64,000 nt of DNA. It comes from a virus (lineage: Duplodnaviria; Caudoviricetes). The notes under the pieces are model-generated. The model worked only from the letters and a program-made list of their open reading frames with translations. It ran no database searches and was not told the origin of the DNA. The DNA lies in IMG/VR virus record IMGVR_UViG_3300026546_000001, positions 94,296 through 158,295 of that record; one strand, written 5' to 3'. Both the position numbers and the translations under genes were made by a program. This document shows, piece by piece, positions 1 to 64,000 of this stretch (position 1 is the stretch's first letter; each line of letters opens with the position of its first letter).

Positions 1-2315
1 GTAGAGTTCCAATCTGCATTTACATTAACTTCCGCGCCATCTTCAATTCCATCTAATTTAGTTCTTTCAGTATTAGTAATAATTTGGCCTGATCCTGCAT
101 CTGTTATATTATCTAGTTCTGTTTTATTATTATGTGTGTGTCTTGCATTTGTATTAGCAGATACATCTGAATTTGTTGATACTCTTGTATCTGTATAATA
201 AAGATTATTTGAACCTTCAGATATATCATCTGTATCTAATATCACAATTCCAGTTTTACTATTAACAGAATCAACAGTGTTAACTTGCGCGCCATCTTCA
301 ATTCCATCTAATTTAGTTCTTTCAGTATCGGTGATAATTTTACCTGATCCAGCATTAGTTACGTCATTTAATTCTGTGACTGAATGTGATGAAAGGTCAG
401 TTAAATCTGTTGGTTTATTTAGTATTTCTGAATCTCCACTAGTAGAATTCCAGTTTGCATTTACATTAACTTCTGCGCCATCTTCAATTCCATCCAATTT
501 AGTTCTTTCAATATCAGTGATAATTTTACCTGATCCAGAATCTGTTACGTCATTTAATTCAGTAACTGAATGTGATGAAAGATCTGTAATATCAGTTGGA
601 ATATTATAAAAATTATTAAAATTAAATACATCATCTTCAATATTAGTTGGATCGTAAACAGATTTTAACATGTCTCCAGCTGTTGAATAATTATCTACTG
701 AAGGTACCCAATTAGAACCGTCCCATTTTAAAACATCACCAATACCTGGTGTTATTAAAGTTGTATTTACATCACTTAATTCATTTATTGATGTATTAGA
801 TATAACAGTTGAAACTCTAGTATCTGTGTAATATAAATTATTTGTCCCTTCTGGTAAATCATCTGTTGTTTGCGGAATATTTATGTTATTTAAATCATTG
901 TTTAATTCATCTATAGCAGTTTGAACATCTGTAGAACTTAAACCACTTGTTGAATTATCATATGTTATTAAATCTGCTGAATAATCTCCACTTTCTGCTA
1001 TAATGTCTCCAGTTCTTGTGAATACACTTGTCACAAGTGATTCAGGTACGTCTGATGCAACCCAATTAGTTCCATTATATTTCAAGTATTGATCAACTAA
1101 TACACCAACAGTATCAACATTATTTAAATCTTCAATATTAGCTAATGATATTCTAATGTCAACTCTTTCATCTGTGTAATATAGTCCATTTGTTCCTTCA
1201 AAAATATCATTAGTTGTTAAAATAACATCACCAACTTTATTATTAACTGAATCAACTGTGTTTACTTGTGCACCGTCTTCAATGCCTTCTAATTTAGTTC
1301 TTTCAGTATCAGTAATAATTTTACCACTTCCAGCATTAGATACATTATTTAATTCAATAACTGAATGAGATGAAAGATCTGTAATATCAGTTGGAACATT
1401 ATAAAAATTGTTATAATCAAATGCATCTGCTTCTATTAAAGTAGGATCATATACAGATTTTAACATATCACCAGAAGTTGAATTTCCTGTTTCATCAATG
1501 GATGGTGTCCAATTTGTTCCGTCCCATTTTAAAATATGACCAACTGAAGGAGAAATTGTAGATGTATCTACGTCACTTAATTCATTAATTGATGATATAT
1601 TTAAGTCAGCTAAAAAATATGATCTTTTGTAATATTTGTTAGATGATCCTTCTGGTAAATTATCTGTTGATTTATTAACAAATCTATTATCAAACCGTTG
1701 ATCAGTCCAATATAAGTTGCTTCCTTCATCTATATCTGATGTATTTAGAACAACATCACCAACCTTATTATTAATAGAATCAACAGTGTTTACTTGTGCT
1801 CCTTCTTCAATACCTTCTAATTTAGTTCTTTCAGCGCTTGTAATTATTTGACCACTTCCAGCATCTGTAATGGAATCTAATACATTTTTATTATCATGCG
1901 TATGTCTTGCTGTAGTGTTAGCAGAAACATCAGAATTTAAAGATACTCGTGCGTCTTGATAATATAAATTATTTGATCCTTCATCTATATTATCTGTAAT
2001 AAGAACTACATCGCCAGTTTTTGTATTTACACTAGTTACTGGTGCAGGTGGACGATGCTGAAATGTTAAATTACCTGAACCATCTGTAGTTAAAACATCA
2101 CCATCATCACCGTCTGAATTAGGATATTTTAAATTATTAATTGTTATATTTGTTGCAGATATATTTATATTAGTTCCAGATATAGCTAATGAATCTCCTG
2201 ATAAAGTAAATGTATTATAATTTACTAAACTTAAATTGTATATGTTTAATCCGTCAATTGCTGTGTGTGTAATTAAACCTCCACCGCCAATTACATTAAA
2301 TGGTGAATTTGCCAT
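1..2315 (-). CDS. Tail fibre protein, paralogue of 7858..10707 (partial; runs off the left edge; missing from the ORF track)
   Basis: ATG at 2315 reads MANSPFNVIGGGGLITHTAIDGLNIYNL..., matching the N-terminus of 7858..10707. The same frame reads GAEVNVNADWNS at the window edge. It has repeated DAGSG.IIT.TERTKL.GIEDGA.VN and EG.NNLYYTD.RV units. AATATATAA motif at 2336-2344. Confidence 0.85.
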   Translation of the reverse strand, partial: MANSPFNVIGGGGLITHTAIDGLNIYNLSLVNYNTFTLSGDSLAISGTNINISATNITINNLKYPNSDGDDGDVLTTDGSGNLTFQHRPPAPVTSVNTKTGDVVLITDNIDEGSNNLYYQDARVSLNSDVSANTTARHTHDNKNVLDSITDAGSGQIITSAERTKLEGIEEGAQVNTVDSINNKVGDVVLNTSDIDEGSNLYWTDQRFDNRFVNKSTDNLPEGSSNKYYKRSYFLADLNISSINELSDVDTSTISPSVGHILKWDGTNWTPSIDETGNSTSGDMLKSVYDPTLIEADAFDYNNFYNVPTDITDLSSHSVIELNNVSNAGSGKIITDTERTKLEGIEDGAQVNTVDSVNNKVGDVILTTNDIFEGTNGLYYTDERVDIRISLANIEDLNNVDTVGVLVDQYLKYNGTNWVASDVPESLVTSVFTRTGDIIAESGDYSADLITYDNSTSGLSSTDVQTAIDELNNDLNNINIPQTTDDLPEGTNNLYYTDTRVSTVISNTSINELSDVNTTLITPGIGDVLKWDGSNWVPSVDNYSTAGDMLKSVYDPTNIEDDVFNFNNFYNIPTDITDLSSHSVTELNDVTDSGSGKIITDIERTKLDGIEDGAEVNVNANWNSTSGDSEILNKPTDLTDLSSHSVTELNDVTNAGSGKIITDTERTKLDGIEDGAQVNTVDSVNSKTGIVILDTDDISEGSNNLYYTDTRVSTNSDVSANTNARHTHNNKTELDNITDAGSGQIITNTERTKLDGIEDGAEVNVNADWNS

Positions 2316-2373
2316 GTATATAAAACAAATTTTTATTATATATTATAATTTATAAACTATATTAAAATTATTA

Positions 2374-2709
2374 ATGAAATATTATAAAGCAATTGTAAAT
2401 TTACCTGGTCATAAGATAAATGATATATTGATAGAAACAAATGGTTTTTATATGTGGGAAAATGCTCCACATTATTCTTTTCCAGCAGAAGTAGTTGAAA
2501 ACAATAAAGAACATTTTGAAAGAATAGTCATAAATTATAATGAAGGAGAAAATATTTGGTATTTATCATTAAATGGTTTAATTATTGCAGATAAATTTAA
2601 TATTTCAAAACATAGTAGTTTAGATGATTTTGGAAACTTATTTAAATCAGAAGAATCTGCAAAATCTGCTCAAAATGAAATAAAAGAAATTTTTAAAAAA
2701 TATAATTAA
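2374..2709 (+). CDS. Hypothetical protein
   Basis: 111-aa ORF filling the gap between fibre genes with normal composition; no motif recognised. Confidence 0.7.
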   Translation: MKYYKAIVNLPGHKINDILIETNGFYMWENAPHYSFPAEVVENNKEHFERIVINYNEGENIWYLSLNGLIIADKFNISKHSSLDDFGNLFKSEESAKSAQNEIKEIFKKYN

Positions 2710-4937
2710 AGTTTTGATAATAATTTATCAATTAATTCTTGCTGTTTATTGATAGTTTCTTGTTGTTTATCTACAATTTCTTTTAATTCTGATATTGCTT
2801 TATATAATGGTGCAACCATTTTAGAATAATTTATTGCTTTAGTAATTTCTTCTGATTCAGCATCCTTTGTTTCAAATACAAATTCTGGATAAATATCTTC
2901 AATATCTTGAGCTATAAAACCAAGCTGTTTTCTTTTATCTTTATCTGATTTTAAATTATATTCAACTGCTAATTTACCAGTTTCAACTACTTTATCTAAT
3001 TCAGAATTTAAATATTTTATATTTTCTTTTAACTTTCTATCTGATGTTGCAACCCAATCTGTTGCAGTTCCAGTACCAGACCAAGTTAGATCACCATCAG
3101 ATTCCAAAGTAAATGTATGTTTATTAGACCAACTATCCCAATTATTAGTTGGAACATACATAAAAATACCACTTTCTCCTCCAACATAAACTGATTCTGC
3201 TGATAATGAAACATTAGATTCAATTTGATATCTTGATTCACCGGCACCTAATATTAAACAATCATCTGCACCAATGCCAAGACCTCCATTTGCAGTATAT
3301 CTTTTTATAGCATCTTTTGAATCTAATTTTAATATTGTTCCTGTATCAGGTGTATATGTTAACGTACCTGAAAAATAATCAGCTGCATCACTTCTAATAA
3401 ACGAACCAGCTTGAATACCATCAACTGTATCTGCATCTAATCCTGATCCAGACCCATCATTACCAGAATGCCAAACTTCTCTATAAACACCATTATAATA
3501 TAACATTAATTTTAAAGGAACAGATTGAGATTGACTATTATTGTCAGCTGGATATATTCTATGCTCATATGTTGCATCATCATAATATGATTTTGACATT
3601 CCGTCTGCGCCATCTTGTAAATGTATAGTACTATTTAAATATATACTAGTTCCCTTTATACTTCCATTTACATCTAATTTTTGACTTGGTGATGTAGTTC
3701 CTATACCTAATCCACTATTATTAATAGTCATATAAGTTGTTGTACTATCTCCGTTTGTAAAACTTAAACCATTTGTTGTACTTCTTATTTGACCACCTTT
3801 TGCATTATCATTATCTTGTGTTATTCTTAAAAACGCTGGATTTCCAATTCTATCTAAAATAATTCCACCATTTGCGTGACTTACAACAAATGCATATGTA
3901 CCAGAAAATCCAGATAATGTAGAACCAATGTTAATTGTATCATCTACTTGTAAATCTGTAGTTATTCGAGCGTTTCCTGTTACGTCTAAATTATATGCAG
4001 GTGAAGTATTATAAATTCCAAATCTTTTATTAGCTCCATCAAAAGTAAAAATGTCACTCCCTACTGTTGCATAATCTCCATTTGTTTTACGTCCATATTT
4101 TAATTTAAAATAGGTATTATCATTAACAAAAGTCCAATTATTAGAGTAACTACCACCGTCCCATCTTGAAGTATGAAAATTTAAAGAATTAATATATGAC
4201 CTATGATTTTGATCTGTTCCATATTGTGTATCTATAGACCAAAAACCATTACCTGTAAAATCAGATGACTCAGATACAATTGTTCCTGTTTTTACATGTA
4301 ATTTATAATATGGATCAATTGTTCCTATACCAACATTTCCGTCTCCTCTCCATGACATTATATTATTTGACCATACATCTGTTGCTAATACTAATTTATT
4401 ACCAGTGTTACCTGAGCCAGCAAAATAGCCTTTAAATACAAATTCATTTGTATCACCTTCAGAAAAACTTAATAAATTTGTATTATCTCCAGTTATATTA
4501 CTAATAGAAATCATTGCAGTTGGTGTTTTAGTGTTGATTCCAATTTTACTAGCAAAATATGCACTACCATCAGTTCGTAATATTAAATTTTCAGGATCAT
4601 TAGTACCATGAATAGAAACATAATCATCAATAGAACTATCATCTGATGGACAAATATGTATCACCCCCTTATTTGCATCATCTCCTGCAGCAGTTTCATG
4701 TACTATAAATCCTGGATCACTTGAACCAGTTGCAGCAGTAAAATAAATTATATTTTGGTGTGTTGTTGTATTTGCAAAATGTGACGATAATCTAGATGCA
4801 TCAATAGATTTTATAGATATCATGCCATCTGCAATACTTAGTTCAGATCCAATTAATGTAGTATTACTATTATTAAAATTTCCAGAATGAAAAACTAAAT
4901 GTCCGCCTATTGTTGTTCCAGCTTTTAAATTAGCCAT
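2706..4937 (-). CDS. Distal tail fibre with C-terminal intramolecular chaperone (peptidase S74); gp36-like N-terminus
   Basis: C-terminal SDRKLKENI...LGFIAQD...INYSKMVAPL plus a coiled coil is the S74 signature. GNVGIGT..P repeats and GSGSGLDADTVDG. N-terminal MANLKAGTTIGG..FHSGN resembles T4 gp36. Confidence 0.9.
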   Translation of the reverse strand: MANLKAGTTIGGHLVFHSGNFNNSNTTLIGSELSIADGMISIKSIDASRLSSHFANTTTHQNIIYFTAATGSSDPGFIVHETAAGDDANKGVIHICPSDDSSIDDYVSIHGTNDPENLILRTDGSAYFASKIGINTKTPTAMISISNITGDNTNLLSFSEGDTNEFVFKGYFAGSGNTGNKLVLATDVWSNNIMSWRGDGNVGIGTIDPYYKLHVKTGTIVSESSDFTGNGFWSIDTQYGTDQNHRSYINSLNFHTSRWDGGSYSNNWTFVNDNTYFKLKYGRKTNGDYATVGSDIFTFDGANKRFGIYNTSPAYNLDVTGNARITTDLQVDDTINIGSTLSGFSGTYAFVVSHANGGIILDRIGNPAFLRITQDNDNAKGGQIRSTTNGLSFTNGDSTTTYMTINNSGLGIGTTSPSQKLDVNGSIKGTSIYLNSTIHLQDGADGMSKSYYDDATYEHRIYPADNNSQSQSVPLKLMLYYNGVYREVWHSGNDGSGSGLDADTVDGIQAGSFIRSDAADYFSGTLTYTPDTGTILKLDSKDAIKRYTANGGLGIGADDCLILGAGESRYQIESNVSLSAESVYVGGESGIFMYVPTNNWDSWSNKHTFTLESDGDLTWSGTGTATDWVATSDRKLKENIKYLNSELDKVVETGKLAVEYNLKSDKDKRKQLGFIAQDIEDIYPEFVFETKDAESEEITKAINYSKMVAPLYKAISELKEIVDKQQETINKQQELIDKLLSKL

Positions 4938-4945
4938 ATATTTAT

Positions 4946-4994
4946 AATGATTTTATTATATATTAAAATACAATGATTTTATTATATATTAAAA
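4946..4994. repeat. 23-bp direct tandem duplication containing the late-promoter motif
   Basis: aatgattttattatatattaaaa at 4946-4968 and 4972-4994. Confidence 0.9.
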
Positions 4995-7856
4995 ATCAGA
5001 TAAATCACCACACTGAAATGTTCCATCACCTATCATTTTTATTTCTGTTGGTGTTGCTTCTCTAAATGAAATGTTTCTCCATTTTAATGTTCCAGAACCA
5101 TCATATCCAACTCTCATTGGATATATTAAACATCTTAAATTTCCAGTTGATCCAGCTTGCGCAATTGACCATCCATAAAACCATTTTTCATATGGTGAAT
5201 TAGAAAATGTACTACTTCTAATTTCATTTCCTGATTCTTCGTGCTCTATTACACATGGATAATAATCAAAAGTGTTTCCTAATGATTGCCAAAACCAACC
5301 ACTAAATACATAATATTTACCACTTATTGTTGTAATATCAAATCCTTTATATACACCATCAGTATCTGTAAATGTAGTTTGATGATATTCACCTAATTCA
5401 TCATTTTGATATGTTACTGTTCCATGACCACTTACAGTGTAAGAAATACTAGTACTTAATTCAGTTAATGGCCATAAATTTTCTCCTAATTCATTTATTT
5501 GTTTAACTAAAAAAATTCCAGATTTTTTAATACTACCTTTAGTTTTTAATAATTGCTCAATTTCAGTTGTAGTTAAAACTTCATCATAAATATTAATATC
5601 ATAATGTGTTCCATTCCATATTGGTTGTGTACCAAATATCAATTTATTAATTTCTGTATTATTTATATCTATTGTAAATGAATGTTCAGTTTTATATACA
5701 GAATCTTGAATGATTTGAAATGAGAAAGAAGTAGATGTTTTTTTTGCAATCCAAATTATTTCTTTGTTTGAATCTATTGTATAATATTCATGAATATTAG
5801 ACCAACCATCTATCCAATCTCTAGCTGCTATAAATGGAACAGATTCACCATAATGATCACTATTAGTATCACCATTAACATAATATCTATAATCAACTAA
5901 ATTGTTATTAACTTCATCTTTAAATCCAATTAATACTGAATTATTTGCACTATTAGAATACGTTGGATCATTTGTAAAAGCAGTTCTTGGTAAAAATTTA
6001 CCCATAATAGTTCCATATTTAAAATGACCTGGTATATGTAAATATAAAAATGTATCAAGTTTATATTTTTCTGTAAATTCACATACTCTAGGATATTCAG
6101 TTTGTTTTATTAGTTGTGATCCATATAATCTAACTTCGCATGTTGCAGGTGTATAATCATACATTTGAATTGCCATATGATCTGTTGCAGATTGAGTTGT
6201 AAATGTTCCCCAAATTCTATACCAACCATTTTCCATTGTTTCATAATATATTGCTTCACCGTGTTCGCGTAATTGATTACCACTTGAATCATATTCACGT
6301 ATATAAATATTATTTACTGATGATATTGGAGCTGTAATACCTTTTACATTCTTTTTAAATATTGATACTGTATATACTGTACTTGAACTAATTCCATATA
6401 CTGTATCTGACGCTGCTAATCGCATTCCTAAATCACTTCCATCTGAAGACTCCCAACTCACAAATACTGCTTTAGTTGTTCCAGTTGGAGTAGATTCATC
6501 TTCAACATACCCATATTGAATATTAGTTGCACTTCCCCATCCATATGCATATGGCCATATTCCAAGTGCCCCATGCGTTGTATTAACTAAATTTATAAAT
6601 TGACTTTCAACTGGTAAACCTGTTTCAACTTTAGAACAATTTCCATTAAATTCAGTTAAGTTTATTATATGTCCAATTGATGTTTCATAATATGTACCTT
6701 CTAAATTAGAATCAAATACTTTATACCAATAATCACCATTTTTACTAATGCTACGTATATTATCAATATAATATCTAGTATCACCATAATAATGCCATAC
6801 AGTAAATTTATGAATTGGATATATTTTACCCATATCTACTTGAGCATATATATCAACTGCATTTGTAACATATGCATAGCCAGCAGTTGCAATACTACCG
6901 TCTGTAATTTTTTCAGGAAGTGATATTGTTTGATTACCTGTGACAGATTTTTGATAACATAAATTATCTGTAACTGAAAATGGTTTCCATTCTGGTTTTT
7001 TATATGCTTGAATTTCAACCCAATGATTATTAGCATTAACAGAATTACCAGATATTTGATCTCTAATATATCTTACATTACTGGGTTTATTTAATGCTTC
7101 AATATATATACTTAATTGATAAAATATAAAATATTTAAATCGTGTATTAAAATATATTGAACTAAACGTTCCAGCTTGATCATGTATTAATGATCCTCCT
7201 AATCCATTATTTGGTTCATATATAAATCCCATTGTCGCATTTTCATCAATATCACTATGATAATAAAGTTGTTTTGCACCATAATTTAAATTTGATGCAT
7301 AATAATTTGGATCTGTACCAAGTGAACCAATAGATTCACCATGTCTTGTTTTAGTAATATGAGATACATTATATGATGTTATTGCTAAATGTGTATCTTC
7401 ATTAGATATAGAAACAGCTGTGAAAAATAGATTTGTTAATGTGTCATTTCCTGATGTTACAACAACTAAACCTTCATCTGCGCATTCTTTTGCTTTTGTC
7501 ATTGAACTACTTTGAACAGCCCAAACGTACATGTCTACAACAACTATATCATATGAAGATTTTAATGTACTTGCTGATTGTGCTTGAAAATCAGATTGAG
7601 ACATTGGATTAGATATAGTTGCACCATACTCTAGTAATTTAGCGATTATATATTTTTTTGATGTATCATTTACATCATATGCAACCCATAGTACATTTAA
7701 TCCTTTAAAACTATATACTTCAGGTTTTAAACTACCATGTTGTAATGAATATCTTAATCTTAAATTAGCAGTTCTGGTAAAAAATTTTTCTTCAATTTCA
7801 CCATCTGTTATTTTTAATAATTCACTTTTGTATATTTTTAACGGTGTTGTCGCCAT
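4989..7856 (-). CDS. Tail-fibre-associated protein with carbohydrate-binding-like beta-sandwich domains (gp35/hinge position)
   Basis: Lies between two fibre genes. Discoidin-like segment (NNHWVEIQ...QVDMGKIYPI), CBM-like segments (YTVSIF...GWYRIW) and a LamG-like end (WNGTHYDINIYDEVLTTTEI). Confidence 0.65.
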   Translation of the reverse strand: MATTPLKIYKSELLKITDGEIEEKFFTRTANLRLRYSLQHGSLKPEVYSFKGLNVLWVAYDVNDTSKKYIIAKLLEYGATISNPMSQSDFQAQSASTLKSSYDIVVVDMYVWAVQSSSMTKAKECADEGLVVVTSGNDTLTNLFFTAVSISNEDTHLAITSYNVSHITKTRHGESIGSLGTDPNYYASNLNYGAKQLYYHSDIDENATMGFIYEPNNGLGGSLIHDQAGTFSSIYFNTRFKYFIFYQLSIYIEALNKPSNVRYIRDQISGNSVNANNHWVEIQAYKKPEWKPFSVTDNLCYQKSVTGNQTISLPEKITDGSIATAGYAYVTNAVDIYAQVDMGKIYPIHKFTVWHYYGDTRYYIDNIRSISKNGDYWYKVFDSNLEGTYYETSIGHIINLTEFNGNCSKVETGLPVESQFINLVNTTHGALGIWPYAYGWGSATNIQYGYVEDESTPTGTTKAVFVSWESSDGSDLGMRLAASDTVYGISSSTVYTVSIFKKNVKGITAPISSVNNIYIREYDSSGNQLREHGEAIYYETMENGWYRIWGTFTTQSATDHMAIQMYDYTPATCEVRLYGSQLIKQTEYPRVCEFTEKYKLDTFLYLHIPGHFKYGTIMGKFLPRTAFTNDPTYSNSANNSVLIGFKDEVNNNLVDYRYYVNGDTNSDHYGESVPFIAARDWIDGWSNIHEYYTIDSNKEIIWIAKKTSTSFSFQIIQDSVYKTEHSFTIDINNTEINKLIFGTQPIWNGTHYDINIYDEVLTTTEIEQLLKTKGSIKKSGIFLVKQINELGENLWPLTELSTSISYTVSGHGTVTYQNDELGEYHQTTFTDTDGVYKGFDITTISGKYYVFSGWFWQSLGNTFDYYPCVIEHEESGNEIRSSTFSNSPYEKWFYGWSIAQAGSTGNLRCLIYPMRVGYDGSGTLKWRNISFREATPTEIKMIGDGTFQCGDLSDF

Positions 7857-7857
7857 A

Positions 7858-10707
7858 TTAATTAATTATAAAATCTATTGATTTGTCTGTATCATTCCAT
7901 TGCATTTTAAATCCAGATGTACCTGCAGTATTTAATACTTCAACATAATCACGAGCTTGTACGCGACCTTCAACTTTAGCATTTCCAGATGCAACATGTA
8001 GTTTTTCAACTGGACTAAATGTATTTATTCCAATATTTTTATTATCTAACAACGTTAATTGACTATTTCCTTCATCATCAATAAAATAATGATTCGCATA
8101 TGATTCACGACCAGATAAATAAATTAAACCACGTAATGTTCCAGCATTACCATATAAATGTCCATACCAGTCGAATGTTATTTGTGATTCATATGTATGG
8201 TTCCATGGTATATATGTATGTTTAAAAAACAAAGATTCTACATAATTATTAATATTTTCAATTTGTATGTTACCACCATATATTGATAATATTTCAGATG
8301 GATTTGTTGTTCCAATACCAACTTTTCCAGTTACATCAACTGATATTCTATTAATATTATTTGTTTTTATATGTACTTTATCATTAGTAATAGTACCAAA
8401 ATAAACATCATTTAAATTATAATCACCTTTACCTATAAACCAATGATATGAATCATTATTATAACCAACTATAGTTCCAGATGTATTTGCATCATATGAT
8501 AATGCTAACATTCCAGTATTACCAGTTATTTTAAGTTGAGAATTAATGTCATTCCAATTTACGTTTGTAGTAGTTGTAAGTTTATTACTACCATTAGATA
8601 TAACCATATCTCCTGTGTTTCCATTACCACTTGTAGATGTTTCCCAACGCGTATTATCAGTAGATTCGTTTAAATATAATTTGCTCCAGTTTATAATTTC
8701 TATTACTTCTCCAGCTGTGTTATATGCGTTTCTTAATTTTATAGTTGCTAATATAAACGATTCTTCACCAGTATCTGTATGACTATATCCATAATCTACT
8801 CCAGAGCCAGCTCCTGATCCATAATCAGCATATACATACATTACTGAATATCTATCAGCTGTATCATTAATATATTGCGTTTGAGATATTGTTGATGAAA
8901 CTGTTCTTTTTTTATGTACATACGTTGTGCCACTTAAACCATAACCATAATATATTGTATATGATCCATTATCAGGTACAATTTCAGCAGTTATGCTAAC
9001 TACATCAGAAGAAACATCTGAAATAGTTACGTTTACAGTATATGTTCCAACGACATATGGAAAATGTATTGGTGTTAAACCAGTTAAATCTTTTCTTATT
9101 GTTGGTATATCTGCAGTTCCAACTTCACCCGTAGTATTAATAGTTGCCATTTTTATTTTAGTTGATGACAAATTAGATAGCTTTAACGTACCACTAATAG
9201 TTGCATTACTATCTACAGATAACGTACCACTCATTGTTACATTACCTGATAAAGTACTTGTGCCACCAACTGATAAATTAGATGTAACAGATAAATCAGA
9301 CGAAATAGTAACATCATCATATAACTTAATGATTTTGTTTCCACCTCCTGAATTGTTACCTAATATCATCAATGCTTTATAATTTGAACTATCATTTATA
9401 ATACCTGCACCTCCACCTGTATTTACAATATCATCAGGATCATAATTGTCGTATTGATTAAAATTAATAAATCCAGTTCTTAATCCCTCATTAAACGTTA
9501 TTGTTTGTCCAGCAGTTCCTTCAGAATTTGTTTGTAAAAAATCGCTTGCGTGTTTACCATCTAAATAATCACTATTTAAATTAGTTACTAATGTTGTAGA
9601 TGTGACAATCATAGGTGCAGTTCCACTTGCTTTACTTAATGTTAATTGATCTGAAAATTTACCTGTTCCTGTAACATCTAAAATATATCCTGGAGAATTA
9701 TTTCCAATACCAATTTTACCATTTGTATGCGCATAAAAAATATAATTTCCAGACGTATTTCTAAATCCAAATGCAGAATCATTAAACATTATATCACCCA
9801 TGTAAGTATTTGAATTACCATGTAATTTTATACCTACTGCAGCAGAAGAAGATCTTAATGATAATGCTTCATTACTTCCATCACCAAATTTACCAGTTCC
9901 ATTAACATCTAGTTTTGCGCCTGGTGTAGTAACACCAATACCAACGTTTCCATCTTTATCAATATGTATTGCAGTTGTAGATCCTACATTTATATCAATT
10001 ATTGGATTAGTTCCTAAACTACTTATTACTGATTTACTAGACGTTGATTCAAATTTAAATGATAATGTATTACTAGTATCTTTACCAACATAAATTAATC
10101 TATCTGTTGTATCAAATACTGCTAAATTTCCTCCTTTAACACTTAATTTTTGAGATGGAGCAGTGTCAGATACGCCAACATTACCGTCTGTTGCTTCATA
10201 TAATACACTTTTAGTAATGTCTGTTGCACTACTATATTTTACAATATAATTATTTGTTCCACCTAAATCTTTTTGAATCCAATTTGATCCATCAAATCTT
10301 AAAAAATTTCCTGTTACAGGTGTTCCAAGTGTTACATCACTTAAATCACCTAATGACGCGTTTGATATTCTAGCATCTACTCTATTATCAGTATAATATA
10401 AATTTGTTGATCCTTCAGATATATTATCTGTATTTAAGACAACATCTCCTGTTAATGTATTAACACTTGTAACTGGTGCAGATGGCGGTACAGCAAATTG
10501 TAAATTTCCTTGTCCATCTGTTACTAATACGTTTCCATATGCACCATCAGTTCCTGGATATTTTATATCATTTATGTATACATCGTTTCCTTGTAATTTT
10601 AAAGAATTAAAGTTAATTAATTCTAAGTTATGCGTATTTAATCCATCTACACTAGTGTTACCAATTAATCCACCACCACCAATAACATTTAAATTTTTTA
10701 CAGACAT
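7858..10707 (-). CDS. Proximal long tail fibre-like protein (gp34 position)
   Basis: Multiple GNVGIG...P.KL.V.G fibre repeats, LNSDYLDGKHAS, and a C-terminal WNDTDKSIDF typical of proximal fibre ends. Confidence 0.8.
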   Translation of the reverse strand: MSVKNLNVIGGGGLIGNTSVDGLNTHNLELINFNSLKLQGNDVYINDIKYPGTDGAYGNVLVTDGQGNLQFAVPPSAPVTSVNTLTGDVVLNTDNISEGSTNLYYTDNRVDARISNASLGDLSDVTLGTPVTGNFLRFDGSNWIQKDLGGTNNYIVKYSSATDITKSVLYEATDGNVGVSDTAPSQKLSVKGGNLAVFDTTDRLIYVGKDTSNTLSFKFESTSSKSVISSLGTNPIIDINVGSTTAIHIDKDGNVGIGVTTPGAKLDVNGTGKFGDGSNEALSLRSSSAAVGIKLHGNSNTYMGDIMFNDSAFGFRNTSGNYIFYAHTNGKIGIGNNSPGYILDVTGTGKFSDQLTLSKASGTAPMIVTSTTLVTNLNSDYLDGKHASDFLQTNSEGTAGQTITFNEGLRTGFINFNQYDNYDPDDIVNTGGGAGIINDSSNYKALMILGNNSGGGNKIIKLYDDVTISSDLSVTSNLSVGGTSTLSGNVTMSGTLSVDSNATISGTLKLSNLSSTKIKMATINTTGEVGTADIPTIRKDLTGLTPIHFPYVVGTYTVNVTISDVSSDVVSITAEIVPDNGSYTIYYGYGLSGTTYVHKKRTVSSTISQTQYINDTADRYSVMYVYADYGSGAGSGVDYGYSHTDTGEESFILATIKLRNAYNTAGEVIEIINWSKLYLNESTDNTRWETSTSGNGNTGDMVISNGSNKLTTTTNVNWNDINSQLKITGNTGMLALSYDANTSGTIVGYNNDSYHWFIGKGDYNLNDVYFGTITNDKVHIKTNNINRISVDVTGKVGIGTTNPSEILSIYGGNIQIENINNYVESLFFKHTYIPWNHTYESQITFDWYGHLYGNAGTLRGLIYLSGRESYANHYFIDDEGNSQLTLLDNKNIGINTFSPVEKLHVASGNAKVEGRVQARDYVEVLNTAGTSGFKMQWNDTDKSIDFIIN

Positions 10708-10763
10708 TAAATAATAATATTATTTTTTATTATATATTATTATTTTAATATAATTATAAAAAA

Positions 10764-10791
10764 AAATCCCAATATAAAAATATTGGGATTT
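10764..10791 (-). terminator. Intrinsic terminator after the M28 peptidase gene
   Basis: aaatcccaata / tattgggattt inverted repeat with an adjacent U-tract on the minus strand. Confidence 0.8.
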
Positions 10792-10818
10792 AATTTTTTT
10801 TTATTAAATAATAAAAAG

Positions 10819-11901
10819 TTACATTTCTTCTATTGAAAAATTTGGTTGTTCATTTCTAATTATTGGAACTACCACTTCTTCACAAAATTCTTTCATATCA
10901 TTAAAATTTACAATAGACATATTATCTTTAGTTGAATGACATAACTGTAATAATTTATAATTTAATTTACCATCTGGTAATCTTGGAAGCGGATTTATAA
11001 CAATACTATCTACACCATATTTTCTTAAAATTATACCATCATGAAATGGTGTAAATAATGTTTCTACACCTGGAAATAATCTTTCTATTCGTTGATATAA
11101 ATTAGATTGTTTATAATCTTCAATGAAGAAATTTTTACCACCAACTGCAGTAAGTTCAAAATTTAAAACAAAATCAATATTACCAAAATATCCTTCATTA
11201 ATTTTTTCAGCTGTTCGTTTTGCGCCAATACCACCAATTTCTTCACCATCTGTTAATACAACATTAATTTCAGGCATTAATGTTTTACATGCAATTGCAT
11301 TAATAACTGATGCAGAATTGTCATTACAATTTTCAGATGCGATATTCATAACATCATGATGTGCCATTATCATTTTATCAGAAGATCCCTTAATATAAAT
11401 ATTAAAAAATGTTCCAGTTGGTTGCTCGCTTAATTTATTCGTTTCTTTTTTAAATTTTATTAACATATTAAGAATACTTTTTTCACGTTTAGATGCATTT
11501 CTATTTTCAGCATTTCTTAACATATGTTTTAACATATTAATATCTAAATCAAACAAATCAAATGCGCGTTTTAATAATCTTTTTTCGTTTTCTTTAAATT
11601 GAGGCGGTATTCTATCATTTTTATCAATTTCTTCATCAACATTATCTTTAGAAAAACCTAAAAAATCACCTAATGTTTTTCTTACAACTCTTCTATCTGT
11701 CCACGTATCTAATTCATATTCAATATTTAATGAATTTAATAAATTCATAATAAATTGAACTCTTGGAGTTGGCTCATCTCCACCGCCACCAGCTTTTGCA
11801 TTATTTTTTGTTGCACAGAAATTTCGCAATATTTCATAATTAAAATTATTATGAATAGATTCTGTTAAATAATTATCGAATGTTTTAATTATTTTAGACA
11901 T
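10819..11901 (-). CDS. M28-family zinc peptidase
   Basis: Motifs in M28 order: AHHD, NDNSAS, TDGEEIGGIGA, LNFE, CHSTKD. Confidence 0.85.
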   Translation of the reverse strand: MSKIIKTFDNYLTESIHNNFNYEILRNFCATKNNAKAGGGGDEPTPRVQFIMNLLNSLNIEYELDTWTDRRVVRKTLGDFLGFSKDNVDEEIDKNDRIPPQFKENEKRLLKRAFDLFDLDINMLKHMLRNAENRNASKREKSILNMLIKFKKETNKLSEQPTGTFFNIYIKGSSDKMIMAHHDVMNIASENCNDNSASVINAIACKTLMPEINVVLTDGEEIGGIGAKRTAEKINEGYFGNIDFVLNFELTAVGGKNFFIEDYKQSNLYQRIERLFPGVETLFTPFHDGIILRKYGVDSIVINPLPRLPDGKLNYKLLQLCHSTKDNMSIVNFNDMKEFCEEVVVPIIRNEQPNFSIEEM

Positions 11902-11929
11902 AATTTATTTTTTTAATGTTTTGATATTA

Positions 11930-11937
11930 CAAATATA
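11930..11937 (-). promoter_or_regulatory. Bacteroidota-type sigma-A -7 box (TAnnTTTG)
   Basis: TATATTTG on the minus strand ~30 nt upstream of the M28 ATG; the same octamer occurs at 25628-25635 (-) and 27803-27810 (+). Confidence 0.65.
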
Positions 11938-11974
11938 ATAATATTTTATTAATTATAAAAATAATTAAATAAAA

Positions 11975-12117
11975 AAAGAAACTGGACAGCCGATAAGTCT
12001 CATGCCTTTTAAAACACTTTTGGGACCTTTCGTTGTGCGTCTATGTTATTCAAAATATTATAGAGGCGTGTTGTCCTTGAAGTTTGAGTTCCATCTTCAA
12101 GTTAGTCCAGTTTCTTT
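11975..12117 (-). ncRNA. Structured small RNA candidate, family unknown
   Basis: Intergenic GC-enriched island bounded by a perfect 13-bp inverted repeat (aaagaaactggac / gtccagtttcttt), with internal stems, an AATATATAA motif just upstream (12124-12132) and a U-run downstream. Confidence 0.7.
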
Positions 12118-12146
12118 ATTAAATTATATATTTATATGTTATTATA

Positions 12147-12404
12147 TCAAATTTCTTCTAATTCTAATTCTTTTTCTTTTACTAATTTTAATACTTCTTC
12201 TTTAGTTACTGCAAATCTTGATAACGCAAACCAACTCCATGGAAATAAATCACTATTATCAATTTCTTCCAATTGACAACCATAAATTCCTTGTTGTGTC
12301 ATATATGCTATTTTAATAATAGTATATTCTTGGCCTTTTTTAATCCATCTTGAAGTTGGAATTTCATTAGGTCTATTTTTGTCATCAATACATATTACTT
12401 TCAT
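12147..12404 (-). CDS. Small hypothetical protein (MKVICIDD...)
   Basis: ATG at 12404 overlaps the upstream nuclease stop as ATGA, suggesting translational coupling. Confidence 0.7.
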   Translation of the reverse strand: MKVICIDDKNRPNEIPTSRWIKKGQEYTIIKIAYMTQQGIYGCQLEEIDNSDLFPWSWFALSRFAVTKEEVLKLVKEKELELEEI

Positions 12405-14533
12405 AATATTAAATTCCATTTTAAATTACCTGAATTATATATTCTATAATATCCACGTTCTAACATTATTTCGTGTTCTGTTTTGTTTTTATCAAAACCT
12501 TCTTTTATAAGTTGATCTTTTCTATATTTGAACCTATTTTCACGTATTTCATTTACAACATAAAAATAACCTGGATCAGTTATTTTTTCTAATTTAAAAT
12601 CTAACTTTTCATATAAATTACTATAACCCCAATCTAAATCTTGATACGTAATAATTTTAGCTGGTTTATAATTATAAACAAAATATTTGAATAGTTTATT
12701 TAAACCACCAACTACATGATATTTTTCTACAAAACGATATAATTCATATTCATGTTCTTTAGATTTTTGATTCATTGACTTTCTTAAATTACCAAATCCA
12801 ATAACAGAAACTAATTCATCATTATAAAATAAACCTAATTTAATTTTAGTTACAATTGAACCTTGTAAATGATATGTATTTAAAAATTCCTTGTATTCTT
12901 TAAAGTTTAGTTCTTTAATTTTACATTTTCTAGCATATAAAACTTTTTCTTTATTAAATATTATTTTAAGTCTGTGTTTAATAATATTTTGTTTTAAATT
13001 CCAGTCATCTTCCCATATTTGTATTAATCGAACTCCTTTTTCATATGCTAAATTCAATTTATTTTGATGATAAAATTTATCCTTGAATAATTCACTATGC
13101 CAATATATTCCATTCACTTCAATTGCTATATTATATCTTGGAATATAAATGTCTAGTTCTAAAGGTGAAATTATACTTCTATCATTTTTAATATATTTAA
13201 TATTTAGTTCATCTAAAAATTCACAAATTTTATTATGAAAACTAGAATACGAATTTATTGGATTACAATTAGTACATAATTCAATATTAAATTTGTTTCG
13301 TTGATAAGCAAAATAAGAATTCAAAGTGTATTTTTTATTACATTTATTACATTTAAAAGTTATTTCATGATTATCGTAATCTAAATTAACAATATTATAT
13401 TTTTTAAAACGACTTAATTGTTTGTTTTCCCATTCAATTTTTTGTTTTTCTTTATATTCATTTGATTGATTATAATGTTCAATACCATAACGTTCTAAAT
13501 TAGTTTGTCTAATTTTATTTTGTATTTCTTTAGATTGTAATGGATACTCAACGCCATATCTATCTAAATTAGTTCGCTTTATTTTATCTTGTATTTCTTT
13601 AGATTGATATACATTTTCAACTCCATAACGTTCTAAATTAGTTTGTTTAATTTTATCTTGAAATTCTTTAAGTTGTAACGGATGTTCAACTCCATAACGT
13701 TCTAAATTAGTTTGTTTAATTTTCTTTTTTATTAATTCTGATTGATATACATTTTCAACACCATAACGTTCTAAATTAGTTTGCTTGTTTTTTTCTTGTA
13801 TTTCTTTAGATTGTAATGGATGTTCAACTTCATAACGTTCTAAATTAGTTTGTCTAATTTTATCTTTTATATTTGGATTTAATAATGGATGTGAATAACC
13901 AGTATTTTTTTTGTACGTGTTGAATGTTTTTTGGTGTATATCTTTATTTTTCCATGGATGTTCAGTTCCATGTCTTTCTAAACTTGTCTTTTTATATGTT
14001 TTTTTATATTGATCTATATTTTTTTTAAATGATTTAACACGTTTTTCTAATAAAATTTTACTTTTTGCTGGATTATCAACACCATAATGTTTTATCAATG
14101 TTTGTTTACGTTTTTCCTTAATTTTTTCTTTTTCATCATTTGGTTTATTATTAATTGTTTGGCGCTGTTTATTTTTTATTTCATCTAATTTTTGTGGTAT
14201 TTCAACACCATATCGTTTTAAACTAGTTTGTTTACGTTTTTCCTTAGTATATTTTGAACTACTTTGACATTTATTTGAACAAAATGATAAATATCCTAAT
14301 GTTCTATTTTGAAATTTGACAATATTATTACAATTTTCATTTTTACATATTGGAACACTTGTGACATTATTAATCGTATGCCATACTTTTTGACTAAATT
14401 TTAAATCTTGTAAATTATAAGTGTTACAAAATTCTATAATACTTTGATATATTTCAGGATAATGTTTTTTTAAATATTTTTCTTTTGATAACATACCAGA
14501 TGGATCTGGTTTATTAAATATTGAATAATCCAT
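12401..14533 (-). CDS. Repeat-array nuclease #1 (Hef-like free-standing homing endonuclease: 23-aa repeats, Zn ribbon, Vsr/PD-(D/E)XK, GNAT-like)
   Basis: About 10 KQTNLERYGVE repeats, CxxC pairs, ELDIYIP...IEVNGIYWHS...IQIWEDDW, then YARKC...HLQG...ELYRF...ITYQDLDWG. Directly downstream of the sheath gene. Confidence 0.8.
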   Translation of the reverse strand: MDYSIFNKPDPSGMLSKEKYLKKHYPEIYQSIIEFCNTYNLQDLKFSQKVWHTINNVTSVPICKNENCNNIVKFQNRTLGYLSFCSNKCQSSSKYTKEKRKQTSLKRYGVEIPQKLDEIKNKQRQTINNKPNDEKEKIKEKRKQTLIKHYGVDNPAKSKILLEKRVKSFKKNIDQYKKTYKKTSLERHGTEHPWKNKDIHQKTFNTYKKNTGYSHPLLNPNIKDKIRQTNLERYEVEHPLQSKEIQEKNKQTNLERYGVENVYQSELIKKKIKQTNLERYGVEHPLQLKEFQDKIKQTNLERYGVENVYQSKEIQDKIKRTNLDRYGVEYPLQSKEIQNKIRQTNLERYGIEHYNQSNEYKEKQKIEWENKQLSRFKKYNIVNLDYDNHEITFKCNKCNKKYTLNSYFAYQRNKFNIELCTNCNPINSYSSFHNKICEFLDELNIKYIKNDRSIISPLELDIYIPRYNIAIEVNGIYWHSELFKDKFYHQNKLNLAYEKGVRLIQIWEDDWNLKQNIIKHRLKIIFNKEKVLYARKCKIKELNFKEYKEFLNTYHLQGSIVTKIKLGLFYNDELVSVIGFGNLRKSMNQKSKEHEYELYRFVEKYHVVGGLNKLFKYFVYNYKPAKIITYQDLDWGYSNLYEKLDFKLEKITDPGYFYVVNEIRENRFKYRKDQLIKEGFDKNKTEHEIMLERGYYRIYNSGNLKWNLIL

Positions 14534-14566
14534 AAAATATGTTTTAAAGTATTTGTTAAATTTAAC

Positions 14567-14604
14567 AAAAAAAGTCGAAAAGTTTTAACTTTTCGACTTT
14601 TTTT
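14567..14604 (-). terminator. Intrinsic terminator after the tail sheath gene
   Basis: aaaaaaagtcgaaaagtt-tt-aacttttcgacttttttt perfect hairpin. Confidence 0.9.
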
Positions 14605-14621
14605 AACATTTTATTTTTCTT

Positions 14622-17600
14622 TTATTGTTGTAATGTAAAACCACCACTTTGAATTGTACCTGTTCTAAGAATTGTTATGTTATTCACTATTATTCCCATT
14701 CCTTTAATAGGTTCAACATACGTGTCAATAACACCAATTCCAGCATCAATTACATCAGGCGTATTATTTGTTTCATCCATTACGTTTAAATAATCATATA
14801 AACCATCTTGTGCAACAAATCTAGCACAAATCGCATCTGCTCGTTGTTTTATTTCTGATCTAACTTCAGCAGTGTTAAATCTCCATTGGTATGTTAATAA
14901 CATGTTATACATTTCATTTTCAAGTTCAATTAATACTTCACGAACATGAATATTAGATAATGCTGATTTAGGAACTATTGACGCTGTATTATTAGTTTCA
15001 ATATTATAACCTCTATTAAGTTTAAATGTGATTGGATTAGCTCCCATTTCATTTAATTCTGAAATATCATCTCCATCAATATCAACTTCAGTCGCACCAA
15101 ATCCAGTTACTAAACCATTTGTAACACCTGCTGCAATAGTCCATGGATAAACGTCTCCTCTACGAGAATTATGTTTATTCATAAATGTATTTGCAACAAA
15201 CATTGCTGGTGGAACATTTAATGTTCTTCCATTATCATAAATACTTACATATGGGAAGAAATAAGCAACATTACTTTGTCCTTGACCTTGTCCAAATGTA
15301 TATCTAAATGCTGGATTAGATTGTGGATTTCCACCAAGTTTAATGTATTCATAATTTAATGTTCCATCATTATTAATAAATGTTGGATTTGTTGAATGTT
15401 TAAACGCTTTAGCAGATGGCATATTTAATAATCCAAGTGCATTTAATCTAGCACCGCATAAATCAACCATTTGTTGTTTACTATTATTAGTTAAGCCCAA
15501 TCCCCATGAATCAATTAAATATCTCCATGAAATTTGATTTCTATTAGTTAATCCTTTAAATAATGGTGTACCAGGCGCAAATAAATTTAATATTTCATTT
15601 TGACGTTTTTCAGTTCCATCAGGCATACTATCAAGTCTCATTGTAAATCCATCAAATACTAATGCTTGTAATGTATTTACATAATTATCTACAGAATTTC
15701 TACGAACAACTTGAATGTCAATATTTGTACTAGGATCTGCATCAAAATATGCTACAGCTGCATCAGTGCTTATTACGGCTAAACTAGGATCAGCTTCCCA
15801 TATTTGTCTACTATTAATTCGTGTTAATTTTTTAGGTACATATCCAATTGGTAAATCATTAGGAATTGCTGCTTCTAGAAAATCGCCAACCACTATTTCT
15901 CCATATCTATTTGCATCAATTAAAAATTGATTTTGTTCAAGAACTGCTTCTATTTCAACAGTTTGTGCAAAATTAGATCTATCAGAAAATACCCATATTG
16001 TTTTATTATTTTCAGGATCAATTCTTTGTTCACCTGCTGTTTCTAAATCAGGACTATTTACAAAATCAACATATAATTCACTTTGAATACTATACATTTT
16101 TAAGTATACATATTGATCAGGATTACCATCAAATATATGTACTAATTTATTATATTGAACATATTCATTTACTGCTTCATTAACAATGAATGTTGCTTTA
16201 TAATCATACGTTACACCTAATTTAGTATATTGTCCCATTTCATACGCTACACTTAATAGTGTATATGTTCCTGTATTATTATCAACATCTTGAACATAAA
16301 TTTTATCTCCACCTTGAGCGTCTAATTCAGGAATATTTGATAATGGTCCACTATATTCTCCATCAGGTGCACCATCTCTTGTATACATTACAATAATTGA
16401 TTGTCCTAAATCATCTTTAGTAAATTCTATTGCATTAATACCTGAACCATTTGGTATAATATTTTGTAAAAAATAATCACCAGATTTAATTATTCCATCA
16501 TAATAATGTTGATAAAATGTTGATGATTTACTTACAATTCCATAATCAGGAACATTTTCAACAGCTCTCATTCCTATTTCACCAAGTGTAAATGCATCAT
16601 TTGCATAATATAATTCAAAATTGTCTGCAATAACATTTGTAGTAGGAACAGTGATTTTTATATCTTTATTTAGATTATTATCTGTTGTATAACTTACATC
16701 AATTATTTCAGCTAATGTTCCATCTAATAATTTTACAACTGTTTTTCCAACTGCTACATTAGATCGTATATCATTAAACATTTTTAATGCTCTAAATTTA
16801 GTGTAATTATTATCAGCATCAGATACGCGTGTATTATTAAATGTTACTAAAACTTCATAACTAGATATGTAATCAACTAATATATCAACTTCTTCAGATC
16901 CAGCAGTACCATGATCTCCACTAGATACAATTTTCCATGTTAAATTATCTAAAAATTCAATATCATTAACATCTGTTACACCTAAGTATAATTCATCTGT
17001 TGCAGTTGATTGTGTTCTTTGTGTTCCAACTTTAACAATTGCTATTGGATATAATACATCAGAAATTGATAATGTAGGTACAACTTCCCATTCAGTCCAA
17101 TCACTAACTTCTACACCTGTCATTACGCCAAGTTGTCCTTTTGAATCAATATAAATAGTATCCTTTCTTATTCTATTTTCAGATACATCAGGTATTCCAA
17201 TTTCTTGGCCAGACGCAATGTGTAGATCTGATCCATTTAAAACTATTCTTGCTTCATTAGTTAATGTTATTAAACTAACTTTATTTTGTGCTGGATCACT
17301 TGATGGTAAAACATCAAATATTGGACTTACAATCCAAGTTGTTTCAAAAAATCCATTATGTTGAACTTCATTATTATATTCTATTGTTGTATTAAATGCT
17401 AATGTATTACCAGGACTAACTAATGCTTTTTGTTCAAACGAAACAGTTTCGGTTATAACTTCATTATATGACATAAAATTAATATGATCAGTTTCATTTC
17501 CAACTAATGTATGTCCAATTAAATCAATTAAACCGTTTGGATTATCAGTTTCTAATGCATCTACATCATATGTTACAAATAATCCTGTATAATCTGTATC

Positions 17601-18443
17601 ATTATTAATTACAGTTTCAACATAATAATCAGTGCCATTTTGATCTCTAAAATATGGTATAAGAGATACAGTATAATTTTTCAATGTGTTTACAGATGGA
17701 TCATTGACAAAATTATTAAGTTGATCTTTAATTAAACCTTTAGAATTAAAATATCTACTCCATTTAGGATCTACTGATAATGATTTATAATCATTCCAAT
17801 ATCCACTTACCACAACAACATCAATCATATAATCACTAATAAGATCATCAAAATACATCCACGATGGAACTTTATCTCTTCCACCATACCAGTCTTCTGC
17901 TTTAATATCAAAACCAGATATATCAGATTTATAAATAAAAACACTTATTGGTTTATCTGACATATTTGTAAAACTAAGAATCTTAGTTTTTTCTGTTGGT
18001 TGTGTTTTATCAACATTAAATTGAAATGCTTCTGTGTCTCTTAACCAAAATTCATTTTTATCAAAAAAACTTGAATAAGGATCAGAAAAAATTGATGAAT
18101 TTTCAACAGAAGAAGATAATGAAACCGATTGCCATTGTAATAAATCAAGTTCATCATCAGTTTTTAATAAATTTAATGCCCATATAGGTGATTGATTTAT
18201 AACTTGTTGTATTGTTCTATGAAAATAATTACCCTTTTTTTCCAATGTTCTATCTATATCACCAAATATAGATACAAATTCTTGATATGAATTTACAAGT
18301 ACAGGTCTGTTTATAGGTCCTTTCTTACTAAATCCAATAACCAAGTTTATAAGAGTGTCTTGTACTGGAGTTATTTGTGTTGTTTTGTTTATTTCTTGAA
18401 TATAAATTCCAGGACGTCTAAATTTAGATATTTGAATTGCCAT
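14622..18443 (-). CDS. Contractile tail sheath protein (T4 gp18-like), expanded
   Basis: N-terminal RPGIYIQEI...GFSKKGPINRPVLV and C-terminal YFFPY...VPPA...PWTIAAG...SNIHVREVLI...DETNNTPDVID...YVEPIKG. Confidence 0.95.
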   Translation of the reverse strand: MAIQISKFRRPGIYIQEINKTTQITPVQDTLINLVIGFSKKGPINRPVLVNSYQEFVSIFGDIDRTLEKKGNYFHRTIQQVINQSPIWALNLLKTDDELDLLQWQSVSLSSSVENSSIFSDPYSSFFDKNEFWLRDTEAFQFNVDKTQPTEKTKILSFTNMSDKPISVFIYKSDISGFDIKAEDWYGGRDKVPSWMYFDDLISDYMIDVVVVSGYWNDYKSLSVDPKWSRYFNSKGLIKDQLNNFVNDPSVNTLKNYTVSLIPYFRDQNGTDYYVETVINNDTDYTGLFVTYDVDALETDNPNGLIDLIGHTLVGNETDHINFMSYNEVITETVSFEQKALVSPGNTLAFNTTIEYNNEVQHNGFFETTWIVSPIFDVLPSSDPAQNKVSLITLTNEARIVLNGSDLHIASGQEIGIPDVSENRIRKDTIYIDSKGQLGVMTGVEVSDWTEWEVVPTLSISDVLYPIAIVKVGTQRTQSTATDELYLGVTDVNDIEFLDNLTWKIVSSGDHGTAGSEEVDILVDYISSYEVLVTFNNTRVSDADNNYTKFRALKMFNDIRSNVAVGKTVVKLLDGTLAEIIDVSYTTDNNLNKDIKITVPTTNVIADNFELYYANDAFTLGEIGMRAVENVPDYGIVSKSSTFYQHYYDGIIKSGDYFLQNIIPNGSGINAIEFTKDDLGQSIIVMYTRDGAPDGEYSGPLSNIPELDAQGGDKIYVQDVDNNTGTYTLLSVAYEMGQYTKLGVTYDYKATFIVNEAVNEYVQYNKLVHIFDGNPDQYVYLKMYSIQSELYVDFVNSPDLETAGEQRIDPENNKTIWVFSDRSNFAQTVEIEAVLEQNQFLIDANRYGEIVVGDFLEAAIPNDLPIGYVPKKLTRINSRQIWEADPSLAVISTDAAVAYFDADPSTNIDIQVVRRNSVDNYVNTLQALVFDGFTMRLDSMPDGTEKRQNEILNLFAPGTPLFKGLTNRNQISWRYLIDSWGLGLTNNSKQQMVDLCGARLNALGLLNMPSAKAFKHSTNPTFINNDGTLNYEYIKLGGNPQSNPAFRYTFGQGQGQSNVAYFFPYVSIYDNGRTLNVPPAMFVANTFMNKHNSRRGDVYPWTIAAGVTNGLVTGFGATEVDIDGDDISELNEMGANPITFKLNRGYNIETNNTASIVPKSALSNIHVREVLIELENEMYNMLLTYQWRFNTAEVRSEIKQRADAICARFVAQDGLYDYLNVMDETNNTPDVIDAGIGVIDTYVEPIKGMGIIVNNITILRTGTIQSGGFTLQQ

Positions 18444-18509
18444 CTGTAATTAATTAATTTTATTATATATATTTATTTTTTTAAAGATTTTTGTACATAT
18501 TTATATAGT

Positions 18510-20738
18510 TTATATTATTTTATGAATTTTACTAAAATATGTATTAAATAAATCTTTTCCGCTTTCTGTTTTTGTTAAAATTTTATATATTGAATGCTTT
18601 AATAATATATTATGAATTGTAGCATTATATGTATAAGTTGTTTTAACTGTATTAGATAAATAAGCATCTGTTAATTTTTCATACATAAATGCATTAACTT
18701 CTTCAGGTCTATTTATATTTTCTGAATAACGCGTTCCAATTAATTTAGTCAATCTATTTTTACAATATTCTAATATATTTTTAACTAAATTTATATATTT
18801 TAATTCATTTTCATTTGAAATCTCATCACTAAACGCTATATCAGTTATAAATTGTACTTCCTTATCCCAATTATTATCTTTTATTAATTTTAATCCATAA
18901 TCTTTTCGATACAAATAAATTAAATCTGCAGTAGCTTTAAACATAATTGGTAAAGATACAGTATGTTCTATATTTAAATATCGTATATATATTAAATTGT
19001 TTTTATTAGAATTATAATATACATTTAATAATTCAGTTTTAAAATTATTTACTGATGATATTGCAACATTTGCATCATATGAACCTGGTATTTCTTTTAT
19101 AAATAAACCATCACCATATGACTGTATTATGTAATTTTCAAGTTCTTTATTATTTAATAAATTTTTATTTTTAAGATCTAATATTATAAAAATTAAACGT
19201 TTTGGTAATAACATATTTACCATATTTCTACTTTTAATTACATCATATTTTGGAGATGTGAAAAATTCTTTTGCTATATTTAATATTTCAGGCGTCGTAT
19301 GTTCTTGTATTAATAAAATTGGTAACATTAATAAAAAATTATCAATTGATTTAGAACTAAATTCATAAATTTCATTAACTAATTCATTATTTCTTAATAT
19401 AACAGTGTAATTACCTCGTACTATTTTATTATAAACATTTAATATATTTTTAATGAAATTATTAACAATTATATCATTTTTATTTTCAATTGCTTTAACA
19501 TATGATGTTTTTTCATTTATATTATTAATATTTAAAAAAATTAATATTTTATTTAATGTTATATTATTAACATCAAATGCTGAAATTTTTAAATTAAAAA
19601 TACTACGAACTAAAATATCTATACTAGATATTTCAAAATTATGTTTTACTAATGTTGCAACGTTTTCATTTGCATCATTAAATGCGTCAATTTCAACTTT
19701 TTCAATACTAGAATCTAATATTTTATTTAATGATATATTATTACTTTGTGGATATGTTGTAACGCCAAATCTATAAATTGGATCAGTTATTAAATTATTA
19801 GGACTAACGTAAGGTTTTAATGTTGAAGTGTAATGTGGATTAGTCCAATTTATTGGTACTATAGCATCGTATGGAGATATTAATTTATCTTTAGGTATTT
19901 CTTTTTCGTTAGGATTTTCTTCTCTTAATTGTTTAATTTTGTTTAACACATCTTCTTTAGATAATCCATCAAAATTAAATTCAGTATGTTTAAAAACTGG
20001 ATCAATTCTTTTTGATGCTCGTCGTTTTATTTCATTGAAAATATCTTTTTTAATAAAAATGTATTGTATATTATCATCATCACCTAAATGTTTTTCAAAA
20101 TAATTAAAAGATTTTATACACCAAATTGGTGAAATCCAATGTAATATTGCATTCATGTCAGGTACCCATAGATCTTTATCTTTATCATATTTTGCAGCTA
20201 TAATTATATTATATCCAAGAGTATTTAATATTTTTCTTAATTTTTGTAATAATTTTTTTTTCTCTTCAATTGATATATTATAAAACATGTCATTTTTTTG
20301 TTTTGAAAATGTTACATATTCAATAATATTATCATTTAAAATATCAATACCAGGTATTTCATTAACATATGGTAATGATGTAATAGTTAATAATGATTTT
20401 AAATAATCTATAGGTTTACGATTAATATTTTTATCAATATTAACTATTATATTTTGTCTTTTTAATATTGATAAATAATTTAATATTGGTAATACATAAT
20501 CATTAATATATTCTTCAACATTTTGAAATTTGTCTATTTCATCATAATAATGCTTAATAAAATAATATGCATAATTTACATTTTTACCTAATGAATTTAT
20601 TATTTTTTGATAATCAGAATTTGGATCAGTTCTATTAAAATTGCTAGGTAATTTACCTTGTTTTTTTAAATTTTCAATATATGTTTTAGCTGCACTTATA
20701 TTTTCATTTACAGATTTTAAAAACATTTCATTTTTCAC
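18510..20738 (-). CDS. Hypothetical WCI-motif protein, paralogue of 33223..35046
   Basis: Shares W..P.WCIK..NYF...IQYIFI, RFG.TT.P and AFND.N with 33223..35046; late motif at 20763-20771. Confidence 0.75.
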   Translation of the reverse strand: MKNEMFLKSVNENISAAKTYIENLKKQGKLPSNFNRTDPNSDYQKIINSLGKNVNYAYYFIKHYYDEIDKFQNVEEYINDYVLPILNYLSILKRQNIIVNIDKNINRKPIDYLKSLLTITSLPYVNEIPGIDILNDNIIEYVTFSKQKNDMFYNISIEEKKKLLQKLRKILNTLGYNIIIAAKYDKDKDLWVPDMNAILHWISPIWCIKSFNYFEKHLGDDDNIQYIFIKKDIFNEIKRRASKRIDPVFKHTEFNFDGLSKEDVLNKIKQLREENPNEKEIPKDKLISPYDAIVPINWTNPHYTSTLKPYVSPNNLITDPIYRFGVTTYPQSNNISLNKILDSSIEKVEIDAFNDANENVATLVKHNFEISSIDILVRSIFNLKISAFDVNNITLNKILIFLNINNINEKTSYVKAIENKNDIIVNNFIKNILNVYNKIVRGNYTVILRNNELVNEIYEFSSKSIDNFLLMLPILLIQEHTTPEILNIAKEFFTSPKYDVIKSRNMVNMLLPKRLIFIILDLKNKNLLNNKELENYIIQSYGDGLFIKEIPGSYDANVAISSVNNFKTELLNVYYNSNKNNLIYIRYLNIEHTVSLPIMFKATADLIYLYRKDYGLKLIKDNNWDKEVQFITDIAFSDEISNENELKYINLVKNILEYCKNRLTKLIGTRYSENINRPEEVNAFMYEKLTDAYLSNTVKTTYTYNATIHNILLKHSIYKILTKTESGKDLFNTYFSKIHKII

Positions 20739-20791
20739 TATTAGTAATAAATTAAATTTTAATTATATATTAAACTATTTTAATATTAATA

Positions 20792-22969
20792 TTATATCAT
20801 TCCACCACGGCTTAATTCATGCATTTTAATATTTGCATGTGTGTATAATTCTTCAGTTAGTTCCATTTTCTTTTTAGCTGACCATAAAATATTATAATCT
20901 ATACCAGTTGGATATTCAACATCATCTAATCGTTTTTCAATAAATTTAATATAATTATCATCAATTTCTGTTTCTATGTAATAATCTATTAAATCTTTAA
21001 AACTTTGGTTATTATACAATGATGCAATTGCAACTAAAGACATAACACAATCATCGTGTCCTGTTTCAGATTCAAAATGATCTTGACTACTTCTATGATT
21101 TTCAACTCTTACAAATGTAGTCATTTCTCTAATTGTTGTTTCTTCATGTGGAAAAATATAATTATTGTTAATTCTATGTTGATATTCTTTAACTAACATT
21201 CCTTTATTATTTCTAATTTTTAACCCAATTTTTCCAAATAATGCATCAGCTCTATGTTTATATCTTGCAAATATATGTGAACTATAATTATTATTTCCTT
21301 GATATAATCCTGGCATGTGTGCTAATAATTCAGCTCCATATGTATTATATTCTAATGCAATTTTTATTTTATTTTCATCTAAAATATGAAATGCTAATAC
21401 ATATATCATTTCAGTTAATCTTTTAACACTTGTATTATTACTATGAAATATTCCAACTTGTTCTAATTTAAAAAAATCATATACACTTTCTATTCTAGCA
21501 TCTTTTAATTCTTCTTTTGATTTAGGTAAAATTCTAAATAAATTTATTACAGAATAATCTTGTCCTAATCCTTCTGCAATATCAATACCAATTGCATACC
21601 AATATTTTTTACGATCTTCCCAATTAAATATATCTTCTCGATCTTTTATCCACTTAAAATCTCTATAATCTATGTGATTTAAATTTTCGTATTCTGGAAT
21701 TTCATGCCAAACAAATTCTGCTTCATTATCAGATATTTCAGCTAATTTATCTTCAGAAAATGTTAAATTACTTGCAGCATAAAATTGTAATCCATATTCT
21801 TGATTAAACGCTTCTTCAGATCCAATATCCTTAATTGTTTCTTCTTTCCATGATGTAACTTGCGCAATATTATTAATACTTATTGACATATTTTCTACAC
21901 GTTCACCAAACGCTTCATCAAAAATATCAGATTTAATAATTAATTGTCTTATATCATCATTTTTTAATTCTGAACTGTTTTTAATATGTATAACCCACCT
22001 AAAATCTTCGTTATTATATTTCATTTTAATATCATCATCTGCAATATTAAAATGTTGTTTAATATAATTAAATACTAATTCTTTAGTTAATCCATATTCA
22101 TCTAATTTATTTTGATTTAATCTAATATATGTAACATTTCTACCTGGAACTTGCCACCAATATACTCTAAGTGCTTTAAAATTATTTTTTCTAGGATCAC
22201 CGTCTGGTCTTTCAGCTGCATCAAGTATTTTCCAAAATAAGTTTCTTCCATTTGGTGTAGATGTAATCACAATTTTAGAATTTTCAATACTTGATACTGT
22301 TGGATATGCAGATCTATAAAAACTTTCTATTATAGTTCTTGGAATATGTGCGAATTCGTCAAAATATAAAAAATCTATCGTAAAACCAATTGCCGGTTCT
22401 TTTGTTCTAGCAGATGTCATAATTCTACATCCTGTATCTTTAAATACAATACTACGTTGTGCCCAACTGCTAACTCCAGGTTTTAAAAAGAAAGGTAAAT
22501 GTTTATAAATACTTTTTATTTTGTCAAGTATTTCAGTTGTTGTAGATAATTTATTTGCCATTATCATAACATTTTTATCTACATTAAATATTACATAATG
22601 TAAAATTGATACAGCAACTGAAACAGTTTTACCAATTTGACGCGATGCCATTAAAATACTAAATCTATTATTTGATATAAGATCAATAATTTTTCGTTGA
22701 TATTTTCTTCCTTTATATGTAAAATTTCCTATTGATCCATCTGAAGTTTTAACTTTACAATATTTTTGTGCAAAATAATGCACATTCATTTTACATTTAA
22801 CATATTCAACTTGTTCTTCTTTTGTCCATCCAAATGCTAAACCAGCTCTTCTAACATCAGGTTCACCAGATAAAAATGGATTTTCATGTCGTTTTGGTAT
22901 ATAACCTTCGTTTATTTTATGTTTAAATTCTTCTACATATTTTGTGGTGAATATCATGTTATTTGACAT
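20792..22969 (-). CDS. terL: Terminase large subunit (T4 gp17-like)
   Basis: Walker A ASRQIGKT, Walker B LYFDEFAH, ITSTPNG, nuclease motifs IGIDIAEGLGQDYS and GHDDCVM. Confidence 0.95.
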   Translation of the reverse strand: MSNNMIFTTKYVEEFKHKINEGYIPKRHENPFLSGEPDVRRAGLAFGWTKEEQVEYVKCKMNVHYFAQKYCKVKTSDGSIGNFTYKGRKYQRKIIDLISNNRFSILMASRQIGKTVSVAVSILHYVIFNVDKNVMIMANKLSTTTEILDKIKSIYKHLPFFLKPGVSSWAQRSIVFKDTGCRIMTSARTKEPAIGFTIDFLYFDEFAHIPRTIIESFYRSAYPTVSSIENSKIVITSTPNGRNLFWKILDAAERPDGDPRKNNFKALRVYWWQVPGRNVTYIRLNQNKLDEYGLTKELVFNYIKQHFNIADDDIKMKYNNEDFRWVIHIKNSSELKNDDIRQLIIKSDIFDEAFGERVENMSISINNIAQVTSWKEETIKDIGSEEAFNQEYGLQFYAASNLTFSEDKLAEISDNEAEFVWHEIPEYENLNHIDYRDFKWIKDREDIFNWEDRKKYWYAIGIDIAEGLGQDYSVINLFRILPKSKEELKDARIESVYDFFKLEQVGIFHSNNTSVKRLTEMIYVLAFHILDENKIKIALEYNTYGAELLAHMPGLYQGNNNYSSHIFARYKHRADALFGKIGLKIRNNKGMLVKEYQHRINNNYIFPHEETTIREMTTFVRVENHRSSQDHFESETGHDDCVMSLVAIASLYNNQSFKDLIDYYIETEIDDNYIKFIEKRLDDVEYPTGIDYNILWSAKKKMELTEELYTHANIKMHELSRGGMI

Positions 22970-22971
22970 AA

Positions 22972-23017
22972 AAAAGACATATAATTTAATTATATATCAA
23001 TTAATTATATGTCTTTT
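22972..23017 (-). promoter_or_regulatory. Hairpin enclosing a late-promoter motif directly before terL
   Basis: aaaagacatataatt / aattatatgtctttt 15-bp inverted repeat with GATATATAA at its apex (22990-22998). Confidence 0.7.
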
Positions 23018-23053
23018 AATAAAATGTGTAAAAAAACAATAAAATAGGTGAAT

Positions 23054-25069
23054 TTATTGTTTTTTATATATCCATTTTAAATTTCCTGAATTATAAATTT
23101 TATAGTAACCTCTTTCGATCATTATTTCGTGTTCCGTTTTATTTTTATTAAAACCTTCTTTTATAAGTTGATCTTTTCTATATTTGAACCTATTTTCACG
23201 TATTTCATCTTTAAAATATGAATATCCTGGATCAGTTATTTTTTCTAATTCAAAATTTAGTTTTTCATATAAGTTTGAATATCCCCAATCTAAATCTTGG
23301 TAAGTAATAATTTTAGTTGGATTGTATTGTTTAATAAAATGTTTAAATAATTTTGCAAGTCCACCAACGATATGATATTTTTCCGCAAAACGATAAAGTT
23401 CAAATTCATTTTCTATACTATGTTGATTCATAGATTTTCTTAAACTTCCAAATCCAATAACAGACATTAATTCGTTGTTATAAAATAATCCTAATTTAAC
23501 TTTTGTTGCAATATAACCTTGAAGATGGTATTTATTTAAAAATTCTTTGTATTCTTTAGAATTTAGTTCTTTAATTTTACATTTTCTTGCATATAATATA
23601 TTTTCTTTATTGAGTATTATTTTAAGTCTATGTTTAATTATGTCCTGTTTAAATTTCCAATCATCTTCCCATATTTGAATTAAACGAACTCCTTTTTCAT
23701 AAGTTGAATTTAGTTTATTTTGATGATAGAATTTATCTTTATATAATTCACTATGCCAGTAAATTCCGTTTGCTTCAATTGCTATATTATAATCTGGGAT
23801 ATGAATGTCTAATTCTTTAGGACTAATTATATTTCTATCATTTTTAATGTATTTAATATTTAATTCATCCAAAAATTCACATATTTCATTATGAAAATTT
23901 GATGTATAATTTACAAATGGATTACAATATATACAAACATCTCTATTACTTTTATTTCTATAATACGCAAGCCGCCAATTTATTGTATATGTTTTATTAC
24001 ATTTACTACATTTTAATGTAATAGTTTTTTCATCATAGTTAAACGAAATAATATTATAATTATTAAATCGTTTTTGTTGTGTTTGTGTCCAATTTTTAAT
24101 TATTTTTTCTTTATATTCATTTGATTGATTGTAATATTCAACACCATAACGTTTTAAATTAGTTTGTTTTATTTTTTCTTTTACTTCTTTAGATTGATAA
24201 ACGTTTTCAACACCATATCGTTCTAAATTAGTTTGTTTTGTTTTTTCTTGTACTTCTTTTGATTGTGTTGGATATTCAGTTCCGTATTTAGTTAAATTAG
24301 TTTGTTTTGTTTTTTCTTTAAATTCTCCACATTGTACTGGATATTTGACACCGTATCGTTCTAAATTAGTTTGTTTTGTTTTATATTGTATTTCTTTAGA
24401 TTGTACTGGATATTCAACACCATATCGTTCTAAATTAGTTTGTTTTATTTTCTCCTTTATTTTTTCTGATTGATAAACATTTTCAACACCATATCGTTCT
24501 AAATTAGTTTGTTTAACTTTTTCCTGTATATTTTTATTTTGTAATGGTGCTGTTACATTATATCGTTTTAAATTAGTTTCTTTTATTTTCTTTTTTATTG
24601 ATGGATCTTGTGCTGGATTTGAATAGCCAGTTTTTTCTTTATATGTATCAAATGATTTTTGGTGTATATCTTTGTTTTTCCATGGGTGTTCAGTTCCATA
24701 TCGTTTTAAACATGTTTTTTTATACGTTTCTTTATATTGATCTATATTTTTTTTAAATGATTTTACACGTTTTTCTATTGATTTTTTTGAAGATCTTGCG
24801 CATTTAGTAGAACAATATTGTCTATATCCTTTATTTCTATTAATGAAAATGGAATCATTATTACAATTTTCATTTTCACATGTTGGAATATTTGGTATAT
24901 TATTGATAGCATGCCAAATTTTTTGTGAAAATTTTAAATTTTGTAAATTATGTTTATTCGCAAAATTTATAATATTATTATATATTTCTGGATAATTTTT
25001 TTTAATATAAAATTCTTTTGAATATAATCCAGATTTATCTTCTTTGTAAAAAATGCTATAATCAATCAC
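23054..25069 (-). CDS. Repeat-array nuclease #2 (Hef-like)
   Basis: Same architecture as 12401..14533 with about 9 repeats; GTG start; directly upstream of terL. Confidence 0.8.
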   Translation of the reverse strand: MIDYSIFYKEDKSGLYSKEFYIKKNYPEIYNNIINFANKHNLQNLKFSQKIWHAINNIPNIPTCENENCNNDSIFINRNKGYRQYCSTKCARSSKKSIEKRVKSFKKNIDQYKETYKKTCLKRYGTEHPWKNKDIHQKSFDTYKEKTGYSNPAQDPSIKKKIKETNLKRYNVTAPLQNKNIQEKVKQTNLERYGVENVYQSEKIKEKIKQTNLERYGVEYPVQSKEIQYKTKQTNLERYGVKYPVQCGEFKEKTKQTNLTKYGTEYPTQSKEVQEKTKQTNLERYGVENVYQSKEVKEKIKQTNLKRYGVEYYNQSNEYKEKIIKNWTQTQQKRFNNYNIISFNYDEKTITLKCSKCNKTYTINWRLAYYRNKSNRDVCIYCNPFVNYTSNFHNEICEFLDELNIKYIKNDRNIISPKELDIHIPDYNIAIEANGIYWHSELYKDKFYHQNKLNSTYEKGVRLIQIWEDDWKFKQDIIKHRLKIILNKENILYARKCKIKELNSKEYKEFLNKYHLQGYIATKVKLGLFYNNELMSVIGFGSLRKSMNQHSIENEFELYRFAEKYHIVGGLAKLFKHFIKQYNPTKIITYQDLDWGYSNLYEKLNFELEKITDPGYSYFKDEIRENRFKYRKDQLIKEGFNKNKTEHEIMIERGYYKIYNSGNLKWIYKKQ

Positions 25070-25298
25070 GTTTTTTGTTTTTTATTTTGTCAATAGCAGA
25101 TTTAACATTATCAGCGTCATTACCAATTTCTATTATTTCTATTTTTTTATAATTATTATATTCTTTAAATTTTGTTCCACCTTTAGTTGTAAACATAATT
25201 TCAGAATCTCCTAATTCAATGACTTCATCCATTTCAATATGTTCTTCATAGAATAATTCACCCCATTCAGAACCATCAAGTTCATTTTTATTTTTCAT
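25062..25298 (-). CDS. Hypothetical protein
   Basis: 78-aa ORF overlapping neighbours in an operon-like run. Confidence 0.6.
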   Translation of the reverse strand: MKNKNELDGSEWGELFYEEHIEMDEVIELGDSEIMFTTKGGTKFKEYNNYKKIEIIEIGNDADNVKSAIDKIKNKKRD

Positions 25299-25623
25299 TT
25301 GTATCAGTATTTTTAAATATTTTTGTTATTATATCTGAATCTATTGATTTTGACAATTTATTAATCGCGTCGTCAATCCAACTTGAACCTTTTTGTGTTA
25401 TATTGTTAGCTGTTTCTTTATTGTAATAATGTACAATGTTTTCGGTATTAAATGTCGTATCTGGTATAATATGTAATGACGAACATGAACTAAATATTGT
25501 AGAATATTCAGTTACTAAACCAACTTCAAAACATGGATTTTTATCTCCAATATAGTATACACCTGAATACTTTGGATTATGCGAATAAAAAAAATCAATT
25601 GTATCTTTACTAAAATCTACCAT
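25288..25623 (-). CDS. Small protein with a capsid-like C-terminal helix
   Basis: Likely start MVDFSK just after a TATATTTG box. INKLSKSIDSDIITKIF resembles the MCP segment INELSQTISKEIVYKLF. Confidence 0.6.
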   Translation of the reverse strand: MVDFSKDTIDFFYSHNPKYSGVYYIGDKNPCFEVGLVTEYSTIFSSCSSLHIIPDTTFNTENIVHYYNKETANNITQKGSSWIDDAINKLSKSIDSDIITKIFKNTDTNEK

Positions 25624-25645
25624 AATACAAATATAATAAAAAAAA

Positions 25646-26002
25646 TTAAACAAATAAACGTTTTTGTAAAATTGTTATTTCATTTTTCCAATTATAAAAA
25701 TCATTACTTTTTATTATAAAAGTACTAAATTCTTTATTGTTATTTGATATTTGTGCAAATTGTTTATTTTTAAAATTATAAATTTTAATTTTATAATCTT
25801 CATTTTCCGAATCTACAATAATTGTTCGTTTTATTATTGGATTTAATCCAGTTGCAATTTGTTCAAATACTAATAATGAATCTGATCCATGCAATTCATC
25901 AATTACAATCATTTTATCAGCTTCAATATTAAAAATTCTTTCTAACAGCTTTTGTATTTTTATATCTAAATATAATCCAGTTTCTAATTCTATTAATTCC
26001 AT
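25646..26002 (-). CDS. Hypothetical protein
   Basis: 118-aa ORF, no motif recognised. Confidence 0.65.
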   Translation of the reverse strand: MELIELETGLYLDIKIQKLLERIFNIEADKMIVIDELHGSDSLLVFEQIATGLNPIIKRTIIVDSENEDYKIKIYNFKNKQFAQISNNNKEFSTFIIKSNDFYNWKNEITILQKRLFV

Positions 26003-26052
26003 TTTTAATGAATTTACTTTTTTAAATATATAATAAAAATATATTGTTTATT

Positions 26053-26694
26053 ATGGCACGACCAAGTAAGGCGGAAAAAGAAAAAATGAAACAAGAATTA
26101 GAAGATTTAGAAAAAAATATATCTAGTCAAATTAATAATTTAAATCCTGATGAATTATTTATGGAACCAAATGAATTACCTGCATTATCAGAACATTCAA
26201 TTGAACAACTTGATTATAATAAACAATTAGGTGAAATACGACACGAATCCGAACAAATTATTAATAATTTAGCTGAACTGTATTTAGGAAATGAAGCATT
26301 ATTAACGCATCCATATATTGAAGCAAAACGAAAAAAAGATGCTGATTATTATTCAAGACTTGAATTTTTAGTAAGTGCTTCAGAAAAAACATTAATGACA
26401 GTAATGCGTGAAATTGAAAGTGGTAATTCTAATACTAGAATGTTTGAAGTTCAATCGATGTTACAACGCGAAATGAGAGACAATATAAAATTATCATTAC
26501 GTTCATTAGCAGATATTGAAAAATTTTATAAAACTATACGTGAAGATTTAGGTGTAGTAAATACACCATCAATAAAACCTGAAGAGGAAGAAGAAACTAC
26601 AAATTTAAATATGAAAGAATTTAATAGTCAATTAGAAGAAATGATGAAAAATGGACAATTAGATTTTGATGTTGATGATGAGTTTGATAATTAA
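26053..26694 (+). CDS. Probable terminase small subunit (T4 gp16-like)
   Basis: Helical acidic protein with the gp16-like turn ESGNSNTRMFEVQSMLQ; late motif at 26025-26033; 3 kb from terL. Confidence 0.55.
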   Translation: MARPSKAEKEKMKQELEDLEKNISSQINNLNPDELFMEPNELPALSEHSIEQLDYNKQLGEIRHESEQIINNLAELYLGNEALLTHPYIEAKRKKDADYYSRLEFLVSASEKTLMTVMREIESGNSNTRMFEVQSMLQREMRDNIKLSLRSLADIEKFYKTIREDLGVVNTPSIKPEEEEETTNLNMKEFNSQLEEMMKNGQLDFDVDDEFDN

Positions 26695-27110
26695 ATTTTA
26701 TCTAATAACAGTCTATATCTCCAAAAAATGTAATCTTTAGCACTATATTTATCAAAAAATAATGCCATATCAACTTCACTTTTTTGTAAATTATTAGATG
26801 GTAATACTTCTTCTTTTAATCCAATTTCTTTTAATGAATTTATTCGTAATGTATAAATATATGCTTTTTTAAAAATATATCCCTTTTTTGTTGTATAATT
26901 AAAAATTCTTGCATCTGATTTTATCATTTCAGGTTTAATAATTATACCAACTTCTTCATTTGTTTCTCTTATTGCTGCATCAAGTAGTGATTCATCCTTT
27001 TCAATTTTACCTTTTGGAACAGACCATGTTCCAAAAATAGGTGTTTTAGTAGGATGAATTAATAATATTTTATTTTTATAATATATTGCAATACCAGCAG
27101 AAACGTCCAT
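26691..27110 (-). CDS. NUDIX hydrolase
   Basis: Nudix box GKIEKDESLLDAAIRETNEEVG. Confidence 0.92.
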   Translation of the reverse strand: MDVSAGIAIYYKNKILLIHPTKTPIFGTWSVPKGKIEKDESLLDAAIRETNEEVGIIIKPEMIKSDARIFNYTTKKGYIFKKAYIYTLRINSLKEIGLKEEVLPSNNLQKSEVDMALFFDKYSAKDYIFWRYRLLLDKI

Positions 27111-27156
27111 CTTAATTAAGTATTTATTATATAATATTTAATATTAACAAAAAGTT

Positions 27157-27753
27157 TTAAGTATTTAATTTAAATACTATTTTAAATCTATTAATATTAG
27201 GATCCCAATACAATTTAATAACATCAGGATTATATGTGGTTGTTCCATCTAATTGTGGAATTATTCCCCAAAATCCATAATTTTGTTTTTCTTCAATTGT
27301 TAAATTATTCAAATCTGATGGTCCAATATATTTATCAACTAACATTTTAGCTGCATTTTTATTTGTATTTTCAGGTAAATATACAATTAATTCTCCATCA
27401 ACAGTTACATCCAATGTTTTATTTTCAATTGGATTTATATCAGCTGAATCTCCATTTGGATATGTTATTTTATTAGACCAAATTGCATATTTAGTTCCAT
27501 CTACACCACCACTTCGACCACTACCATTATCATTTACAATTGAATTATTATGAATTGGGTTTGTAAGTTTTATATTAGTTATTTCAGTTAAATTATTAAA
27601 ATCTAAATTATCATCATTAATCATTTTGATAATATTTTCAGCTTTTAATAATTGTTCATCAACATACTGTTCTAATTCATTTATTAATTTTTTTAAATAC
27701 TTTTCGTTATTTAAGTTTGCATATTTTGATACAAAATCATATCTTTTTAACAT
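27157..27753 (-). CDS. Hypothetical protein
   Basis: 198-aa ORF, no family recognised. Confidence 0.7.
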   Translation of the reverse strand: MLKRYDFVSKYANLNNEKYLKKLINELEQYVDEQLLKAENIIKMINDDNLDFNNLTEITNIKLTNPIHNNSIVNDNGSGRSGGVDGTKYAIWSNKITYPNGDSADINPIENKTLDVTVDGELIVYLPENTNKNAAKMLVDKYIGPSDLNNLTIEEKQNYGFWGIIPQLDGTTTYNPDVIKLYWDPNINRFKIVFKLNT

Positions 27754-27838
27754 AAATATAATATTTTTTTATTATTTATTTTTTTATTTAAATTGTTTTT
27801 ATTATATTTGTATTAACAAACAAATTAAAACAAGTATC

Positions 27839-28639
27839 ATGAAAAAATTAAGTATTTTATTCGTATTAATATTAGTAAATATTAATTTATTTGCTAATGA
27901 AAGTTTTTATGTTAAAGGTATTAAATTTAACATTAGCTTTGAAAAAATTCCTTATCCTAAATCAGTATCTAAATTAACGCTTAAATCATTGTCTAAATCA
28001 GATTCTAAATATGAAATTTCATATTTAGACGATGATGATATAAATGATAATAAAGAAAATGTAATACAAAAATTAACACAAGAACTTAAAAAATACCCAC
28101 ATAATGTATTACAAAAATATATTCCTAAAACATTTATTATTGTACATGATATTTATAATAAAAAATCACACCAATTTATTGATGGATTATGGTCGTATGG
28201 TGATAATATAATATACTCAGTAACAGTGTTTGAAGGTATGAATGAATATTGGTTAAGAGTTATTCATCATGAAATTTTTCATAGTATTGAAAAAGCTAAT
28301 GGACCTGAATTTTATGAAACTACAATAAAATTAAATAATGTATTAGGTCGTGATTATAATAATAAATCTTATTTAGAAGAAGATAACTGTTTACATTTTC
28401 AAGAACCATTTATTACTGCATATCATCCAAATGCAACTGAAGTCGGTGCTGAAATATTTTCATTATTAATGCATAATAATTTTAGACATAATTCAGCTAT
28501 TATAGATTGGTATGTTTCAGATAAATCTAAATTAAATCCTAAATTAAAAGAAAGTATAAAAATTATTATTGATTTTACAAGTTTAATTTCAAATGGAGAA
28601 ATGGATACTGAATATTATTTTAATATTATTAATCGATAA
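27839..28639 (+). CDS. Exported zincin metallopeptidase-like protein A
   Basis: Signal peptide MKKLSILFVLILVNINLFA; HHEIFH (HExxH) and downstream E..AEIF. The true start is later than the ORF-track call and follows a TATATTTG box. Confidence 0.75.
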   Translation: MKKLSILFVLILVNINLFANESFYVKGIKFNISFEKIPYPKSVSKLTLKSLSKSDSKYEISYLDDDDINDNKENVIQKLTQELKKYPHNVLQKYIPKTFIIVHDIYNKKSHQFIDGLWSYGDNIIYSVTVFEGMNEYWLRVIHHEIFHSIEKANGPEFYETTIKLNNVLGRDYNNKSYLEEDNCLHFQEPFITAYHPNATEVGAEIFSLLMHNNFRHNSAIIDWYVSDKSKLNPKLKESIKIIIDFTSLISNGEMDTEYYFNIINR

Positions 28640-28689
28640 TATTAATAATATTTTTTAAATTAATTTATTTTTATTAAAAACAAATAATC

Positions 28690-29448
28690 ATGAAAAAAGT
28701 AATAATTTTAATAATATTTGTTATATTTAGTAATTTAATTTTTGCTTCAAGTATAACAGTAAAAGGTGTAACATTTACAATAAAATATTTAACAATATAT
28801 CCAGAATATATTAAAAATTATAGAGTTACATATTTAACAAACGATCTTTCTAACATTAAAAATAATGTAGAAATTAAACTTACACGAGAATTAAATAAAT
28901 ATCCAAAACAAGTTTTATTAAATTATGTTTCTAAAACTTTTAATATTGTTAAAAGTTTATTAAATTTAAAAACAGATGAATTAGTTGATGGTTTATGGTA
29001 TAATAACAACAATGGTGGTGGTATTATATTAATGTATTCAGTTTTTAATAGTATTGATGATTATGATTTACATGTATTGCATCATGAAATTTTTCATTCT
29101 ATATATGCAAAGGGTGGTGAAAATAGTTATAATTTATTAAAAACTTTAAATAATTTTTGTAATTATTCTAAAGATTATAATTTAGAATCAACAAATTGTT
29201 TAGAATTTAAATCTGAATTCTTAACAACTTATCATCCTAATGGTATAGAAGTATCATGTGAAACATTTTCATTATTAATGCAAAATGATTCAAGTTATGA
29301 CTCAACTGTTATAGATTGGTATTTATCTAATAAATCAAACAATAATAAAAAATTAAAAGAAAATATAAAAGCTGTTATAAGTTTTACTGATAAAATTTCT
29401 AATGGTGTTATGAACGAAGTATATTATTTTACTATAAGTGATAAATAG
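28690..29448 (+). CDS. Exported zincin metallopeptidase-like protein B (tandem paralogue)
   Basis: Signal peptide MKKVIILIIFVIFSNLIFA; HHEIFH; DGLW, YHPN and SLLM...IDWY shared with protein A. Confidence 0.75.
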   Translation: MKKVIILIIFVIFSNLIFASSITVKGVTFTIKYLTIYPEYIKNYRVTYLTNDLSNIKNNVEIKLTRELNKYPKQVLLNYVSKTFNIVKSLLNLKTDELVDGLWYNNNNGGGIILMYSVFNSIDDYDLHVLHHEIFHSIYAKGGENSYNLLKTLNNFCNYSKDYNLESTNCLEFKSEFLTTYHPNGIEVSCETFSLLMQNDSSYDSTVIDWYLSNKSNNNKKLKENIKAVISFTDKISNGVMNEVYYFTISDK

Positions 29449-31297
29449 TATTATTAAAATCCTTATATTTTGTAATAACTGCTTCTGTTGTAGGTAATTC
29501 TTTATCTCCTTCAGAAGTAGTTTCATTTTTTATTAATTCTTCAGCTTTTTCAGTCATTTTTATATTAATTTTAGTCATTAATTCTGAAAATTTATCATAA
29601 TTAATATTAAAACCATAAATATCTTTATTTTTCAAAAATATTGACATTGCAGACATAAAATATTCTTCTCCAGTTATTGTTCGTGCATCTAAAATTCCAT
29701 TTTCTTCAATATTACCAAATTCTTTATTTCCACTATATTCAGGAAATTTATTTAAAAATATTTGTAATATTTTAATACCCTCATCATTTAATTCATCTTT
29801 TTCAATTTGTTTTCTAGTTGTTTTTGGAACTAAATCACTCACAGATTTAAGCGCTTCAATAAATAAACTATGAATATCTTTATCTTCATTTAAATCTATT
29901 AATCCAAGCATTTCTAATAAACTATTAAATAATTCTTTAGCTTTATCAGAATATATTAACATACCTGCAGCAAATTCTTTTTTAACAAATCTTTTAATAC
30001 TTCTTAAAATTCTTGTTGATCTTAATAGTGCTTTTCCACTTGTTTTTTTAACTGCTTCTTTTGAACCTTTTTTAACTGTTTCTTTTGCAACTTTTTTAGT
30101 AATATCAGTCATACGCATTGAAGTTTTAAGTCTATTAGATATTATTTTTGTATTAACTGACAATTTATTTACAAGTTTTTCTAATTCTTTTTTAGGTATT
30201 TTATTACCTAATTTTTTACTATATTTTTCTGCAACTTCAGATGCAATTTTTTTAGTTACTTTAGTTGCTTCTTTACCACTTAATTTTGCAGTTTCTTTAA
30301 GAACACGTTCTTGCGTTTCTTTTATCATTGATTGAACTACTTTTTTATCAGCAGCTTTTAAACTATATTTACTAAATTCTTTAAATGCTATTTCTGATTC
30401 ATTTTTTAAAAATTCTTTAGCAGTTTTTGTAGATACAGTTTTTCCAAATGTACCTTTTGTTGCCTTTCCAATCGGAACTTCTAATTTTTCTGCTAATTCA
30501 ATAATTTGTTTATCATGAGATAATTCATTAACTATTTTACTTGATTTTTTTTCAAAAAATGTCATTAATCTATCTAATCCAGATTTTTCAACTATAAATT
30601 TACCTATTGATGTATTTTTAAAACTTTTAACTAAATTTTTTAATTTTGTTGTTAATTTTCCAGTTTGATTTAATATTAAATCTAACCCTCTTTTAAGAAG
30701 ATTTCTTGATGCAGGTGATTTTGTTACGGTTTTTATTACACCACTTGCGCCATTTTTACCAGCTCTAGATAATATTTTTTTAATTACCATGTTACCAATA
30801 TTTCCACCAGTTGGTAGTGTTGCTGATGCAATAGTTATAATACCCATTATAATATATTCTATACGTTTGTTACTATTATCAACCATATAACCAAATGCAG
30901 ACGCAATATAGTACAATCCATGTAATACATCTATAAATGCACTAATTCCAAAACCAACACCAGTTGCATCAAGTATCGCTGATATACCATCAACACCTAA
31001 ATGAATCCAATCTTCAGGTCTATCAGGTGCTAATTCTTTAATGAAATTAGCAGTTTTATCCCATGCATTAGAAAGCCAATTACCATTTTCATCAATTAAA
31101 TAACCATGTTTAGAATATATTGTATTATCATTTTCAATTTTTTTCAAACTTTCATTTACTGCAATTAATTTATTAATTTTATTATTATAATATTCTAATA
31201 ATTCATCATTTTTAATATATTTTAATTGTTCAAGATCAAAAAGCTTATTTAATTTAGAATTAAAATATATTTTTCTTTGCGTATCTACTATATACAT
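29432..31297 (-). CDS. Probable virion protein with a pre-toxin-TG-like hydrophobic region and a degenerate PG-binding motif
   Basis: WIHLGVDGISAILDATGVGFGISAFIDVLHGLYY...ASATLPTGG, a long Lys-rich helical region, and IKILQIFLN...ENGILDART. Confidence 0.55.
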   Translation of the reverse strand: MYIVDTQRKIYFNSKLNKLFDLEQLKYIKNDELLEYYNNKINKLIAVNESLKKIENDNTIYSKHGYLIDENGNWLSNAWDKTANFIKELAPDRPEDWIHLGVDGISAILDATGVGFGISAFIDVLHGLYYIASAFGYMVDNSNKRIEYIIMGIITIASATLPTGGNIGNMVIKKILSRAGKNGASGVIKTVTKSPASRNLLKRGLDLILNQTGKLTTKLKNLVKSFKNTSIGKFIVEKSGLDRLMTFFEKKSSKIVNELSHDKQIIELAEKLEVPIGKATKGTFGKTVSTKTAKEFLKNESEIAFKEFSKYSLKAADKKVVQSMIKETQERVLKETAKLSGKEATKVTKKIASEVAEKYSKKLGNKIPKKELEKLVNKLSVNTKIISNRLKTSMRMTDITKKVAKETVKKGSKEAVKKTSGKALLRSTRILRSIKRFVKKEFAAGMLIYSDKAKELFNSLLEMLGLIDLNEDKDIHSLFIEALKSVSDLVPKTTRKQIEKDELNDEGIKILQIFLNKFPEYSGNKEFGNIEENGILDARTITGEEYFMSAMSIFLKNKDIYGFNINYDKFSELMTKINIKMTEKAEELIKNETTSEGDKELPTTEAVITKYKDFNNTIYHL

Positions 31298-31318
31298 GTT
31301 TTTAATATAATTTTTTTA

Positions 31319-32314
31319 TTATAATTGTAACCATTTTTTTAATCTAGCTAATAGATCACTTTCTGGTGATGGATTAGACATACCATTTTTTGGATGATAA
31401 ATATTAAAATTATTTTTATCAAATTCAACTTTCATCAATGTTAATATTTTTTTCCATGTGTCTATATCTACTTCACCAGTTGTTGGTAAATTATTTTTTT
31501 CCTGAAATTTTAATAATGCGGTCTTTGTTTTTTTACTAAAATTTCCATCTTCTGGGCCTGAATCTAATTCAAGTTTGTTTAACATATATTGTATAAATTT
31601 AACAATATTTAAACTTTCATCAGCTAATGATGTATTTAATAATGGTGCTCTATATTTAGTTATTTTATATTTAAATGTATTTTTAACTTCTAAATAATGT
31701 TGTTTAATTTCATTCCATAATTCATCAGGTTTTATTCCTAACTTATTAGAAGATAAACTTGTTACTTCTCCATGTGTAGCTTGTGATATTTCTTCATCAC
31801 TTATATTACTTTCATCTTCAGCTTTTTTAAATTCTTCTTCAACTTTTTTAAGAACATCTTCCTGTTTTAATTGTTTTAAAAAACGTTCTATTATTTTATT
31901 ATCATTTGAATTTTTTCTAATTTCTTTAATTAATAAATCAATTATATTATAATCATGTTCATAATTACTAATTTTTTTAGAATTTTTATTTTCATCTTGG
32001 TTTTTTAATCCATTAATTATAGTTTTAATATCTGATTTTACTTTTTTACATGCCTTTATTTTAAGACGTTTTTCAATATTTCTATTATTAAATCTATTTG
32101 CAAGTTTTTCAATTCTATGACGTTTTTTATCTATTCGATGAGTTATTCTTTTTGATTTTTTTTCTTTACCTTTTTCATCAGATTTTTTTTTACGCGCTTT
32201 CAATTTATCAATTTTACGCGTTTTTCGTTCTGCGCGTTTAAGTTTTCTTTCATCTTTTTCACGTTTTTCATTTAGCGCTTCATAATTAGAATAACTTTTA
32301 ATATAATCAATCAT
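31319..32314 (-). CDS. Peptidoglycan-binding-domain protein with a basic N-terminus
   Basis: VKFIQYMLNKL...DGNFSKKTKTALLKFQEKNNLPTTGEVDIDTWKKI is the classic three-helix PG-binding domain; late motif at 32336-32344. Confidence 0.85.
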   Translation of the reverse strand: MIDYIKSYSNYEALNEKREKDERKLKRAERKTRKIDKLKARKKKSDEKGKEKKSKRITHRIDKKRHRIEKLANRFNNRNIEKRLKIKACKKVKSDIKTIINGLKNQDENKNSKKISNYEHDYNIIDLLIKEIRKNSNDNKIIERFLKQLKQEDVLKKVEEEFKKAEDESNISDEEISQATHGEVTSLSSNKLGIKPDELWNEIKQHYLEVKNTFKYKITKYRAPLLNTSLADESLNIVKFIQYMLNKLELDSGPEDGNFSKKTKTALLKFQEKNNLPTTGEVDIDTWKKILTLMKVEFDKNNFNIYHPKNGMSNPSPESDLLARLKKWLQL

Positions 32315-32355
32315 TAATTAATATACTAATTTTTTTTATATATTAATATATTATT

Positions 32356-33150
32356 TTATAAATTATTGAGATGCGCTTTTAAAATATTTCTATAATCCTT
32401 TGCTTGTATTAAAATAATATCTTCATTTTCGGGTGGAATCCAACAAATAAAACTTGGGCCAGTTTCAATACCGTGTTCTTCTAACATTAATCTATATAAA
32501 CTAACTTGAATACTAAATCTATTATGTTCATTATCTTTTTCATTGCTGAATGGACCTACTAAATATTTGTTATAATTATAATCTTCATCAGTTGTAAATT
32601 TTTTATTTGTTTTCCAATCACCTACAATTAATTTATTTTTATACCAAAATAATGTATCAATAGTTCCTGCTAATTTATATTTTAATGACCAGATACGTAA
32701 TTCTTGTGCTACTGGTGTCATTTTACTAAGCTTATCGGTATATAATTGAAACCATTTATTAATTCTTCGTTCAATTATTGTATTTATTTCATCTTTTGAA
32801 TATGGACCAATATTATAATTTATTTTTGGTATTTCAGGATTTAAATTATTTAAAAAATCTTCAATCCATTTATGAACTATAGATCCAATAGTAGTACCTT
32901 TATCTGATTTATATTTCCAATCTTCAAGTAATTCTTCAACTGTAATTCCTAATTCTTCAGCTTTACGATTAGACCAATATTCAGTGTCAAATTTTTCATA
33001 AAATTTAGAATAAAATGTAGTAACTGAAGTTAATTCGTCTTTTTTATAGTAATATTTATGAACATCTTCGTAAAATTTAAAATATTCTGGTGGATTTAAA
33101 AATTTATCTAATTTTTTAATTATTTCATTATTCATATAATTTATATTCAT
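32356..33150 (-). CDS. PD-(D/E)XK exonuclease (Cas4/RecB-like fold)
   Basis: SVTT, GSIVH, E.RI...LAGTID...GDWKTNK, Q.SLY. Confidence 0.85.
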   Translation of the reverse strand: MNINYMNNEIIKKLDKFLNPPEYFKFYEDVHKYYYKKDELTSVTTFYSKFYEKFDTEYWSNRKAEELGITVEELLEDWKYKSDKGTTIGSIVHKWIEDFLNNLNPEIPKINYNIGPYSKDEINTIIERRINKWFQLYTDKLSKMTPVAQELRIWSLKYKLAGTIDTLFWYKNKLIVGDWKTNKKFTTDEDYNYNKYLVGPFSNEKDNEHNRFSIQVSLYRLMLEEHGIETGPSFICWIPPENEDIILIQAKDYRNILKAHLNNL

Positions 33151-33175
33151 TTTATATAAAATGTTTTATATGAAA

Positions 33176-33201
33176 AAAGCGCTACTATTAAGTAGCGCTT
33201 T
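33176..33201 (-). terminator. Intrinsic terminator
   Basis: aaagcgctact / agtagcgcttt hairpin with a U-tract on the minus strand. Confidence 0.85.
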
Positions 33202-33222
33202 GAAATGTTAAACAATAAAAGC

Positions 33223-35046
33223 TTATTTAAATTCTTTAATTATTTCAGGTTCTATTTGTTTAATATAATATGATAGAGAAGTAAATAATGCTTCAACATG
33301 ATTAACGTATGAATATTCAAATAATTCGTCATCATACATTTTTAATTCGTCAAAAATTTCAGTGTATGTTGGAGTTATTCTTCTATCATCAATTTTATCT
33401 GACATTACGTCTGGTAAAATTTTTAATATATTACGAGCAGTTTGCTTTAAAAATTCAGTATTGGTTGTGTCATTATTTTTCTTTTTATCTAAAGTATTTT
33501 TAATGAACTCTATTTCATCCAACCAACCTTGTTCACGCATAATTTGCTCTCCATATTCTTTATCGTGAGTATACAAGTAATTTGCAATTAATTTAAATAA
33601 TTTACTTCTTGTTACTTGAGAACCTGGACCTTCAATTTCTTGATACAGCTGACCAGTTTTAAACACAATTATCATTGCTCGTTTAAGGTCAATATTAGAT
33701 TTTGGCCGATCACGAATCCAAGAACGTGTTAAGTGATAAATAATAAAGTCTTTAATAACACTTTTATGTATAATATGTTCAAGATTTTCATCTATATCAA
33801 TTCCTTTTTTAACATTATCAAGATAAATTTGAATAAGTGATATAGTAACAACCATATTTACTTTTTTAGAATTCTCTTCATTTTCATAAAGATTACGCGC
33901 CCGTTCAATTAAATCTGCTGGAATTTTATCTGCATACAACAATGCATATAACATTAAATCTAATAGATTTTTATGTTTTTCAAAATATGGAACAATTTGT
34001 GCTCTAACTTCTTTAAATTCATCTTCTTTACTATGAAGTTTATCCATTATTTGAACAAACTTACCACACGCATTTGCAATAATTTCAGCATCTCGTTCAT
34101 TTTCACTTAAATCAATATGTTCAATTATTTCTTTAAACGATGGAACACTTATGTCAAACTCAGAACGTTGTAATCCAAGTGCACGTCTAACTTCAATATC
34201 TAACATTCTAATTGGAAAACCATCCATATAAGACATAAGTTTTTCAATATTAGATACACCACTATTTGTATCATTAAACGCAGTTAAATTTTCTCTTTGA
34301 TTAAAGAATGATAAATTTTCACTTGGTTTTGTTGTCATACCAAATCGTAAATTTGCTGTATTTTCAGAATGATGAGGATAATTATCAGCTCGGTCCCAAT
34401 TACCTCCATAATTTAAACCAGATAAATGTTCATCAGCATTTTCAGCTTTTAACGCTGCTTTTTTAACCCGTTCAGCAAAATCATTACGTATAAAAATGTA
34501 TTGAATATGTTGTTCATTTTTTACATATGTATTATAAAAATAATTTTTACGTTTAATACACCATTTTGGACATCCCCAAGCACGCACAACTTCAACATCA
34601 GGTTGAGGTTTTTTACCTTTTGCTTTTTCGTTTGCAGCAATAATAATTTTCCAGTTATACTTATTTATGGTTTTTTGTAATTTTTTAAATCTTGGATCAG
34701 TATTAACATATATACCTGGTAAACTTTCTCCAATTTTAATATCTACACGTTCTTTTACAAGTTTTTCTAATTCATCAAATGGAGTTTTTGAATATTTAGA
34801 AATATCAAGAGGATCTTTATATTCTCTTAATATTTTCAAATTTTTATATAAATTTTCAAGACGTTCAAATGTAACATTTTCGGGATCCTTATAATGTGCA
34901 CGTGTAAAATATCCTACGTATCCAGGACTATTTTTAAGTAATTCTTTGAGTTTATTAAATGTGCTGTTTTTATCTTTAAAAACATCATCAGTTAAAACTC
35001 CTTTTTTAATCATTGACTTTAAAAAGTCTTTTGCTTCTCGTACCAT
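33223..35046 (-). CDS. Hypothetical WCI-motif protein, paralogue of 18510..20738
   Basis: WGCPKWCIKRKNYF...IQYIFI, LRFGMTTKP, AFNDTN. Confidence 0.75.
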   Translation of the reverse strand: MVREAKDFLKSMIKKGVLTDDVFKDKNSTFNKLKELLKNSPGYVGYFTRAHYKDPENVTFERLENLYKNLKILREYKDPLDISKYSKTPFDELEKLVKERVDIKIGESLPGIYVNTDPRFKKLQKTINKYNWKIIIAANEKAKGKKPQPDVEVVRAWGCPKWCIKRKNYFYNTYVKNEQHIQYIFIRNDFAERVKKAALKAENADEHLSGLNYGGNWDRADNYPHHSENTANLRFGMTTKPSENLSFFNQRENLTAFNDTNSGVSNIEKLMSYMDGFPIRMLDIEVRRALGLQRSEFDISVPSFKEIIEHIDLSENERDAEIIANACGKFVQIMDKLHSKEDEFKEVRAQIVPYFEKHKNLLDLMLYALLYADKIPADLIERARNLYENEENSKKVNMVVTISLIQIYLDNVKKGIDIDENLEHIIHKSVIKDFIIYHLTRSWIRDRPKSNIDLKRAMIIVFKTGQLYQEIEGPGSQVTRSKLFKLIANYLYTHDKEYGEQIMREQGWLDEIEFIKNTLDKKKNNDTTNTEFLKQTARNILKILPDVMSDKIDDRRITPTYTEIFDELKMYDDELFEYSYVNHVEALFTSLSYYIKQIEPEIIKEFK

Positions 35047-35195
35047 AAATTTTTATATTGTTTATGTTAAAAATTAATATTAATAATCTTTATTTGTGTA
35101 AATATAATAATATTTTATTAAAAGAAAAAATATTTACTAAAAAAAACCGGTTATAAATAAATATTTATATATATCATAAATGATATTTTTTATAC

Positions 35196-38100
35196 ATGTC
35201 TTTAAAAATTAATCTTGTTAGAATAAATAATGATGGTACTGTCACAGATCCATATAAAAATCCAAGTGAAATGCCACAAAATGATCCAAGACAATTTAAT
35301 AATATATTAAAAGACGTTTTTCAAGCTTCTGCATATTATGAAAATGATACAATTGAACCATTTCCGTCAATTGGCACTTATGAAGATAAATATTATTGGA
35401 TTTTTACATATTTAAACGGTACAAATGTAGAAACATGTATTGTAAATAATTTTGAAGGAAAACGCACTCCAAATTTTGTTTTTTATAAAGAAGGATTAAA
35501 TACTATAAGTTTAAAATTAATTAAGGTAAATATAAATGATCCAACAGATATTATAGATTACGGCATTGTAGATTATATTGATATTAATTTATATGAAATT
35601 GGTGATACTATATATGGCCCAGAATATGTTAAATTAAATTCAGAAAATGTTTTATTTTATGTTAAAGATGGTGCAGAAAAATATGAATGGAATACTGGTT
35701 CTACTAATTCATCAATATCACTTAATTTTTATGATTTAAAAAGTGATAATTTATCTTGTACAATAACGCATGGACAACAATCTACAATATTAAAACTAAC
35801 TGTTAAAACTGTAATTGGTCCAATAGTTGAAAATGATTATGTTAGAACTGATGTAACACCAAATTTAATGTTTTTTAATAATAAAGGAGATAATTTAAAT
35901 TTTGATTTTGTAGAATATGAACCAAATTTATATCGATGGGAAGGTGATTTATTATTTGAAGAAAATAGCAATGATACGTTTAAAACATTAAATTTATACA
36001 CATTAGAAAAAGTAGCTCCAATTACAATGACTAATGTTGATGAATTAGAAGTATCAACAAGTGGTAATAGTTTATTACAATATAATAAATTAAATTTAAT
36101 AAAATATCAATTATTTAATGAATTTGGTATTGATTTTCATAGATCAAGAGAAACAAAATTAAAAATATTAAATATATCAGCATCAATAAATGCTGAAGGA
36201 TTTTATTCAAAATGGATATATGGTGATAATTTTCATTTAAAATTTAGAGTTGGATCTGAAATATGGGTTGAAAATGTTAATTTTAAAAACGGAACACCGC
36301 CAGATTTTAATTTAAAAAAACCTGGAATGACAACAACTTATGAATTTCAAACGCTCACAGTTATAGATTCTAAAATGGATGCAATTTTAGTTATAACTGA
36401 AACTGAAAATATTAATTGGAATTATGAATATGATATAGAAAATTATGGTTTAATATATTCATCTAATTTTATTAGAGTGATAAATCCAGATTATTTAGAT
36501 AAACAATGGAATGAATCAAATTTTAGAAATTTAGGTTTAAATGGATTATATGATAAAAAGAAATTAACAATAGTAAATAGTCAAAAAAACGACGGTGTAT
36601 ATACTGTAAATTTTAGAGAAAATAATACTAATTTACCATATAAAGAAAAATATTTAAAAACAAATATTTTAAATCGTAAAGATTTAAAACCTGGATATGG
36701 ATTTGAAATAATATTAAATTTTTTAGCTAATAGAATATTATTAAGTAATACTGTTGTTGATTTTATACCAAAATCTATTACAAATTTATTTTTAAATAGA
36801 AAAAATTTAATTTTATATGAGTGGTCATTTAATAGAGATTCAACACCTACTTTATTACAAGAAGGAATACAATTTACGTTTGAACAAGATGGAATAAATC
36901 AAAATTTTAATTGGATATACACTGTTATTAAAAAGGATAAAGCTATTAATATATTAGAACCAAATGATAGTGACAGAAAAGGATATACATTAGAAACAAT
37001 TGACGTTATTAGTTGTTTAACGGATCCACCTACAATTAGAATTGAAAATTTTGATTCAAAAACAAATGAAAATAAAATATTTGACGTAGATATAACTAAA
37101 AATAAAATATTTATGTCATATGTTGATATATATTTACAAACAAAACAAACTACACTAACATTAGAATATTTAACAAACCTTGTTCAAATTGAAATAAATA
37201 ATCAAGCAAAAGGTATAAACACTTTATGGAATAAAGATGATACAAAAATTATAATATTAGAAACGTTAGGATGGAAATTATTAAATGTTCAAGTAATAAG
37301 TAATCAAAATAAAAATGGTATAATTGTAACATTAAATAATCCACCAACTAATAATTTACCAACAAATGGAATTATTGGTGGTGTTGAAACAGAATTAAAT
37401 GAAAATACAATTGGATATATTTATCATAGAACTAGTACAAACACATTTCATATTCAAGTAGATTATGATATTGAAAATTTATTACCAATTTGGTATACAA
37501 TTCATGAATTACAAACTGTAATTTGGGTTGATTCATCAGGAACTGTAGAGTATCAACAAAATGTTCAAAGAGCTGCATATTTAACATCCACTGAAATAAC
37601 ATTTAAACAAGAATGGATTAATAAAGAATTATTAACAGCTATAAGTTTACTTGATCTTGATCAATTAGAACAAACAAATCCAGATGCAAAAATATTTACA
37701 GACATTGCAAATGAACAATATCTAATGTTTAATAATTTTATTGTTAAATGGCAATCTACATTTGATCATTATGGATTAAATTTATATTTACAAACTGATA
37801 CAAATGTTTGGGATTGTGATATTGAATATAAGGTAAATGATTATACTAAATTTAATGGTATATTTTATAAATGTTTAGTTAATAATATTGATAAACAACC
37901 TGATGAATATATTGGAACATATTGGAAAGAATTAGATGAATTAATTTTACTTTGTGTTGAACGTAAATATTTATTAAATTCAAATGATAATAATAATCCA
38001 ATAATTGAAAACGATTATATGCAAGTTGATTTTAATGGTATAAATACATTTATAATTAACACAAATGAAACAAGTGGTTTTATAGAACCATTAAATAGTT

Positions 38101-41100
38101 CAATAAGATATAATAATGTTTATCAAATAGAAGTGTTAGAGCAATTAAATGATGAATATAATCATTTAGTTGGCATTCATAAAAATGAAAAATCAATATC
38201 AAAACGACATATTAAAAAAGTAATAATAAATGATATTGATAAAATTTATGGACTTAATATTATAATAAATGGAATTGAATTCAACGTTAATTTTGATAAT
38301 ATTGTAACAGATTATGATGATATATTAAATAATGCGTATGATATACAAGAAACATTATTTGATTGGGGTAATAGATTATTTGGTGTTGAACAAGACACAT
38401 TTAGTCCAAATGATCATACTGATATTGGTTTAAAATATTATCAAAAATTAGAATCATTAGGAATAATAACATATTTAGAACGAAGTGGACAATATGATGA
38501 TTATTTTGGAACTGCTGGTTTAGCTCCATACGATACAATTGTTATGGTTAGTAAGTATCCAAATGTTAATTTCACGTTTGAAATACAAGGAACTAATAAT
38601 AGACATTTAATATATCACAGTAAAATAAATTTTTATGAAATTGGTAATATATTAACAATTACGATAAATGGATATACTATGTCAGTTGAAACAGCAAGTA
38701 TTGAATATACATTAAATTTATGGATTGAAACTTGGCAATTAGATTTAGAACAACAACATATATTTGTTAAGTATAATTTTGATAATAATATACATTCGTT
38801 AATTTTTTATACATTATATGATACAACTAAATTGGTATATACAATTTGGGTTGGTATAACACCTAAACCAACAAAAAGATTGTATGATATTATAGATTTA
38901 AAACCTGGTAATGAAGGTATTATAATAGCTGGTAATGAAGTATTAAATTTAATTCCATACGCTGATTTTCAAAAGTATAATTTTGCAACTGGAATGATAT
39001 TATCAATAGATGGAAGTAAATGGCCATTAAATAATCAAGAATATAATATATTATTAGTAGATCCAAGAAATTTAGGATTAAGTTATCAAGGACCATTTTG
39101 GAATAGTTTTGATTTATTTGGAGAAGGATTTGATGATATTGACACAGATCCTGATAGAGTTGGAAATCAACCATTTGATTGGGAACAATATGCTGATACA
39201 TTGGTTAAATTTGAAGTAACTGATTTTCTTAAAATAAATCGTGTTGATGATTTAAATAATGATGCATCATATTATCAAATTGAATTTACTGATGTTACAA
39301 ATGTTGATAATGATGAAATAGCATATTGGGAATGGTCATTTGGTGATGATAGTGATAAAAAAATTATTACTAACACTAATACAAATTATGAAAATAGTAC
39401 AAGTGGTATTATATTATGTGGAACAGATGCAACAAGTGGAACATGTGGATATGCATATGTTGAAGATATTAGAAAAGTTCAACATATATTTGAATCTACT
39501 GGATCGTATATTGTATCATTATTAATTAAATTTACAAATGATACATATCAAAAAATTACATCTGTATATACTATAACTGAAGATTATATTCATGAACGAG
39601 GCCCACAAACTTTCGATGATATTATTTTAAAAACAAGAGAATTTTTAAGATACCCGAGAGAAGGATATGATAATGAGCCCAATACATATTTAAAATGGAA
39701 ATTAATTGAAATTGATGAAGATATTTCTCCAACAAATGAAATGTTTCTATATGATGTATCTGGAACTCAGTTAAAAGATGAAGGTATTTATACATATATT
39801 GGACCAAAGCCATTATTTGCTAATAATGATATTGTATATTTAAATGATAAGCCAAATAAAAATTTAGATTATATTGAAATACCTAAATATCAACAAACTA
39901 TTTTTAAGGAAATAAATTTTGAACTTAAAAGAATAGATAGTGAAATTGATATTACATATGAAACAGAACCAATGCAAACGTTAGTTGGATATAAAAATGA
40001 TGATGAAGAAGTTAGTAAAAAAATATTAATATTAGAAAAATATAATCCATTAACAATTTCAATTAAAACTGAAAAAATTGAATCTAATAATACTGATAAA
40101 AATTTACCAATTGATGCATATAAAAATGTAGTATATTTTATTGAAGAACTTAATGAAATTAGAGTTGATAGATTTGATACAACTTTTATTGAATTAGGTA
40201 TTAAAAAAGATATGAAATTTAAAATAAATGGATTTGATAATACTAATACATTGGGACAAGTTACATTTACAAATTCAGGAAGAATTGTTAGAGTTAAAAA
40301 TTTTGGTACAAATTGGATAAAATTGACAGACGATTCACATATTGTTAATGAAATTTCATGGAAAAAATCAAAGGAAACTGTTGCGCCATATAATACAATA
40401 AGTGTATCATTTACTCTTGAATTAATAACTGTTCCAATTGAAATTGGCCGATTTAATGTAATTGGACAAACTGAAATTGAAGATGAACGGTTTAAAATAA
40501 TGATGTATAATTTAGGTTTAAATATTCAACCACGTCATACTTACATATTTAAAAAATATAATATAAAAGAAGCTGGAATTGATTGGATTTATTTAAATAA
40601 TAAACGTAAAGAATTATTATTTAATTTTCCTGAAATTTATAATTATGTTGGTTCATATAAAGCTGTAATAAATGCAATAAATTATTTTGGTTATAATGAT
40701 TTAGAATTTAATGAATATTATAGAAATGTTGATGAAAATAGTATAAATTATGGAAAACTAGAAAAATTGAGAATACATGATATGTTAAATAATTTAGTCG
40801 CTGGATATAAACTAGATGATCAAATATTAAAATTCATGCCATCAAAACGTTATATTAAAACTAATTTATTTAATTTAACATATAATATTACTGATGAAAA
40901 AGGAAATAATATAATTGCATATAGTGTTAATGAAGTTACAACTAAATTACTAGGTTTAAAACAATGGTTAAATGAAGAAATGATACCAATTGGTCGTAGA
41001 ATTATTGATATAACTGGACATAGTTCTAATATGAAAAGTTTTAATTATTCTCATGATCAAAAAAATGTAATAAACTTAAAATTAAGTCAAACCATTAGTC

Positions 41101-41444
41101 CAGTTGATTTTAAAATTGAAGCATATTTACAACCAATATTAAATGAATCATCTACATATAATATACATATAGATTTTTTTGTTAATGATTCTATTATTCC
41201 ATCATATTTTACATTACACATAATGACATTTTCAGACGATAATTATAAAGATTATACTAGTTTTGATATGCACGCTGTTCAAGTAATAAAAGAATATAGA
41301 ACTAATTTAGATTCATATAATTTTACTGCAGATATGAATATTGATCCATATATTCTAGTTGAAGTTACAACTGATAATGGATATGGATTGATTTATAAAC
41401 AAAAAAGAACATATAGTCTTAAAATATTTGATTTTTCAGAATAA
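35196..41444 (+). CDS. Large structural protein, probably baseplate wedge-type
   Basis: 2082 aa; PKD-like YWEWSFGD...HIFESTGSYIVSL; small CBM-like WDCDIEYKVND...YKCL...YWKE; wedge-like YVGSYKAVINAINYFGY; heads a structural operon. Confidence 0.6.
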   Translation: MSLKINLVRINNDGTVTDPYKNPSEMPQNDPRQFNNILKDVFQASAYYENDTIEPFPSIGTYEDKYYWIFTYLNGTNVETCIVNNFEGKRTPNFVFYKEGLNTISLKLIKVNINDPTDIIDYGIVDYIDINLYEIGDTIYGPEYVKLNSENVLFYVKDGAEKYEWNTGSTNSSISLNFYDLKSDNLSCTITHGQQSTILKLTVKTVIGPIVENDYVRTDVTPNLMFFNNKGDNLNFDFVEYEPNLYRWEGDLLFEENSNDTFKTLNLYTLEKVAPITMTNVDELEVSTSGNSLLQYNKLNLIKYQLFNEFGIDFHRSRETKLKILNISASINAEGFYSKWIYGDNFHLKFRVGSEIWVENVNFKNGTPPDFNLKKPGMTTTYEFQTLTVIDSKMDAILVITETENINWNYEYDIENYGLIYSSNFIRVINPDYLDKQWNESNFRNLGLNGLYDKKKLTIVNSQKNDGVYTVNFRENNTNLPYKEKYLKTNILNRKDLKPGYGFEIILNFLANRILLSNTVVDFIPKSITNLFLNRKNLILYEWSFNRDSTPTLLQEGIQFTFEQDGINQNFNWIYTVIKKDKAINILEPNDSDRKGYTLETIDVISCLTDPPTIRIENFDSKTNENKIFDVDITKNKIFMSYVDIYLQTKQTTLTLEYLTNLVQIEINNQAKGINTLWNKDDTKIIILETLGWKLLNVQVISNQNKNGIIVTLNNPPTNNLPTNGIIGGVETELNENTIGYIYHRTSTNTFHIQVDYDIENLLPIWYTIHELQTVIWVDSSGTVEYQQNVQRAAYLTSTEITFKQEWINKELLTAISLLDLDQLEQTNPDAKIFTDIANEQYLMFNNFIVKWQSTFDHYGLNLYLQTDTNVWDCDIEYKVNDYTKFNGIFYKCLVNNIDKQPDEYIGTYWKELDELILLCVERKYLLNSNDNNNPIIENDYMQVDFNGINTFIINTNETSGFIEPLNSSIRYNNVYQIEVLEQLNDEYNHLVGIHKNEKSISKRHIKKVIINDIDKIYGLNIIINGIEFNVNFDNIVTDYDDILNNAYDIQETLFDWGNRLFGVEQDTFSPNDHTDIGLKYYQKLESLGIITYLERSGQYDDYFGTAGLAPYDTIVMVSKYPNVNFTFEIQGTNNRHLIYHSKINFYEIGNILTITINGYTMSVETASIEYTLNLWIETWQLDLEQQHIFVKYNFDNNIHSLIFYTLYDTTKLVYTIWVGITPKPTKRLYDIIDLKPGNEGIIIAGNEVLNLIPYADFQKYNFATGMILSIDGSKWPLNNQEYNILLVDPRNLGLSYQGPFWNSFDLFGEGFDDIDTDPDRVGNQPFDWEQYADTLVKFEVTDFLKINRVDDLNNDASYYQIEFTDVTNVDNDEIAYWEWSFGDDSDKKIITNTNTNYENSTSGIILCGTDATSGTCGYAYVEDIRKVQHIFESTGSYIVSLLIKFTNDTYQKITSVYTITEDYIHERGPQTFDDIILKTREFLRYPREGYDNEPNTYLKWKLIEIDEDISPTNEMFLYDVSGTQLKDEGIYTYIGPKPLFANNDIVYLNDKPNKNLDYIEIPKYQQTIFKEINFELKRIDSEIDITYETEPMQTLVGYKNDDEEVSKKILILEKYNPLTISIKTEKIESNNTDKNLPIDAYKNVVYFIEELNEIRVDRFDTTFIELGIKKDMKFKINGFDNTNTLGQVTFTNSGRIVRVKNFGTNWIKLTDDSHIVNEISWKKSKETVAPYNTISVSFTLELITVPIEIGRFNVIGQTEIEDERFKIMMYNLGLNIQPRHTYIFKKYNIKEAGIDWIYLNNKRKELLFNFPEIYNYVGSYKAVINAINYFGYNDLEFNEYYRNVDENSINYGKLEKLRIHDMLNNLVAGYKLDDQILKFMPSKRYIKTNLFNLTYNITDEKGNNIIAYSVNEVTTKLLGLKQWLNEEMIPIGRRIIDITGHSSNMKSFNYSHDQKNVINLKLSQTISPVDFKIEAYLQPILNESSTYNIHIDFFVNDSIIPSYFTLHIMTFSDDNYKDYTSFDMHAVQVIKEYRTNLDSYNFTADMNIDPYILVEVTTDNGYGLIYKQKRTYSLKIFDFSE

Positions 41445-41492
41445 TGTATATTATTAATAATTAATATATAAATAAATTAATAATATATTATA

Positions 41493-41942
41493 ATGGCGTT
41501 TAAGCATATACAATCAAATGATGTAGTTTATTTATTATCAAGTACTGGAGTACCATCAGGAATAACAATTGGAACAGATACAATACCATCTGGTTCTCTT
41601 TCAGTTGATATAAATGATCCTAAATTATACATATTAAATGGACAAACGTGGGAACGTGTTGGATCTGATACTGGATATGCTGGTGAAGTTGTAACTGTAT
41701 ACCAAACACCAACTGTTTCAAGTAGTACATCTGGATGGATTTTTCCAATTGGAACTGGAACAAACGTATTAGAACCATTAGAAAATACATTATATTTTTA
41801 TGTTAACACACAAAAAACTGTTATTAATGCTGACTGGACTTATGATGATGTTAATCAAGAAATACATTGGATTAGTACATCATATGATTTAGAAACAGAT
41901 GACATAATAGAAATATATTATCAAACAAAATTACCATTATAA
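41493..41942 (+). CDS. Structural protein (tail/baseplate associated)
   Basis: Late motif at 41463-41471; C-terminal YDLETDDIIEIYY resembles the end of 43769..45214. Confidence 0.6.
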   Translation: MAFKHIQSNDVVYLLSSTGVPSGITIGTDTIPSGSLSVDINDPKLYILNGQTWERVGSDTGYAGEVVTVYQTPTVSSSTSGWIFPIGTGTNVLEPLENTLYFYVNTQKTVINADWTYDDVNQEIHWISTSYDLETDDIIEIYYQTKLPL

Positions 41943-41979
41943 TTAATATATAACAAAAATAATAACGCTTCTAAAAGTA

Positions 41980-43752
41980 ATGACAAAATTAAAAAGAAAA
42001 CAACTTGCATTAAACATAGAAAACGCTCCTGATGGTGAATATGGACTTCCTGGTAAAAATATACCAGATGTTCGTGAAGGTGATGTATTAGAAGAAGCGA
42101 TTGATAAAATTATAGAAACACTTGATAAATTATCGCCTGCAACTCCACCATCATTAGATCTACTATCTTTAAGTTTATCTGAAGGTTTAACAGGTCCTGT
42201 AAATGCAAAATTAGCATTTACTGGAACAACTGCATATAATATTTTTAAATTTTCAAATAATTCATATTTAACATATAGAACAACTGGGAATCCATTAAAT
42301 GTTTTAAATAGAGATGGTCATTTTAAATTTGATGAATCTGCTGATGCTAGATTAAGATTTAGGCATGAATATAATGGTAATACAAAAACCGTTGAAATTA
42401 ATTATTTTGATCAATTAACAACTCCACCTCAAGATAATGTGCAATTAATAACAGATTCAACAAATAATTTTAATATTACAATTGATATTGCAGAATTTAG
42501 AGATTTTTATGCAGATGATCCAGATTTATCTGCTACATCATCTAATTTTTACAATTCAGTTAAAAGTGTTAGTTCTGTACAACTTGCAACAACATATAAT
42601 GCAAATGATAGATATGAAAGAGAAGTTTATTTAGAATATTCACAAAAAGGTGATTTTTCTGACGCTATTGTTGTTGGAAACGCACCATTAAAATATAGAA
42701 TAGAAGGAAATGAAACTCCAATCGTAAGTAACACTCCTTCATATTCATTCATATCTCCAATGGTAAGTTATGTGTCAGGTGTTCCAACATTTCAAACTGG
42801 TGATACTTTAAAAATTATTGCAGATATAGATAATTCAGTAAAATATTATTATCCATATAGAGCTGCTAGAACTACTGTAACTGCAACAAATGCAGTTAAT
42901 TATACATTATCTGGAACATACATTGAATATAGCACTATTACAATTGAAAATACACATACAATATTAAATAATCAATATTATGAAACAATTAATGGATCAG
43001 TAACTCCATATGATATATTTTCATCTGGTTCAGCAGCTAATGCATCAACATTAACAAATTATAGAGTTGATACTAAAAGTCTTGCACGTGCTGCTGCCGA
43101 CGTAAATAAACGATTGCAATCACCCATTGATAATGTTGATCCATCTACACCATGGACAACACCATTATCATCATCAAGCGCATATTATGACATGGTTGCA
43201 CATCAAAATAGTTTAGATGATTCTAATGGTGTATATAGACACGCATTACAAGTTAGAAATGGTTTATATGAATATCCAGCAGCAGTCAATTATTCTAATT
43301 ATATAGATGGTAATGGAGATCCTGGTCCTGATTATACAAATACCAATGGTAATTTTCCTGCCTCAGATTGGAGATATATTGATATTAAAATAGGATCAAT
43401 TAATAATATTACATCATTAAAATTAAATTTTGGTGGCGCAACTTGGAATTCAAAACAACCTGATGGATTAATTATTTTGTTAAGAGTTGACGGATCTGCA
43501 CCAACTGGTGGTGATGGGTGGTTAAATTGTATGGCAGCATATGGTGGTAGTGGAAATCCAACAGGTACAGATGATCCTGTTGGTCCATCTACTGCGCGTG
43601 ATGCATATGTGATAAATAGTCCAGATTCAACTAATAATGGACGAATAAGATATATTACATTTGGAAGCGATCCAAAAATTGGAGATGTTATCGTTAGAGT
43701 TGGAATAAGACAAGGAACTAGTAATAGATTTGCGACAATTACAATAACATAA
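41980..43752 (+). CDS. Structural protein (beta-rich, Thr/Ser/Gly-rich)
   Basis: Late motif at 41945-41953; virion-like composition. Confidence 0.6.
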   Translation: MTKLKRKQLALNIENAPDGEYGLPGKNIPDVREGDVLEEAIDKIIETLDKLSPATPPSLDLLSLSLSEGLTGPVNAKLAFTGTTAYNIFKFSNNSYLTYRTTGNPLNVLNRDGHFKFDESADARLRFRHEYNGNTKTVEINYFDQLTTPPQDNVQLITDSTNNFNITIDIAEFRDFYADDPDLSATSSNFYNSVKSVSSVQLATTYNANDRYEREVYLEYSQKGDFSDAIVVGNAPLKYRIEGNETPIVSNTPSYSFISPMVSYVSGVPTFQTGDTLKIIADIDNSVKYYYPYRAARTTVTATNAVNYTLSGTYIEYSTITIENTHTILNNQYYETINGSVTPYDIFSSGSAANASTLTNYRVDTKSLARAAADVNKRLQSPIDNVDPSTPWTTPLSSSSAYYDMVAHQNSLDDSNGVYRHALQVRNGLYEYPAAVNYSNYIDGNGDPGPDYTNTNGNFPASDWRYIDIKIGSINNITSLKLNFGGATWNSKQPDGLIILLRVDGSAPTGGDGWLNCMAAYGGSGNPTGTDDPVGPSTARDAYVINSPDSTNNGRIRYITFGSDPKIGDVIVRVGIRQGTSNRFATITIT

Positions 43753-43768
43753 AAAATAGAGTTATAAA

Positions 43769-45214
43769 ATGGCAATAACAGACAGACAAAATCAATTATA
43801 TACAGATTTATTATTTAAAAAAATAGCAGCCGGAGTATCAAATTCAAATCCTGATACACCTTATTTTGAACAGCCTATTACAGGAAGAAGTTTTGTAGAT
43901 TTATCTCAAATTTGGATTGATTCTAATAAAATACCTACTGTTGCACAAGAAGTTCCAAATGTTGTTAAATATTTGTCTGTAGTTCAATTAACTCCTATTA
44001 ATGGATTTCCATTGTCATATTGGTTTGGTGTTCCAAAACGAATAATACCATTTAATTATGGTGATGGAACAAGTTATAGTTATGTATTACAAACTGGAGG
44101 CGGCGATCCAATATTTTCTGGTGCAAATGAATGGTATTTAGATCCTGACACTGGTGTTTTGACATTTATGGATGGTAATCCTCCAGGTGTTGATCCATCA
44201 AATCCACCTTATATTAGTTGTTATGAATATATTGGATTAACAGCTGATGATACTGGTTGGGGTGGCGGAAGTGGAAGTAATAATGGTTCTATTGGAGAAT
44301 GGCAAGATTCAGTATTAGGATATTCAAATAGTTTAAGTAATAGTACAGCAGGACAAACTACTATTGATATTTATAAAGATACTGAATTAACAGAATATGC
44401 TGCAACTGTTACAATAACTAATGGAACTAGGTTTATTCATATTGGACCTGATGCATTAAATTTACCAATTTATAATCCTGAAACAGATACAACAACTAAT
44501 GGTAGTATAGTTGAAAATCAAATTGCAACATATTGGGATGCAGCTGCAAATTCTACAAATAATGGTGGTTGGATTTTATATACGCCAACTACTGGAACTT
44601 TTTCATCTGTTGATTACAATTTACATTCTATTATTAGATTTGATAGTTCAACATGGATAAATCAATATTTTGAAAAAACTATTCCAAACGAAATAGAATT
44701 AATACCTGAAGCAAGCGCTCCAGAAATCAATGATTGGCAAATATTAACAAATACAAAATTACCACTAATACCTAGTGTTATAGATACTGAATTATACATT
44801 AATAATATAAAAACAATTGAAATTGAACCACGAAGAGCATACGCATTTGGTACAGTAACAACTGTTGATGCATCTGGAGACATAACGAATGGTGCGCCAC
44901 AAAGTTTTGAGATTGTAAATGCTGGAACATTTTATGTTGGTCAAATTTTAAAAATAACAACGCCAAATTATGGTTATGTTAATATTATAAGTATTGATAA
45001 TAATATAGCTATTGTAAGCTCAAATGTTGGTTCAAATATAACAGGCATTAGTACATTAGATACAATAAATATTGCTGATAATATTTTAGATGCTGTTGCT
45101 AATGCTAATAATAATTTAGATAATGTTCTAATGTTTTGGCATTCTGTAAATGCTGGATATCATATTGAAAATGATGATATAATAATGTTTAAATTTAATG
45201 TTAGTGAAACATAA
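43769..45214 (+). CDS. Structural protein
   Basis: WYLDPDTGVLTF...YEYIG motif typical of baseplate/tail proteins; operon context. Confidence 0.6.
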   Translation: MAITDRQNQLYTDLLFKKIAAGVSNSNPDTPYFEQPITGRSFVDLSQIWIDSNKIPTVAQEVPNVVKYLSVVQLTPINGFPLSYWFGVPKRIIPFNYGDGTSYSYVLQTGGGDPIFSGANEWYLDPDTGVLTFMDGNPPGVDPSNPPYISCYEYIGLTADDTGWGGGSGSNNGSIGEWQDSVLGYSNSLSNSTAGQTTIDIYKDTELTEYAATVTITNGTRFIHIGPDALNLPIYNPETDTTTNGSIVENQIATYWDAAANSTNNGGWILYTPTTGTFSSVDYNLHSIIRFDSSTWINQYFEKTIPNEIELIPEASAPEINDWQILTNTKLPLIPSVIDTELYINNIKTIEIEPRRAYAFGTVTTVDASGDITNGAPQSFEIVNAGTFYVGQILKITTPNYGYVNIISIDNNIAIVSSNVGSNITGISTLDTINIADNILDAVANANNNLDNVLMFWHSVNAGYHIENDDIIMFKFNVSET

Positions 45215-45240
45215 TAATTTATATAAATAATAAAAATATA

Positions 45241-45606
45241 ATGTATAACGTGAATAAAATACCTGGAAAACAAATTATATTAGATACTGATGGAAATTTA
45301 AGTGCAAACTCCGATATATTAATACCATCTCAAAAAGCTGTAAAATCATATGTTGATAATTCTATAAATGTATTTAAAAAAGTATATACAATATATGGTG
45401 ATGATAATACGACAGTATTCACTATACAACATAATATTGGAACAATGGATGTAATTGTTCAAGTTTATTCATATACACCAAGTACAGCAGGAGGATCATA
45501 TGAAAATATGAATGTAGAAATAAAACGTGTTGATGATAATGCAATAACAGTTCAATTTGCTGTAGCTCCTCCTAGTTCTGAATCATTCAGAGTACTTGTT
45601 ATGTAA
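45241..45606 (+). CDS. Small fibre-like structural protein
   Basis: IPSQKAVKSYVD and FTIQHNIGTMDVIVQVY...ITVQF are common fibre/decoration motifs. Confidence 0.65.
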   Translation: MYNVNKIPGKQIILDTDGNLSANSDILIPSQKAVKSYVDNSINVFKKVYTIYGDDNTTVFTIQHNIGTMDVIVQVYSYTPSTAGGSYENMNVEIKRVDDNAITVQFAVAPPSSESFRVLVM

Positions 45607-45768
45607 TTTCCAATCTGGAGGTAATTTATCTTTATATTTTTTATGAACATATGTGTTGTATAAAACAGGACCATTAATTTTAGTTATTTTTATTAAATCT
45701 TCAAATTCATATTCTTCTAAATCAAAACTACATACAATTTTGTTTTTTTTACGTCCTCTTTTAGCCAT
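45583..45768 (-). CDS. Small hypothetical protein
   Basis: 61 aa, follows 45772..45972 in the same direction. Confidence 0.5.
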   Translation of the reverse strand: MAKRGRKKNKIVCSFDLEEYEFEDLIKITKINGPVLYNTYVHKKYKDKLPPDWKLHNKYSE

Positions 45769-45771
45769 AAT

Positions 45772-45972
45772 TTATTCTAAATTTAAATATTCTTTTTTAT
45801 CATCGTTTTCCATGTTACCAGGGACAATCATATATTTTCTTGTTTTATTTTTTGGTTTCATTGCAGTTAAATTATAAATAAGTCTTAATCTTTCATCTTC
45901 AGACATTATAAATAATACTGGTTCTTTATCTGTGTCAAATCTTAGTTTTTCATTTCCAATTCTTATTATCAT
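45772..45972 (-). CDS. Small hypothetical protein
   Basis: 66 aa, downstream of the Mre11-like gene. Confidence 0.55.
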   Translation of the reverse strand: MIIRIGNEKLRFDTDKEPVLFIMSEDERLRLIYNLTAMKPKNKTRKYMIVPGNMENDDKKEYLNLE

Positions 45973-46019
45973 AATATTATATTTATTTTTTTAATTTATA
46001 ATTTTTATTATTGTAAAGT

Positions 46020-47105
46020 TTAATCTTTTTTTGTGGTTTCGTAAATTTCAAACATTTGATCAAGTATTTTTAATATATGATCTTTTATAATACTATTCTC
46101 TTCAAATTTTTGTTTATTTACATACTCGTATGTAAGTTTTTTAATATTATAATCTACTTCACCTTCAACAAAATCAACATCTGCTTCATCTACAACATCT
46201 TCTAATTCTATTTCATCTTGCCAATCAATTTTTTCAAACTTATTATTTTGTAATAATTCTTCTACTTTACTTCTTATTTCTTTATTTTCAATTAATAATT
46301 TATTAGATATTTTTAAATCTATTCTATCTTTATTATAATTATCTAAATTTAGTTTTTTAATATCTTCAGCTTTAGTTATTTCTAATATTTTGTATTCCGG
46401 AGAAATTTTATTTGGTATAAAATCATATGTTCCTTTATCAATATCTAATATGTATAAACCTTTTTGATCATCTATATCATGTCTAGTTAGATGATATGGT
46501 GATCCTACAAATTGAAAATTATATGTTTTTTGTCTTAAATGAATATGACCCGACCAAACTTGTTTAAAATTTTTAAAATCTTTTATGTCCATTCCACCAC
46601 GCATTTTAACTTTTTTGTTATTATATGCACCTTTTAAATCAGAATGACAAAACACATAATCAGCTTTAGTTTTATTTAATAATTCACGTTCATCTTTTTT
46701 ATATTGCATCCAAGGCATCATTAAAGCGTTTTTAGTACTTAATTTAATTAATTTTGGATTTTCATATAATGTGACATTATTAATATGTTTAGTCCATTTC
46801 ATACTATGAATACTATTATCATATTCAGTATAAATATCATGATTACCTAATATTATATGAACTGGTAAAATTGATGCCATTTTTTCAACTAATTCTACAC
46901 CATAATCAATTACATTTACAGGTAATATTGATCTATCATCAAAAAAATCTCCTAAGTGTATTATAATATCTCCATCTTCTTTATATTTTTCAATAGTTGG
47001 AAAAAAGAAATTGTCAAAATAATCTTTAACAACATCATATAGCCAATAATCTAATTTTATTGGGTGCGATCCTAAATGTGTATCGCTTATTAAAAAAGCT
47101 TTCAT
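46020..47105 (-). CDS. Mre11/SbcD-like nuclease (T4 gp47-like)
   Basis: SDTHLG, LGDFFD, LGNHD, SGHIH, VGSPY metallophosphoesterase motifs. Confidence 0.93.
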   Translation of the reverse strand: MKAFLISDTHLGSHPIKLDYWLYDVVKDYFDNFFFPTIEKYKEDGDIIIHLGDFFDDRSILPVNVIDYGVELVEKMASILPVHIILGNHDIYTEYDNSIHSMKWTKHINNVTLYENPKLIKLSTKNALMMPWMQYKKDERELLNKTKADYVFCHSDLKGAYNNKKVKMRGGMDIKDFKNFKQVWSGHIHLRQKTYNFQFVGSPYHLTRHDIDDQKGLYILDIDKGTYDFIPNKISPEYKILEITKAEDIKKLNLDNYNKDRIDLKISNKLLIENKEIRSKVEELLQNNKFEKIDWQDEIELEDVVDEADVDFVEGEVDYNIKKLTYEYVNKQKFEENSIIKDHILKILDQMFEIYETTKKD

Positions 47106-47184
47106 ATATAAAGTATTATTAGTTTATTGTATATTATAATATAAATATGTTAATTAGTTTAATAAAAAATAAATATATAAATAT

Positions 47185-48612
47185 ATGGCAAAAAGAAGAA
47201 GAACTAAAAAACGAAAAAACGTTGTAAGTACAATTGGTATTGTAGTAGCAAAGGTTTTAAATAGAAATATACCTGAGCCAACTGGCAAAGCGTCAGAACA
47301 TAAACATAATAAAAAAAATAATATACAGCATTATGAAAATACTAAACAAGAAGAAACTAACGAAATTAATAAAAAAACACAAAAAGACAATATCCAAAAA
47401 AATATTGAAAACGAAAAACGAAAAAATGAAATCATTGAAAATATTAATAAAAAAACATCTGAAAAACTTAAAGAATTACAAAAAGAAACAATTAAAATTG
47501 ATCAACAAAAAAACGAAAAAATAGAATTATTAATAATTAAAAAAGAACCAATTGAAGAACCTGAAATTGAAAAACATGAAATTGAAAAACCTGCAATTGC
47601 AGAAGCAGTTGAAGAACCAATTGAAGAACATAAAATTGAAGAACAAATTGAAGAATCAGTTGAAGAACAAATTGAAGAATCAGTTGAAGAACCAATTGAA
47701 GAGTCTGCAATTGAAGAAGTAGTTGAAGAACCAATTGAAGAACCAATTGAAGAGTCTGCAATTGAAGAAGTAGTTGAAGAACCAATTGAAGAACCAATTG
47801 AAGAGTTTGCAATTGCAGAAGTAGTTGAAGAACCGATTGAAGAACCAATTGAAGAGTCTGCAATTGAAGAAGTAGTTGAAGAACCTGTAATTGAAGAACC
47901 AATTGAAGAGTCTGCAATTGAAGAAGTAGTTGAAGAACCAATTGAAGAAACAATTGAAGAGTCTGCAATTGCAGAAGTAGTTGAAGAACCGATTGAAGAA
48001 CCAATTGAAGAGTCTGCAATTGAAGAAGTAGTTGAAGAACCAATTGAAGAAACAATTGAAGAGTCTGCAATTGAAGAAGTAGTTGAAGAACCAATTGAAG
48101 AAGTAGTTGAAGAACCAATTAAAGAAGTAGTTGAAGAATCTGCAATTGAAGAACCAATTAAAGAACCAATTGAAGAACCTGCAATTGAAGAATCAATTGA
48201 AGAACCAATTGAAAAAGTAGTTGAAGAAGTAGTTGAAGAACCAATTGAAAAACCAATTGAAGAAGTAGTTGAAGAACCAATTGAAAAACCAATTGAAGAA
48301 GTAGTTGAAAAACCAATTGAAGAAGTAGTTGAAGAACCAATTGAAAAACCAATTGAAGAACCAATTAAAGAAGTAGTTGAAGAACCAATAATTAAAGAAA
48401 ATAAAAAAGATTTTCATATAAATAATACAAATTTAATACAACAACGTTTTTATAACATGAGTAAATCTAATAATTTTGAATTATATTATAAAAATATAAA
48501 AATATATGATACAGATACATGTAGATTTAAAATAAATTTTGAAAAAGATTATGTTATTATTGAAAATGAAAAATATAGTTATAATCATTTAACTATTAAA
48601 AATAAAAATTAA
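47185..48612 (+). CDS. Glu-rich tandem-repeat protein with a basic N-terminus
   Basis: MAKRRRTKKRK start and about 280 aa of EESAIEEVVEEPIEEPI-type repeats; late motif at 47172-47180. Confidence 0.8.
   Translation: MAKRRRTKKRKNVVSTIGIVVAKVLNRNIPEPTGKASEHKHNKKNNIQHYENTKQEETNEINKKTQKDNIQKNIENEKRKNEIIENINKKTSEKLKELQKETIKIDQQKNEKIELLIIKKEPIEEPEIEKHEIEKPAIAEAVEEPIEEHKIEEQIEESVEEQIEESVEEPIEESAIEEVVEEPIEEPIEESAIEEVVEEPIEEPIEEFAIAEVVEEPIEEPIEESAIEEVVEEPVIEEPIEESAIEEVVEEPIEETIEESAIAEVVEEPIEEPIEESAIEEVVEEPIEETIEESAIEEVVEEPIEEVVEEPIKEVVEESAIEEPIKEPIEEPAIEESIEEPIEKVVEEVVEEPIEKPIEEVVEEPIEKPIEEVVEKPIEEVVEEPIEKPIEEPIKEVVEEPIIKENKKDFHINNTNLIQQRFYNMSKSNNFELYYKNIKIYDTDTCRFKINFEKDYVIIENEKYSYNHLTIKNKN
47545..48390 (+). 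repeat. Coding minisatellite (about 51-bp units built from shorter subunits)
   Basis: gaagagtctgcaattgaagaagtagttgaagaaccaattgaagaaccaatt repeated about 8 times, with degenerate flanking copies. Confidence 0.95.
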
Positions 48613-48622
48613 AAAATATAAG

Positions 48623-50089
48623 ATGAAACACATTTATAATTATGATAATTATTTATTATTAGAAGGTAAAAATAAATTAAAAGTTTTTGTAACAGCTTGG
48701 AATATATTAACGCTTGGACAAGGAAATAGATTATTAAATAAATTAAGAAACATTGTTAGTATTAAAGCATATTTAATAAAATCAAAAATAATAAGAATTG
48801 ATAAAATTTTAAGTGATACAATTCTTAAATATGATAATATATTAACAAAACGTTCAAATAAAGTTAAAGAAAAAGAAAAAGAACTATCTAATAAAATTGA
48901 AAATGAAATATCTCATATTCAATTCCCTGATGTTAAAAAATTAGCATTTAACATATTATTAAAATATGAAAAATTATTAAGAATTTTAACATTTAATAAA
49001 GATGCATTAAAAATATTAAAAATTATAAAAACTAATATTAATACTATTGATGATGATTATGATAATGCAAAATTAATAATAAATGATTTAGAAATATTAA
49101 CAGATAAATTAGATGAACATATTAAAAATATAATGAAACACGATAGAACAAAACTTTTACCATTATATAAATTAAAAAATATTGTAATTTCTGCTACACA
49201 AATAATAAATTATAAATCAAATAAAGAAAATGATAGTAATACAAAACAACGATTAACTGATTTGTGGAATATAAAAATTAATGAATTATATCAAATATAT
49301 GATGAATATTTAAATGTTAATGTTTTATCAAACGTATTTAATATATCTAATTATCATGTTGAGACAAAAAATGATCCAAAATTAGATGAATTAATTCAAG
49401 AAGTTCCAGATGCAGTTAAAGATATATCTAAAAATGTTTCAGATGTTACAATAATTAGACCATTTGACGATTTTAATTTAAAAGAAAAAGAATATTATAT
49501 GTTTAATATGAATGATTATAATATTGTAATGTATCATGTTGGAAAAAATTCAAATAATATTAATACATTTGTTGCACTTGGAACATATAAATATAGTTCA
49601 GCAAAAAAACAATATATTCGTCAACCATTTAAAAATAAAAAATATTCTAAATTGAATGAAGCACCGCACATTTTTTATTACGTTTCAAATTTAAAATCAT
49701 ATATTATTGAAAGAATTGAAACAGTTTCTTCTTCAGAATTAAATTATGCAATACACGATTTAAGTACACCAATAACAATGAAAACATATATTAAAGCATT
49801 TATAAATGATGCTAAACATTTAAGTAATTTTATTACATATGTAAAACAAAGTTTTATCAAAATGATATGGCAAAAAGAATATATTAATTGTGGTAGTTTA
49901 ACTGATGAATTTAAAAATGCAATATTATTAGATAAAAGTTTAATTAGTAACATTGATGTTATTAATAATACTGATTTTGATAAAAAAAATAAAAGAATTG
50001 AACAACTTATTTTAAATGAAGTTGGATGGAATAAAAATATGACATATTTAGAATGTAAAAAGAAAATACTTAAAATAAATAATCCATAA
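48623..50089 (+). CDS. Hypothetical protein, possible internal head protein
   Basis: N-terminal MKHIYNYDNYLLLE resembles a capsid-targeting sequence. Confidence 0.65.
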   Translation: MKHIYNYDNYLLLEGKNKLKVFVTAWNILTLGQGNRLLNKLRNIVSIKAYLIKSKIIRIDKILSDTILKYDNILTKRSNKVKEKEKELSNKIENEISHIQFPDVKKLAFNILLKYEKLLRILTFNKDALKILKIIKTNINTIDDDYDNAKLIINDLEILTDKLDEHIKNIMKHDRTKLLPLYKLKNIVISATQIINYKSNKENDSNTKQRLTDLWNIKINELYQIYDEYLNVNVLSNVFNISNYHVETKNDPKLDELIQEVPDAVKDISKNVSDVTIIRPFDDFNLKEKEYYMFNMNDYNIVMYHVGKNSNNINTFVALGTYKYSSAKKQYIRQPFKNKKYSKLNEAPHIFYYVSNLKSYIIERIETVSSSELNYAIHDLSTPITMKTYIKAFINDAKHLSNFITYVKQSFIKMIWQKEYINCGSLTDEFKNAILLDKSLISNIDVINNTDFDKKNKRIEQLILNEVGWNKNMTYLECKKKILKINNP

Positions 50090-50090
50090 T

Positions 50091-51497
50091 ATGGAAGGAA
50101 TAATTGATAAAATAGAAGAAATATCATCTGGTATTAAAAAAATTGATGCAGATGTTGAAGTTAATAATAAAAATTTAGAAAATATTGAAGTATTAACAAA
50201 GGATAATAAACAACAAACTTCTGATAATACATCAATTGTAAATGATATAAATGATGTAAATGCAAAAAAATTAAATGCAAATAAAAATGAATCACTTAAT
50301 ATTGTAACTAAAACACTAGATAATATTTCTTTAAATGAAAACAAAGATGAATCTGAAAAAGATTTAGATGAACCTAAATCAAATAATAAAATAAATGATA
50401 TTTATGATAAATTAGAATCAAATTTAAGTTTATTAAATAAAAATATTTTGAAAATTAATGATAATAAAAATAATGAAAATATAATTCCTAAATCAGATAA
50501 TATTATTAATTTAACAAATGATATAACAAACAAATTTTCAGATAAAATTGAAAAATCATTATCTAAAATAACAAATAATAATGAAAAATTAATTAATAAT
50601 ATATCTAAATTTACTAATGTTGATAATGTTACAAGTAATATTTCAAATTTAACAAATGATAATAAATTTATATCTAAAATATCTAAATCTTTAAACGTAG
50701 AAAATCAAACACAAAATTTATCTAATATAGTCAATAAATCATTGCATAATATTACATCAAAAATTGATAATATTAATCCAAATAATATTTATAAAAATAT
50801 ATCTGATAAACTTAATATTAATAATGAAAAAATATTGAGTAAAGTTAACAATATTACAAATGAAATTAAACCAGAAAAGTTATTAAATAAGGTTGAAAAT
50901 ATTGCAAATGAAATTAAACCAGAAAAGTTATTAAGTAAGGTTGATAATATTACAAATGAAATTAAACCAGAAAATATAAGTAAAATTTTTAATAAAAACA
51001 ATAAAAATGAATTAAATAATATTAATACTAAAAATATTACGACATCTTTAGAAGAACAACCAATAATTAATAAACAAAATGATATAACTACAAACGTAGA
51101 TAATTCAAAATTAATTTCAAATAATAATTCATTTATTAAAAAAACAAATAATGAATATAATAAATCAAATGAATTTAAAGAAATATTACACACTCCAGAA
51201 ATGATAAAAACTAAAGTTGAAAGAATTGAAAATATAAAAGAAAATAAATCAACTAATGAACAATCTCATAATGACAATTTAAGTAATAAACCTGAATTAA
51301 ATAATAATAATCCGATTAATTTAAATACACAACAACAAATAATGTCATTAAACAATAATTCACAGTCTAATCAATCAAATATTGAAATGTTATTAACTGA
51401 ATTAATTTCAATTAATAAAAAATTATTAGTTTCACAACAAAAATTGATAAAATCTAAAAGTATTGAAAAATTAAAAAATGGCCCTATTTCTAATTAA
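50091..51497 (+). CDS. Asn/Lys-rich low-complexity protein
   Basis: 468 aa with three 16-aa repeats (KV.NI.NEIKPE) at about 50838-50981. Confidence 0.7.
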   Translation: MEGIIDKIEEISSGIKKIDADVEVNNKNLENIEVLTKDNKQQTSDNTSIVNDINDVNAKKLNANKNESLNIVTKTLDNISLNENKDESEKDLDEPKSNNKINDIYDKLESNLSLLNKNILKINDNKNNENIIPKSDNIINLTNDITNKFSDKIEKSLSKITNNNEKLINNISKFTNVDNVTSNISNLTNDNKFISKISKSLNVENQTQNLSNIVNKSLHNITSKIDNINPNNIYKNISDKLNINNEKILSKVNNITNEIKPEKLLNKVENIANEIKPEKLLSKVDNITNEIKPENISKIFNKNNKNELNNINTKNITTSLEEQPIINKQNDITTNVDNSKLISNNNSFIKKTNNEYNKSNEFKEILHTPEMIKTKVERIENIKENKSTNEQSHNDNLSNKPELNNNNPINLNTQQQIMSLNNNSQSNQSNIEMLLTELISINKKLLVSQQKLIKSKSIEKLKNGPISN

Positions 51498-51543
51498 ACT
51501 TTTAATACATTTATTATATAACGTATAAATGTGTAAATAATAT

Positions 51544-51951
51544 ATGAATATTTTTAAACGTATTAGATTTTATTATACGTATAAGGAAATTTTAAATAAT
51601 CTTAAAGATGATTTATTAAAAAATTTTAATGTTAGAGTTGATAATATTAACAGATTATACACAGTAATTAATATTCCAGATGAAACTCAGATATATGGAA
51701 GTGAACACGTAAATGCATTAACTGAAGAATATTTACGTAAATGGCTTATTAAATTTGATACTTTTTTAGTAAATAATCAAATTAAAGAATTTATTATACG
51801 AGAAGAATTAACAAAAATTGATAATTTAAATTACTTGATAGTTTTTAGATACAAATATTTAAATATTGAAAAAATTTTATACACATTTTATATACTAGGA
51901 ATTATAACATTTATAACTTTTTTAGTTATGCTTTTTTTAAAACTTTTATAA
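51544..51951 (+). CDS. Hypothetical protein with a C-terminal transmembrane anchor
   Basis: ILYTFYILGIITFITFLVMLFL hydrophobic tail. Confidence 0.7.
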   Translation: MNIFKRIRFYYTYKEILNNLKDDLLKNFNVRVDNINRLYTVINIPDETQIYGSEHVNALTEEYLRKWLIKFDTFLVNNQIKEFIIREELTKIDNLNYLIVFRYKYLNIEKILYTFYILGIITFITFLVMLFLKLL

Positions 51952-51970
51952 ACAATTAATTATAATAAAT

Positions 51971-52420
51971 ATGGAAAATGTAAGTAGACCCAAATTTGAC
52001 ACTATTAGTCCTGAAACACAGGAATTTTTTGATAAATTAATATCAAAAATTAGCTTACCGTATGATTTAAAATATTTGCTTATTCATGCAGATAGACAAA
52101 AGCAAATAATTAAATTACATAAATTAAATGAAATGATGTCATTTGCATTAAATTATGATGTTATAATTTCAATTAATGAAAATTTATTTGATGCAATAGA
52201 TGATGATACTGTTAGAGAAATATTATTTCTTCAGGAAATTGATAAAATCACAGTAAATTTAGAAACTGGAAAAATAACATTTATTAAACCTGATATGATA
52301 ACATTTTCAAGTTTAATTAATAGATATGGTTTAGATGCTGTTGCAAGAGCTAATCAATTAGATAGTTTAACATCAGAACAATTACAAGATAAATTAGCTG
52401 ATGAATTTACACGTAAATAA
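51971..52420 (+). CDS. Phage metallopeptidase-like fold, probably inactive
   Basis: DVIISIN...EILFLQEIDKI...PDMITFSSLINRYG follows the family pattern, but HELxH is replaced by QEIDK. Confidence 0.45.
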   Translation: MENVSRPKFDTISPETQEFFDKLISKISLPYDLKYLLIHADRQKQIIKLHKLNEMMSFALNYDVIISINENLFDAIDDDTVREILFLQEIDKITVNLETGKITFIKPDMITFSSLINRYGLDAVARANQLDSLTSEQLQDKLADEFTRK

Positions 52421-52441
52421 AAAAAATAAAAAAATAATAAT

Positions 52442-53134
52442 ATGAACAAAGAAGAATTATTAAATGATCAAGTACAAGAATTACTAGAAAAAGGATTAAT
52501 ATTACCTAAAGATATTCAAGATGTTTTAGAAGAAAAGGCTAATAATATTAAAACATTTATTGAAGAAAATAAAGATGCTGCTAGTTTAGAATTAGAAGCA
52601 AAGGATGAGGTTCACAAACAAAGTCAAGAATTGTGGAATGAATATACTGACTATTTAAGAGATCTAAAATATAAATTTAGAATAACTGGAAAAGAACTTC
52701 ATTTTATTAGAAATTATGTAGTTAATAAACGCGTTTATACTGAAGAAGATATTTTTATTGGATATAAACTAAAAGAAGAATTTTTTGATTTTATTGATAT
52801 GAATATTGTTCCAAGAAACAAGGAAACAATTGAAAATCTTGAAATTACTATTAATGAAGCAACATTATTACATCATTTAATTAAAGATATGACTTTAACT
52901 AATTTAAATGATGAAAAAACTAAAATGTTTGCAAGTATATTAACAGAAATTGGTAATATTTCTAAAATATTTAATAAATATAATGCAGATTCTGAAAAAT
53001 TAAGTAAAGAAATTTATCAATGGACTGTTGGATTAGAACCTGAAGAAAGAGAAAAAATTATAAAGGAATTAGAAGAATCAGCAAAAGAAGAAAATCAAGT
53101 TGATGAACCAACAATTGAAAAAACTGAAGAATAA
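52442..53134 (+). CDS. Hypothetical acidic helical protein
   Basis: 230-aa ORF followed by a terminator. Confidence 0.75.
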   Translation: MNKEELLNDQVQELLEKGLILPKDIQDVLEEKANNIKTFIEENKDAASLELEAKDEVHKQSQELWNEYTDYLRDLKYKFRITGKELHFIRNYVVNKRVYTEEDIFIGYKLKEEFFDFIDMNIVPRNKETIENLEITINEATLLHHLIKDMTLTNLNDEKTKMFASILTEIGNISKIFNKYNADSEKLSKEIYQWTVGLEPEEREKIIKELEESAKEENQVDEPTIEKTEE

Positions 53135-53154
53135 TTTTAACATATTTTATAAAC

Positions 53155-53187
53155 AAAAAGATCAACTATTATTTAGTTGATCTTTTT
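53155..53187 (+). terminator. Intrinsic terminator
   Basis: aaaaagatcaacta / tagttgatcttttt hairpin with a T-tract. Confidence 0.88.
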
Positions 53188-53200
53188 TTATATATAATAC

Positions 53201-54820
53201 ATGAAATATTTTAAGAATTATTCACATTTTTTATTAGAATATTATCAAAACAATGATAATAAAGAAGAGAACAAAGATAATAAAAAAGAAAATAATAATG
53301 CGCCATACGATAGTTTTATTATAACATTTAATAATGAATTTAAATATAATGGTGCTAAAGTTGATGAAGAAACATATAAAATTTATTTAAATAAAGCTAT
53401 AAAACGTTTAGATGAATTTATTAAGAAAAACACTAAAGATGGTAAAAAACCAAAAATTGAAGAAGTAAAAATAATAACACGCGCATCAGCATCATGGGTG
53501 AACACTGATTATGGAAATAAAGGAAATTTTAATTACATTAATAATAAAAAATTAGCCGAAGATAGAGCTAATTTTTTATCTGAACGTGTTATAGCTGATA
53601 TTAAAAATTATTTATCAAAACAAGGTTATGATGTAACAAAAATTAAATTTATTAATGATAATAATAAAGGTATTATAAATAATAAAGTATCAAAAGAAAT
53701 TTTAAATAATTTTGTTAAAGATAATTTTGAAAATGATAAAGAAGCATTAATAGAAGAGATTAGAAAACAAATTAAAAAATATCGTCCAAATGAAAATCCT
53801 GACAATGTTGAAATAAAATTTTTTAAAACAGATGAAGATACATTAAAAACTCGTCCAGAATATGAAGCTGATGAAAAATATTATGAAGTTTTAACTCCTA
53901 CGAAAGAAAATGCTGAAAAAATTTATGATTTATTATCAAAAACTCCTGCGTATGTAACGTATACTGCAAAATTAGAGCATAATGGTAATAAAATTGAAGA
54001 TTTATATAAAAAGAAAGCTCAATATTCTAAAATAAAAGTTATAATAAATCCTGATAGTAAGCCAGAAACTAAACCAGATGTAACAGATGATGGTGTTCAT
54101 GAATCTCCAACTAATATAATATTAAAATCTATACCATTTAAAAAGGATTCGTCTGTTGTAAGAATTGGTGATGAATATAAACTATTATTAGATACATTAA
54201 AAAAATATAAAAATCATATAGATGATTTAAAATATTTATTATTAACTGGACATGCAGAATCAGATGATGAATTAATTGATGAAAATGGTAATCCAATTGG
54301 TTCATTTAGTCCTAATAAATATAATAGATTAATTAATAAAAAATTAAATAAAAAAACATATTTCACAGAACACGAGTTAGCTGATTTACGTTTTATATTA
54401 TCAATGGAACGAACAAAAAATGTTATAAAAGAATTACATAATGATATACCTGAAATAATTGAAAAATTAATTAGAAATAATAAAATTGTTACATATCAAT
54501 TAGGTACAACATTTTATGAAAAATTAAAAGATAAAAATCCAAGAATTGTTCAAATTTCAGTTCAATTTTCAAATAATTTCATTGATACTGAAAAAGAATT
54601 AGGTTTATTTCCAAATGGCGCTGTAAAAAATAACGCAAGAATTATTGAATTTAAACTTATTAAATCTTTAAAATATAATATACGTAAACTGTATAATAAA
54701 TATCTTAGAGGTGATAATTTGTATAAAGTTAATATTATTCCTCCATATTCTGAAATGAATAATATAATGTCATCTGAAGATGCTAAAAAATATAGAAAAT
54801 TTAAACATAATTTAACATAA
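53201..54820 (+). CDS. Protein with OmpA/MotB-like C-terminal domain(s), no signal peptide
   Basis: IPFKKDSS...LLLTGHAES...LSMERTKNV...RIVQISV; a second degenerate copy at ITRASAS...NKKLAEDRANFL. Confidence 0.6.
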   Translation: MKYFKNYSHFLLEYYQNNDNKEENKDNKKENNNAPYDSFIITFNNEFKYNGAKVDEETYKIYLNKAIKRLDEFIKKNTKDGKKPKIEEVKIITRASASWVNTDYGNKGNFNYINNKKLAEDRANFLSERVIADIKNYLSKQGYDVTKIKFINDNNKGIINNKVSKEILNNFVKDNFENDKEALIEEIRKQIKKYRPNENPDNVEIKFFKTDEDTLKTRPEYEADEKYYEVLTPTKENAEKIYDLLSKTPAYVTYTAKLEHNGNKIEDLYKKKAQYSKIKVIINPDSKPETKPDVTDDGVHESPTNIILKSIPFKKDSSVVRIGDEYKLLLDTLKKYKNHIDDLKYLLLTGHAESDDELIDENGNPIGSFSPNKYNRLINKKLNKKTYFTEHELADLRFILSMERTKNVIKELHNDIPEIIEKLIRNNKIVTYQLGTTFYEKLKDKNPRIVQISVQFSNNFIDTEKELGLFPNGAVKNNARIIEFKLIKSLKYNIRKLYNKYLRGDNLYKVNIIPPYSEMNNIMSSEDAKKYRKFKHNLT

Positions 54821-55083
54821 TGGATATTTTTGAAAATACAATATTTGATAATTTACCAGAAGAATCACCTAAACATTCAATATTAGACGGTTTATTACCA
54901 ATATGTAAAAAAATTACAGCTAGAACGCTTGGAATGGATTTAGTACCAGTTCAACCAATTCAAACAGCACCAATACTAGATCTTTTATATATGGAATTTA
55001 AATATAATGAATTTTGGTCAGAACATGTTAATTATGATTCTGATACGTTTTTTAATGATGATACATTTGAAGATTATAAATAA
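54820..55083 (+). CDS. Mini-protein resembling the Gol region of gp23-type capsid proteins
   Basis: LLPICKKITARTLGMDLVPVQPIQTAPILDLLYMEFKY versus T4 gp23 MVRRAIPNLIAFDICGVQPMNSPTG; TAATG coupling on both sides. Confidence 0.65.
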   Translation: MDIFENTIFDNLPEESPKHSILDGLLPICKKITARTLGMDLVPVQPIQTAPILDLLYMEFKYNEFWSEHVNYDSDTFFNDDTFEDYK

Positions 55084-55283
55084 TGGAAATATTAATAACA
55101 CATATAGATAATACATTATCATTAAGATTAAATGTTAATGATGAAGAAAAAAGTTCAATTAATATTAGTAGTGAACTTGAATTAATTAGTACACCAAATA
55201 TTGAAATTAAAAATCCAGAAAAATTTAAGAAACATTTAATTGATTTAATATCATCTATTGACATTATAAAAAAATCAGATTAA
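55083..55283 (+). CDS. Small hypothetical protein
   Basis: 66 aa, TAATG-coupled to the previous ORF. Confidence 0.55.
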   Translation: MEILITHIDNTLSLRLNVNDEEKSSINISSELELISTPNIEIKNPEKFKKHLIDLISSIDIIKKSD

Positions 55284-55298
55284 TTTAATATATAATAC

Positions 55299-55724
55299 AT
55301 GAAAAAGATTATAGGACGAACTGATTTTTTAGATTTTACAGAATTACAATTAATAGACGTTCCATGCAAAATTGATACAGGTGCATTTATGTCAGCACTA
55401 CATTGTACATATAAAAAAGTAAAAGGAGATACATTATATTTTAAAATAGGTAATCATCATTCATATAAATTTCCTGATAAAGTGTATAAAACTAAAAAAT
55501 ATACAATTAAGGAAATAACATCTTCAAATGGAGAAAGTGAAAATAGATATACAATTAAAACAACAATTAGAATATTTAATGAAGATGTTGAAACAATTTT
55601 AACATTAACTGATCGTGAAACAATGACAAAACCAGTTTTAATTGGTCGTTTAGCTCTTAAAAATTATTTAGTTGATGTGACACAAACGAATTTATCATTT
55701 CAGGAAAAATATAAATTTAGCTGA
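55299..55724 (+). CDS. Retropepsin-like aspartic peptidase (RimK-associated family)
   Basis: IIGR...KIDTGA..SALH...SSNGESENRY...LTDR..M..PVLIGR. Confidence 0.88.
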   Translation: MKKIIGRTDFLDFTELQLIDVPCKIDTGAFMSALHCTYKKVKGDTLYFKIGNHHSYKFPDKVYKTKKYTIKEITSSNGESENRYTIKTTIRIFNEDVETILTLTDRETMTKPVLIGRLALKNYLVDVTQTNLSFQEKYKFS

Positions 55725-56010
55725 TACCACTAGTTGAATTAAATAAAAATGTATTAAATATTTCATCTCGTGATGGTAATATTGAATCTATATCATCTAA
55801 TAAATCATTATAAAAACTTAAATCTTCAATTTTTTCAACGTTAAATAAATTTAGAAACTCTGTTGACGTATGAAGTGTCCGTGACCCGTTAGGGTGTACC
55901 CAGTATATTGATTCTATTGTTTTAATATCATCTATAGTAATTGCTATAAATGCTGCTACGCCTCCCTGAATGACACCATACCATTCTAATAAAGATGTTT
56001 TAATTATCAT
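55717..56010 (-). CDS. Hypothetical protein
   Basis: 97 aa, start overlaps the end of the Rad50-like gene. Confidence 0.65.
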   Translation of the reverse strand: MIIKTSLLEWYGVIQGGVAAFIAITIDDIKTIESIYWVHPNGSRTLHTSTEFLNLFNVEKIEDLSFYNDLLDDIDSILPSRDEIFNTFLFNSTSGIS

Positions 56011-57767
56011 TTATTTATATCATTTATATTATTTATTTTATTAAAATCATTTTCAATTTCAAATTTTATTTCTTTTACATTTTTAATACGTTCTTCTTGT
56101 ATATACGAAGTTATATTTTTTTCAACATGTAATATTCTATCAAATAAATTTTTATCTAAATAACTATGATGAACTAAAAATACATTAACATTCCATTCTC
56201 TTGCAAAACGTTTTAAAATGTGTATTATTGCATTAATTCCTTCAATATCTATTGAAGAAAATATTTCATCTAAAAATAAAACATTAATTTTACGTTTCAT
56301 TCTAATCATTTTTAAATATGCAAGCATTATTGAAATATTAACTTTTTTAGTTTCACCAGTTGAAAGTGTTTCAACGTCAACTTCATTTCCAAGTAATGTA
56401 ATAGTTGCGTTAAATTGATCATTTAATGTAACTTTAAATGGCATATCTAATAATGAAAGATTTTCATCAATATACTTATTAATTGGTTTAATTATTGATG
56501 ATATAATTGATTTTTTAATTCCATTATCTGAAAATAATTCATCTAATTTTTTAAATATATTTTGATTAACAATACATTTATCTTTATTATTATTAGCTAT
56601 TTTAAATGATTTTTCATTTTTTTCTATATTTTTAAGTAATTCAACTATTTCTTGTGATTCCTTTTCAACACTTTGTTTATTTTTTAGGTCTTGTAACTTA
56701 GTTTTTAATTGTGATAAATATTGTTTTAACTCACCAAATGATTTATTAGCTTTGTCATATAAGTCACGTAATTGATTTTCTTTTTTTTCAAGTTTTGTTT
56801 GTTTTTTAAGTAATTCTTGATATATTTTTTCAGTTTGTTCTTTTTGTGATTTAATTAAATCTTGTTTATTTAAATGTTCATCTGATTGTAAATCACTTCC
56901 ACAAACAGGACATTTATCATTTGCATATAAATCTAATTGTCTTTTATATTCACGAATTGTATATTCTAATTCACGAATTTTTTTATTTTCTTCACGCTGT
57001 ATATCTTTTAATTTAATTTCATTCTGTTTTATTTTATTAATTTTATTTTGAATATTTAAAAATTCTTCTTTTTTAGATAAAATTTCTTCACGAGTTGTAT
57101 TAATTTCATCTTCCAATGATGATTTTTGTGCTTCTTTTATTTTATCAATCGTTAATTGAAAACTTTCAATATTTTGTTCAAATAACTTAGCTTGTTCATC
57201 ATATTTAATTAATTCCTTTTCATTATTAGTTTTTAAATTTTTAAGTATTTTAACTAAATCATTTAAAACACCTAAATTAAATAATTTATCTAATAATGTT
57301 CGTTTTTCATCAGGTGATAACGTCATAAAATTTTTAAAATCATTTATAGACATAGAAATAAATGATTTAAATGTTTCTAAATCAATATTTATAGTATCTT
57401 CTATCTTTTTATTTACATTTTTTGATCCAGTTCTATTATATTTTGCATGATTTTCATACAATATAACTTTATTTGGATTCATTCCACGTTCAATTTTATA
57501 TTCAATATCATCAATTACAAATTCTAAAGATGTATATAAATTATTATTTAATCTATTTGGTAATGAAGATAATACAACGTGTTTTTTCTTTTTACCTTTT
57601 ACTTTATTAAATAAACAATAATCTATAGCTTCAGGTATTGATGATTTTCCAGCACCATTTCTTCCTGATAATAATATTAATTCTCCATATTGTGGATTTA
57701 ATTCTATTATTTGTTCATTATTACCAAATGATTTAAAATTTTTAATAGTAATTTTTTTAATTATCAT
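56007..57767 (-). CDS. Rad50/SbcC-like ATPase (T4 gp46-like)
   Basis: KNFKSFG, Walker A GRNGAGKSS, Zn hook CPVC inside a coiled coil, LSTGE signature, LFLDE Walker B. Confidence 0.95.
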   Translation of the reverse strand: MIIKKITIKNFKSFGNNEQIIELNPQYGELILLSGRNGAGKSSIPEAIDYCLFNKVKGKKKKHVVLSSLPNRLNNNLYTSLEFVIDDIEYKIERGMNPNKVILYENHAKYNRTGSKNVNKKIEDTINIDLETFKSFISMSINDFKNFMTLSPDEKRTLLDKLFNLGVLNDLVKILKNLKTNNEKELIKYDEQAKLFEQNIESFQLTIDKIKEAQKSSLEDEINTTREEILSKKEEFLNIQNKINKIKQNEIKLKDIQREENKKIRELEYTIREYKRQLDLYANDKCPVCGSDLQSDEHLNKQDLIKSQKEQTEKIYQELLKKQTKLEKKENQLRDLYDKANKSFGELKQYLSQLKTKLQDLKNKQSVEKESQEIVELLKNIEKNEKSFKIANNNKDKCIVNQNIFKKLDELFSDNGIKKSIISSIIKPINKYIDENLSLLDMPFKVTLNDQFNATITLLGNEVDVETLSTGETKKVNISIMLAYLKMIRMKRKINVLFLDEIFSSIDIEGINAIIHILKRFAREWNVNVFLVHHSYLDKNLFDRILHVEKNITSYIQEERIKNVKEIKFEIENDFNKINNINDINK

Positions 57768-57824
57768 AAAACTTATATTTTAATATTTCTATAAATAATA
57801 GAAAAAAAACTTTAATTGTTTAAA

Positions 57825-58103
57825 ATGTCAAAAAAAATTATACTTACATTAATTATAAGTTTATTAATATTAAGTAGCTGCGCTCACACTGTAGATGTCA
57901 CGCAGTGTACACATGGACTAACAATTTATGGATTTTGGGGAGGTTTATGGCATGGACTAATTAGTCCATTTACGTTTATTGGAAGTTTATTTTCAGATAC
58001 TGTTACAATATACGCAGTAAATAATAATGGTGGATGGTATAATTTTGGATTTGTGTTAGGTGCTGGCATATTAGGTGGTGGTGCATTTTCATCAACAAGA
58101 TAA
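57825..58103 (+). CDS. Small membrane lipoprotein
   Basis: Lipobox LILSSC; GFWGGLWHG and NNGGWYNFGF with hydrophobic segments. Confidence 0.8.
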   Translation: MSKKIILTLIISLLILSSCAHTVDVTQCTHGLTIYGFWGGLWHGLISPFTFIGSLFSDTVTIYAVNNNGGWYNFGFVLGAGILGGGAFSSTR

Positions 58104-58122
58104 AAAATAATAATTAATATTA

Positions 58123-58503
58123 ATGTTCTTAATAAAATATAAATGGTATAAAAAATTAATACAACGATTATACGAAAAAGCACATCCATATAAAACGCCA
58201 GTTAAATGGACATTATCATATAATGGATATTTAATTTCAATATTAGATGTGTCACATTTAGGTGATTTTGATCATATTAAAATCACAGAAGGTAATAGTT
58301 TTGAAGGAAGAAATTTCTCATATATGATGGAAAATGACCGTCGTTTAACTGTTCAATATATACTAAATGAATATTCCTATTTACCTGAAAAAATGAAACA
58401 ACGAATGGCAGAAATATTAAAAAATCATTTAGATGTACCTGACGAACCTATGGATACTTTAATTGAAGAAACAGAATATTTTTTTGGTACGGAAAATATT
58501 TAA
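58123..58503 (+). CDS. Hypothetical protein
   Basis: 126-aa ORF. Confidence 0.65.
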   Translation: MFLIKYKWYKKLIQRLYEKAHPYKTPVKWTLSYNGYLISILDVSHLGDFDHIKITEGNSFEGRNFSYMMENDRRLTVQYILNEYSYLPEKMKQRMAEILKNHLDVPDEPMDTLIEETEYFFGTENI

Positions 58504-58859
58504 TTTTTACGTATTAATATTCCATTTTCATATTCAAATTTAAAATCTTGTATCCAAGATAAAAATTCTTCATCTTTTAATCCTGTATCACTAATTATAA
58601 ATGGTGCAATTGCTAATGTAACATTATACTTATCAATTAATTTTATAATTTGTTTTAATGCAAATGTTGTTCTTAAATCACGAATATCATATACAGTGAC
58701 ATTAGTAATATAAACAATGTCATCTTTAAACTTAAATTCAAAAGATGCATCATTATTTATTATTATTTCATTTAAATTAAATGGATTTTTATATCCAATT
58801 GAATTCAAATCATTAATAAAATTATTAAAACTAGTTAGCTCCATATGTGCCATTTTCAA
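58500..58859 (-). CDS. Small protein, possible degenerate GNAT fold
   Basis: IVYITNV...LKQIIKLIDKYNVTLAI...LSWIQDFKFE; MELTSFNNFIN near the N-terminus. Confidence 0.5.
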   Translation of the reverse strand: MKMAHMELTSFNNFINDLNSIGYKNPFNLNEIIINNDASFEFKFKDDIVYITNVTVYDIRDLRTTFALKQIIKLIDKYNVTLAIAPFIISDTGLKDEEFLSWIQDFKFEYENGILIRKN

Positions 58860-59127
58860 TTAAATGTAAGTATATTTTAGCTCTTATTTTATTTAATAAT
58901 GTACATTTTACTTCAACACCTTCAACATTTATATATGAATTTAAATCAGCATGTATTATTAAATGTACATAATCTTTTAATTCATCAATATTTGAACTTG
59001 CATCTTCTAATATATTTCTTAATACTCCTTTTCTTATATCTACATCTAAATATATTCTACCTAAACGTTGATTTGCAATAACTTTTGGCTTTATTGGTGG
59101 AACCATCCAATTTGGATTTACAGTCAT
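58831..59127 (-). CDS. Hypothetical protein
   Basis: 98 aa; late motif at 59150-59158. Confidence 0.6.
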   Translation of the reverse strand: MTVNPNWMVPPIKPKVIANQRLGRIYLDVDIRKGVLRNILEDASSNIDELKDYVHLIIHADLNSYINVEGVEVKCTLLNKIRAKIYLHLIENGTYGAN

Positions 59128-59218
59128 GTTTTAATTTGTTATTTTTTAATTATATATTATTTTTTTAAACTATTAAATATATTTTTATTATATTTATATA
59201 ACAATATATTAATATAAT

Positions 59219-60931
59219 ATGACTGAACAAGAAATACTAAATATAATCAATAAACAAGATACTTCTGGAATGTTGTCTAGAGAAAAATATTTAAATAAAC
59301 ATTATCCAGAAGTATTACAATATATTAAAAATTTTGCAAAAAAATATAATTTTATAAATATGTCAATTTCTCAATTAAAATGGCATATTAAAAATAAAAT
59401 TTATGAAATTCCTAAATGTAAAACATGCGGTAAAGAATTAAAATTTAAAAATTCTACAATAGGATACCCAAATTTTTGTTCAAAAAGTTGTACGGTAAAA
59501 AATAAAGAAACACAAGAAAAATATAAACAAACAATGTTAAAAAAATATGGTGTTGAACATAATAGTCAAACTGATACATATAAAAAGAAATTTAAAAATA
59601 CAATGTTAAAACGTTATGGTGTTGAACATGCACTTCAAAATGAAAATATTAAAAACAAAATGAAACAAACAACACTTCAGCGTTATGGAAAAACATCAAT
59701 TTTTAAAGTTAAAGAATATCAGGAAAAAATTAAACAAACAATGCTGCAAAAATACGGAAGTACTTGTGCAATTTCTTCAGATACCATTAAAAATAAAATT
59801 AAACAAACTGTTTTAAAACGATATGGAGTAAATAGTATTTTACAAGATAAAACAACTAGACAAAAAATATCTAAAACAACAAAAAATAATACAATTCTAA
59901 AATATAAAAAAGAATTCAATAATGTTAAACAAATCATTAATATAATAGATTCTAATAATATATTAATAAAATGTGAAAAATGTAATGAAAATCGCTCAAT
60001 AAATAATGTTAATATATTACGTTATAGATTAAAACACAACTTACCAATATATTGCACTGAATGCTTAAAACAAGAATATATATCAAATTTTCAAACTGAA
60101 CTTCAACTATTTTTAAATAAATTAAATGTTAATTATACTAGAAACAATAGATCTATAATTTCACCTTTAGAATTAGATATTTATATTCCAGAATATGATT
60201 TAGCAATTGAAACAAATGGAATTTATTGGCATAGTGAATTATTCAAGGATAAATTCTATCATCAAAATAAACTAAATTTATCAAAAAATAAAAATATTCG
60301 ACTAATTCAAATATGGGAAGATGATTGGTATTTAAAACAAAATATAATTAAGCACAGACTTAATATAATATTTAATAAAGAAAAAGTTCTATACGCTAGA
60401 AAATGTGAAATTAAAGAATTAAATTCTAAAGAATATAGACAATTTTTAAATATATATCATCTTCAAGGTTATGTTACAACAAAGATTAAATTAGGTTTAT
60501 TTTATAATAATGAATTAGTTTCTGCTATTGGATTTGGAAGTTTAAGAAAATCAATGAATCAACAATCTAAAGAAAATGAATATGAACTTTATCGTTTTGC
60601 TGAAAAACACCATGTAGTTGGTGGACTTGCAAAATTATTTAAATATTTTATTAAACAATATAATCCAACTAAAATTACAACATATCAAGATTTAGATTGG
60701 GGATATAGTAATTTATATGAAAAGTTAGGGTTTAAATTAGAAAAAATAACTGATCCAAGCTATTTTTATGTTGTAAATGGAATTCGTGAAAATAGATATA
60801 AATACAGAAAACAACAACTAATAAAAGAAGGCTTTGATGAAAATAAAACTGAACACGAAATAATGTTAGAACGTGGATATTATAAAATTTATAATTCTGG
60901 TAATATAAAATGGATTTGGACAAATAAATAA
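59219..60931 (+). CDS. Repeat-array nuclease #3 (Hef-like)
   Basis: 5 divergent 23-aa repeats, CxxC pairs, ELDIYIP..IETNGIYWHS and the same GNAT-like C-terminus. Confidence 0.8.
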   Translation: MTEQEILNIINKQDTSGMLSREKYLNKHYPEVLQYIKNFAKKYNFINMSISQLKWHIKNKIYEIPKCKTCGKELKFKNSTIGYPNFCSKSCTVKNKETQEKYKQTMLKKYGVEHNSQTDTYKKKFKNTMLKRYGVEHALQNENIKNKMKQTTLQRYGKTSIFKVKEYQEKIKQTMLQKYGSTCAISSDTIKNKIKQTVLKRYGVNSILQDKTTRQKISKTTKNNTILKYKKEFNNVKQIINIIDSNNILIKCEKCNENRSINNVNILRYRLKHNLPIYCTECLKQEYISNFQTELQLFLNKLNVNYTRNNRSIISPLELDIYIPEYDLAIETNGIYWHSELFKDKFYHQNKLNLSKNKNIRLIQIWEDDWYLKQNIIKHRLNIIFNKEKVLYARKCEIKELNSKEYRQFLNIYHLQGYVTTKIKLGLFYNNELVSAIGFGSLRKSMNQQSKENEYELYRFAEKHHVVGGLAKLFKYFIKQYNPTKITTYQDLDWGYSNLYEKLGFKLEKITDPSYFYVVNGIRENRYKYRKQQLIKEGFDENKTEHEIMLERGYYKIYNSGNIKWIWTNK

Positions 60932-60933
60932 TT

Positions 60934-62775
60934 ATGATACTAAATAAAAAAATAACAATTAATATAACAAATAAAAACGTTAGTTATTATAAAAAATTAG
61001 GATATAACGCTAAATCAAATGAAAAATTAACAATAAATGTATTAGATTTAACTAAAGGATCTAAAGAAATTGTAGAAATACAATGCGATTATTGTAATAA
61101 AATATTTACAGGTGTATATAAACGTTTTGTAAAAGAAGAAAAACATAGTTGTGGTAATAAATCTTGTAAATTACAAAAAACTAAAGAAACAAATTTAAAA
61201 AAATATGGAGTAGAAAATGTTTATCAATCAAAAAATATAAAAGATAAAATAAAACAAACTAATTTAAAACGATATGGTGTAGAAAATCCTAGTCAATCTA
61301 AAAAAATACAAGAAAAAATAAAATATAATAACTTTAAAAAATATGGAGTGGAACATACGTTACAAATTGAAAAAATTAGAGAAAAAGGAAAACAAACATT
61401 ATTAAAAAAATATGGAGTAGAACATCCAATGTATTCTTCAGAAATAAAAGAAAAATTAAAACAAACAAATTTAAAAAAATATAATACAGAATACGCAAAT
61501 CAATCTAAAATTGTTAAAGAAAAAACAAAACAAACAAATTTTAAAAAATATGGAGTTGAATGTTTTTCAAAAACAAAAGAATATAAAGAAAAAACAAAAC
61601 AAACAAATTTAAAAAAATTTAATGTAGAATATCCTACACAATCTAAAGAAATACAAGAAAAAACAAAACAAACAAATTTAAAACGATATGGTGTAAAAAA
61701 TTACTCACAATCAAAACAATATAAAGAAAATAATAAAATAAAATGGATACAAATACAAAAAAATAGATTTAACGATTATGATATTATATCATTTAATTAT
61801 GATAAACGAGAATTAACATTTAAGTGCGATAAATGCAATAATGAATATACTGTAAATTGGAAATTTGCATATTATAGAAATAAAGCAAATCAAAATATTT
61901 GTGTATATTGTAATCCAATAAATTCATATTCTAATTTTCATAATGAAATTTGTTATTTTTTAGATAAACTAAATATTAAATATGTTAAAAATGATAGATC
62001 TATTATCTCACCTTTAGAACTAGATATTTATATTCCAGAATATGATTTAGCAATTGAAACAAATGGAGTTTATTGGCATAGTGAATTGTTTAAAGATAAA
62101 TTTTATCATCAAAACAAATTAAATTTAGCAAAAGATAAAAATATTAGATTAATTCAAATATGGGAAGATGATTGGTATTTAAAGCATGATATTATTAAAC
62201 GTAGACTTAAAATAATATTTAACAAAGAAAAAGTTTTATACGCTAGAAAATGTCAAATTAAAGAATTAACAAATAATGAATATAAAGAATTTTTAAATGA
62301 GTATCATCTTCAAGGATATATAGCAACTAAAGTTAAATTAGGATTATATTATAACAATGAATTAGTTTCTGTTATTGGATTTGGTAATTTAAGAAAAAAC
62401 ATGAACCAACAATCTAAAGAAAATGAATATGAATTATATCGTTTTGCAGAAAAATACCATATAGTTGGTGGTTTAAGTAAGCTATTTAAACATTTTATTA
62501 AACAATATAATCCAACTAAAATTATTACATATCAAGATTTAGATTGGGGATATAGTAATTTATATGAAAAACTAGGGTTTAAATTAGAAAAAATAACTAA
62601 TCCAGGGTATTTTTATAGTAAAAATGGAATTCGTGAAAATAGGTTTAAATATAGAAAAGATCAATTAATAAAAGAAGGTTTTGATATAAATAAAACAGAA
62701 CACGAAATAATGTTAGAACGTGGATATTATAAAATTTATAATTCTGGTAATATAAAATGGAATTGGACAAATTAA
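60934..62775 (+). CDS. Repeat-array nuclease #4 (Hef-like), different N-terminal Zn-finger module
   Basis: 8 repeats and the same C-terminal half; converges on the capsid gene. Confidence 0.8.
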   Translation: MILNKKITINITNKNVSYYKKLGYNAKSNEKLTINVLDLTKGSKEIVEIQCDYCNKIFTGVYKRFVKEEKHSCGNKSCKLQKTKETNLKKYGVENVYQSKNIKDKIKQTNLKRYGVENPSQSKKIQEKIKYNNFKKYGVEHTLQIEKIREKGKQTLLKKYGVEHPMYSSEIKEKLKQTNLKKYNTEYANQSKIVKEKTKQTNFKKYGVECFSKTKEYKEKTKQTNLKKFNVEYPTQSKEIQEKTKQTNLKRYGVKNYSQSKQYKENNKIKWIQIQKNRFNDYDIISFNYDKRELTFKCDKCNNEYTVNWKFAYYRNKANQNICVYCNPINSYSNFHNEICYFLDKLNIKYVKNDRSIISPLELDIYIPEYDLAIETNGVYWHSELFKDKFYHQNKLNLAKDKNIRLIQIWEDDWYLKHDIIKRRLKIIFNKEKVLYARKCQIKELTNNEYKEFLNEYHLQGYIATKVKLGLYYNNELVSVIGFGNLRKNMNQQSKENEYELYRFAEKYHIVGGLSKLFKHFIKQYNPTKIITYQDLDWGYSNLYEKLGFKLEKITNPGYFYSKNGIRENRFKYRKDQLIKEGFDINKTEHEIMLERGYYKIYNSGNIKWNWTN

Positions 62776-62791
62776 TAATTTAAAATTATAA

Positions 62792-62822
62792 AAAAAAGTT
62801 GGTCAATTTGACCAACTTTTTT
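62792..62822. terminator. Bidirectional intrinsic terminator
   Basis: aaaaaagttggtcaa-t-ttgaccaactttttt between convergent genes. Confidence 0.9.
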
Positions 62823-62844
62823 ATATTTATACGTTGAGTATCTA

Positions 62845-64000
62845 CTATTGTAAGTAACCAACTGTATCTTTAACACGCATAACCATATACTGCTTTTGTG
62901 GAAAGAAACCAACATCAGTAATAGCATAACGAGAACGTAATAACATTCTAGGAGCGAATGTAGCTTCAGAAATCAAGCTAATTGATTGAGCCATTAAGTA
63001 AGGAACAAAAATTACACCTGGTTGATCAGGATTGTTCTTACGACCTAGAAGAATACGATCGTCGTTATATAACATATAAGGATCGATATATACTGTTAAA
63101 TCTCCAACTTGTCCCATTGGATATAATTGTCCATTAGGATTTAAAGCAGCTTTAACAGGGCTAATAGTATAACCAGCAGCAGTTTTAAGAGTTGCAGCTA
63201 ATTTAGCATTAGTTACAATATACTGTGCGGGTCCTATACGACCTTCAGTTGCAATGAAGTTAGAAGCAGCGTCAAGACGAGTTAATAACTTACGTTGTGC
63301 ACTGTTAGTAGTTTCACCACCAGGAGCAGATCCACCGAAATATGCGTCAACATCAAAGTCAAATACAGTATTATAAGGAGCAGTAACACCTGCATGTACA
63401 GGAGCACTTGCACGGTTAGATTCACCAAGTTCGAACAATTTGTAAACAATTTCCTTAGAAATAGTTTGTGAAAGTTCGTTAATAAGTACAGATTCTAGTT
63501 TTGAAACAATATCAATACCAGTTTGAGACTTAATGTCTTCAATTTCTGTACGTTTTAATGCTGAGCTAACTTCTACAGTACCGACTTGTACTCTCTTAGT
63601 TGATACGTTAGGACCAATAACACCAGGATAATGAGCTTCATCTTGCTCACGGTTCATAGAACCAATACGATTAAATCCACTAGAGAATCCAGGAAGATGA
63701 TCTTCAAGAGTAGAAATAAGTTCTACTGAAACATTTGTTACGCCGCCAATAGTATATCCACCTTGTGTTCCATTAGTATCCATTGTTCCATTTTGAAATG
63801 CTTCAACAACAGTTTCCATTTGACCTAAAGTGTTCTTTCTTTGATCGAATACCCAATTTTGACCAGTTGCAGCTGCATTAGTTTGACGGAAAATTCTAAA
63901 CATAGGTTTCTTATCAATACGTGAATAACCTAAGAATTCTACAACGCCTTCAACATTTGATGGATTAGCAGGACCTGAAAAATCAGGTTTAACTTGTCCA
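62845..64000 (-). CDS. Major capsid protein (T4 gp23-like), 5' part beyond the window
   Basis: IEDIKSQTGID...LINELSQTISKEI, VYIDPY, GVIFVPYL, TFAPRMLLRSRY. The frame is open to position 64000 and GC is higher, as expected for a highly expressed gene. Confidence 0.93.
   Translation of the reverse strand, partial: GQVKPDFSGPANPSNVEGVVEFLGYSRIDKKPMFRIFRQTNAAATGQNWVFDQRKNTLGQMETVVEAFQNGTMDTNGTQGGYTIGGVTNVSVELISTLEDHLPGFSSGFNRIGSMNREQDEAHYPGVIGPNVSTKRVQVGTVEVSSALKRTEIEDIKSQTGIDIVSKLESVLINELSQTISKEIVYKLFELGESNRASAPVHAGVTAPYNTVFDFDVDAYFGGSAPGGETTNSAQRKLLTRLDAASNFIATEGRIGPAQYIVTNAKLAATLKTAAGYTISPVKAALNPNGQLYPMGQVGDLTVYIDPYMLYNDDRILLGRKNNPDQPGVIFVPYLMAQSISLISEATFAPRMLLRSRYAITDVGFFPQKQYMVMRVKDTVGYLQ

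Follow-up and report, generated by a model that had tools for sequence, protein, structure and literature searches.

What is encoded in a 245-nt gap that stands out by its composition among the tail genes of an AT-rich phage? The window, i.e., the whole stretch of DNA considered here, covers the final 64 kb of an IMG/VR virus record of 158,295 bp, whose completeness is estimated at ~34%. The gap contains a candidate structured RNA. A first-pass annotation described it as a stand-alone late phage RNA of ~143 nt, matching no known class, and proposed pseudoknots and several possible roles. The points addressed here are the fold of this RNA, the signals that flank it, the genomes that carry it, and the functions that may be assigned to it.

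Genomic context

The record has a GC content of 23.5%. Its terminase (TerL) is 43-48% identical to the terminases of the huge phages LR745206, LR756502, LR756504, and LR756501 (634-735 kb) and ~31% identical to T4-like terminases. The RNA gap lies between a small upstream ORF and a downstream gene resembling M28 peptidases, with tail sheath, fiber-like, and terminase genes nearby.

12401-14533, minus strand: HNH/DUF7487 homing-endonuclease gene, 710 aa, between the sheath gene and the small ORF
12147-12419, minus strand: small ORF, upstream neighbor, 85-90 aa, SH3-like small beta-barrel, no Pfam family
11975-12117, minus strand: RNA of ~143 nt with a four-way junction, from the MFE fold, its z-score, and covariation in six sequences
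10819-11901, minus strand: M28-family peptidase-like gene, downstream neighbor, the handle for finding homologous loci
G000:C1:49535-49881, minus strand, outside the window: phage tmRNA with the tag GKETFAFAA and its own 13-bp terminator hairpin (ARAGORN)

The elevated GC content reported by the first-pass annotation is real. The best 100-nt window of the RNA reaches 40%, compared with 23.5% for the genome and 6-12% for other intergenic gaps of the 158-kb record. Only two GC-rich intergenic islands are present in this record: the RNA gap and the tmRNA gap.

The small ORF adjoins the RNA in all six copies described below and is common elsewhere without it. Its fold, predicted with confidence (pLDDT 89), is a small SH3-like beta-barrel and then an acidic helix. 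The matches of this fold to SH3-like structures are weak (TM ~0.4, E 0.08 or worse) and do not show that the protein binds RNA. Chromosomal homologues of the small ORF occur in Cytophagales and Microscillaceae MAGs, with 62-86% identity to the bacterial member P0134. These homologues hint at Cytophagales as the host order, and the phage host is probably a member of the Cytophagales (Bacteroidota).

The HNH/DUF7487 gene is an insertion peculiar to the window genome; in the homologous contigs L015, L018, and L022, the small ORF directly follows the sheath gene. A paralogue of the endonuclease gene is located at 23054-25069, beside terL. The last ~300 nt of the gene (12415-12714) are 84% identical to this paralogue, and the similarity ends at the gene end. 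Elsewhere in the window, dense arrays of direct repeats with a 12-nt period (families D1 and D3) occupy 47540-48450, inside the ORF at 47185-48612.

Predicted fold of the RNA

The RNA is predicted to be transcribed from the minus strand of the window because several G-U pairs form on that strand and the reverse strand scores 33 bits, compared with 170. The MFE structure is composed of a closing helix and three hairpins.

12105-12117 with 11975-11987, minus strand: P1, closing helix of 13 bp, AAAGAAACUGGAC/GUCCAGUUUCUUU
12076-12101, minus strand: P2, 7-bp hairpin of the MFE fold
12037-12067, minus strand: P3, longer hairpin, interrupted by a C-C mismatch and a 2x2 internal loop
11991-12032, minus strand: P4, bulged hairpin, loop of 10 nt

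The MFE is -39.4 kcal/mol, whereas shuffled sequences average -23.5 +/- 3.4 kcal/mol (z -4.73); none of the 200 shuffles is as stable. Pair probabilities in P1 to P4 are mostly 0.9-1.0. The 13-bp closing helix, the hairpin CUUGAAG/CUUCAAG, and the stem GC-UCUAU/AUAGA-GC had all been recognized in the first-pass annotation, and each is part of the MFE fold at these probabilities.

The three pseudoknot pairings proposed alongside these helices are not supported. AACAC/GUGUU pairs in 88% of cells, yet 59 of 500 shuffles reach that value. A U-to-C change that breaks it in L015 and L018 is compensated by an A-to-G change in a competing local apical stem, and the pairing is broken in L079 too. Neither GGAC/GUCC nor the pairing of the loop CUCA with UGAG is supported by covariation, and both compete with helices that do covary.

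The unpaired parts are also conserved in the six-sequence alignment. Among 56 unpaired columns, 36 are invariant, and these are concentrated in the junction and in distal P4 (CCCAAAA ... GUUNUAAAAGGC ... GAGAC). The most conserved unpaired stretch is the distal part of P4, which reads CCCAAAA ... GUU(U/G)UAAAAGGC ... GAGAC, with UAAAAGGC as the P4 loop. This region is a candidate functional surface. Conserved junction bases are UAA, (G/A)ACA, AA, and G(C/U)U, and one junction pair, 43-130 (window numbering), is seen as G-C, A-U, and G-U.

Two coding readings were rejected. A 14-codon sense ORF is broken in the homologues, with a stop codon in L021 (from the alignment), and a 67-aa antisense frame exists only in the window and is broken in the homologues. 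With no reading frame conserved on either strand, the RNA appears to be non-coding.

Homologues and covariation

Relatives of the locus were reached using its neighboring proteins, i.e., full-length relatives of the M28 protein (54-65% identity) and relatives of the small ORF. The homologous metagenome contigs share the order sheath, small ORF, RNA gap, M28 gene, and fiber-like gene. A model built from the window sequence alone matches the RNA in the gap of L015, L018, L021, and L022 at 117-149 bits. A model of five sequences also matches a divergent copy in L078/L079 at 96 bits and a partial copy in L080. The window copy and five further copies in metagenome contigs, all in the same gene context, make up the alignment. 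The five further copies (96-174 bits) are located as follows.

L015:4768-4911
L018:4053-4196
L021:596-739
L022:4107-4250
L078/L079:569-710

Standard pairs are formed in 93.7% of cells at paired positions of the alignment. Both sides have changed in eight pairs, with at least one such pair in each of P1, P2, P3, P4, and the P4 apical stem. When the partners are slid by one to three columns, only 0-1 double-change pairs are found and pairing falls to 31-44%. In P4, the compensatory pairs are 91-128 and 93-126, with 105-118 in the apical stem (A4 alignment columns). Other substitutions are located in loops and junctions.

The window RNA is 86-90% identical to the other copies. Over the same comparisons, DNA identity is 82-84% for the small ORF, 73-76% for the M28 gene, and 59-73% for third codon positions. 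An identity above that of the M28 gene and of third codon positions fits an RNA whose overall shape matters, although it only modestly exceeds that of the neighboring small ORF. The six sequences represent about three sub-lineages. The covariation is real but shallow, and many of the invariant loop bases may have lacked time to change.

One copy differs from the rest. In L018, a deletion of ~55 nt relative to L015 (L018:4030-4070) joins the small ORF directly to the RNA at its position 12. Lost with the deleted bases are the ATATATAA promoter, the P1 5' arm, and the end of the small ORF with its stop codon. What is left of the RNA is 97% identical to L015. The L018 copy is probably decaying; it would have been inactivated recently, or else it is a variant of the assembly. 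Because promoter and P1 5' arm have been lost, the RNA would be dispensable at least in L018.

Transcription signals

The RNA is flanked by putative transcription signals on both sides, and the M28 gene has a signal of its own.

12124-12131, minus strand: promoter motif ATATATAA within AAATATATAAT, 6 nt ahead of P1
11968-11977, minus strand: U-run UUUUUUUAUU, which overlaps and follows the P1 3' arm
11930-11937, minus strand: TATATTTG, a Bacteroidota-type -7 element of the M28 gene, outside the RNA unit

An upstream motif and a downstream U-run had been noted before. Both are present: ATATATAA occupies 12131-12124, at a distance of 6 nt from the helix, and the helix is followed by UUUU. The record contains 80 occurrences of ATATATAA; for 37 of them an ATG follows within 40 nt, and sheath, terL, and fiber genes are among the genes concerned. 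When 150 ORFs are considered, ATATATAA is found at most 80 nt upstream of the start codon in 39 and TAnnTTTG in 15, with none having both. The two motifs appear to be separate, mutually exclusive promoter classes. Examples of ATATATAA in the window are found at 18470, 22997, and 10737, and examples of TAnnTTTG at 11930-11937 and in the 25288 region.

Every intact copy of the RNA has a promoter motif a few bases ahead of P1, which is ATATATAA in four copies and TATATTTG in one lineage. In L015, L021, and L022, ATATATAA precedes the RNA start set by the CM by 1-7 nt. In L078/L079, the host-type TATATTTG takes its place, 7 nt before P1. The motifs suggest that the promoter class was swapped in this lineage and that the predicted start at the foot of P1 was retained. 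The term "late" suits the four copies with ATATATAA; as a fixed property of the RNA it fails, given the lineage with the host-type TAnnTTTG. In the window, ATATATAA overlaps a sigma-70-like match, TTGATA-16-TATAAT (11 of 12 positions, 12123-12150, minus strand), whose -35 half is not conserved among the homologues.

The U-run follows P1 in all six copies, and together they look like a terminator. A standard consensus terminator scan makes no call here; the "loop" of such a terminator is a 117-nt covarying domain of three hairpins. The TATATTTG element of the M28 gene is kept in L015, L018, L021, and L022, and a near-copy, TATATTTA, is present in L059, a contig that lacks the RNA. The M28 gene has a host-type element despite its position among late-type genes.

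Distribution and the empty site

The outgroup contig L059 carries orthologous genes in the same order, with 59% identity for the sheath, 78% for the small ORF, and 45% for the M28 protein. Its spacer between the small ORF and the M28 gene is 62 nt long and has the near-TAnnTTTG box of the M28 gene. Neither the RNA (by model search), nor ATATATAA, nor a U-run is present in this spacer. Because all three are missing together in L059, promoter, RNA, and U-run would behave as a single unit that the clade acquired or that L059 lost.

Searches beyond this clade were negative. A covariance-model search of the four complete huge-phage genomes (LR745206, LR756502, LR756504, and LR756501) found no RNA. 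The RNA is also absent at M28 homologues with ankyrin-repeat neighbors (L016, L017, and L019) and at small-ORF homologues in other contexts (L059-L062). A blastn search of the locus against 50,697 phage records had no match. IMG/VR scans anchored on the M28 and sheath proteins found no relatives, and IMG/VR scans for the exact patterns of two conserved RNA blocks found no matches. Metagenome contigs scanned with GTTTTAAAAGGCNNGAGAC gave 36 stretches, none of which is matched by the model; all are chance occurrences.

Bacterial genomes were chosen from the Cytophagales on the basis of the chromosomal small-ORF homologues in Cytophagales and Microscillaceae MAGs. Model searches of five and then 151 such genomes (156 in all) found no relative. 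The single 28-bit match is at chance level (~2 expected) and has no convincing closing helix.

In L005 (IMGVR_UViG_3300022752_000151), a small-ORF homologue of 43% identity precedes another stretch of ~240 nt that is poor in ORFs (L005:3350-3620). A TATATTTG promoter box stands before this stretch, and a strong terminator (z -2.1) closes it. The stretch matches neither Rfam families nor tRNAs, does not resemble the window RNA, and was rejected as a homologue. It may be another uncatalogued phage ncRNA.

From these comparisons, the RNA appears to belong to a small group of giant Bacteroidota phages and to match no described RNA family. The earlier reading, in which this phage ncRNA stands alone between a promoter and a terminator of its own, is well supported by the covarying homologues, the promoter motifs at a fixed distance from P1, the U-runs, and the empty site of L059. 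That the locus is a real stand-alone ncRNA gene is very probable.

Comparison with known RNAs

Rfam 15 covariance models give no match at gathering score in the window and none on the RNA at E values up to 10, either in the window or in four homologous loci. ARAGORN finds no tRNA or tmRNA in the window; its detection of the tmRNA in another part of the record shows that the program can be applied to this phage. The first-pass statement that the RNA resembles no tRNA or tmRNA stands. No reverse transcriptase (RVT_1), Ro60/TROVE, or TnpB gene is present in the 158-kb record, ~34% of the genome; absence from a fragment of this size is weak evidence regarding partner genes.

Two analogies had been offered from bacterial defense. 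The retron analogy was drawn from the a1/a2 repeats. The 13-bp terminal helix is present and is not specific to retrons, but no reverse transcriptase is found next to the RNA or in the 158 kb. The type III antitoxin analogy fails as well, because neither tandem repeat units nor a neighboring toxin gene are found at the locus.

6S RNA is a rod of ~180 nt with a large central bubble that resembles an open promoter. In its small size, predicted stability, high degree of structure, and paired ends, the window RNA resembles 6S RNAs, including 6S-Flavo. It is unlike them in being a 143-nt four-way junction in which each arm covaries, with no central bubble and no Rfam 6S match at E values up to 10, and a 6S-like RNA was rejected.

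T4 RNAs C and D (species 1 and 2; rnaC 139 nt, rnaD 119 nt) are small, stable, structured, phage-encoded RNAs of similar length from a related lineage, the terminase of the window phage being ~31% identical to T4-like terminases. Their function is, to our knowledge, still unknown. A search of the T4 region with the model R1 gives best matches of at most 9 bits, none on rnaC or rnaD. RNA C has a tRNA-like T-arm (GGUUCGAAUCC), whereas the window RNA has no T-loop. Both T4 RNAs lie in a tRNA cluster and are processed from it, whereas the window RNA has a putative promoter and terminator of its own among tail genes. A relationship was rejected, as neither sequence nor structure is similar.

The phi29 pRNA (RF00044) is a phage RNA in the range of ~120-170 nt whose paired ends close a multi-helix junction, and it lies near packaging and structural genes, as does the window RNA. 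The pRNA has a three-way junction in place of the four-way junction seen here, and there is no Rfam match. The candidate self-association loop of the window RNA, UUUUAAAA, is not conserved, being UUGUAAAA in L079; the same change weakens a kissing dimer through this palindromic loop, which was set aside. An essential packaging role is unlikely because the RNA is absent from the orthologous locus of L059 and from the four complete related genomes. With no match, no conserved loop, and no universal presence in relatives, the pRNA-like reading was rejected.

Y RNAs and YrlA, the partners of Ro60 (Rsr), share with the window RNA a long end-to-end stem, an upper domain with several branches, and a 3' tail rich in U. 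Ro60 does occur in Bacteroidota, as TROVE was found in the B. thetaiotaomicron control. Unlike Y RNAs, the window RNA has no Rfam Y match, no T-loop or D-loop mimic, and a perfect closing helix that lacks a bulged Ro-binding site, and no TROVE is found in the 158 kb.

A resemblance to the hairpin ribozyme (GUCCAGUUU, AGAAAC) was also rejected. P1 is fully paired, loop A is missing, and there is no Rfam match at E values up to 10, a search that we take to have covered RF00173.

The closest parallel lies in genome organization. Phage morons, a concept of Hendrix and colleagues, are self-contained units of promoter, gene, and terminator located between conserved late genes. The window RNA likewise forms an autonomous unit between conserved genes of the structural region, with its own predicted promoter and terminator, and it is missing as a block from the syntenic relative L059. 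Classic morons carry a protein as cargo, whereas the cargo here is a structured RNA.

Possible functions

The proposed course of events runs as follows. In the window phage, transcription would start at the foot of P1, or a few bases from it, from a promoter of the ATATATAA class, which would also drive the sheath, terminase, and fiber genes. It would stop at the U-run after the P1 3' arm. The product would be ~140-145 nt long, with paired ends and with the hairpins P2, P3, and P4 radiating from a four-way junction. Promoter, RNA, and U-run would have been gained as one moron-like piece between the small ORF and the M28 gene, in one clade of very AT-rich huge phages. The fold with its compensatory changes, the transcription signals, and the restriction to one clade are direct results of the comparisons, and the transcript and its ends are predicted from the motifs.

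The RNA is proposed to act in trans as a folded molecule and would most likely bind a host or phage protein through distal P4 and the junction, with an accessory role in host takeover or counter-defense. A trans-acting protein binder is suggested by the constraint on the whole molecule, the lack of an antisense target above chance in the 158 kb of phage sequence, and the insertion character of the unit. This mode of action is plausible and is put forward tentatively. The explanation as a whole, an autonomous structured-RNA gene with a trans-acting accessory role, falls somewhat short of an even chance. Pairing as an antisense RNA and action as a cis signal are considered less likely than action in trans as a folded molecule. 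The roles suggested in the first-pass annotation, i.e., a decoy, a packaged RNA, or a nuclease partner, are conjectural.

A cis-acting element could take two forms. It could be a terminator or insulator that ends late transcription of the sheath gene and the small ORF, or it could form a structured leader at the 5' end of a late transcript that reads through into the M28 gene; the short "6S" leader RNA between pR' and tR' of phage lambda offers a resemblance. P1 and its U-run could serve simply as a terminator, and they are built like the canonical terminators of this phage, e.g., the 13-bp hairpin after the tmRNA. The RNA also always lies just upstream of the M28 gene, which has TAnnTTTG and no ATATATAA. 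Against this, the three covarying hairpins and the 36 unpaired positions without variation would be superfluous in a terminator, and the standard terminator scan made no call. A promoter directly precedes the RNA in each intact copy and is of a different class in L079, and M28 homologues in other phages, as well as L059, do without the RNA. A cis element is unlikely.

A base-pairing sRNA would use the conserved P4 loop UAAAAGGC, or the P2 loop, to pair with host or phage mRNA. Invariant single-stranded loops and a stand-alone architecture with a terminator hairpin and U-tail would suit such an RNA. Complementarity above chance was not found in the 158 kb of phage sequence, and conservation spans the whole molecule and not one seed, which makes this mode of action distinctly unlikely.

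A ligand-binding RNA is improbable. It could be a riboswitch-like aptamer that controls read-through, or a free aptamer that soaks up, e.g., an immune signaling nucleotide. The four-way junction with its conserved bases, including the 43-130 pair in its three forms (G-C, A-U, and G-U), would fit, as would an accessory RNA limited to one clade. The perfect 13-bp P1, with the U-run directly after it, would form with or without ligand, unlike a switch helix. The M28 gene downstream has its own promoter, and there is no Rfam riboswitch match at E values up to 10.

At the DNA level, the locus could be an insertion resembling a MITE, with the 13-bp repeats as its inverted ends, or it could signal as a cruciform or as single-stranded DNA. 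Despite the perfect terminal inverted repeats and the presence-absence pattern relative to L059, such an element is very improbable: the locus has a single copy in 158 kb and no convincing target-site duplication recognizable in the AT-rich flanks, the G-U pairs suit one strand only, and the promoter and U-run flank the RNA exactly.

Within the preferred reading of a trans-acting folded RNA, a more specific proposal can be made. The RNA could be an RNA-only factor of counter-defense or takeover, i.e., a decoy or sponge for a host immune or RNA-processing protein bound at distal P4 and the junction, or a trap for a signaling nucleotide. It would have been acquired as an "RNA moron" and re-wired between late and early promoters across lineages. 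This proposal is speculative and decidedly unlikely in its full form.

Significance

Huge phages carry many translation-related and counter-defense genes. Their ncRNAs beyond tRNAs, tmRNAs, and CRISPR arrays are almost unexplored. The RNA described here is a clean case, as it is an autonomous unit, has covariation in every helix, and can be dated to one clade. The exchange of promoter class with the transcript start kept in place is strong evidence that the RNA itself is maintained by selection. Although the family is new, its general kind, the orphan phage small RNA, is a familiar one. If it is a protein-binding decoy, the concepts of morons and anti-defense would extend to structured RNAs. 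If it is not, it would still provide a well-defined new family for RNA databases and a marker for this phage clade.

Follow-up and report, generated by a model that had tools for sequence, protein, structure and literature searches.

Four paralogous Hef-like homing endonucleases of a large phage carry variable DUF7487 repeat arrays that probably bind DNA

Can a phage nuclease carry a string of short repeats that reads its DNA target unit by unit? The question is raised by four genes in a 64,000-nucleotide stretch of a viral record (IMGVR_UViG_3300026546_000001, positions 94296 to 158295), referred to here as the window. A sequence-only reading had proposed that these genes encode nucleases with tandem 23-amino-acid units, in which the three residues after a YGVE motif specify bases in a TALE-like manner, and that the enzymes are retargeted by the gain, loss, and shuffling of units. 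Its observation was confirmed, and its interpretation was partly supported. All four open reading frames (ORFs), here HE1 to HE4, are present where it had placed them (Table 1), and by sequence they are paralogous free-standing homing endonucleases, of putative mobility, inserted among essential genes for the virion and for DNA packaging in a large phage. The neighbors that it had named as sheath, terL, and major capsid protein (MCP) genes are borne out by family matches, the ORFs flanking HE1, HE2, and HE3-HE4 are intact, and the HE genes lie outside any intron or intein. Two more paralogs lie outside the window, one at 68260-70104 of G000 and one past the window end, seen in contig L001, which also holds the full MCP gene (594 aa, PF07068). 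L001 is 99.9% identical and a second contig, L274, 99.4% identical, and both have the same gene content as this stretch where they overlap it. These are the only close relatives found, and no empty-site relative without one of these HE genes was found. A scan with the sheath protein returned no relatives, and one with the MCP returned distant relatives and L274 only.

Table 1. Endonuclease genes, their parts, and neighboring genes, in window coordinates
Feature	Coordinates	Strand	Evidence and remarks
HE1 (P0001, 710 aa), Hef-like free-standing homing endonuclease	12401..14533	-	Directly downstream of tail sheath gene; ORF call
HE1 array, aa 99-362	13448..14239	-	IPQ, NPA, HPW, then HPL NVY HPL NVY YPL HYN; unit HMM; 69-bp tract 13475-13870; 138-bp double unit in 13451-13870
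HE1 central zinc ribbon (CxxC...CxxC), between array and nuclease	13259..13366	-	Sequence; weak zinc-ribbon Pfam matches
HE1 catalytic half: EDxHD/Vsr-like nuclease (aa 433-525) and Mom-like GNAT-fold domain (aa 530-710)	12404..13237	-	AF2 pLDDT 96.6, Foldseek
HE2 (P0002, 671 aa, GTG start), paralog	23054..25069	-	Directly upstream of terL; ORF call, Pfam, PHROG
HE2 array, aa 115-321	24107..24727	-	HPW, APL NVY YPV YPV YPT NVY YYN; unit HMM; 69-bp tract 24100-24597
HE2 nuclease and Mom-like half	23057..23893	-	83% aa identity to HE1 counterpart
HE3 (P0003, 570 aa), tandem HE pair, gene 1	59219..60931	+	ORF call, Pfam, PHROG
HE3 array, aa 101-215	59519..59863	+	HNS HAL SIF CAI SIL, five diverged units; unit HMM; 69-bp tract 59519-59672
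HE3 nuclease and Mom-like half	60092..60928	+	85% aa, 87.6% nt identity to HE4 over ~860 bp
HE4 (P0004, 613 aa), tandem HE pair, gene 2	60934..62775	+	Convergent with MCP gene; ORF call, Pfam
HE4 array, aa 82-265	61177..61728	+	NVY NPS HTL HPM YAN CFS YPT NYS; unit HMM; 69-bp tract 61175-61742
HE4 nuclease and Mom-like half	61939..62772	+	Alignment with other HEs
Tail sheath gene, HE1 neighbor	14622..18443	-	PHROG 34521 "tail sheath," E=1e-86
Large terminase gene, HE2 neighbor	20792..22969	-	PHROG 5989 and PHROG 2 "terminase large subunit"
Major capsid protein gene (Gp23 family), HE4 neighbor	62845..64000	-	PHROG 138; cut by window end

The four proteins match the Pfam family DUF7487 with 188.9, 200.9, 110.7, and 136.3 bits against a gathering threshold of 27 (E values from 1e-31 to 1e-59; 1.5e-55 for HE1), and PHROG 3339, 559, and 12131 also match them, PHROG 3339 ("homing endonuclease") matching HE1 with an E value of 4e-143. 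HE4 has an N-terminal domain unlike those of HE1 to HE3, which is matched by PHROG 12131 and 5104. The 158-kb record contains 12 DUF7487 matches, the family counts more than 7,500 near-length homologs, and the array was found in 18,805 clusters at 50% identity. In a tblastn search, records of Dickeya, Campylobacter, and Klebsiella jumbo phages match, annotated as Hef-like, EDxHD, or homing endonucleases. The Pfam entry carries no assigned function, and a literature search found no paper naming DUF7487. The four genes belong to a family of selfish DNA-cleaving enzymes that has been described but has received very little study, and the helix-plus-elbow anatomy and the constraint at positions 14-15 described below extend beyond the Pfam entry.

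From N to C terminus, the proteins comprise a small first domain bearing a zinc ribbon, the DUF7487 array, a second zinc ribbon (modeled in HE1 as a three-stranded sheet at residues 16-41 of the model), an I-Bth0305I-type nuclease, and a Mom-like tail with a GNAT fold. HE1 residues 433-514 align with I-Bth0305I (3r3p_A; phmmer, E=1.1e-5), and its modeled catalytic half superposes on the same structure in Foldseek with a TM score (target) of 0.79-0.80, an rmsd of 2.8-3.1 Å, and 26% identity; Vsr (1cw0) is matched with an E value of 6e-4. Residues D461, N474, and H479 of HE1 align with D196 (Ala in the crystal form), N208, and H213 of I-Bth0305I. Across 126 homologs these three columns are nearly invariant, and E459, D461, E472, W478, H479, and H489 each show full invariance or conservation of at least 90%; the placement of the last Asp of the EDxHD motif is uncertain. 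The nuclease, whose activity is predicted from sequence and model, falls within the EDxHD (Vsr-like) family, in its Hef-like branch; phage Hef enzymes have been placed in this family (PMC3239194). The C-terminal 180 aa adopt a predicted Mom/GNAT fold, with Mu Mom (8bv8, E=7.9e-7) as the best Foldseek match, followed by many GNATs. PF25680 is precomputed on many homologs, and hmmscan gave no PF25680 match on the four proteins themselves.

A unit HMM (E<1e-3) finds 9, 8, 5, and 8 units in HE1 to HE4, mostly spaced by exactly 23 aa, as in the final six units of HE1, and running without interruption in HE4. Since one or two degenerate units are added in each of HE1 and HE2 (totals of about 9-11 and 8-9), the counts of about 10, 9, 5, and 8 proposed earlier were essentially right, and the triplets listed with them (HPL, NVY, YPL/YPV/YPT, NPS, HPM, and the terminal HYN/YYN/NYS) are real. 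Tandem Repeats Finder gives a 69-bp period in all four arrays, with matches between DNA units of 70-76%. The scaffold had been called constant and basic. Basic it is (pI 9.5-10.1, with K+R exceeding D+E by 17-28), but by the standard of TALE repeats it is not constant: entropy is highest at positions 14-16 (2.4-3.0 bits), and positions 2, 19, and 4 come close (2.2-2.8 bits). K/R/T/N/Q residues are conserved alike across all units, and positions 15-16 are mostly P/A/V and L/F/M/S. In an AF2 model of the HE4 array (pLDDT 91.9), the repeat unit consists of a single 15-residue helix at positions 19-10, a loop at 11-14, and one turn of 3-10 helix at 15-17; an eight-residue elbow, in which the variable triplet sits, links each helix to the next. 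Independent ESM models of other family members superpose with an rmsd of 4.0-4.6 Å over about 160 residues, which suggests that the array has a regular shape. Fold searches gave no solved-fold match for the array, and no TALE or solenoid was among the matches listed, which is weak evidence; NUMOD and HTH profiles had no match on the four proteins even at E<=10.

The four genes are mosaics. Their nuclease and tail parts share 77-85% amino acid identity (82-87% nt), so that the nuclease half is almost unchanged as had been proposed, versus 18-66% identity in the N-terminal and zinc-ribbon parts. These values support the view that the array varies as a module while the catalytic half to which it is attached hardly changes. 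Change through unit duplication and whole-unit replacement is supported by a 138-bp double-unit duplication in the HE1 array (83% match) and by two HEs at one site that differ by the replacement of whole units within flanks that are 95-100% identical. The small triplet vocabulary noted earlier holds within this genome but not across about 420 units from related loci, which contain 155 triplet types. Within this genome, units with the same triplet have a scaffold nucleotide identity of 0.78, versus 0.66 for other unit pairs, which indicates that triplet reuse reflects the descent of whole units.

The reading that we favor, with a probability of about 0.6, is that the array is a modular DNA-binding region with unit-specific contacts on a Hef-like endonuclease and does not follow a simple code of one unit to one k-mer. 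What the sequences and models show directly is membership in the family, the catalytic-half fold, the structure of the repeats, the mosaic pattern, and the unit-by-unit conservation of positions 14-15 in arrays that stay at one genomic site, set out below. The repeats probably anchor the enzyme to DNA, but that contact, like any reading of bases by the triplets, is inferred. The basic, regular array would lie along the DNA flanking the cut site, where, like the NUMOD-type modules of other phage homing endonucleases, it would strengthen binding and contribute a degree of site preference that differs between lineages. As in I-Bth0305I, a large share of the specificity may come from the dimeric nuclease. 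The arrays would be remodeled when units are duplicated or replaced whole and when paralogs recombine, which could shift the target preference. The footprint of I-Bth0305I, a homodimer, extends to as much as 60 bp; its specificity lies mostly in the central 14 bp, and the flanking DNA contacts of its N-terminal region are largely nonspecific (PMC3239194). HE1 to HE4 resemble this enzyme (PDB 3R3P) in nuclease homology, the Mg-binding Asp, the Asn and His residues, and an N-terminal DNA-binding region, which is predicted in HE1 to HE4. However, I-Bth0305I is intron encoded and has two NUMOD2/HTH-like motifs, whereas HE1 to HE4 are free-standing, replace the NUMOD2 motifs with 5-11 DUF7487 units and two zinc ribbons, and carry a Mom-like C-terminal domain. 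The N-terminal NUMOD2/HTH region defines the I-Bth0305I prototype and not the Hef branch.

It is rather unlikely that the array is a nonspecific clamp or ruler that grips the backbone and sets footprint length and affinity, the triplets being elbow solutions and all specificity residing in the nuclease dimer. The nonspecific flanking contacts of I-Bth0305I would fit such a clamp, as would the same conserved K/R/T/N/Q residues in every unit, the resemblance of positions 15-16 to packing residues, the chance-level outcome of the collinear test below, and the range of array lengths, from 2 to 18 units, that occurs with a single type of nuclease. The behavior of positions 14-15 argues against it, because each unit keeps its own residues there through long divergence, even as substitutions saturate at exposed scaffold positions. 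When pairs are matched for mismatch at the variable scaffold positions (0.45-0.55), triplet mismatch is 0.25 in same-site pairs (n=38) and 0.73 in different-site pairs (n=87). The same-site to different-site mismatch ratio is 0.41 at position 14 and 0.42 at position 15, and is lower only at the near-invariant G11 (0.37). The same-site signal is drawn mostly from one lineage, the sheath-downstream group, which supplies 250 of the 303 unit pairs behind these ratios. In same-site arrays of diverged phages, positions 14-15 are kept and other variable positions drift, with which further lineages agree. In addition, some close pairs change faster at the triplets (0.30) than in the scaffold (0.18), and distinct arrays are maintained on homogenized nuclease halves, and both observations count against a plain clamp. 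These comparisons support positions 14-15 behaving, at the sequence level, like unit-specific determinants. Some points weigh against the reading that we favor. The conserved units of the sheath-downstream lineage lie inside a conserved N-terminal region, and since P15 and L16 are partly buried, their conservation may simply be slow evolution. HEs downstream of the capsid gene have quite different arrays in different lineages.

The most far-reaching possibility, that DUF7487 arrays are naturally occurring modular readers of DNA in which each unit contacts a short fixed groove stretch, positions 14-15 (with 16, 2, 6, 18, and 21) set the preference, and unit exchange retargets the nuclease, is doubtful; if true, it would add a fourth programmable protein scaffold to zinc fingers, TALEs, and PUF/PPR repeats. 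We also consider improbable a TALE-like or zinc-finger-like code in which each unit reads a fixed number of base pairs specified by the post-YGVE triplet, unit order spells the target, and shuffling retargets the enzyme. Such a code would account for positions 14-16 being the most variable between units and 14-15 the best conserved among site-orthologous units, for paralogs with one catalytic half that differ in their arrays and exchange units whole, and for the length of the 15-residue helix (~22 Å), close to the major-groove path of 3 bp by geometric estimate. Collinearity was tested by asking whether same-type units (typed by triplet, or by position 14, 16, 14+16, 2, or 19) face the same k-mer, at k=1-12 bp per unit on both strands of flanks of ±10 kb, for eight highly redundant arrays (8-23 same-type pairs) and HE1 and HE2. 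Of 528 tests, 20 gave p<0.05 versus 26 expected by chance, in genomes that carry the endonuclease and whose target may be lost or mutated; the best of a further 72 tests reached p=0.015, and the strongest array, P0008, had a same-type identity of only 0.57 at k=3. In the flanks of these ten arrays, sites whose internal repetition mirrors the order of units were no commoner than chance, and the proposed collinear code finds no support in them. The 155 triplet types, the varying scaffold, DNA repeats only 70-83% alike, triplet reuse through descent, and the many working-length members with only 2-4 units also speak against it. A flank test of this kind would miss a modular reader if the targets were gone or altered in carrier genomes, or if the code were degenerate.

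The TALE analogy itself is unsupported, because each unit has a single helix and elbow and the repeats are far from near identical. TALE-type repeat structure was rejected, with 23 aa and one helix plus elbow against 33-35 aa and two helices in repeats that form a superhelix around DNA, as were TALE-like near-identical repeats, given the variation at positions 2, 4, and 19. The likeness is limited to tandem short helical repeats with clustered variable positions, joined to a nuclease naturally here and by design in TALENs; TALEs use a handful of RVDs on near-identical repeats, whereas DUF7487 arrays are diverged. Nothing here supports letter-by-letter spelling of DNA as in TALE proteins. What stands of the retargetable array first proposed is a variable module that changes by unit duplication and replacement and whose positions 14-15 behave like unit-specific determinants. 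That the array binds protein or RNA rather than DNA, for example, to tether the nuclease to the replication or recombination machinery or to regulate the Mom-like domain, is very improbable: the array matches no known DNA-binding fold in profile and fold searches, but it is strongly basic, is always fused to DNA-acting enzymes of several unrelated catalytic types, and occupies the place of the DNA-binding modules in I-Bth0305I and other phage homing endonucleases.

The array is always N-terminal to the DNA-acting domains. The Hef tail is missing from half of the top arrays, some of which have DUF559, MTES_1575, or TnsA-N nucleases instead, and in one Atlas cluster the array is joined to an N6/N4 DNA methylase. 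NUMOD-type modules, as in I-TevI and I-HmuI, are likewise short modules in an extended chain beside a phage homing nuclease, and their target sites are believed to be long, with sparse contacts. In contrast to them, the DUF7487 array lies on the N-terminal side of the nuclease and not on the C-terminal side, its repeat is much more regular and present in many more copies, and no NUMOD profile matches it. Phage Mu Mom (PDB 8BV8; PF25680) shares the Mom/GNAT fold of the HE C-terminal domain, which in HE1 to HE4 is fused to a nuclease. Hef of the T4-related phage U5, F-LimIII/VII/VIII/X of Dickeya phage LIMEstone1, and Campylobacter phage enzymes belong to the same family as HE1 to HE4 (PMC2988022, PMC3296691), and Hef of U5 cuts nrdB according to work cited in PMC2988022. 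Like HE1 to HE4, these Hef-like enzymes are free-standing, occur in several copies per genome, and lie beside structural genes (tail tube, baseplate, and terminase). HE1 to HE4 differ from them in sharing at most 44% identity with deposited phage records, in having longer arrays than most isolates, and in being represented by six or more copies within about 160 kb of a genome of megaphage size.

A viral contig of 158 kb (34% complete according to CheckV) ends with the 64-kb window, whose GC content is 19 to 29%. The four ORFs singled out by the sequence-only reading, here HE1 to HE4, are real and lie where it placed them, with stop-free translations of 710, 671, 570, and 613 amino acids. It also named their neighbors correctly as the genes for the tail sheath, large terminase, and major capsid protein (MCP), the last of which is complete in L001, a 99.9%-identical contig. 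A profile derived from the clearly recognizable units found 9, 8, 5, and 8 units in HE1 to HE4, respectively, at a spacing of mostly exactly 23 residues, with one or two degenerate extra units in HE1 and HE2. At the DNA level, the periodicity is 69 bp (70 to 76% matches), and HE1 has a 138-bp double unit (83%). The basic observation of four nucleases with variable 23-residue repeat arrays is confirmed. Two paralogs, HE5 and HE6, lie outside the window; HE6 is divergent from, and upstream of, the prohead protease gene, and distant relatives have a related endonuclease at the same site. The window contains two other tandem repeats. One, at positions 47594 to 48389 within the plus-strand ORF 47185 to 48612, has periods of 12, 51, and 102 bp, with 63 copies of the 12-bp unit, and codes for an acidic E/P/I-rich repeat protein; the other, at 50826 to 50978, has 3.2 copies of a 48-bp unit (87% matches) in highly AT-rich surroundings (19% GC). 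An ORF of 2,082 amino acids on the plus strand (35196 to 41444) marks the switch of gene orientation and GC skew from minus to plus.

Locations of the repeat-bearing endonuclease genes and their Mom-like domains
Feature	Location	Strand	Setting or basis
HE1	window 12401-14533	-	
HE2	window 23054-25069	-	
HE3	window 59219-60931	+	
HE4	window 60934-62775	+	
Mom-like GNAT-fold domain of HE1, 180 aa, C-terminal	window 12404-12944		fold search of model
Mom-like GNAT-fold domain of HE2, 180 aa, C-terminal	window 23057-23602		
Mom-like GNAT-fold domain of HE3, 180 aa, C-terminal	window 60383-60928		
Mom-like GNAT-fold domain of HE4, 180 aa, C-terminal	window 62230-62772		
HE5, DUF7487/Hef-like paralog	G000 (whole contig) 68260-70104	-	same contig, upstream of window
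HE6, DUF7487/Hef-like paralog	L001 17882-19486	+	just past window end, in 99.9%-identical contig of another assembly

HE1 to HE4 match the Pfam family DUF7487 far over its threshold, as well as PHROG families that carry homing or HNH endonuclease annotations. The region after the array resembles the catalytic domain of I-Bth0305I in a sequence search (3r3p; E = 1e-5). The C-terminal 346 residues were modeled with AlphaFold2 from 126 homologs (pLDDT 96.6, pTM 0.85). In Foldseek, this model matched the I-Bth0305I nuclease with a TM score of 0.8 and an rmsd of 2.8 to 3.1 A, and it also matched Vsr. D461, N474, and H479 align with D196, N208, and H213 of I-Bth0305I in nearly invariant columns, D196 being the Asp mutated in the I-Bth0305I crystal. 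The last 180 residues of the model resemble phage Mu Mom (8bv8; E = 8e-7), which is their best structural match in Foldseek, and GNAT acetyltransferases, and an H-L-Q-G motif is invariant in the Mom-like domain of each of the four proteins. The EDxHD family explicitly takes in the phage "Hef" endonucleases (PMC3239194), of which the phage U5 Hef cuts nrdB, as cited in PMC2988022. In Dickeya phage LIMEstone1, Hef-like free-standing genes adjoin tail tube, baseplate, and terminase genes (PMC2988022, PMC3296691). In addition, tblastn found relatives in 438 phage records, all at below 60% identity, several of which are labeled Hef-like or EDxHD. On the basis of the family matches, the fold, the aligned catalytic residues, and the Hef literature, HE1 to HE4 are Hef-like EDxHD free-standing homing endonucleases with DUF7487 arrays, that is, new members of a known family. 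As annotation, they are ordinary members of a known group of selfish genes, the unstudied part of which is the repeat; a literature search turned up no publication naming DUF7487.

The nuclease half was described from the sequence as almost unchanged among the four genes, and it holds up as such: the nuclease and Mom-like half is 77 to 85% identical in amino acids and 82 to 87% in nucleotides, compared with just 18 to 66% identity for the N-terminal domains and zinc ribbons. HE5 and HE6 are 49 to 57% identical to HE1 to HE4 throughout. Either gene conversion is homogenizing the catalytic half, or recombination has joined several front ends to a single back end; both agree with the idea, from the sequence-only reading, of an unchanging nuclease whose front modules can be swapped. 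In the T4-like contigs L083 (5731 to 7761) and L278 (6259 to 8289), an endonuclease gene separates gp23 from the gene that follows; it is only 77 to 93% identical between the two contigs, against 95 to 100% for their virion genes, and its differences consist of replaced whole repeat units and a replaced catalytic half.

The eight uninterrupted units of HE4 were modeled with AlphaFold2 using 122 homologous eight-unit windows (pLDDT 91.9, pTM 0.48). Each modeled unit comprises a 15-residue helix that starts at position 19 and ends at position 10 of the following unit, a four-residue loop (G11 V12 E13 x14), and a one-turn helix (x15 x16 Q17), a layout that places the variable triplet (positions 14 to 16) in the elbow between helices. 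No solved structure related to the array was found by Foldseek against the PDB at an E value of ≤0.001 (best TM score, 0.17), and an exhaustive structural alignment (VIA-align wide) returned only long coiled coils, with Z scores of ≤3.4 and rmsd values of about 40 A. Matches to the model in the ESM Atlas were exclusively other DUF7487 clusters, and ESM models of these other members deviate from it by 4.0 to 4.6 A over about 160 residues; this agreement between AlphaFold2 and ESM models suggests that the array has a regular, defined shape. Kinship with NUMOD or helix-turn-helix modules was discarded, there being no such Pfam match to the array even at an E value of ≤10. The arrays are strongly basic (pI 9.5 to 10.1).

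The endonucleases of 116 loci, the window's contig, and L001 were grouped according to the family to which the neighboring gene belongs, the side on which it lies, and its orientation, and the unit register was set from the scaffold (nontriplet) positions alone. At a variable-scaffold mismatch of 0.45 to 0.55, triplets differ at 0.25 of positions between same-site arrays (n = 38) versus 0.73 between different-site arrays (n = 87); at a scaffold mismatch of 0.55 to 0.65, the values are 0.52 and 0.79. Aside from the nearly invariant G11 (0.37), positions 14 (0.41) and 15 (0.42) have the lowest same-site/different-site mismatch ratios; the ratio is intermediate at positions 5, 6, 2, 21, 18, and 16, and at least 1 at positions 7 to 10, 19, 20, 22, and 23. 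For example, the first four triplets of HE6 (NVY YIS HYL NIS) read NVF YIS HHL NVS in a phage with about 52% capsid protein identity, despite differences at 70% of the variable scaffold positions, and further lineages keep triplets in the same way. By this comparison, the adjacent positions 14 and 15 behave like specificity determinants. However, the same-site pairs come mostly from one lineage, downstream of the sheath gene, in which some conserved units fall in the conserved N-terminal region common to HE1 and HE2, and other close pairs show the opposite trend (triplet change of 0.30 versus 0.18 for the scaffold). In the most clearly resolved of these pairs, with flanks 95 to 100% identical and an endonuclease gene 77 to 93% identical, it is whole units that were replaced. 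Slow evolution of partly buried residues may also account for the triplet conservation. A rule that the same neighboring gene means the same array fails, since endonucleases directly downstream of Gp23 have unrelated arrays across lineages. An ortholog test by scaffold similarity alone was noisy because many pairs at 0.55 to 0.62 identity are nonorthologous, and grouping by genomic context was cleaner. The array is most likely an extended DNA-binding module whose unit-specific contacts would add to site preference.

The stronger proposal of the sequence-only reading, a TALE-like array whose triplets each specify bases, fares less well. The unit has 23 residues with one helix, and the repeats are far from near-identical. 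Positions 14 to 16 have entropies of 2.4 to 3.0 bits, and positions 2, 4, and 19 also reach 2.2 to 2.8 bits. A small triplet vocabulary is found within this genome but not across related loci, where about 420 units contain 155 triplet types and the top five make up less than one-fifth. Units of this genome with the same triplet share higher scaffold nucleotide identity (0.78 versus 0.66; 0.82 to 0.88 for the NVY units of HE1 and HE2), indicating that triplet reuse reflects descent and whole-unit exchange, not selection of triplets by a code. The array is thus unlike TALE repeats in unit build, repeat similarity, family-wide vocabulary, and the origin of triplet reuse. If each unit type read a fixed number of bases (k), an array with repeated types would have to face DNA of the same internal repeat pattern. 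The scan covered HE1, HE2, and eight other arrays with 8 to 23 same-type pairs; every position up to 10 kb to either side was scored on each strand for k = 1 to 12, with type defined by the triplet or by position 14, 16, 14 plus 16, 2, or 19 and with permuted unit order as the null. The first 72 tests gave a lowest P value of 0.015, nothing above chance, and a further 528 gave 20 at P < 0.05 versus 26 expected by chance; at k = 3, same-type segments were only 57% identical even at the best site for the array with the greatest redundancy, which has 16 units and 23 same-type pairs. The idea that unit order spells out a nearby target found no above-chance signal in these genomes, and the result speaks against a simple code with the target kept near the gene. 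It leaves room for a code, since the genomes all carry the endonuclease and their target sites may be mutated or gone. A code of the strict TALE type is possible but improbable, having gained no support from the tests run.

Among 160 Gp23 loci related to those of two capsid-adjacent endonucleases, none has a DUF7487 gene; at 53 to 62% protein identity, their divergence was too great for use as empty alleles, and the search space was too large for a code test. A sheath query for close relatives without the endonuclease found no match in viral or metagenome contigs, and an MCP query recovered L274 (99.4% nucleotide identity), which stops within the MCP gene and covers the far side only. The three assemblies, otherwise 99.4 to 99.9% identical, differ sharply at about capsid codons 150 to 230 (window 63940 to 63985, L001 14722 to 14960, and L274 7450 to 7586). 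The window has 12 mismatches over 46 bp and L274 about 25 over 100 bp; some are silent and others alter the protein. The divergent segment, inside which two of the contigs terminate, could be a boundary of recombination, a patch that confers immunity to a nuclease, or a surface loop under selection.

The array is widespread. A word-indexed search found at least 7,540 homologs of similar length, and the array by itself, used as query in an exhaustive search, matched 18,805 clusters defined at 50% identity (11,566 at an E value of ≤1e-10), which places it among the commonest uncharacterized viral repeats. By phmmer, half of the top array proteins (69 of 138) have neither the Hef-type nuclease nor the tail; some of these have other PD-(D/E)xK nucleases (DUF559, MTES_1575, and TnsA-N in Pfam), and in one ESM Atlas cluster the array is fused to an N6/N4 DNA methylase. 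The array is thus a portable module that always accompanies DNA-acting enzymes. If it reads DNA modularly, it would provide a compact new DNA-targeting scaffold and account for how multicopy homing endonucleases settle different essential genes within a single genome; if it acts as a clamp alone, it would still account for the long footprints of this enzyme class. In L279, a T4-like contig of 176 kb, six DUF7487 genes occupy one 18-kb locus around the portal, capsid, and sheath genes, an extreme local density, and several of them bear an MTES_1575-type nuclease rather than the Hef tail.
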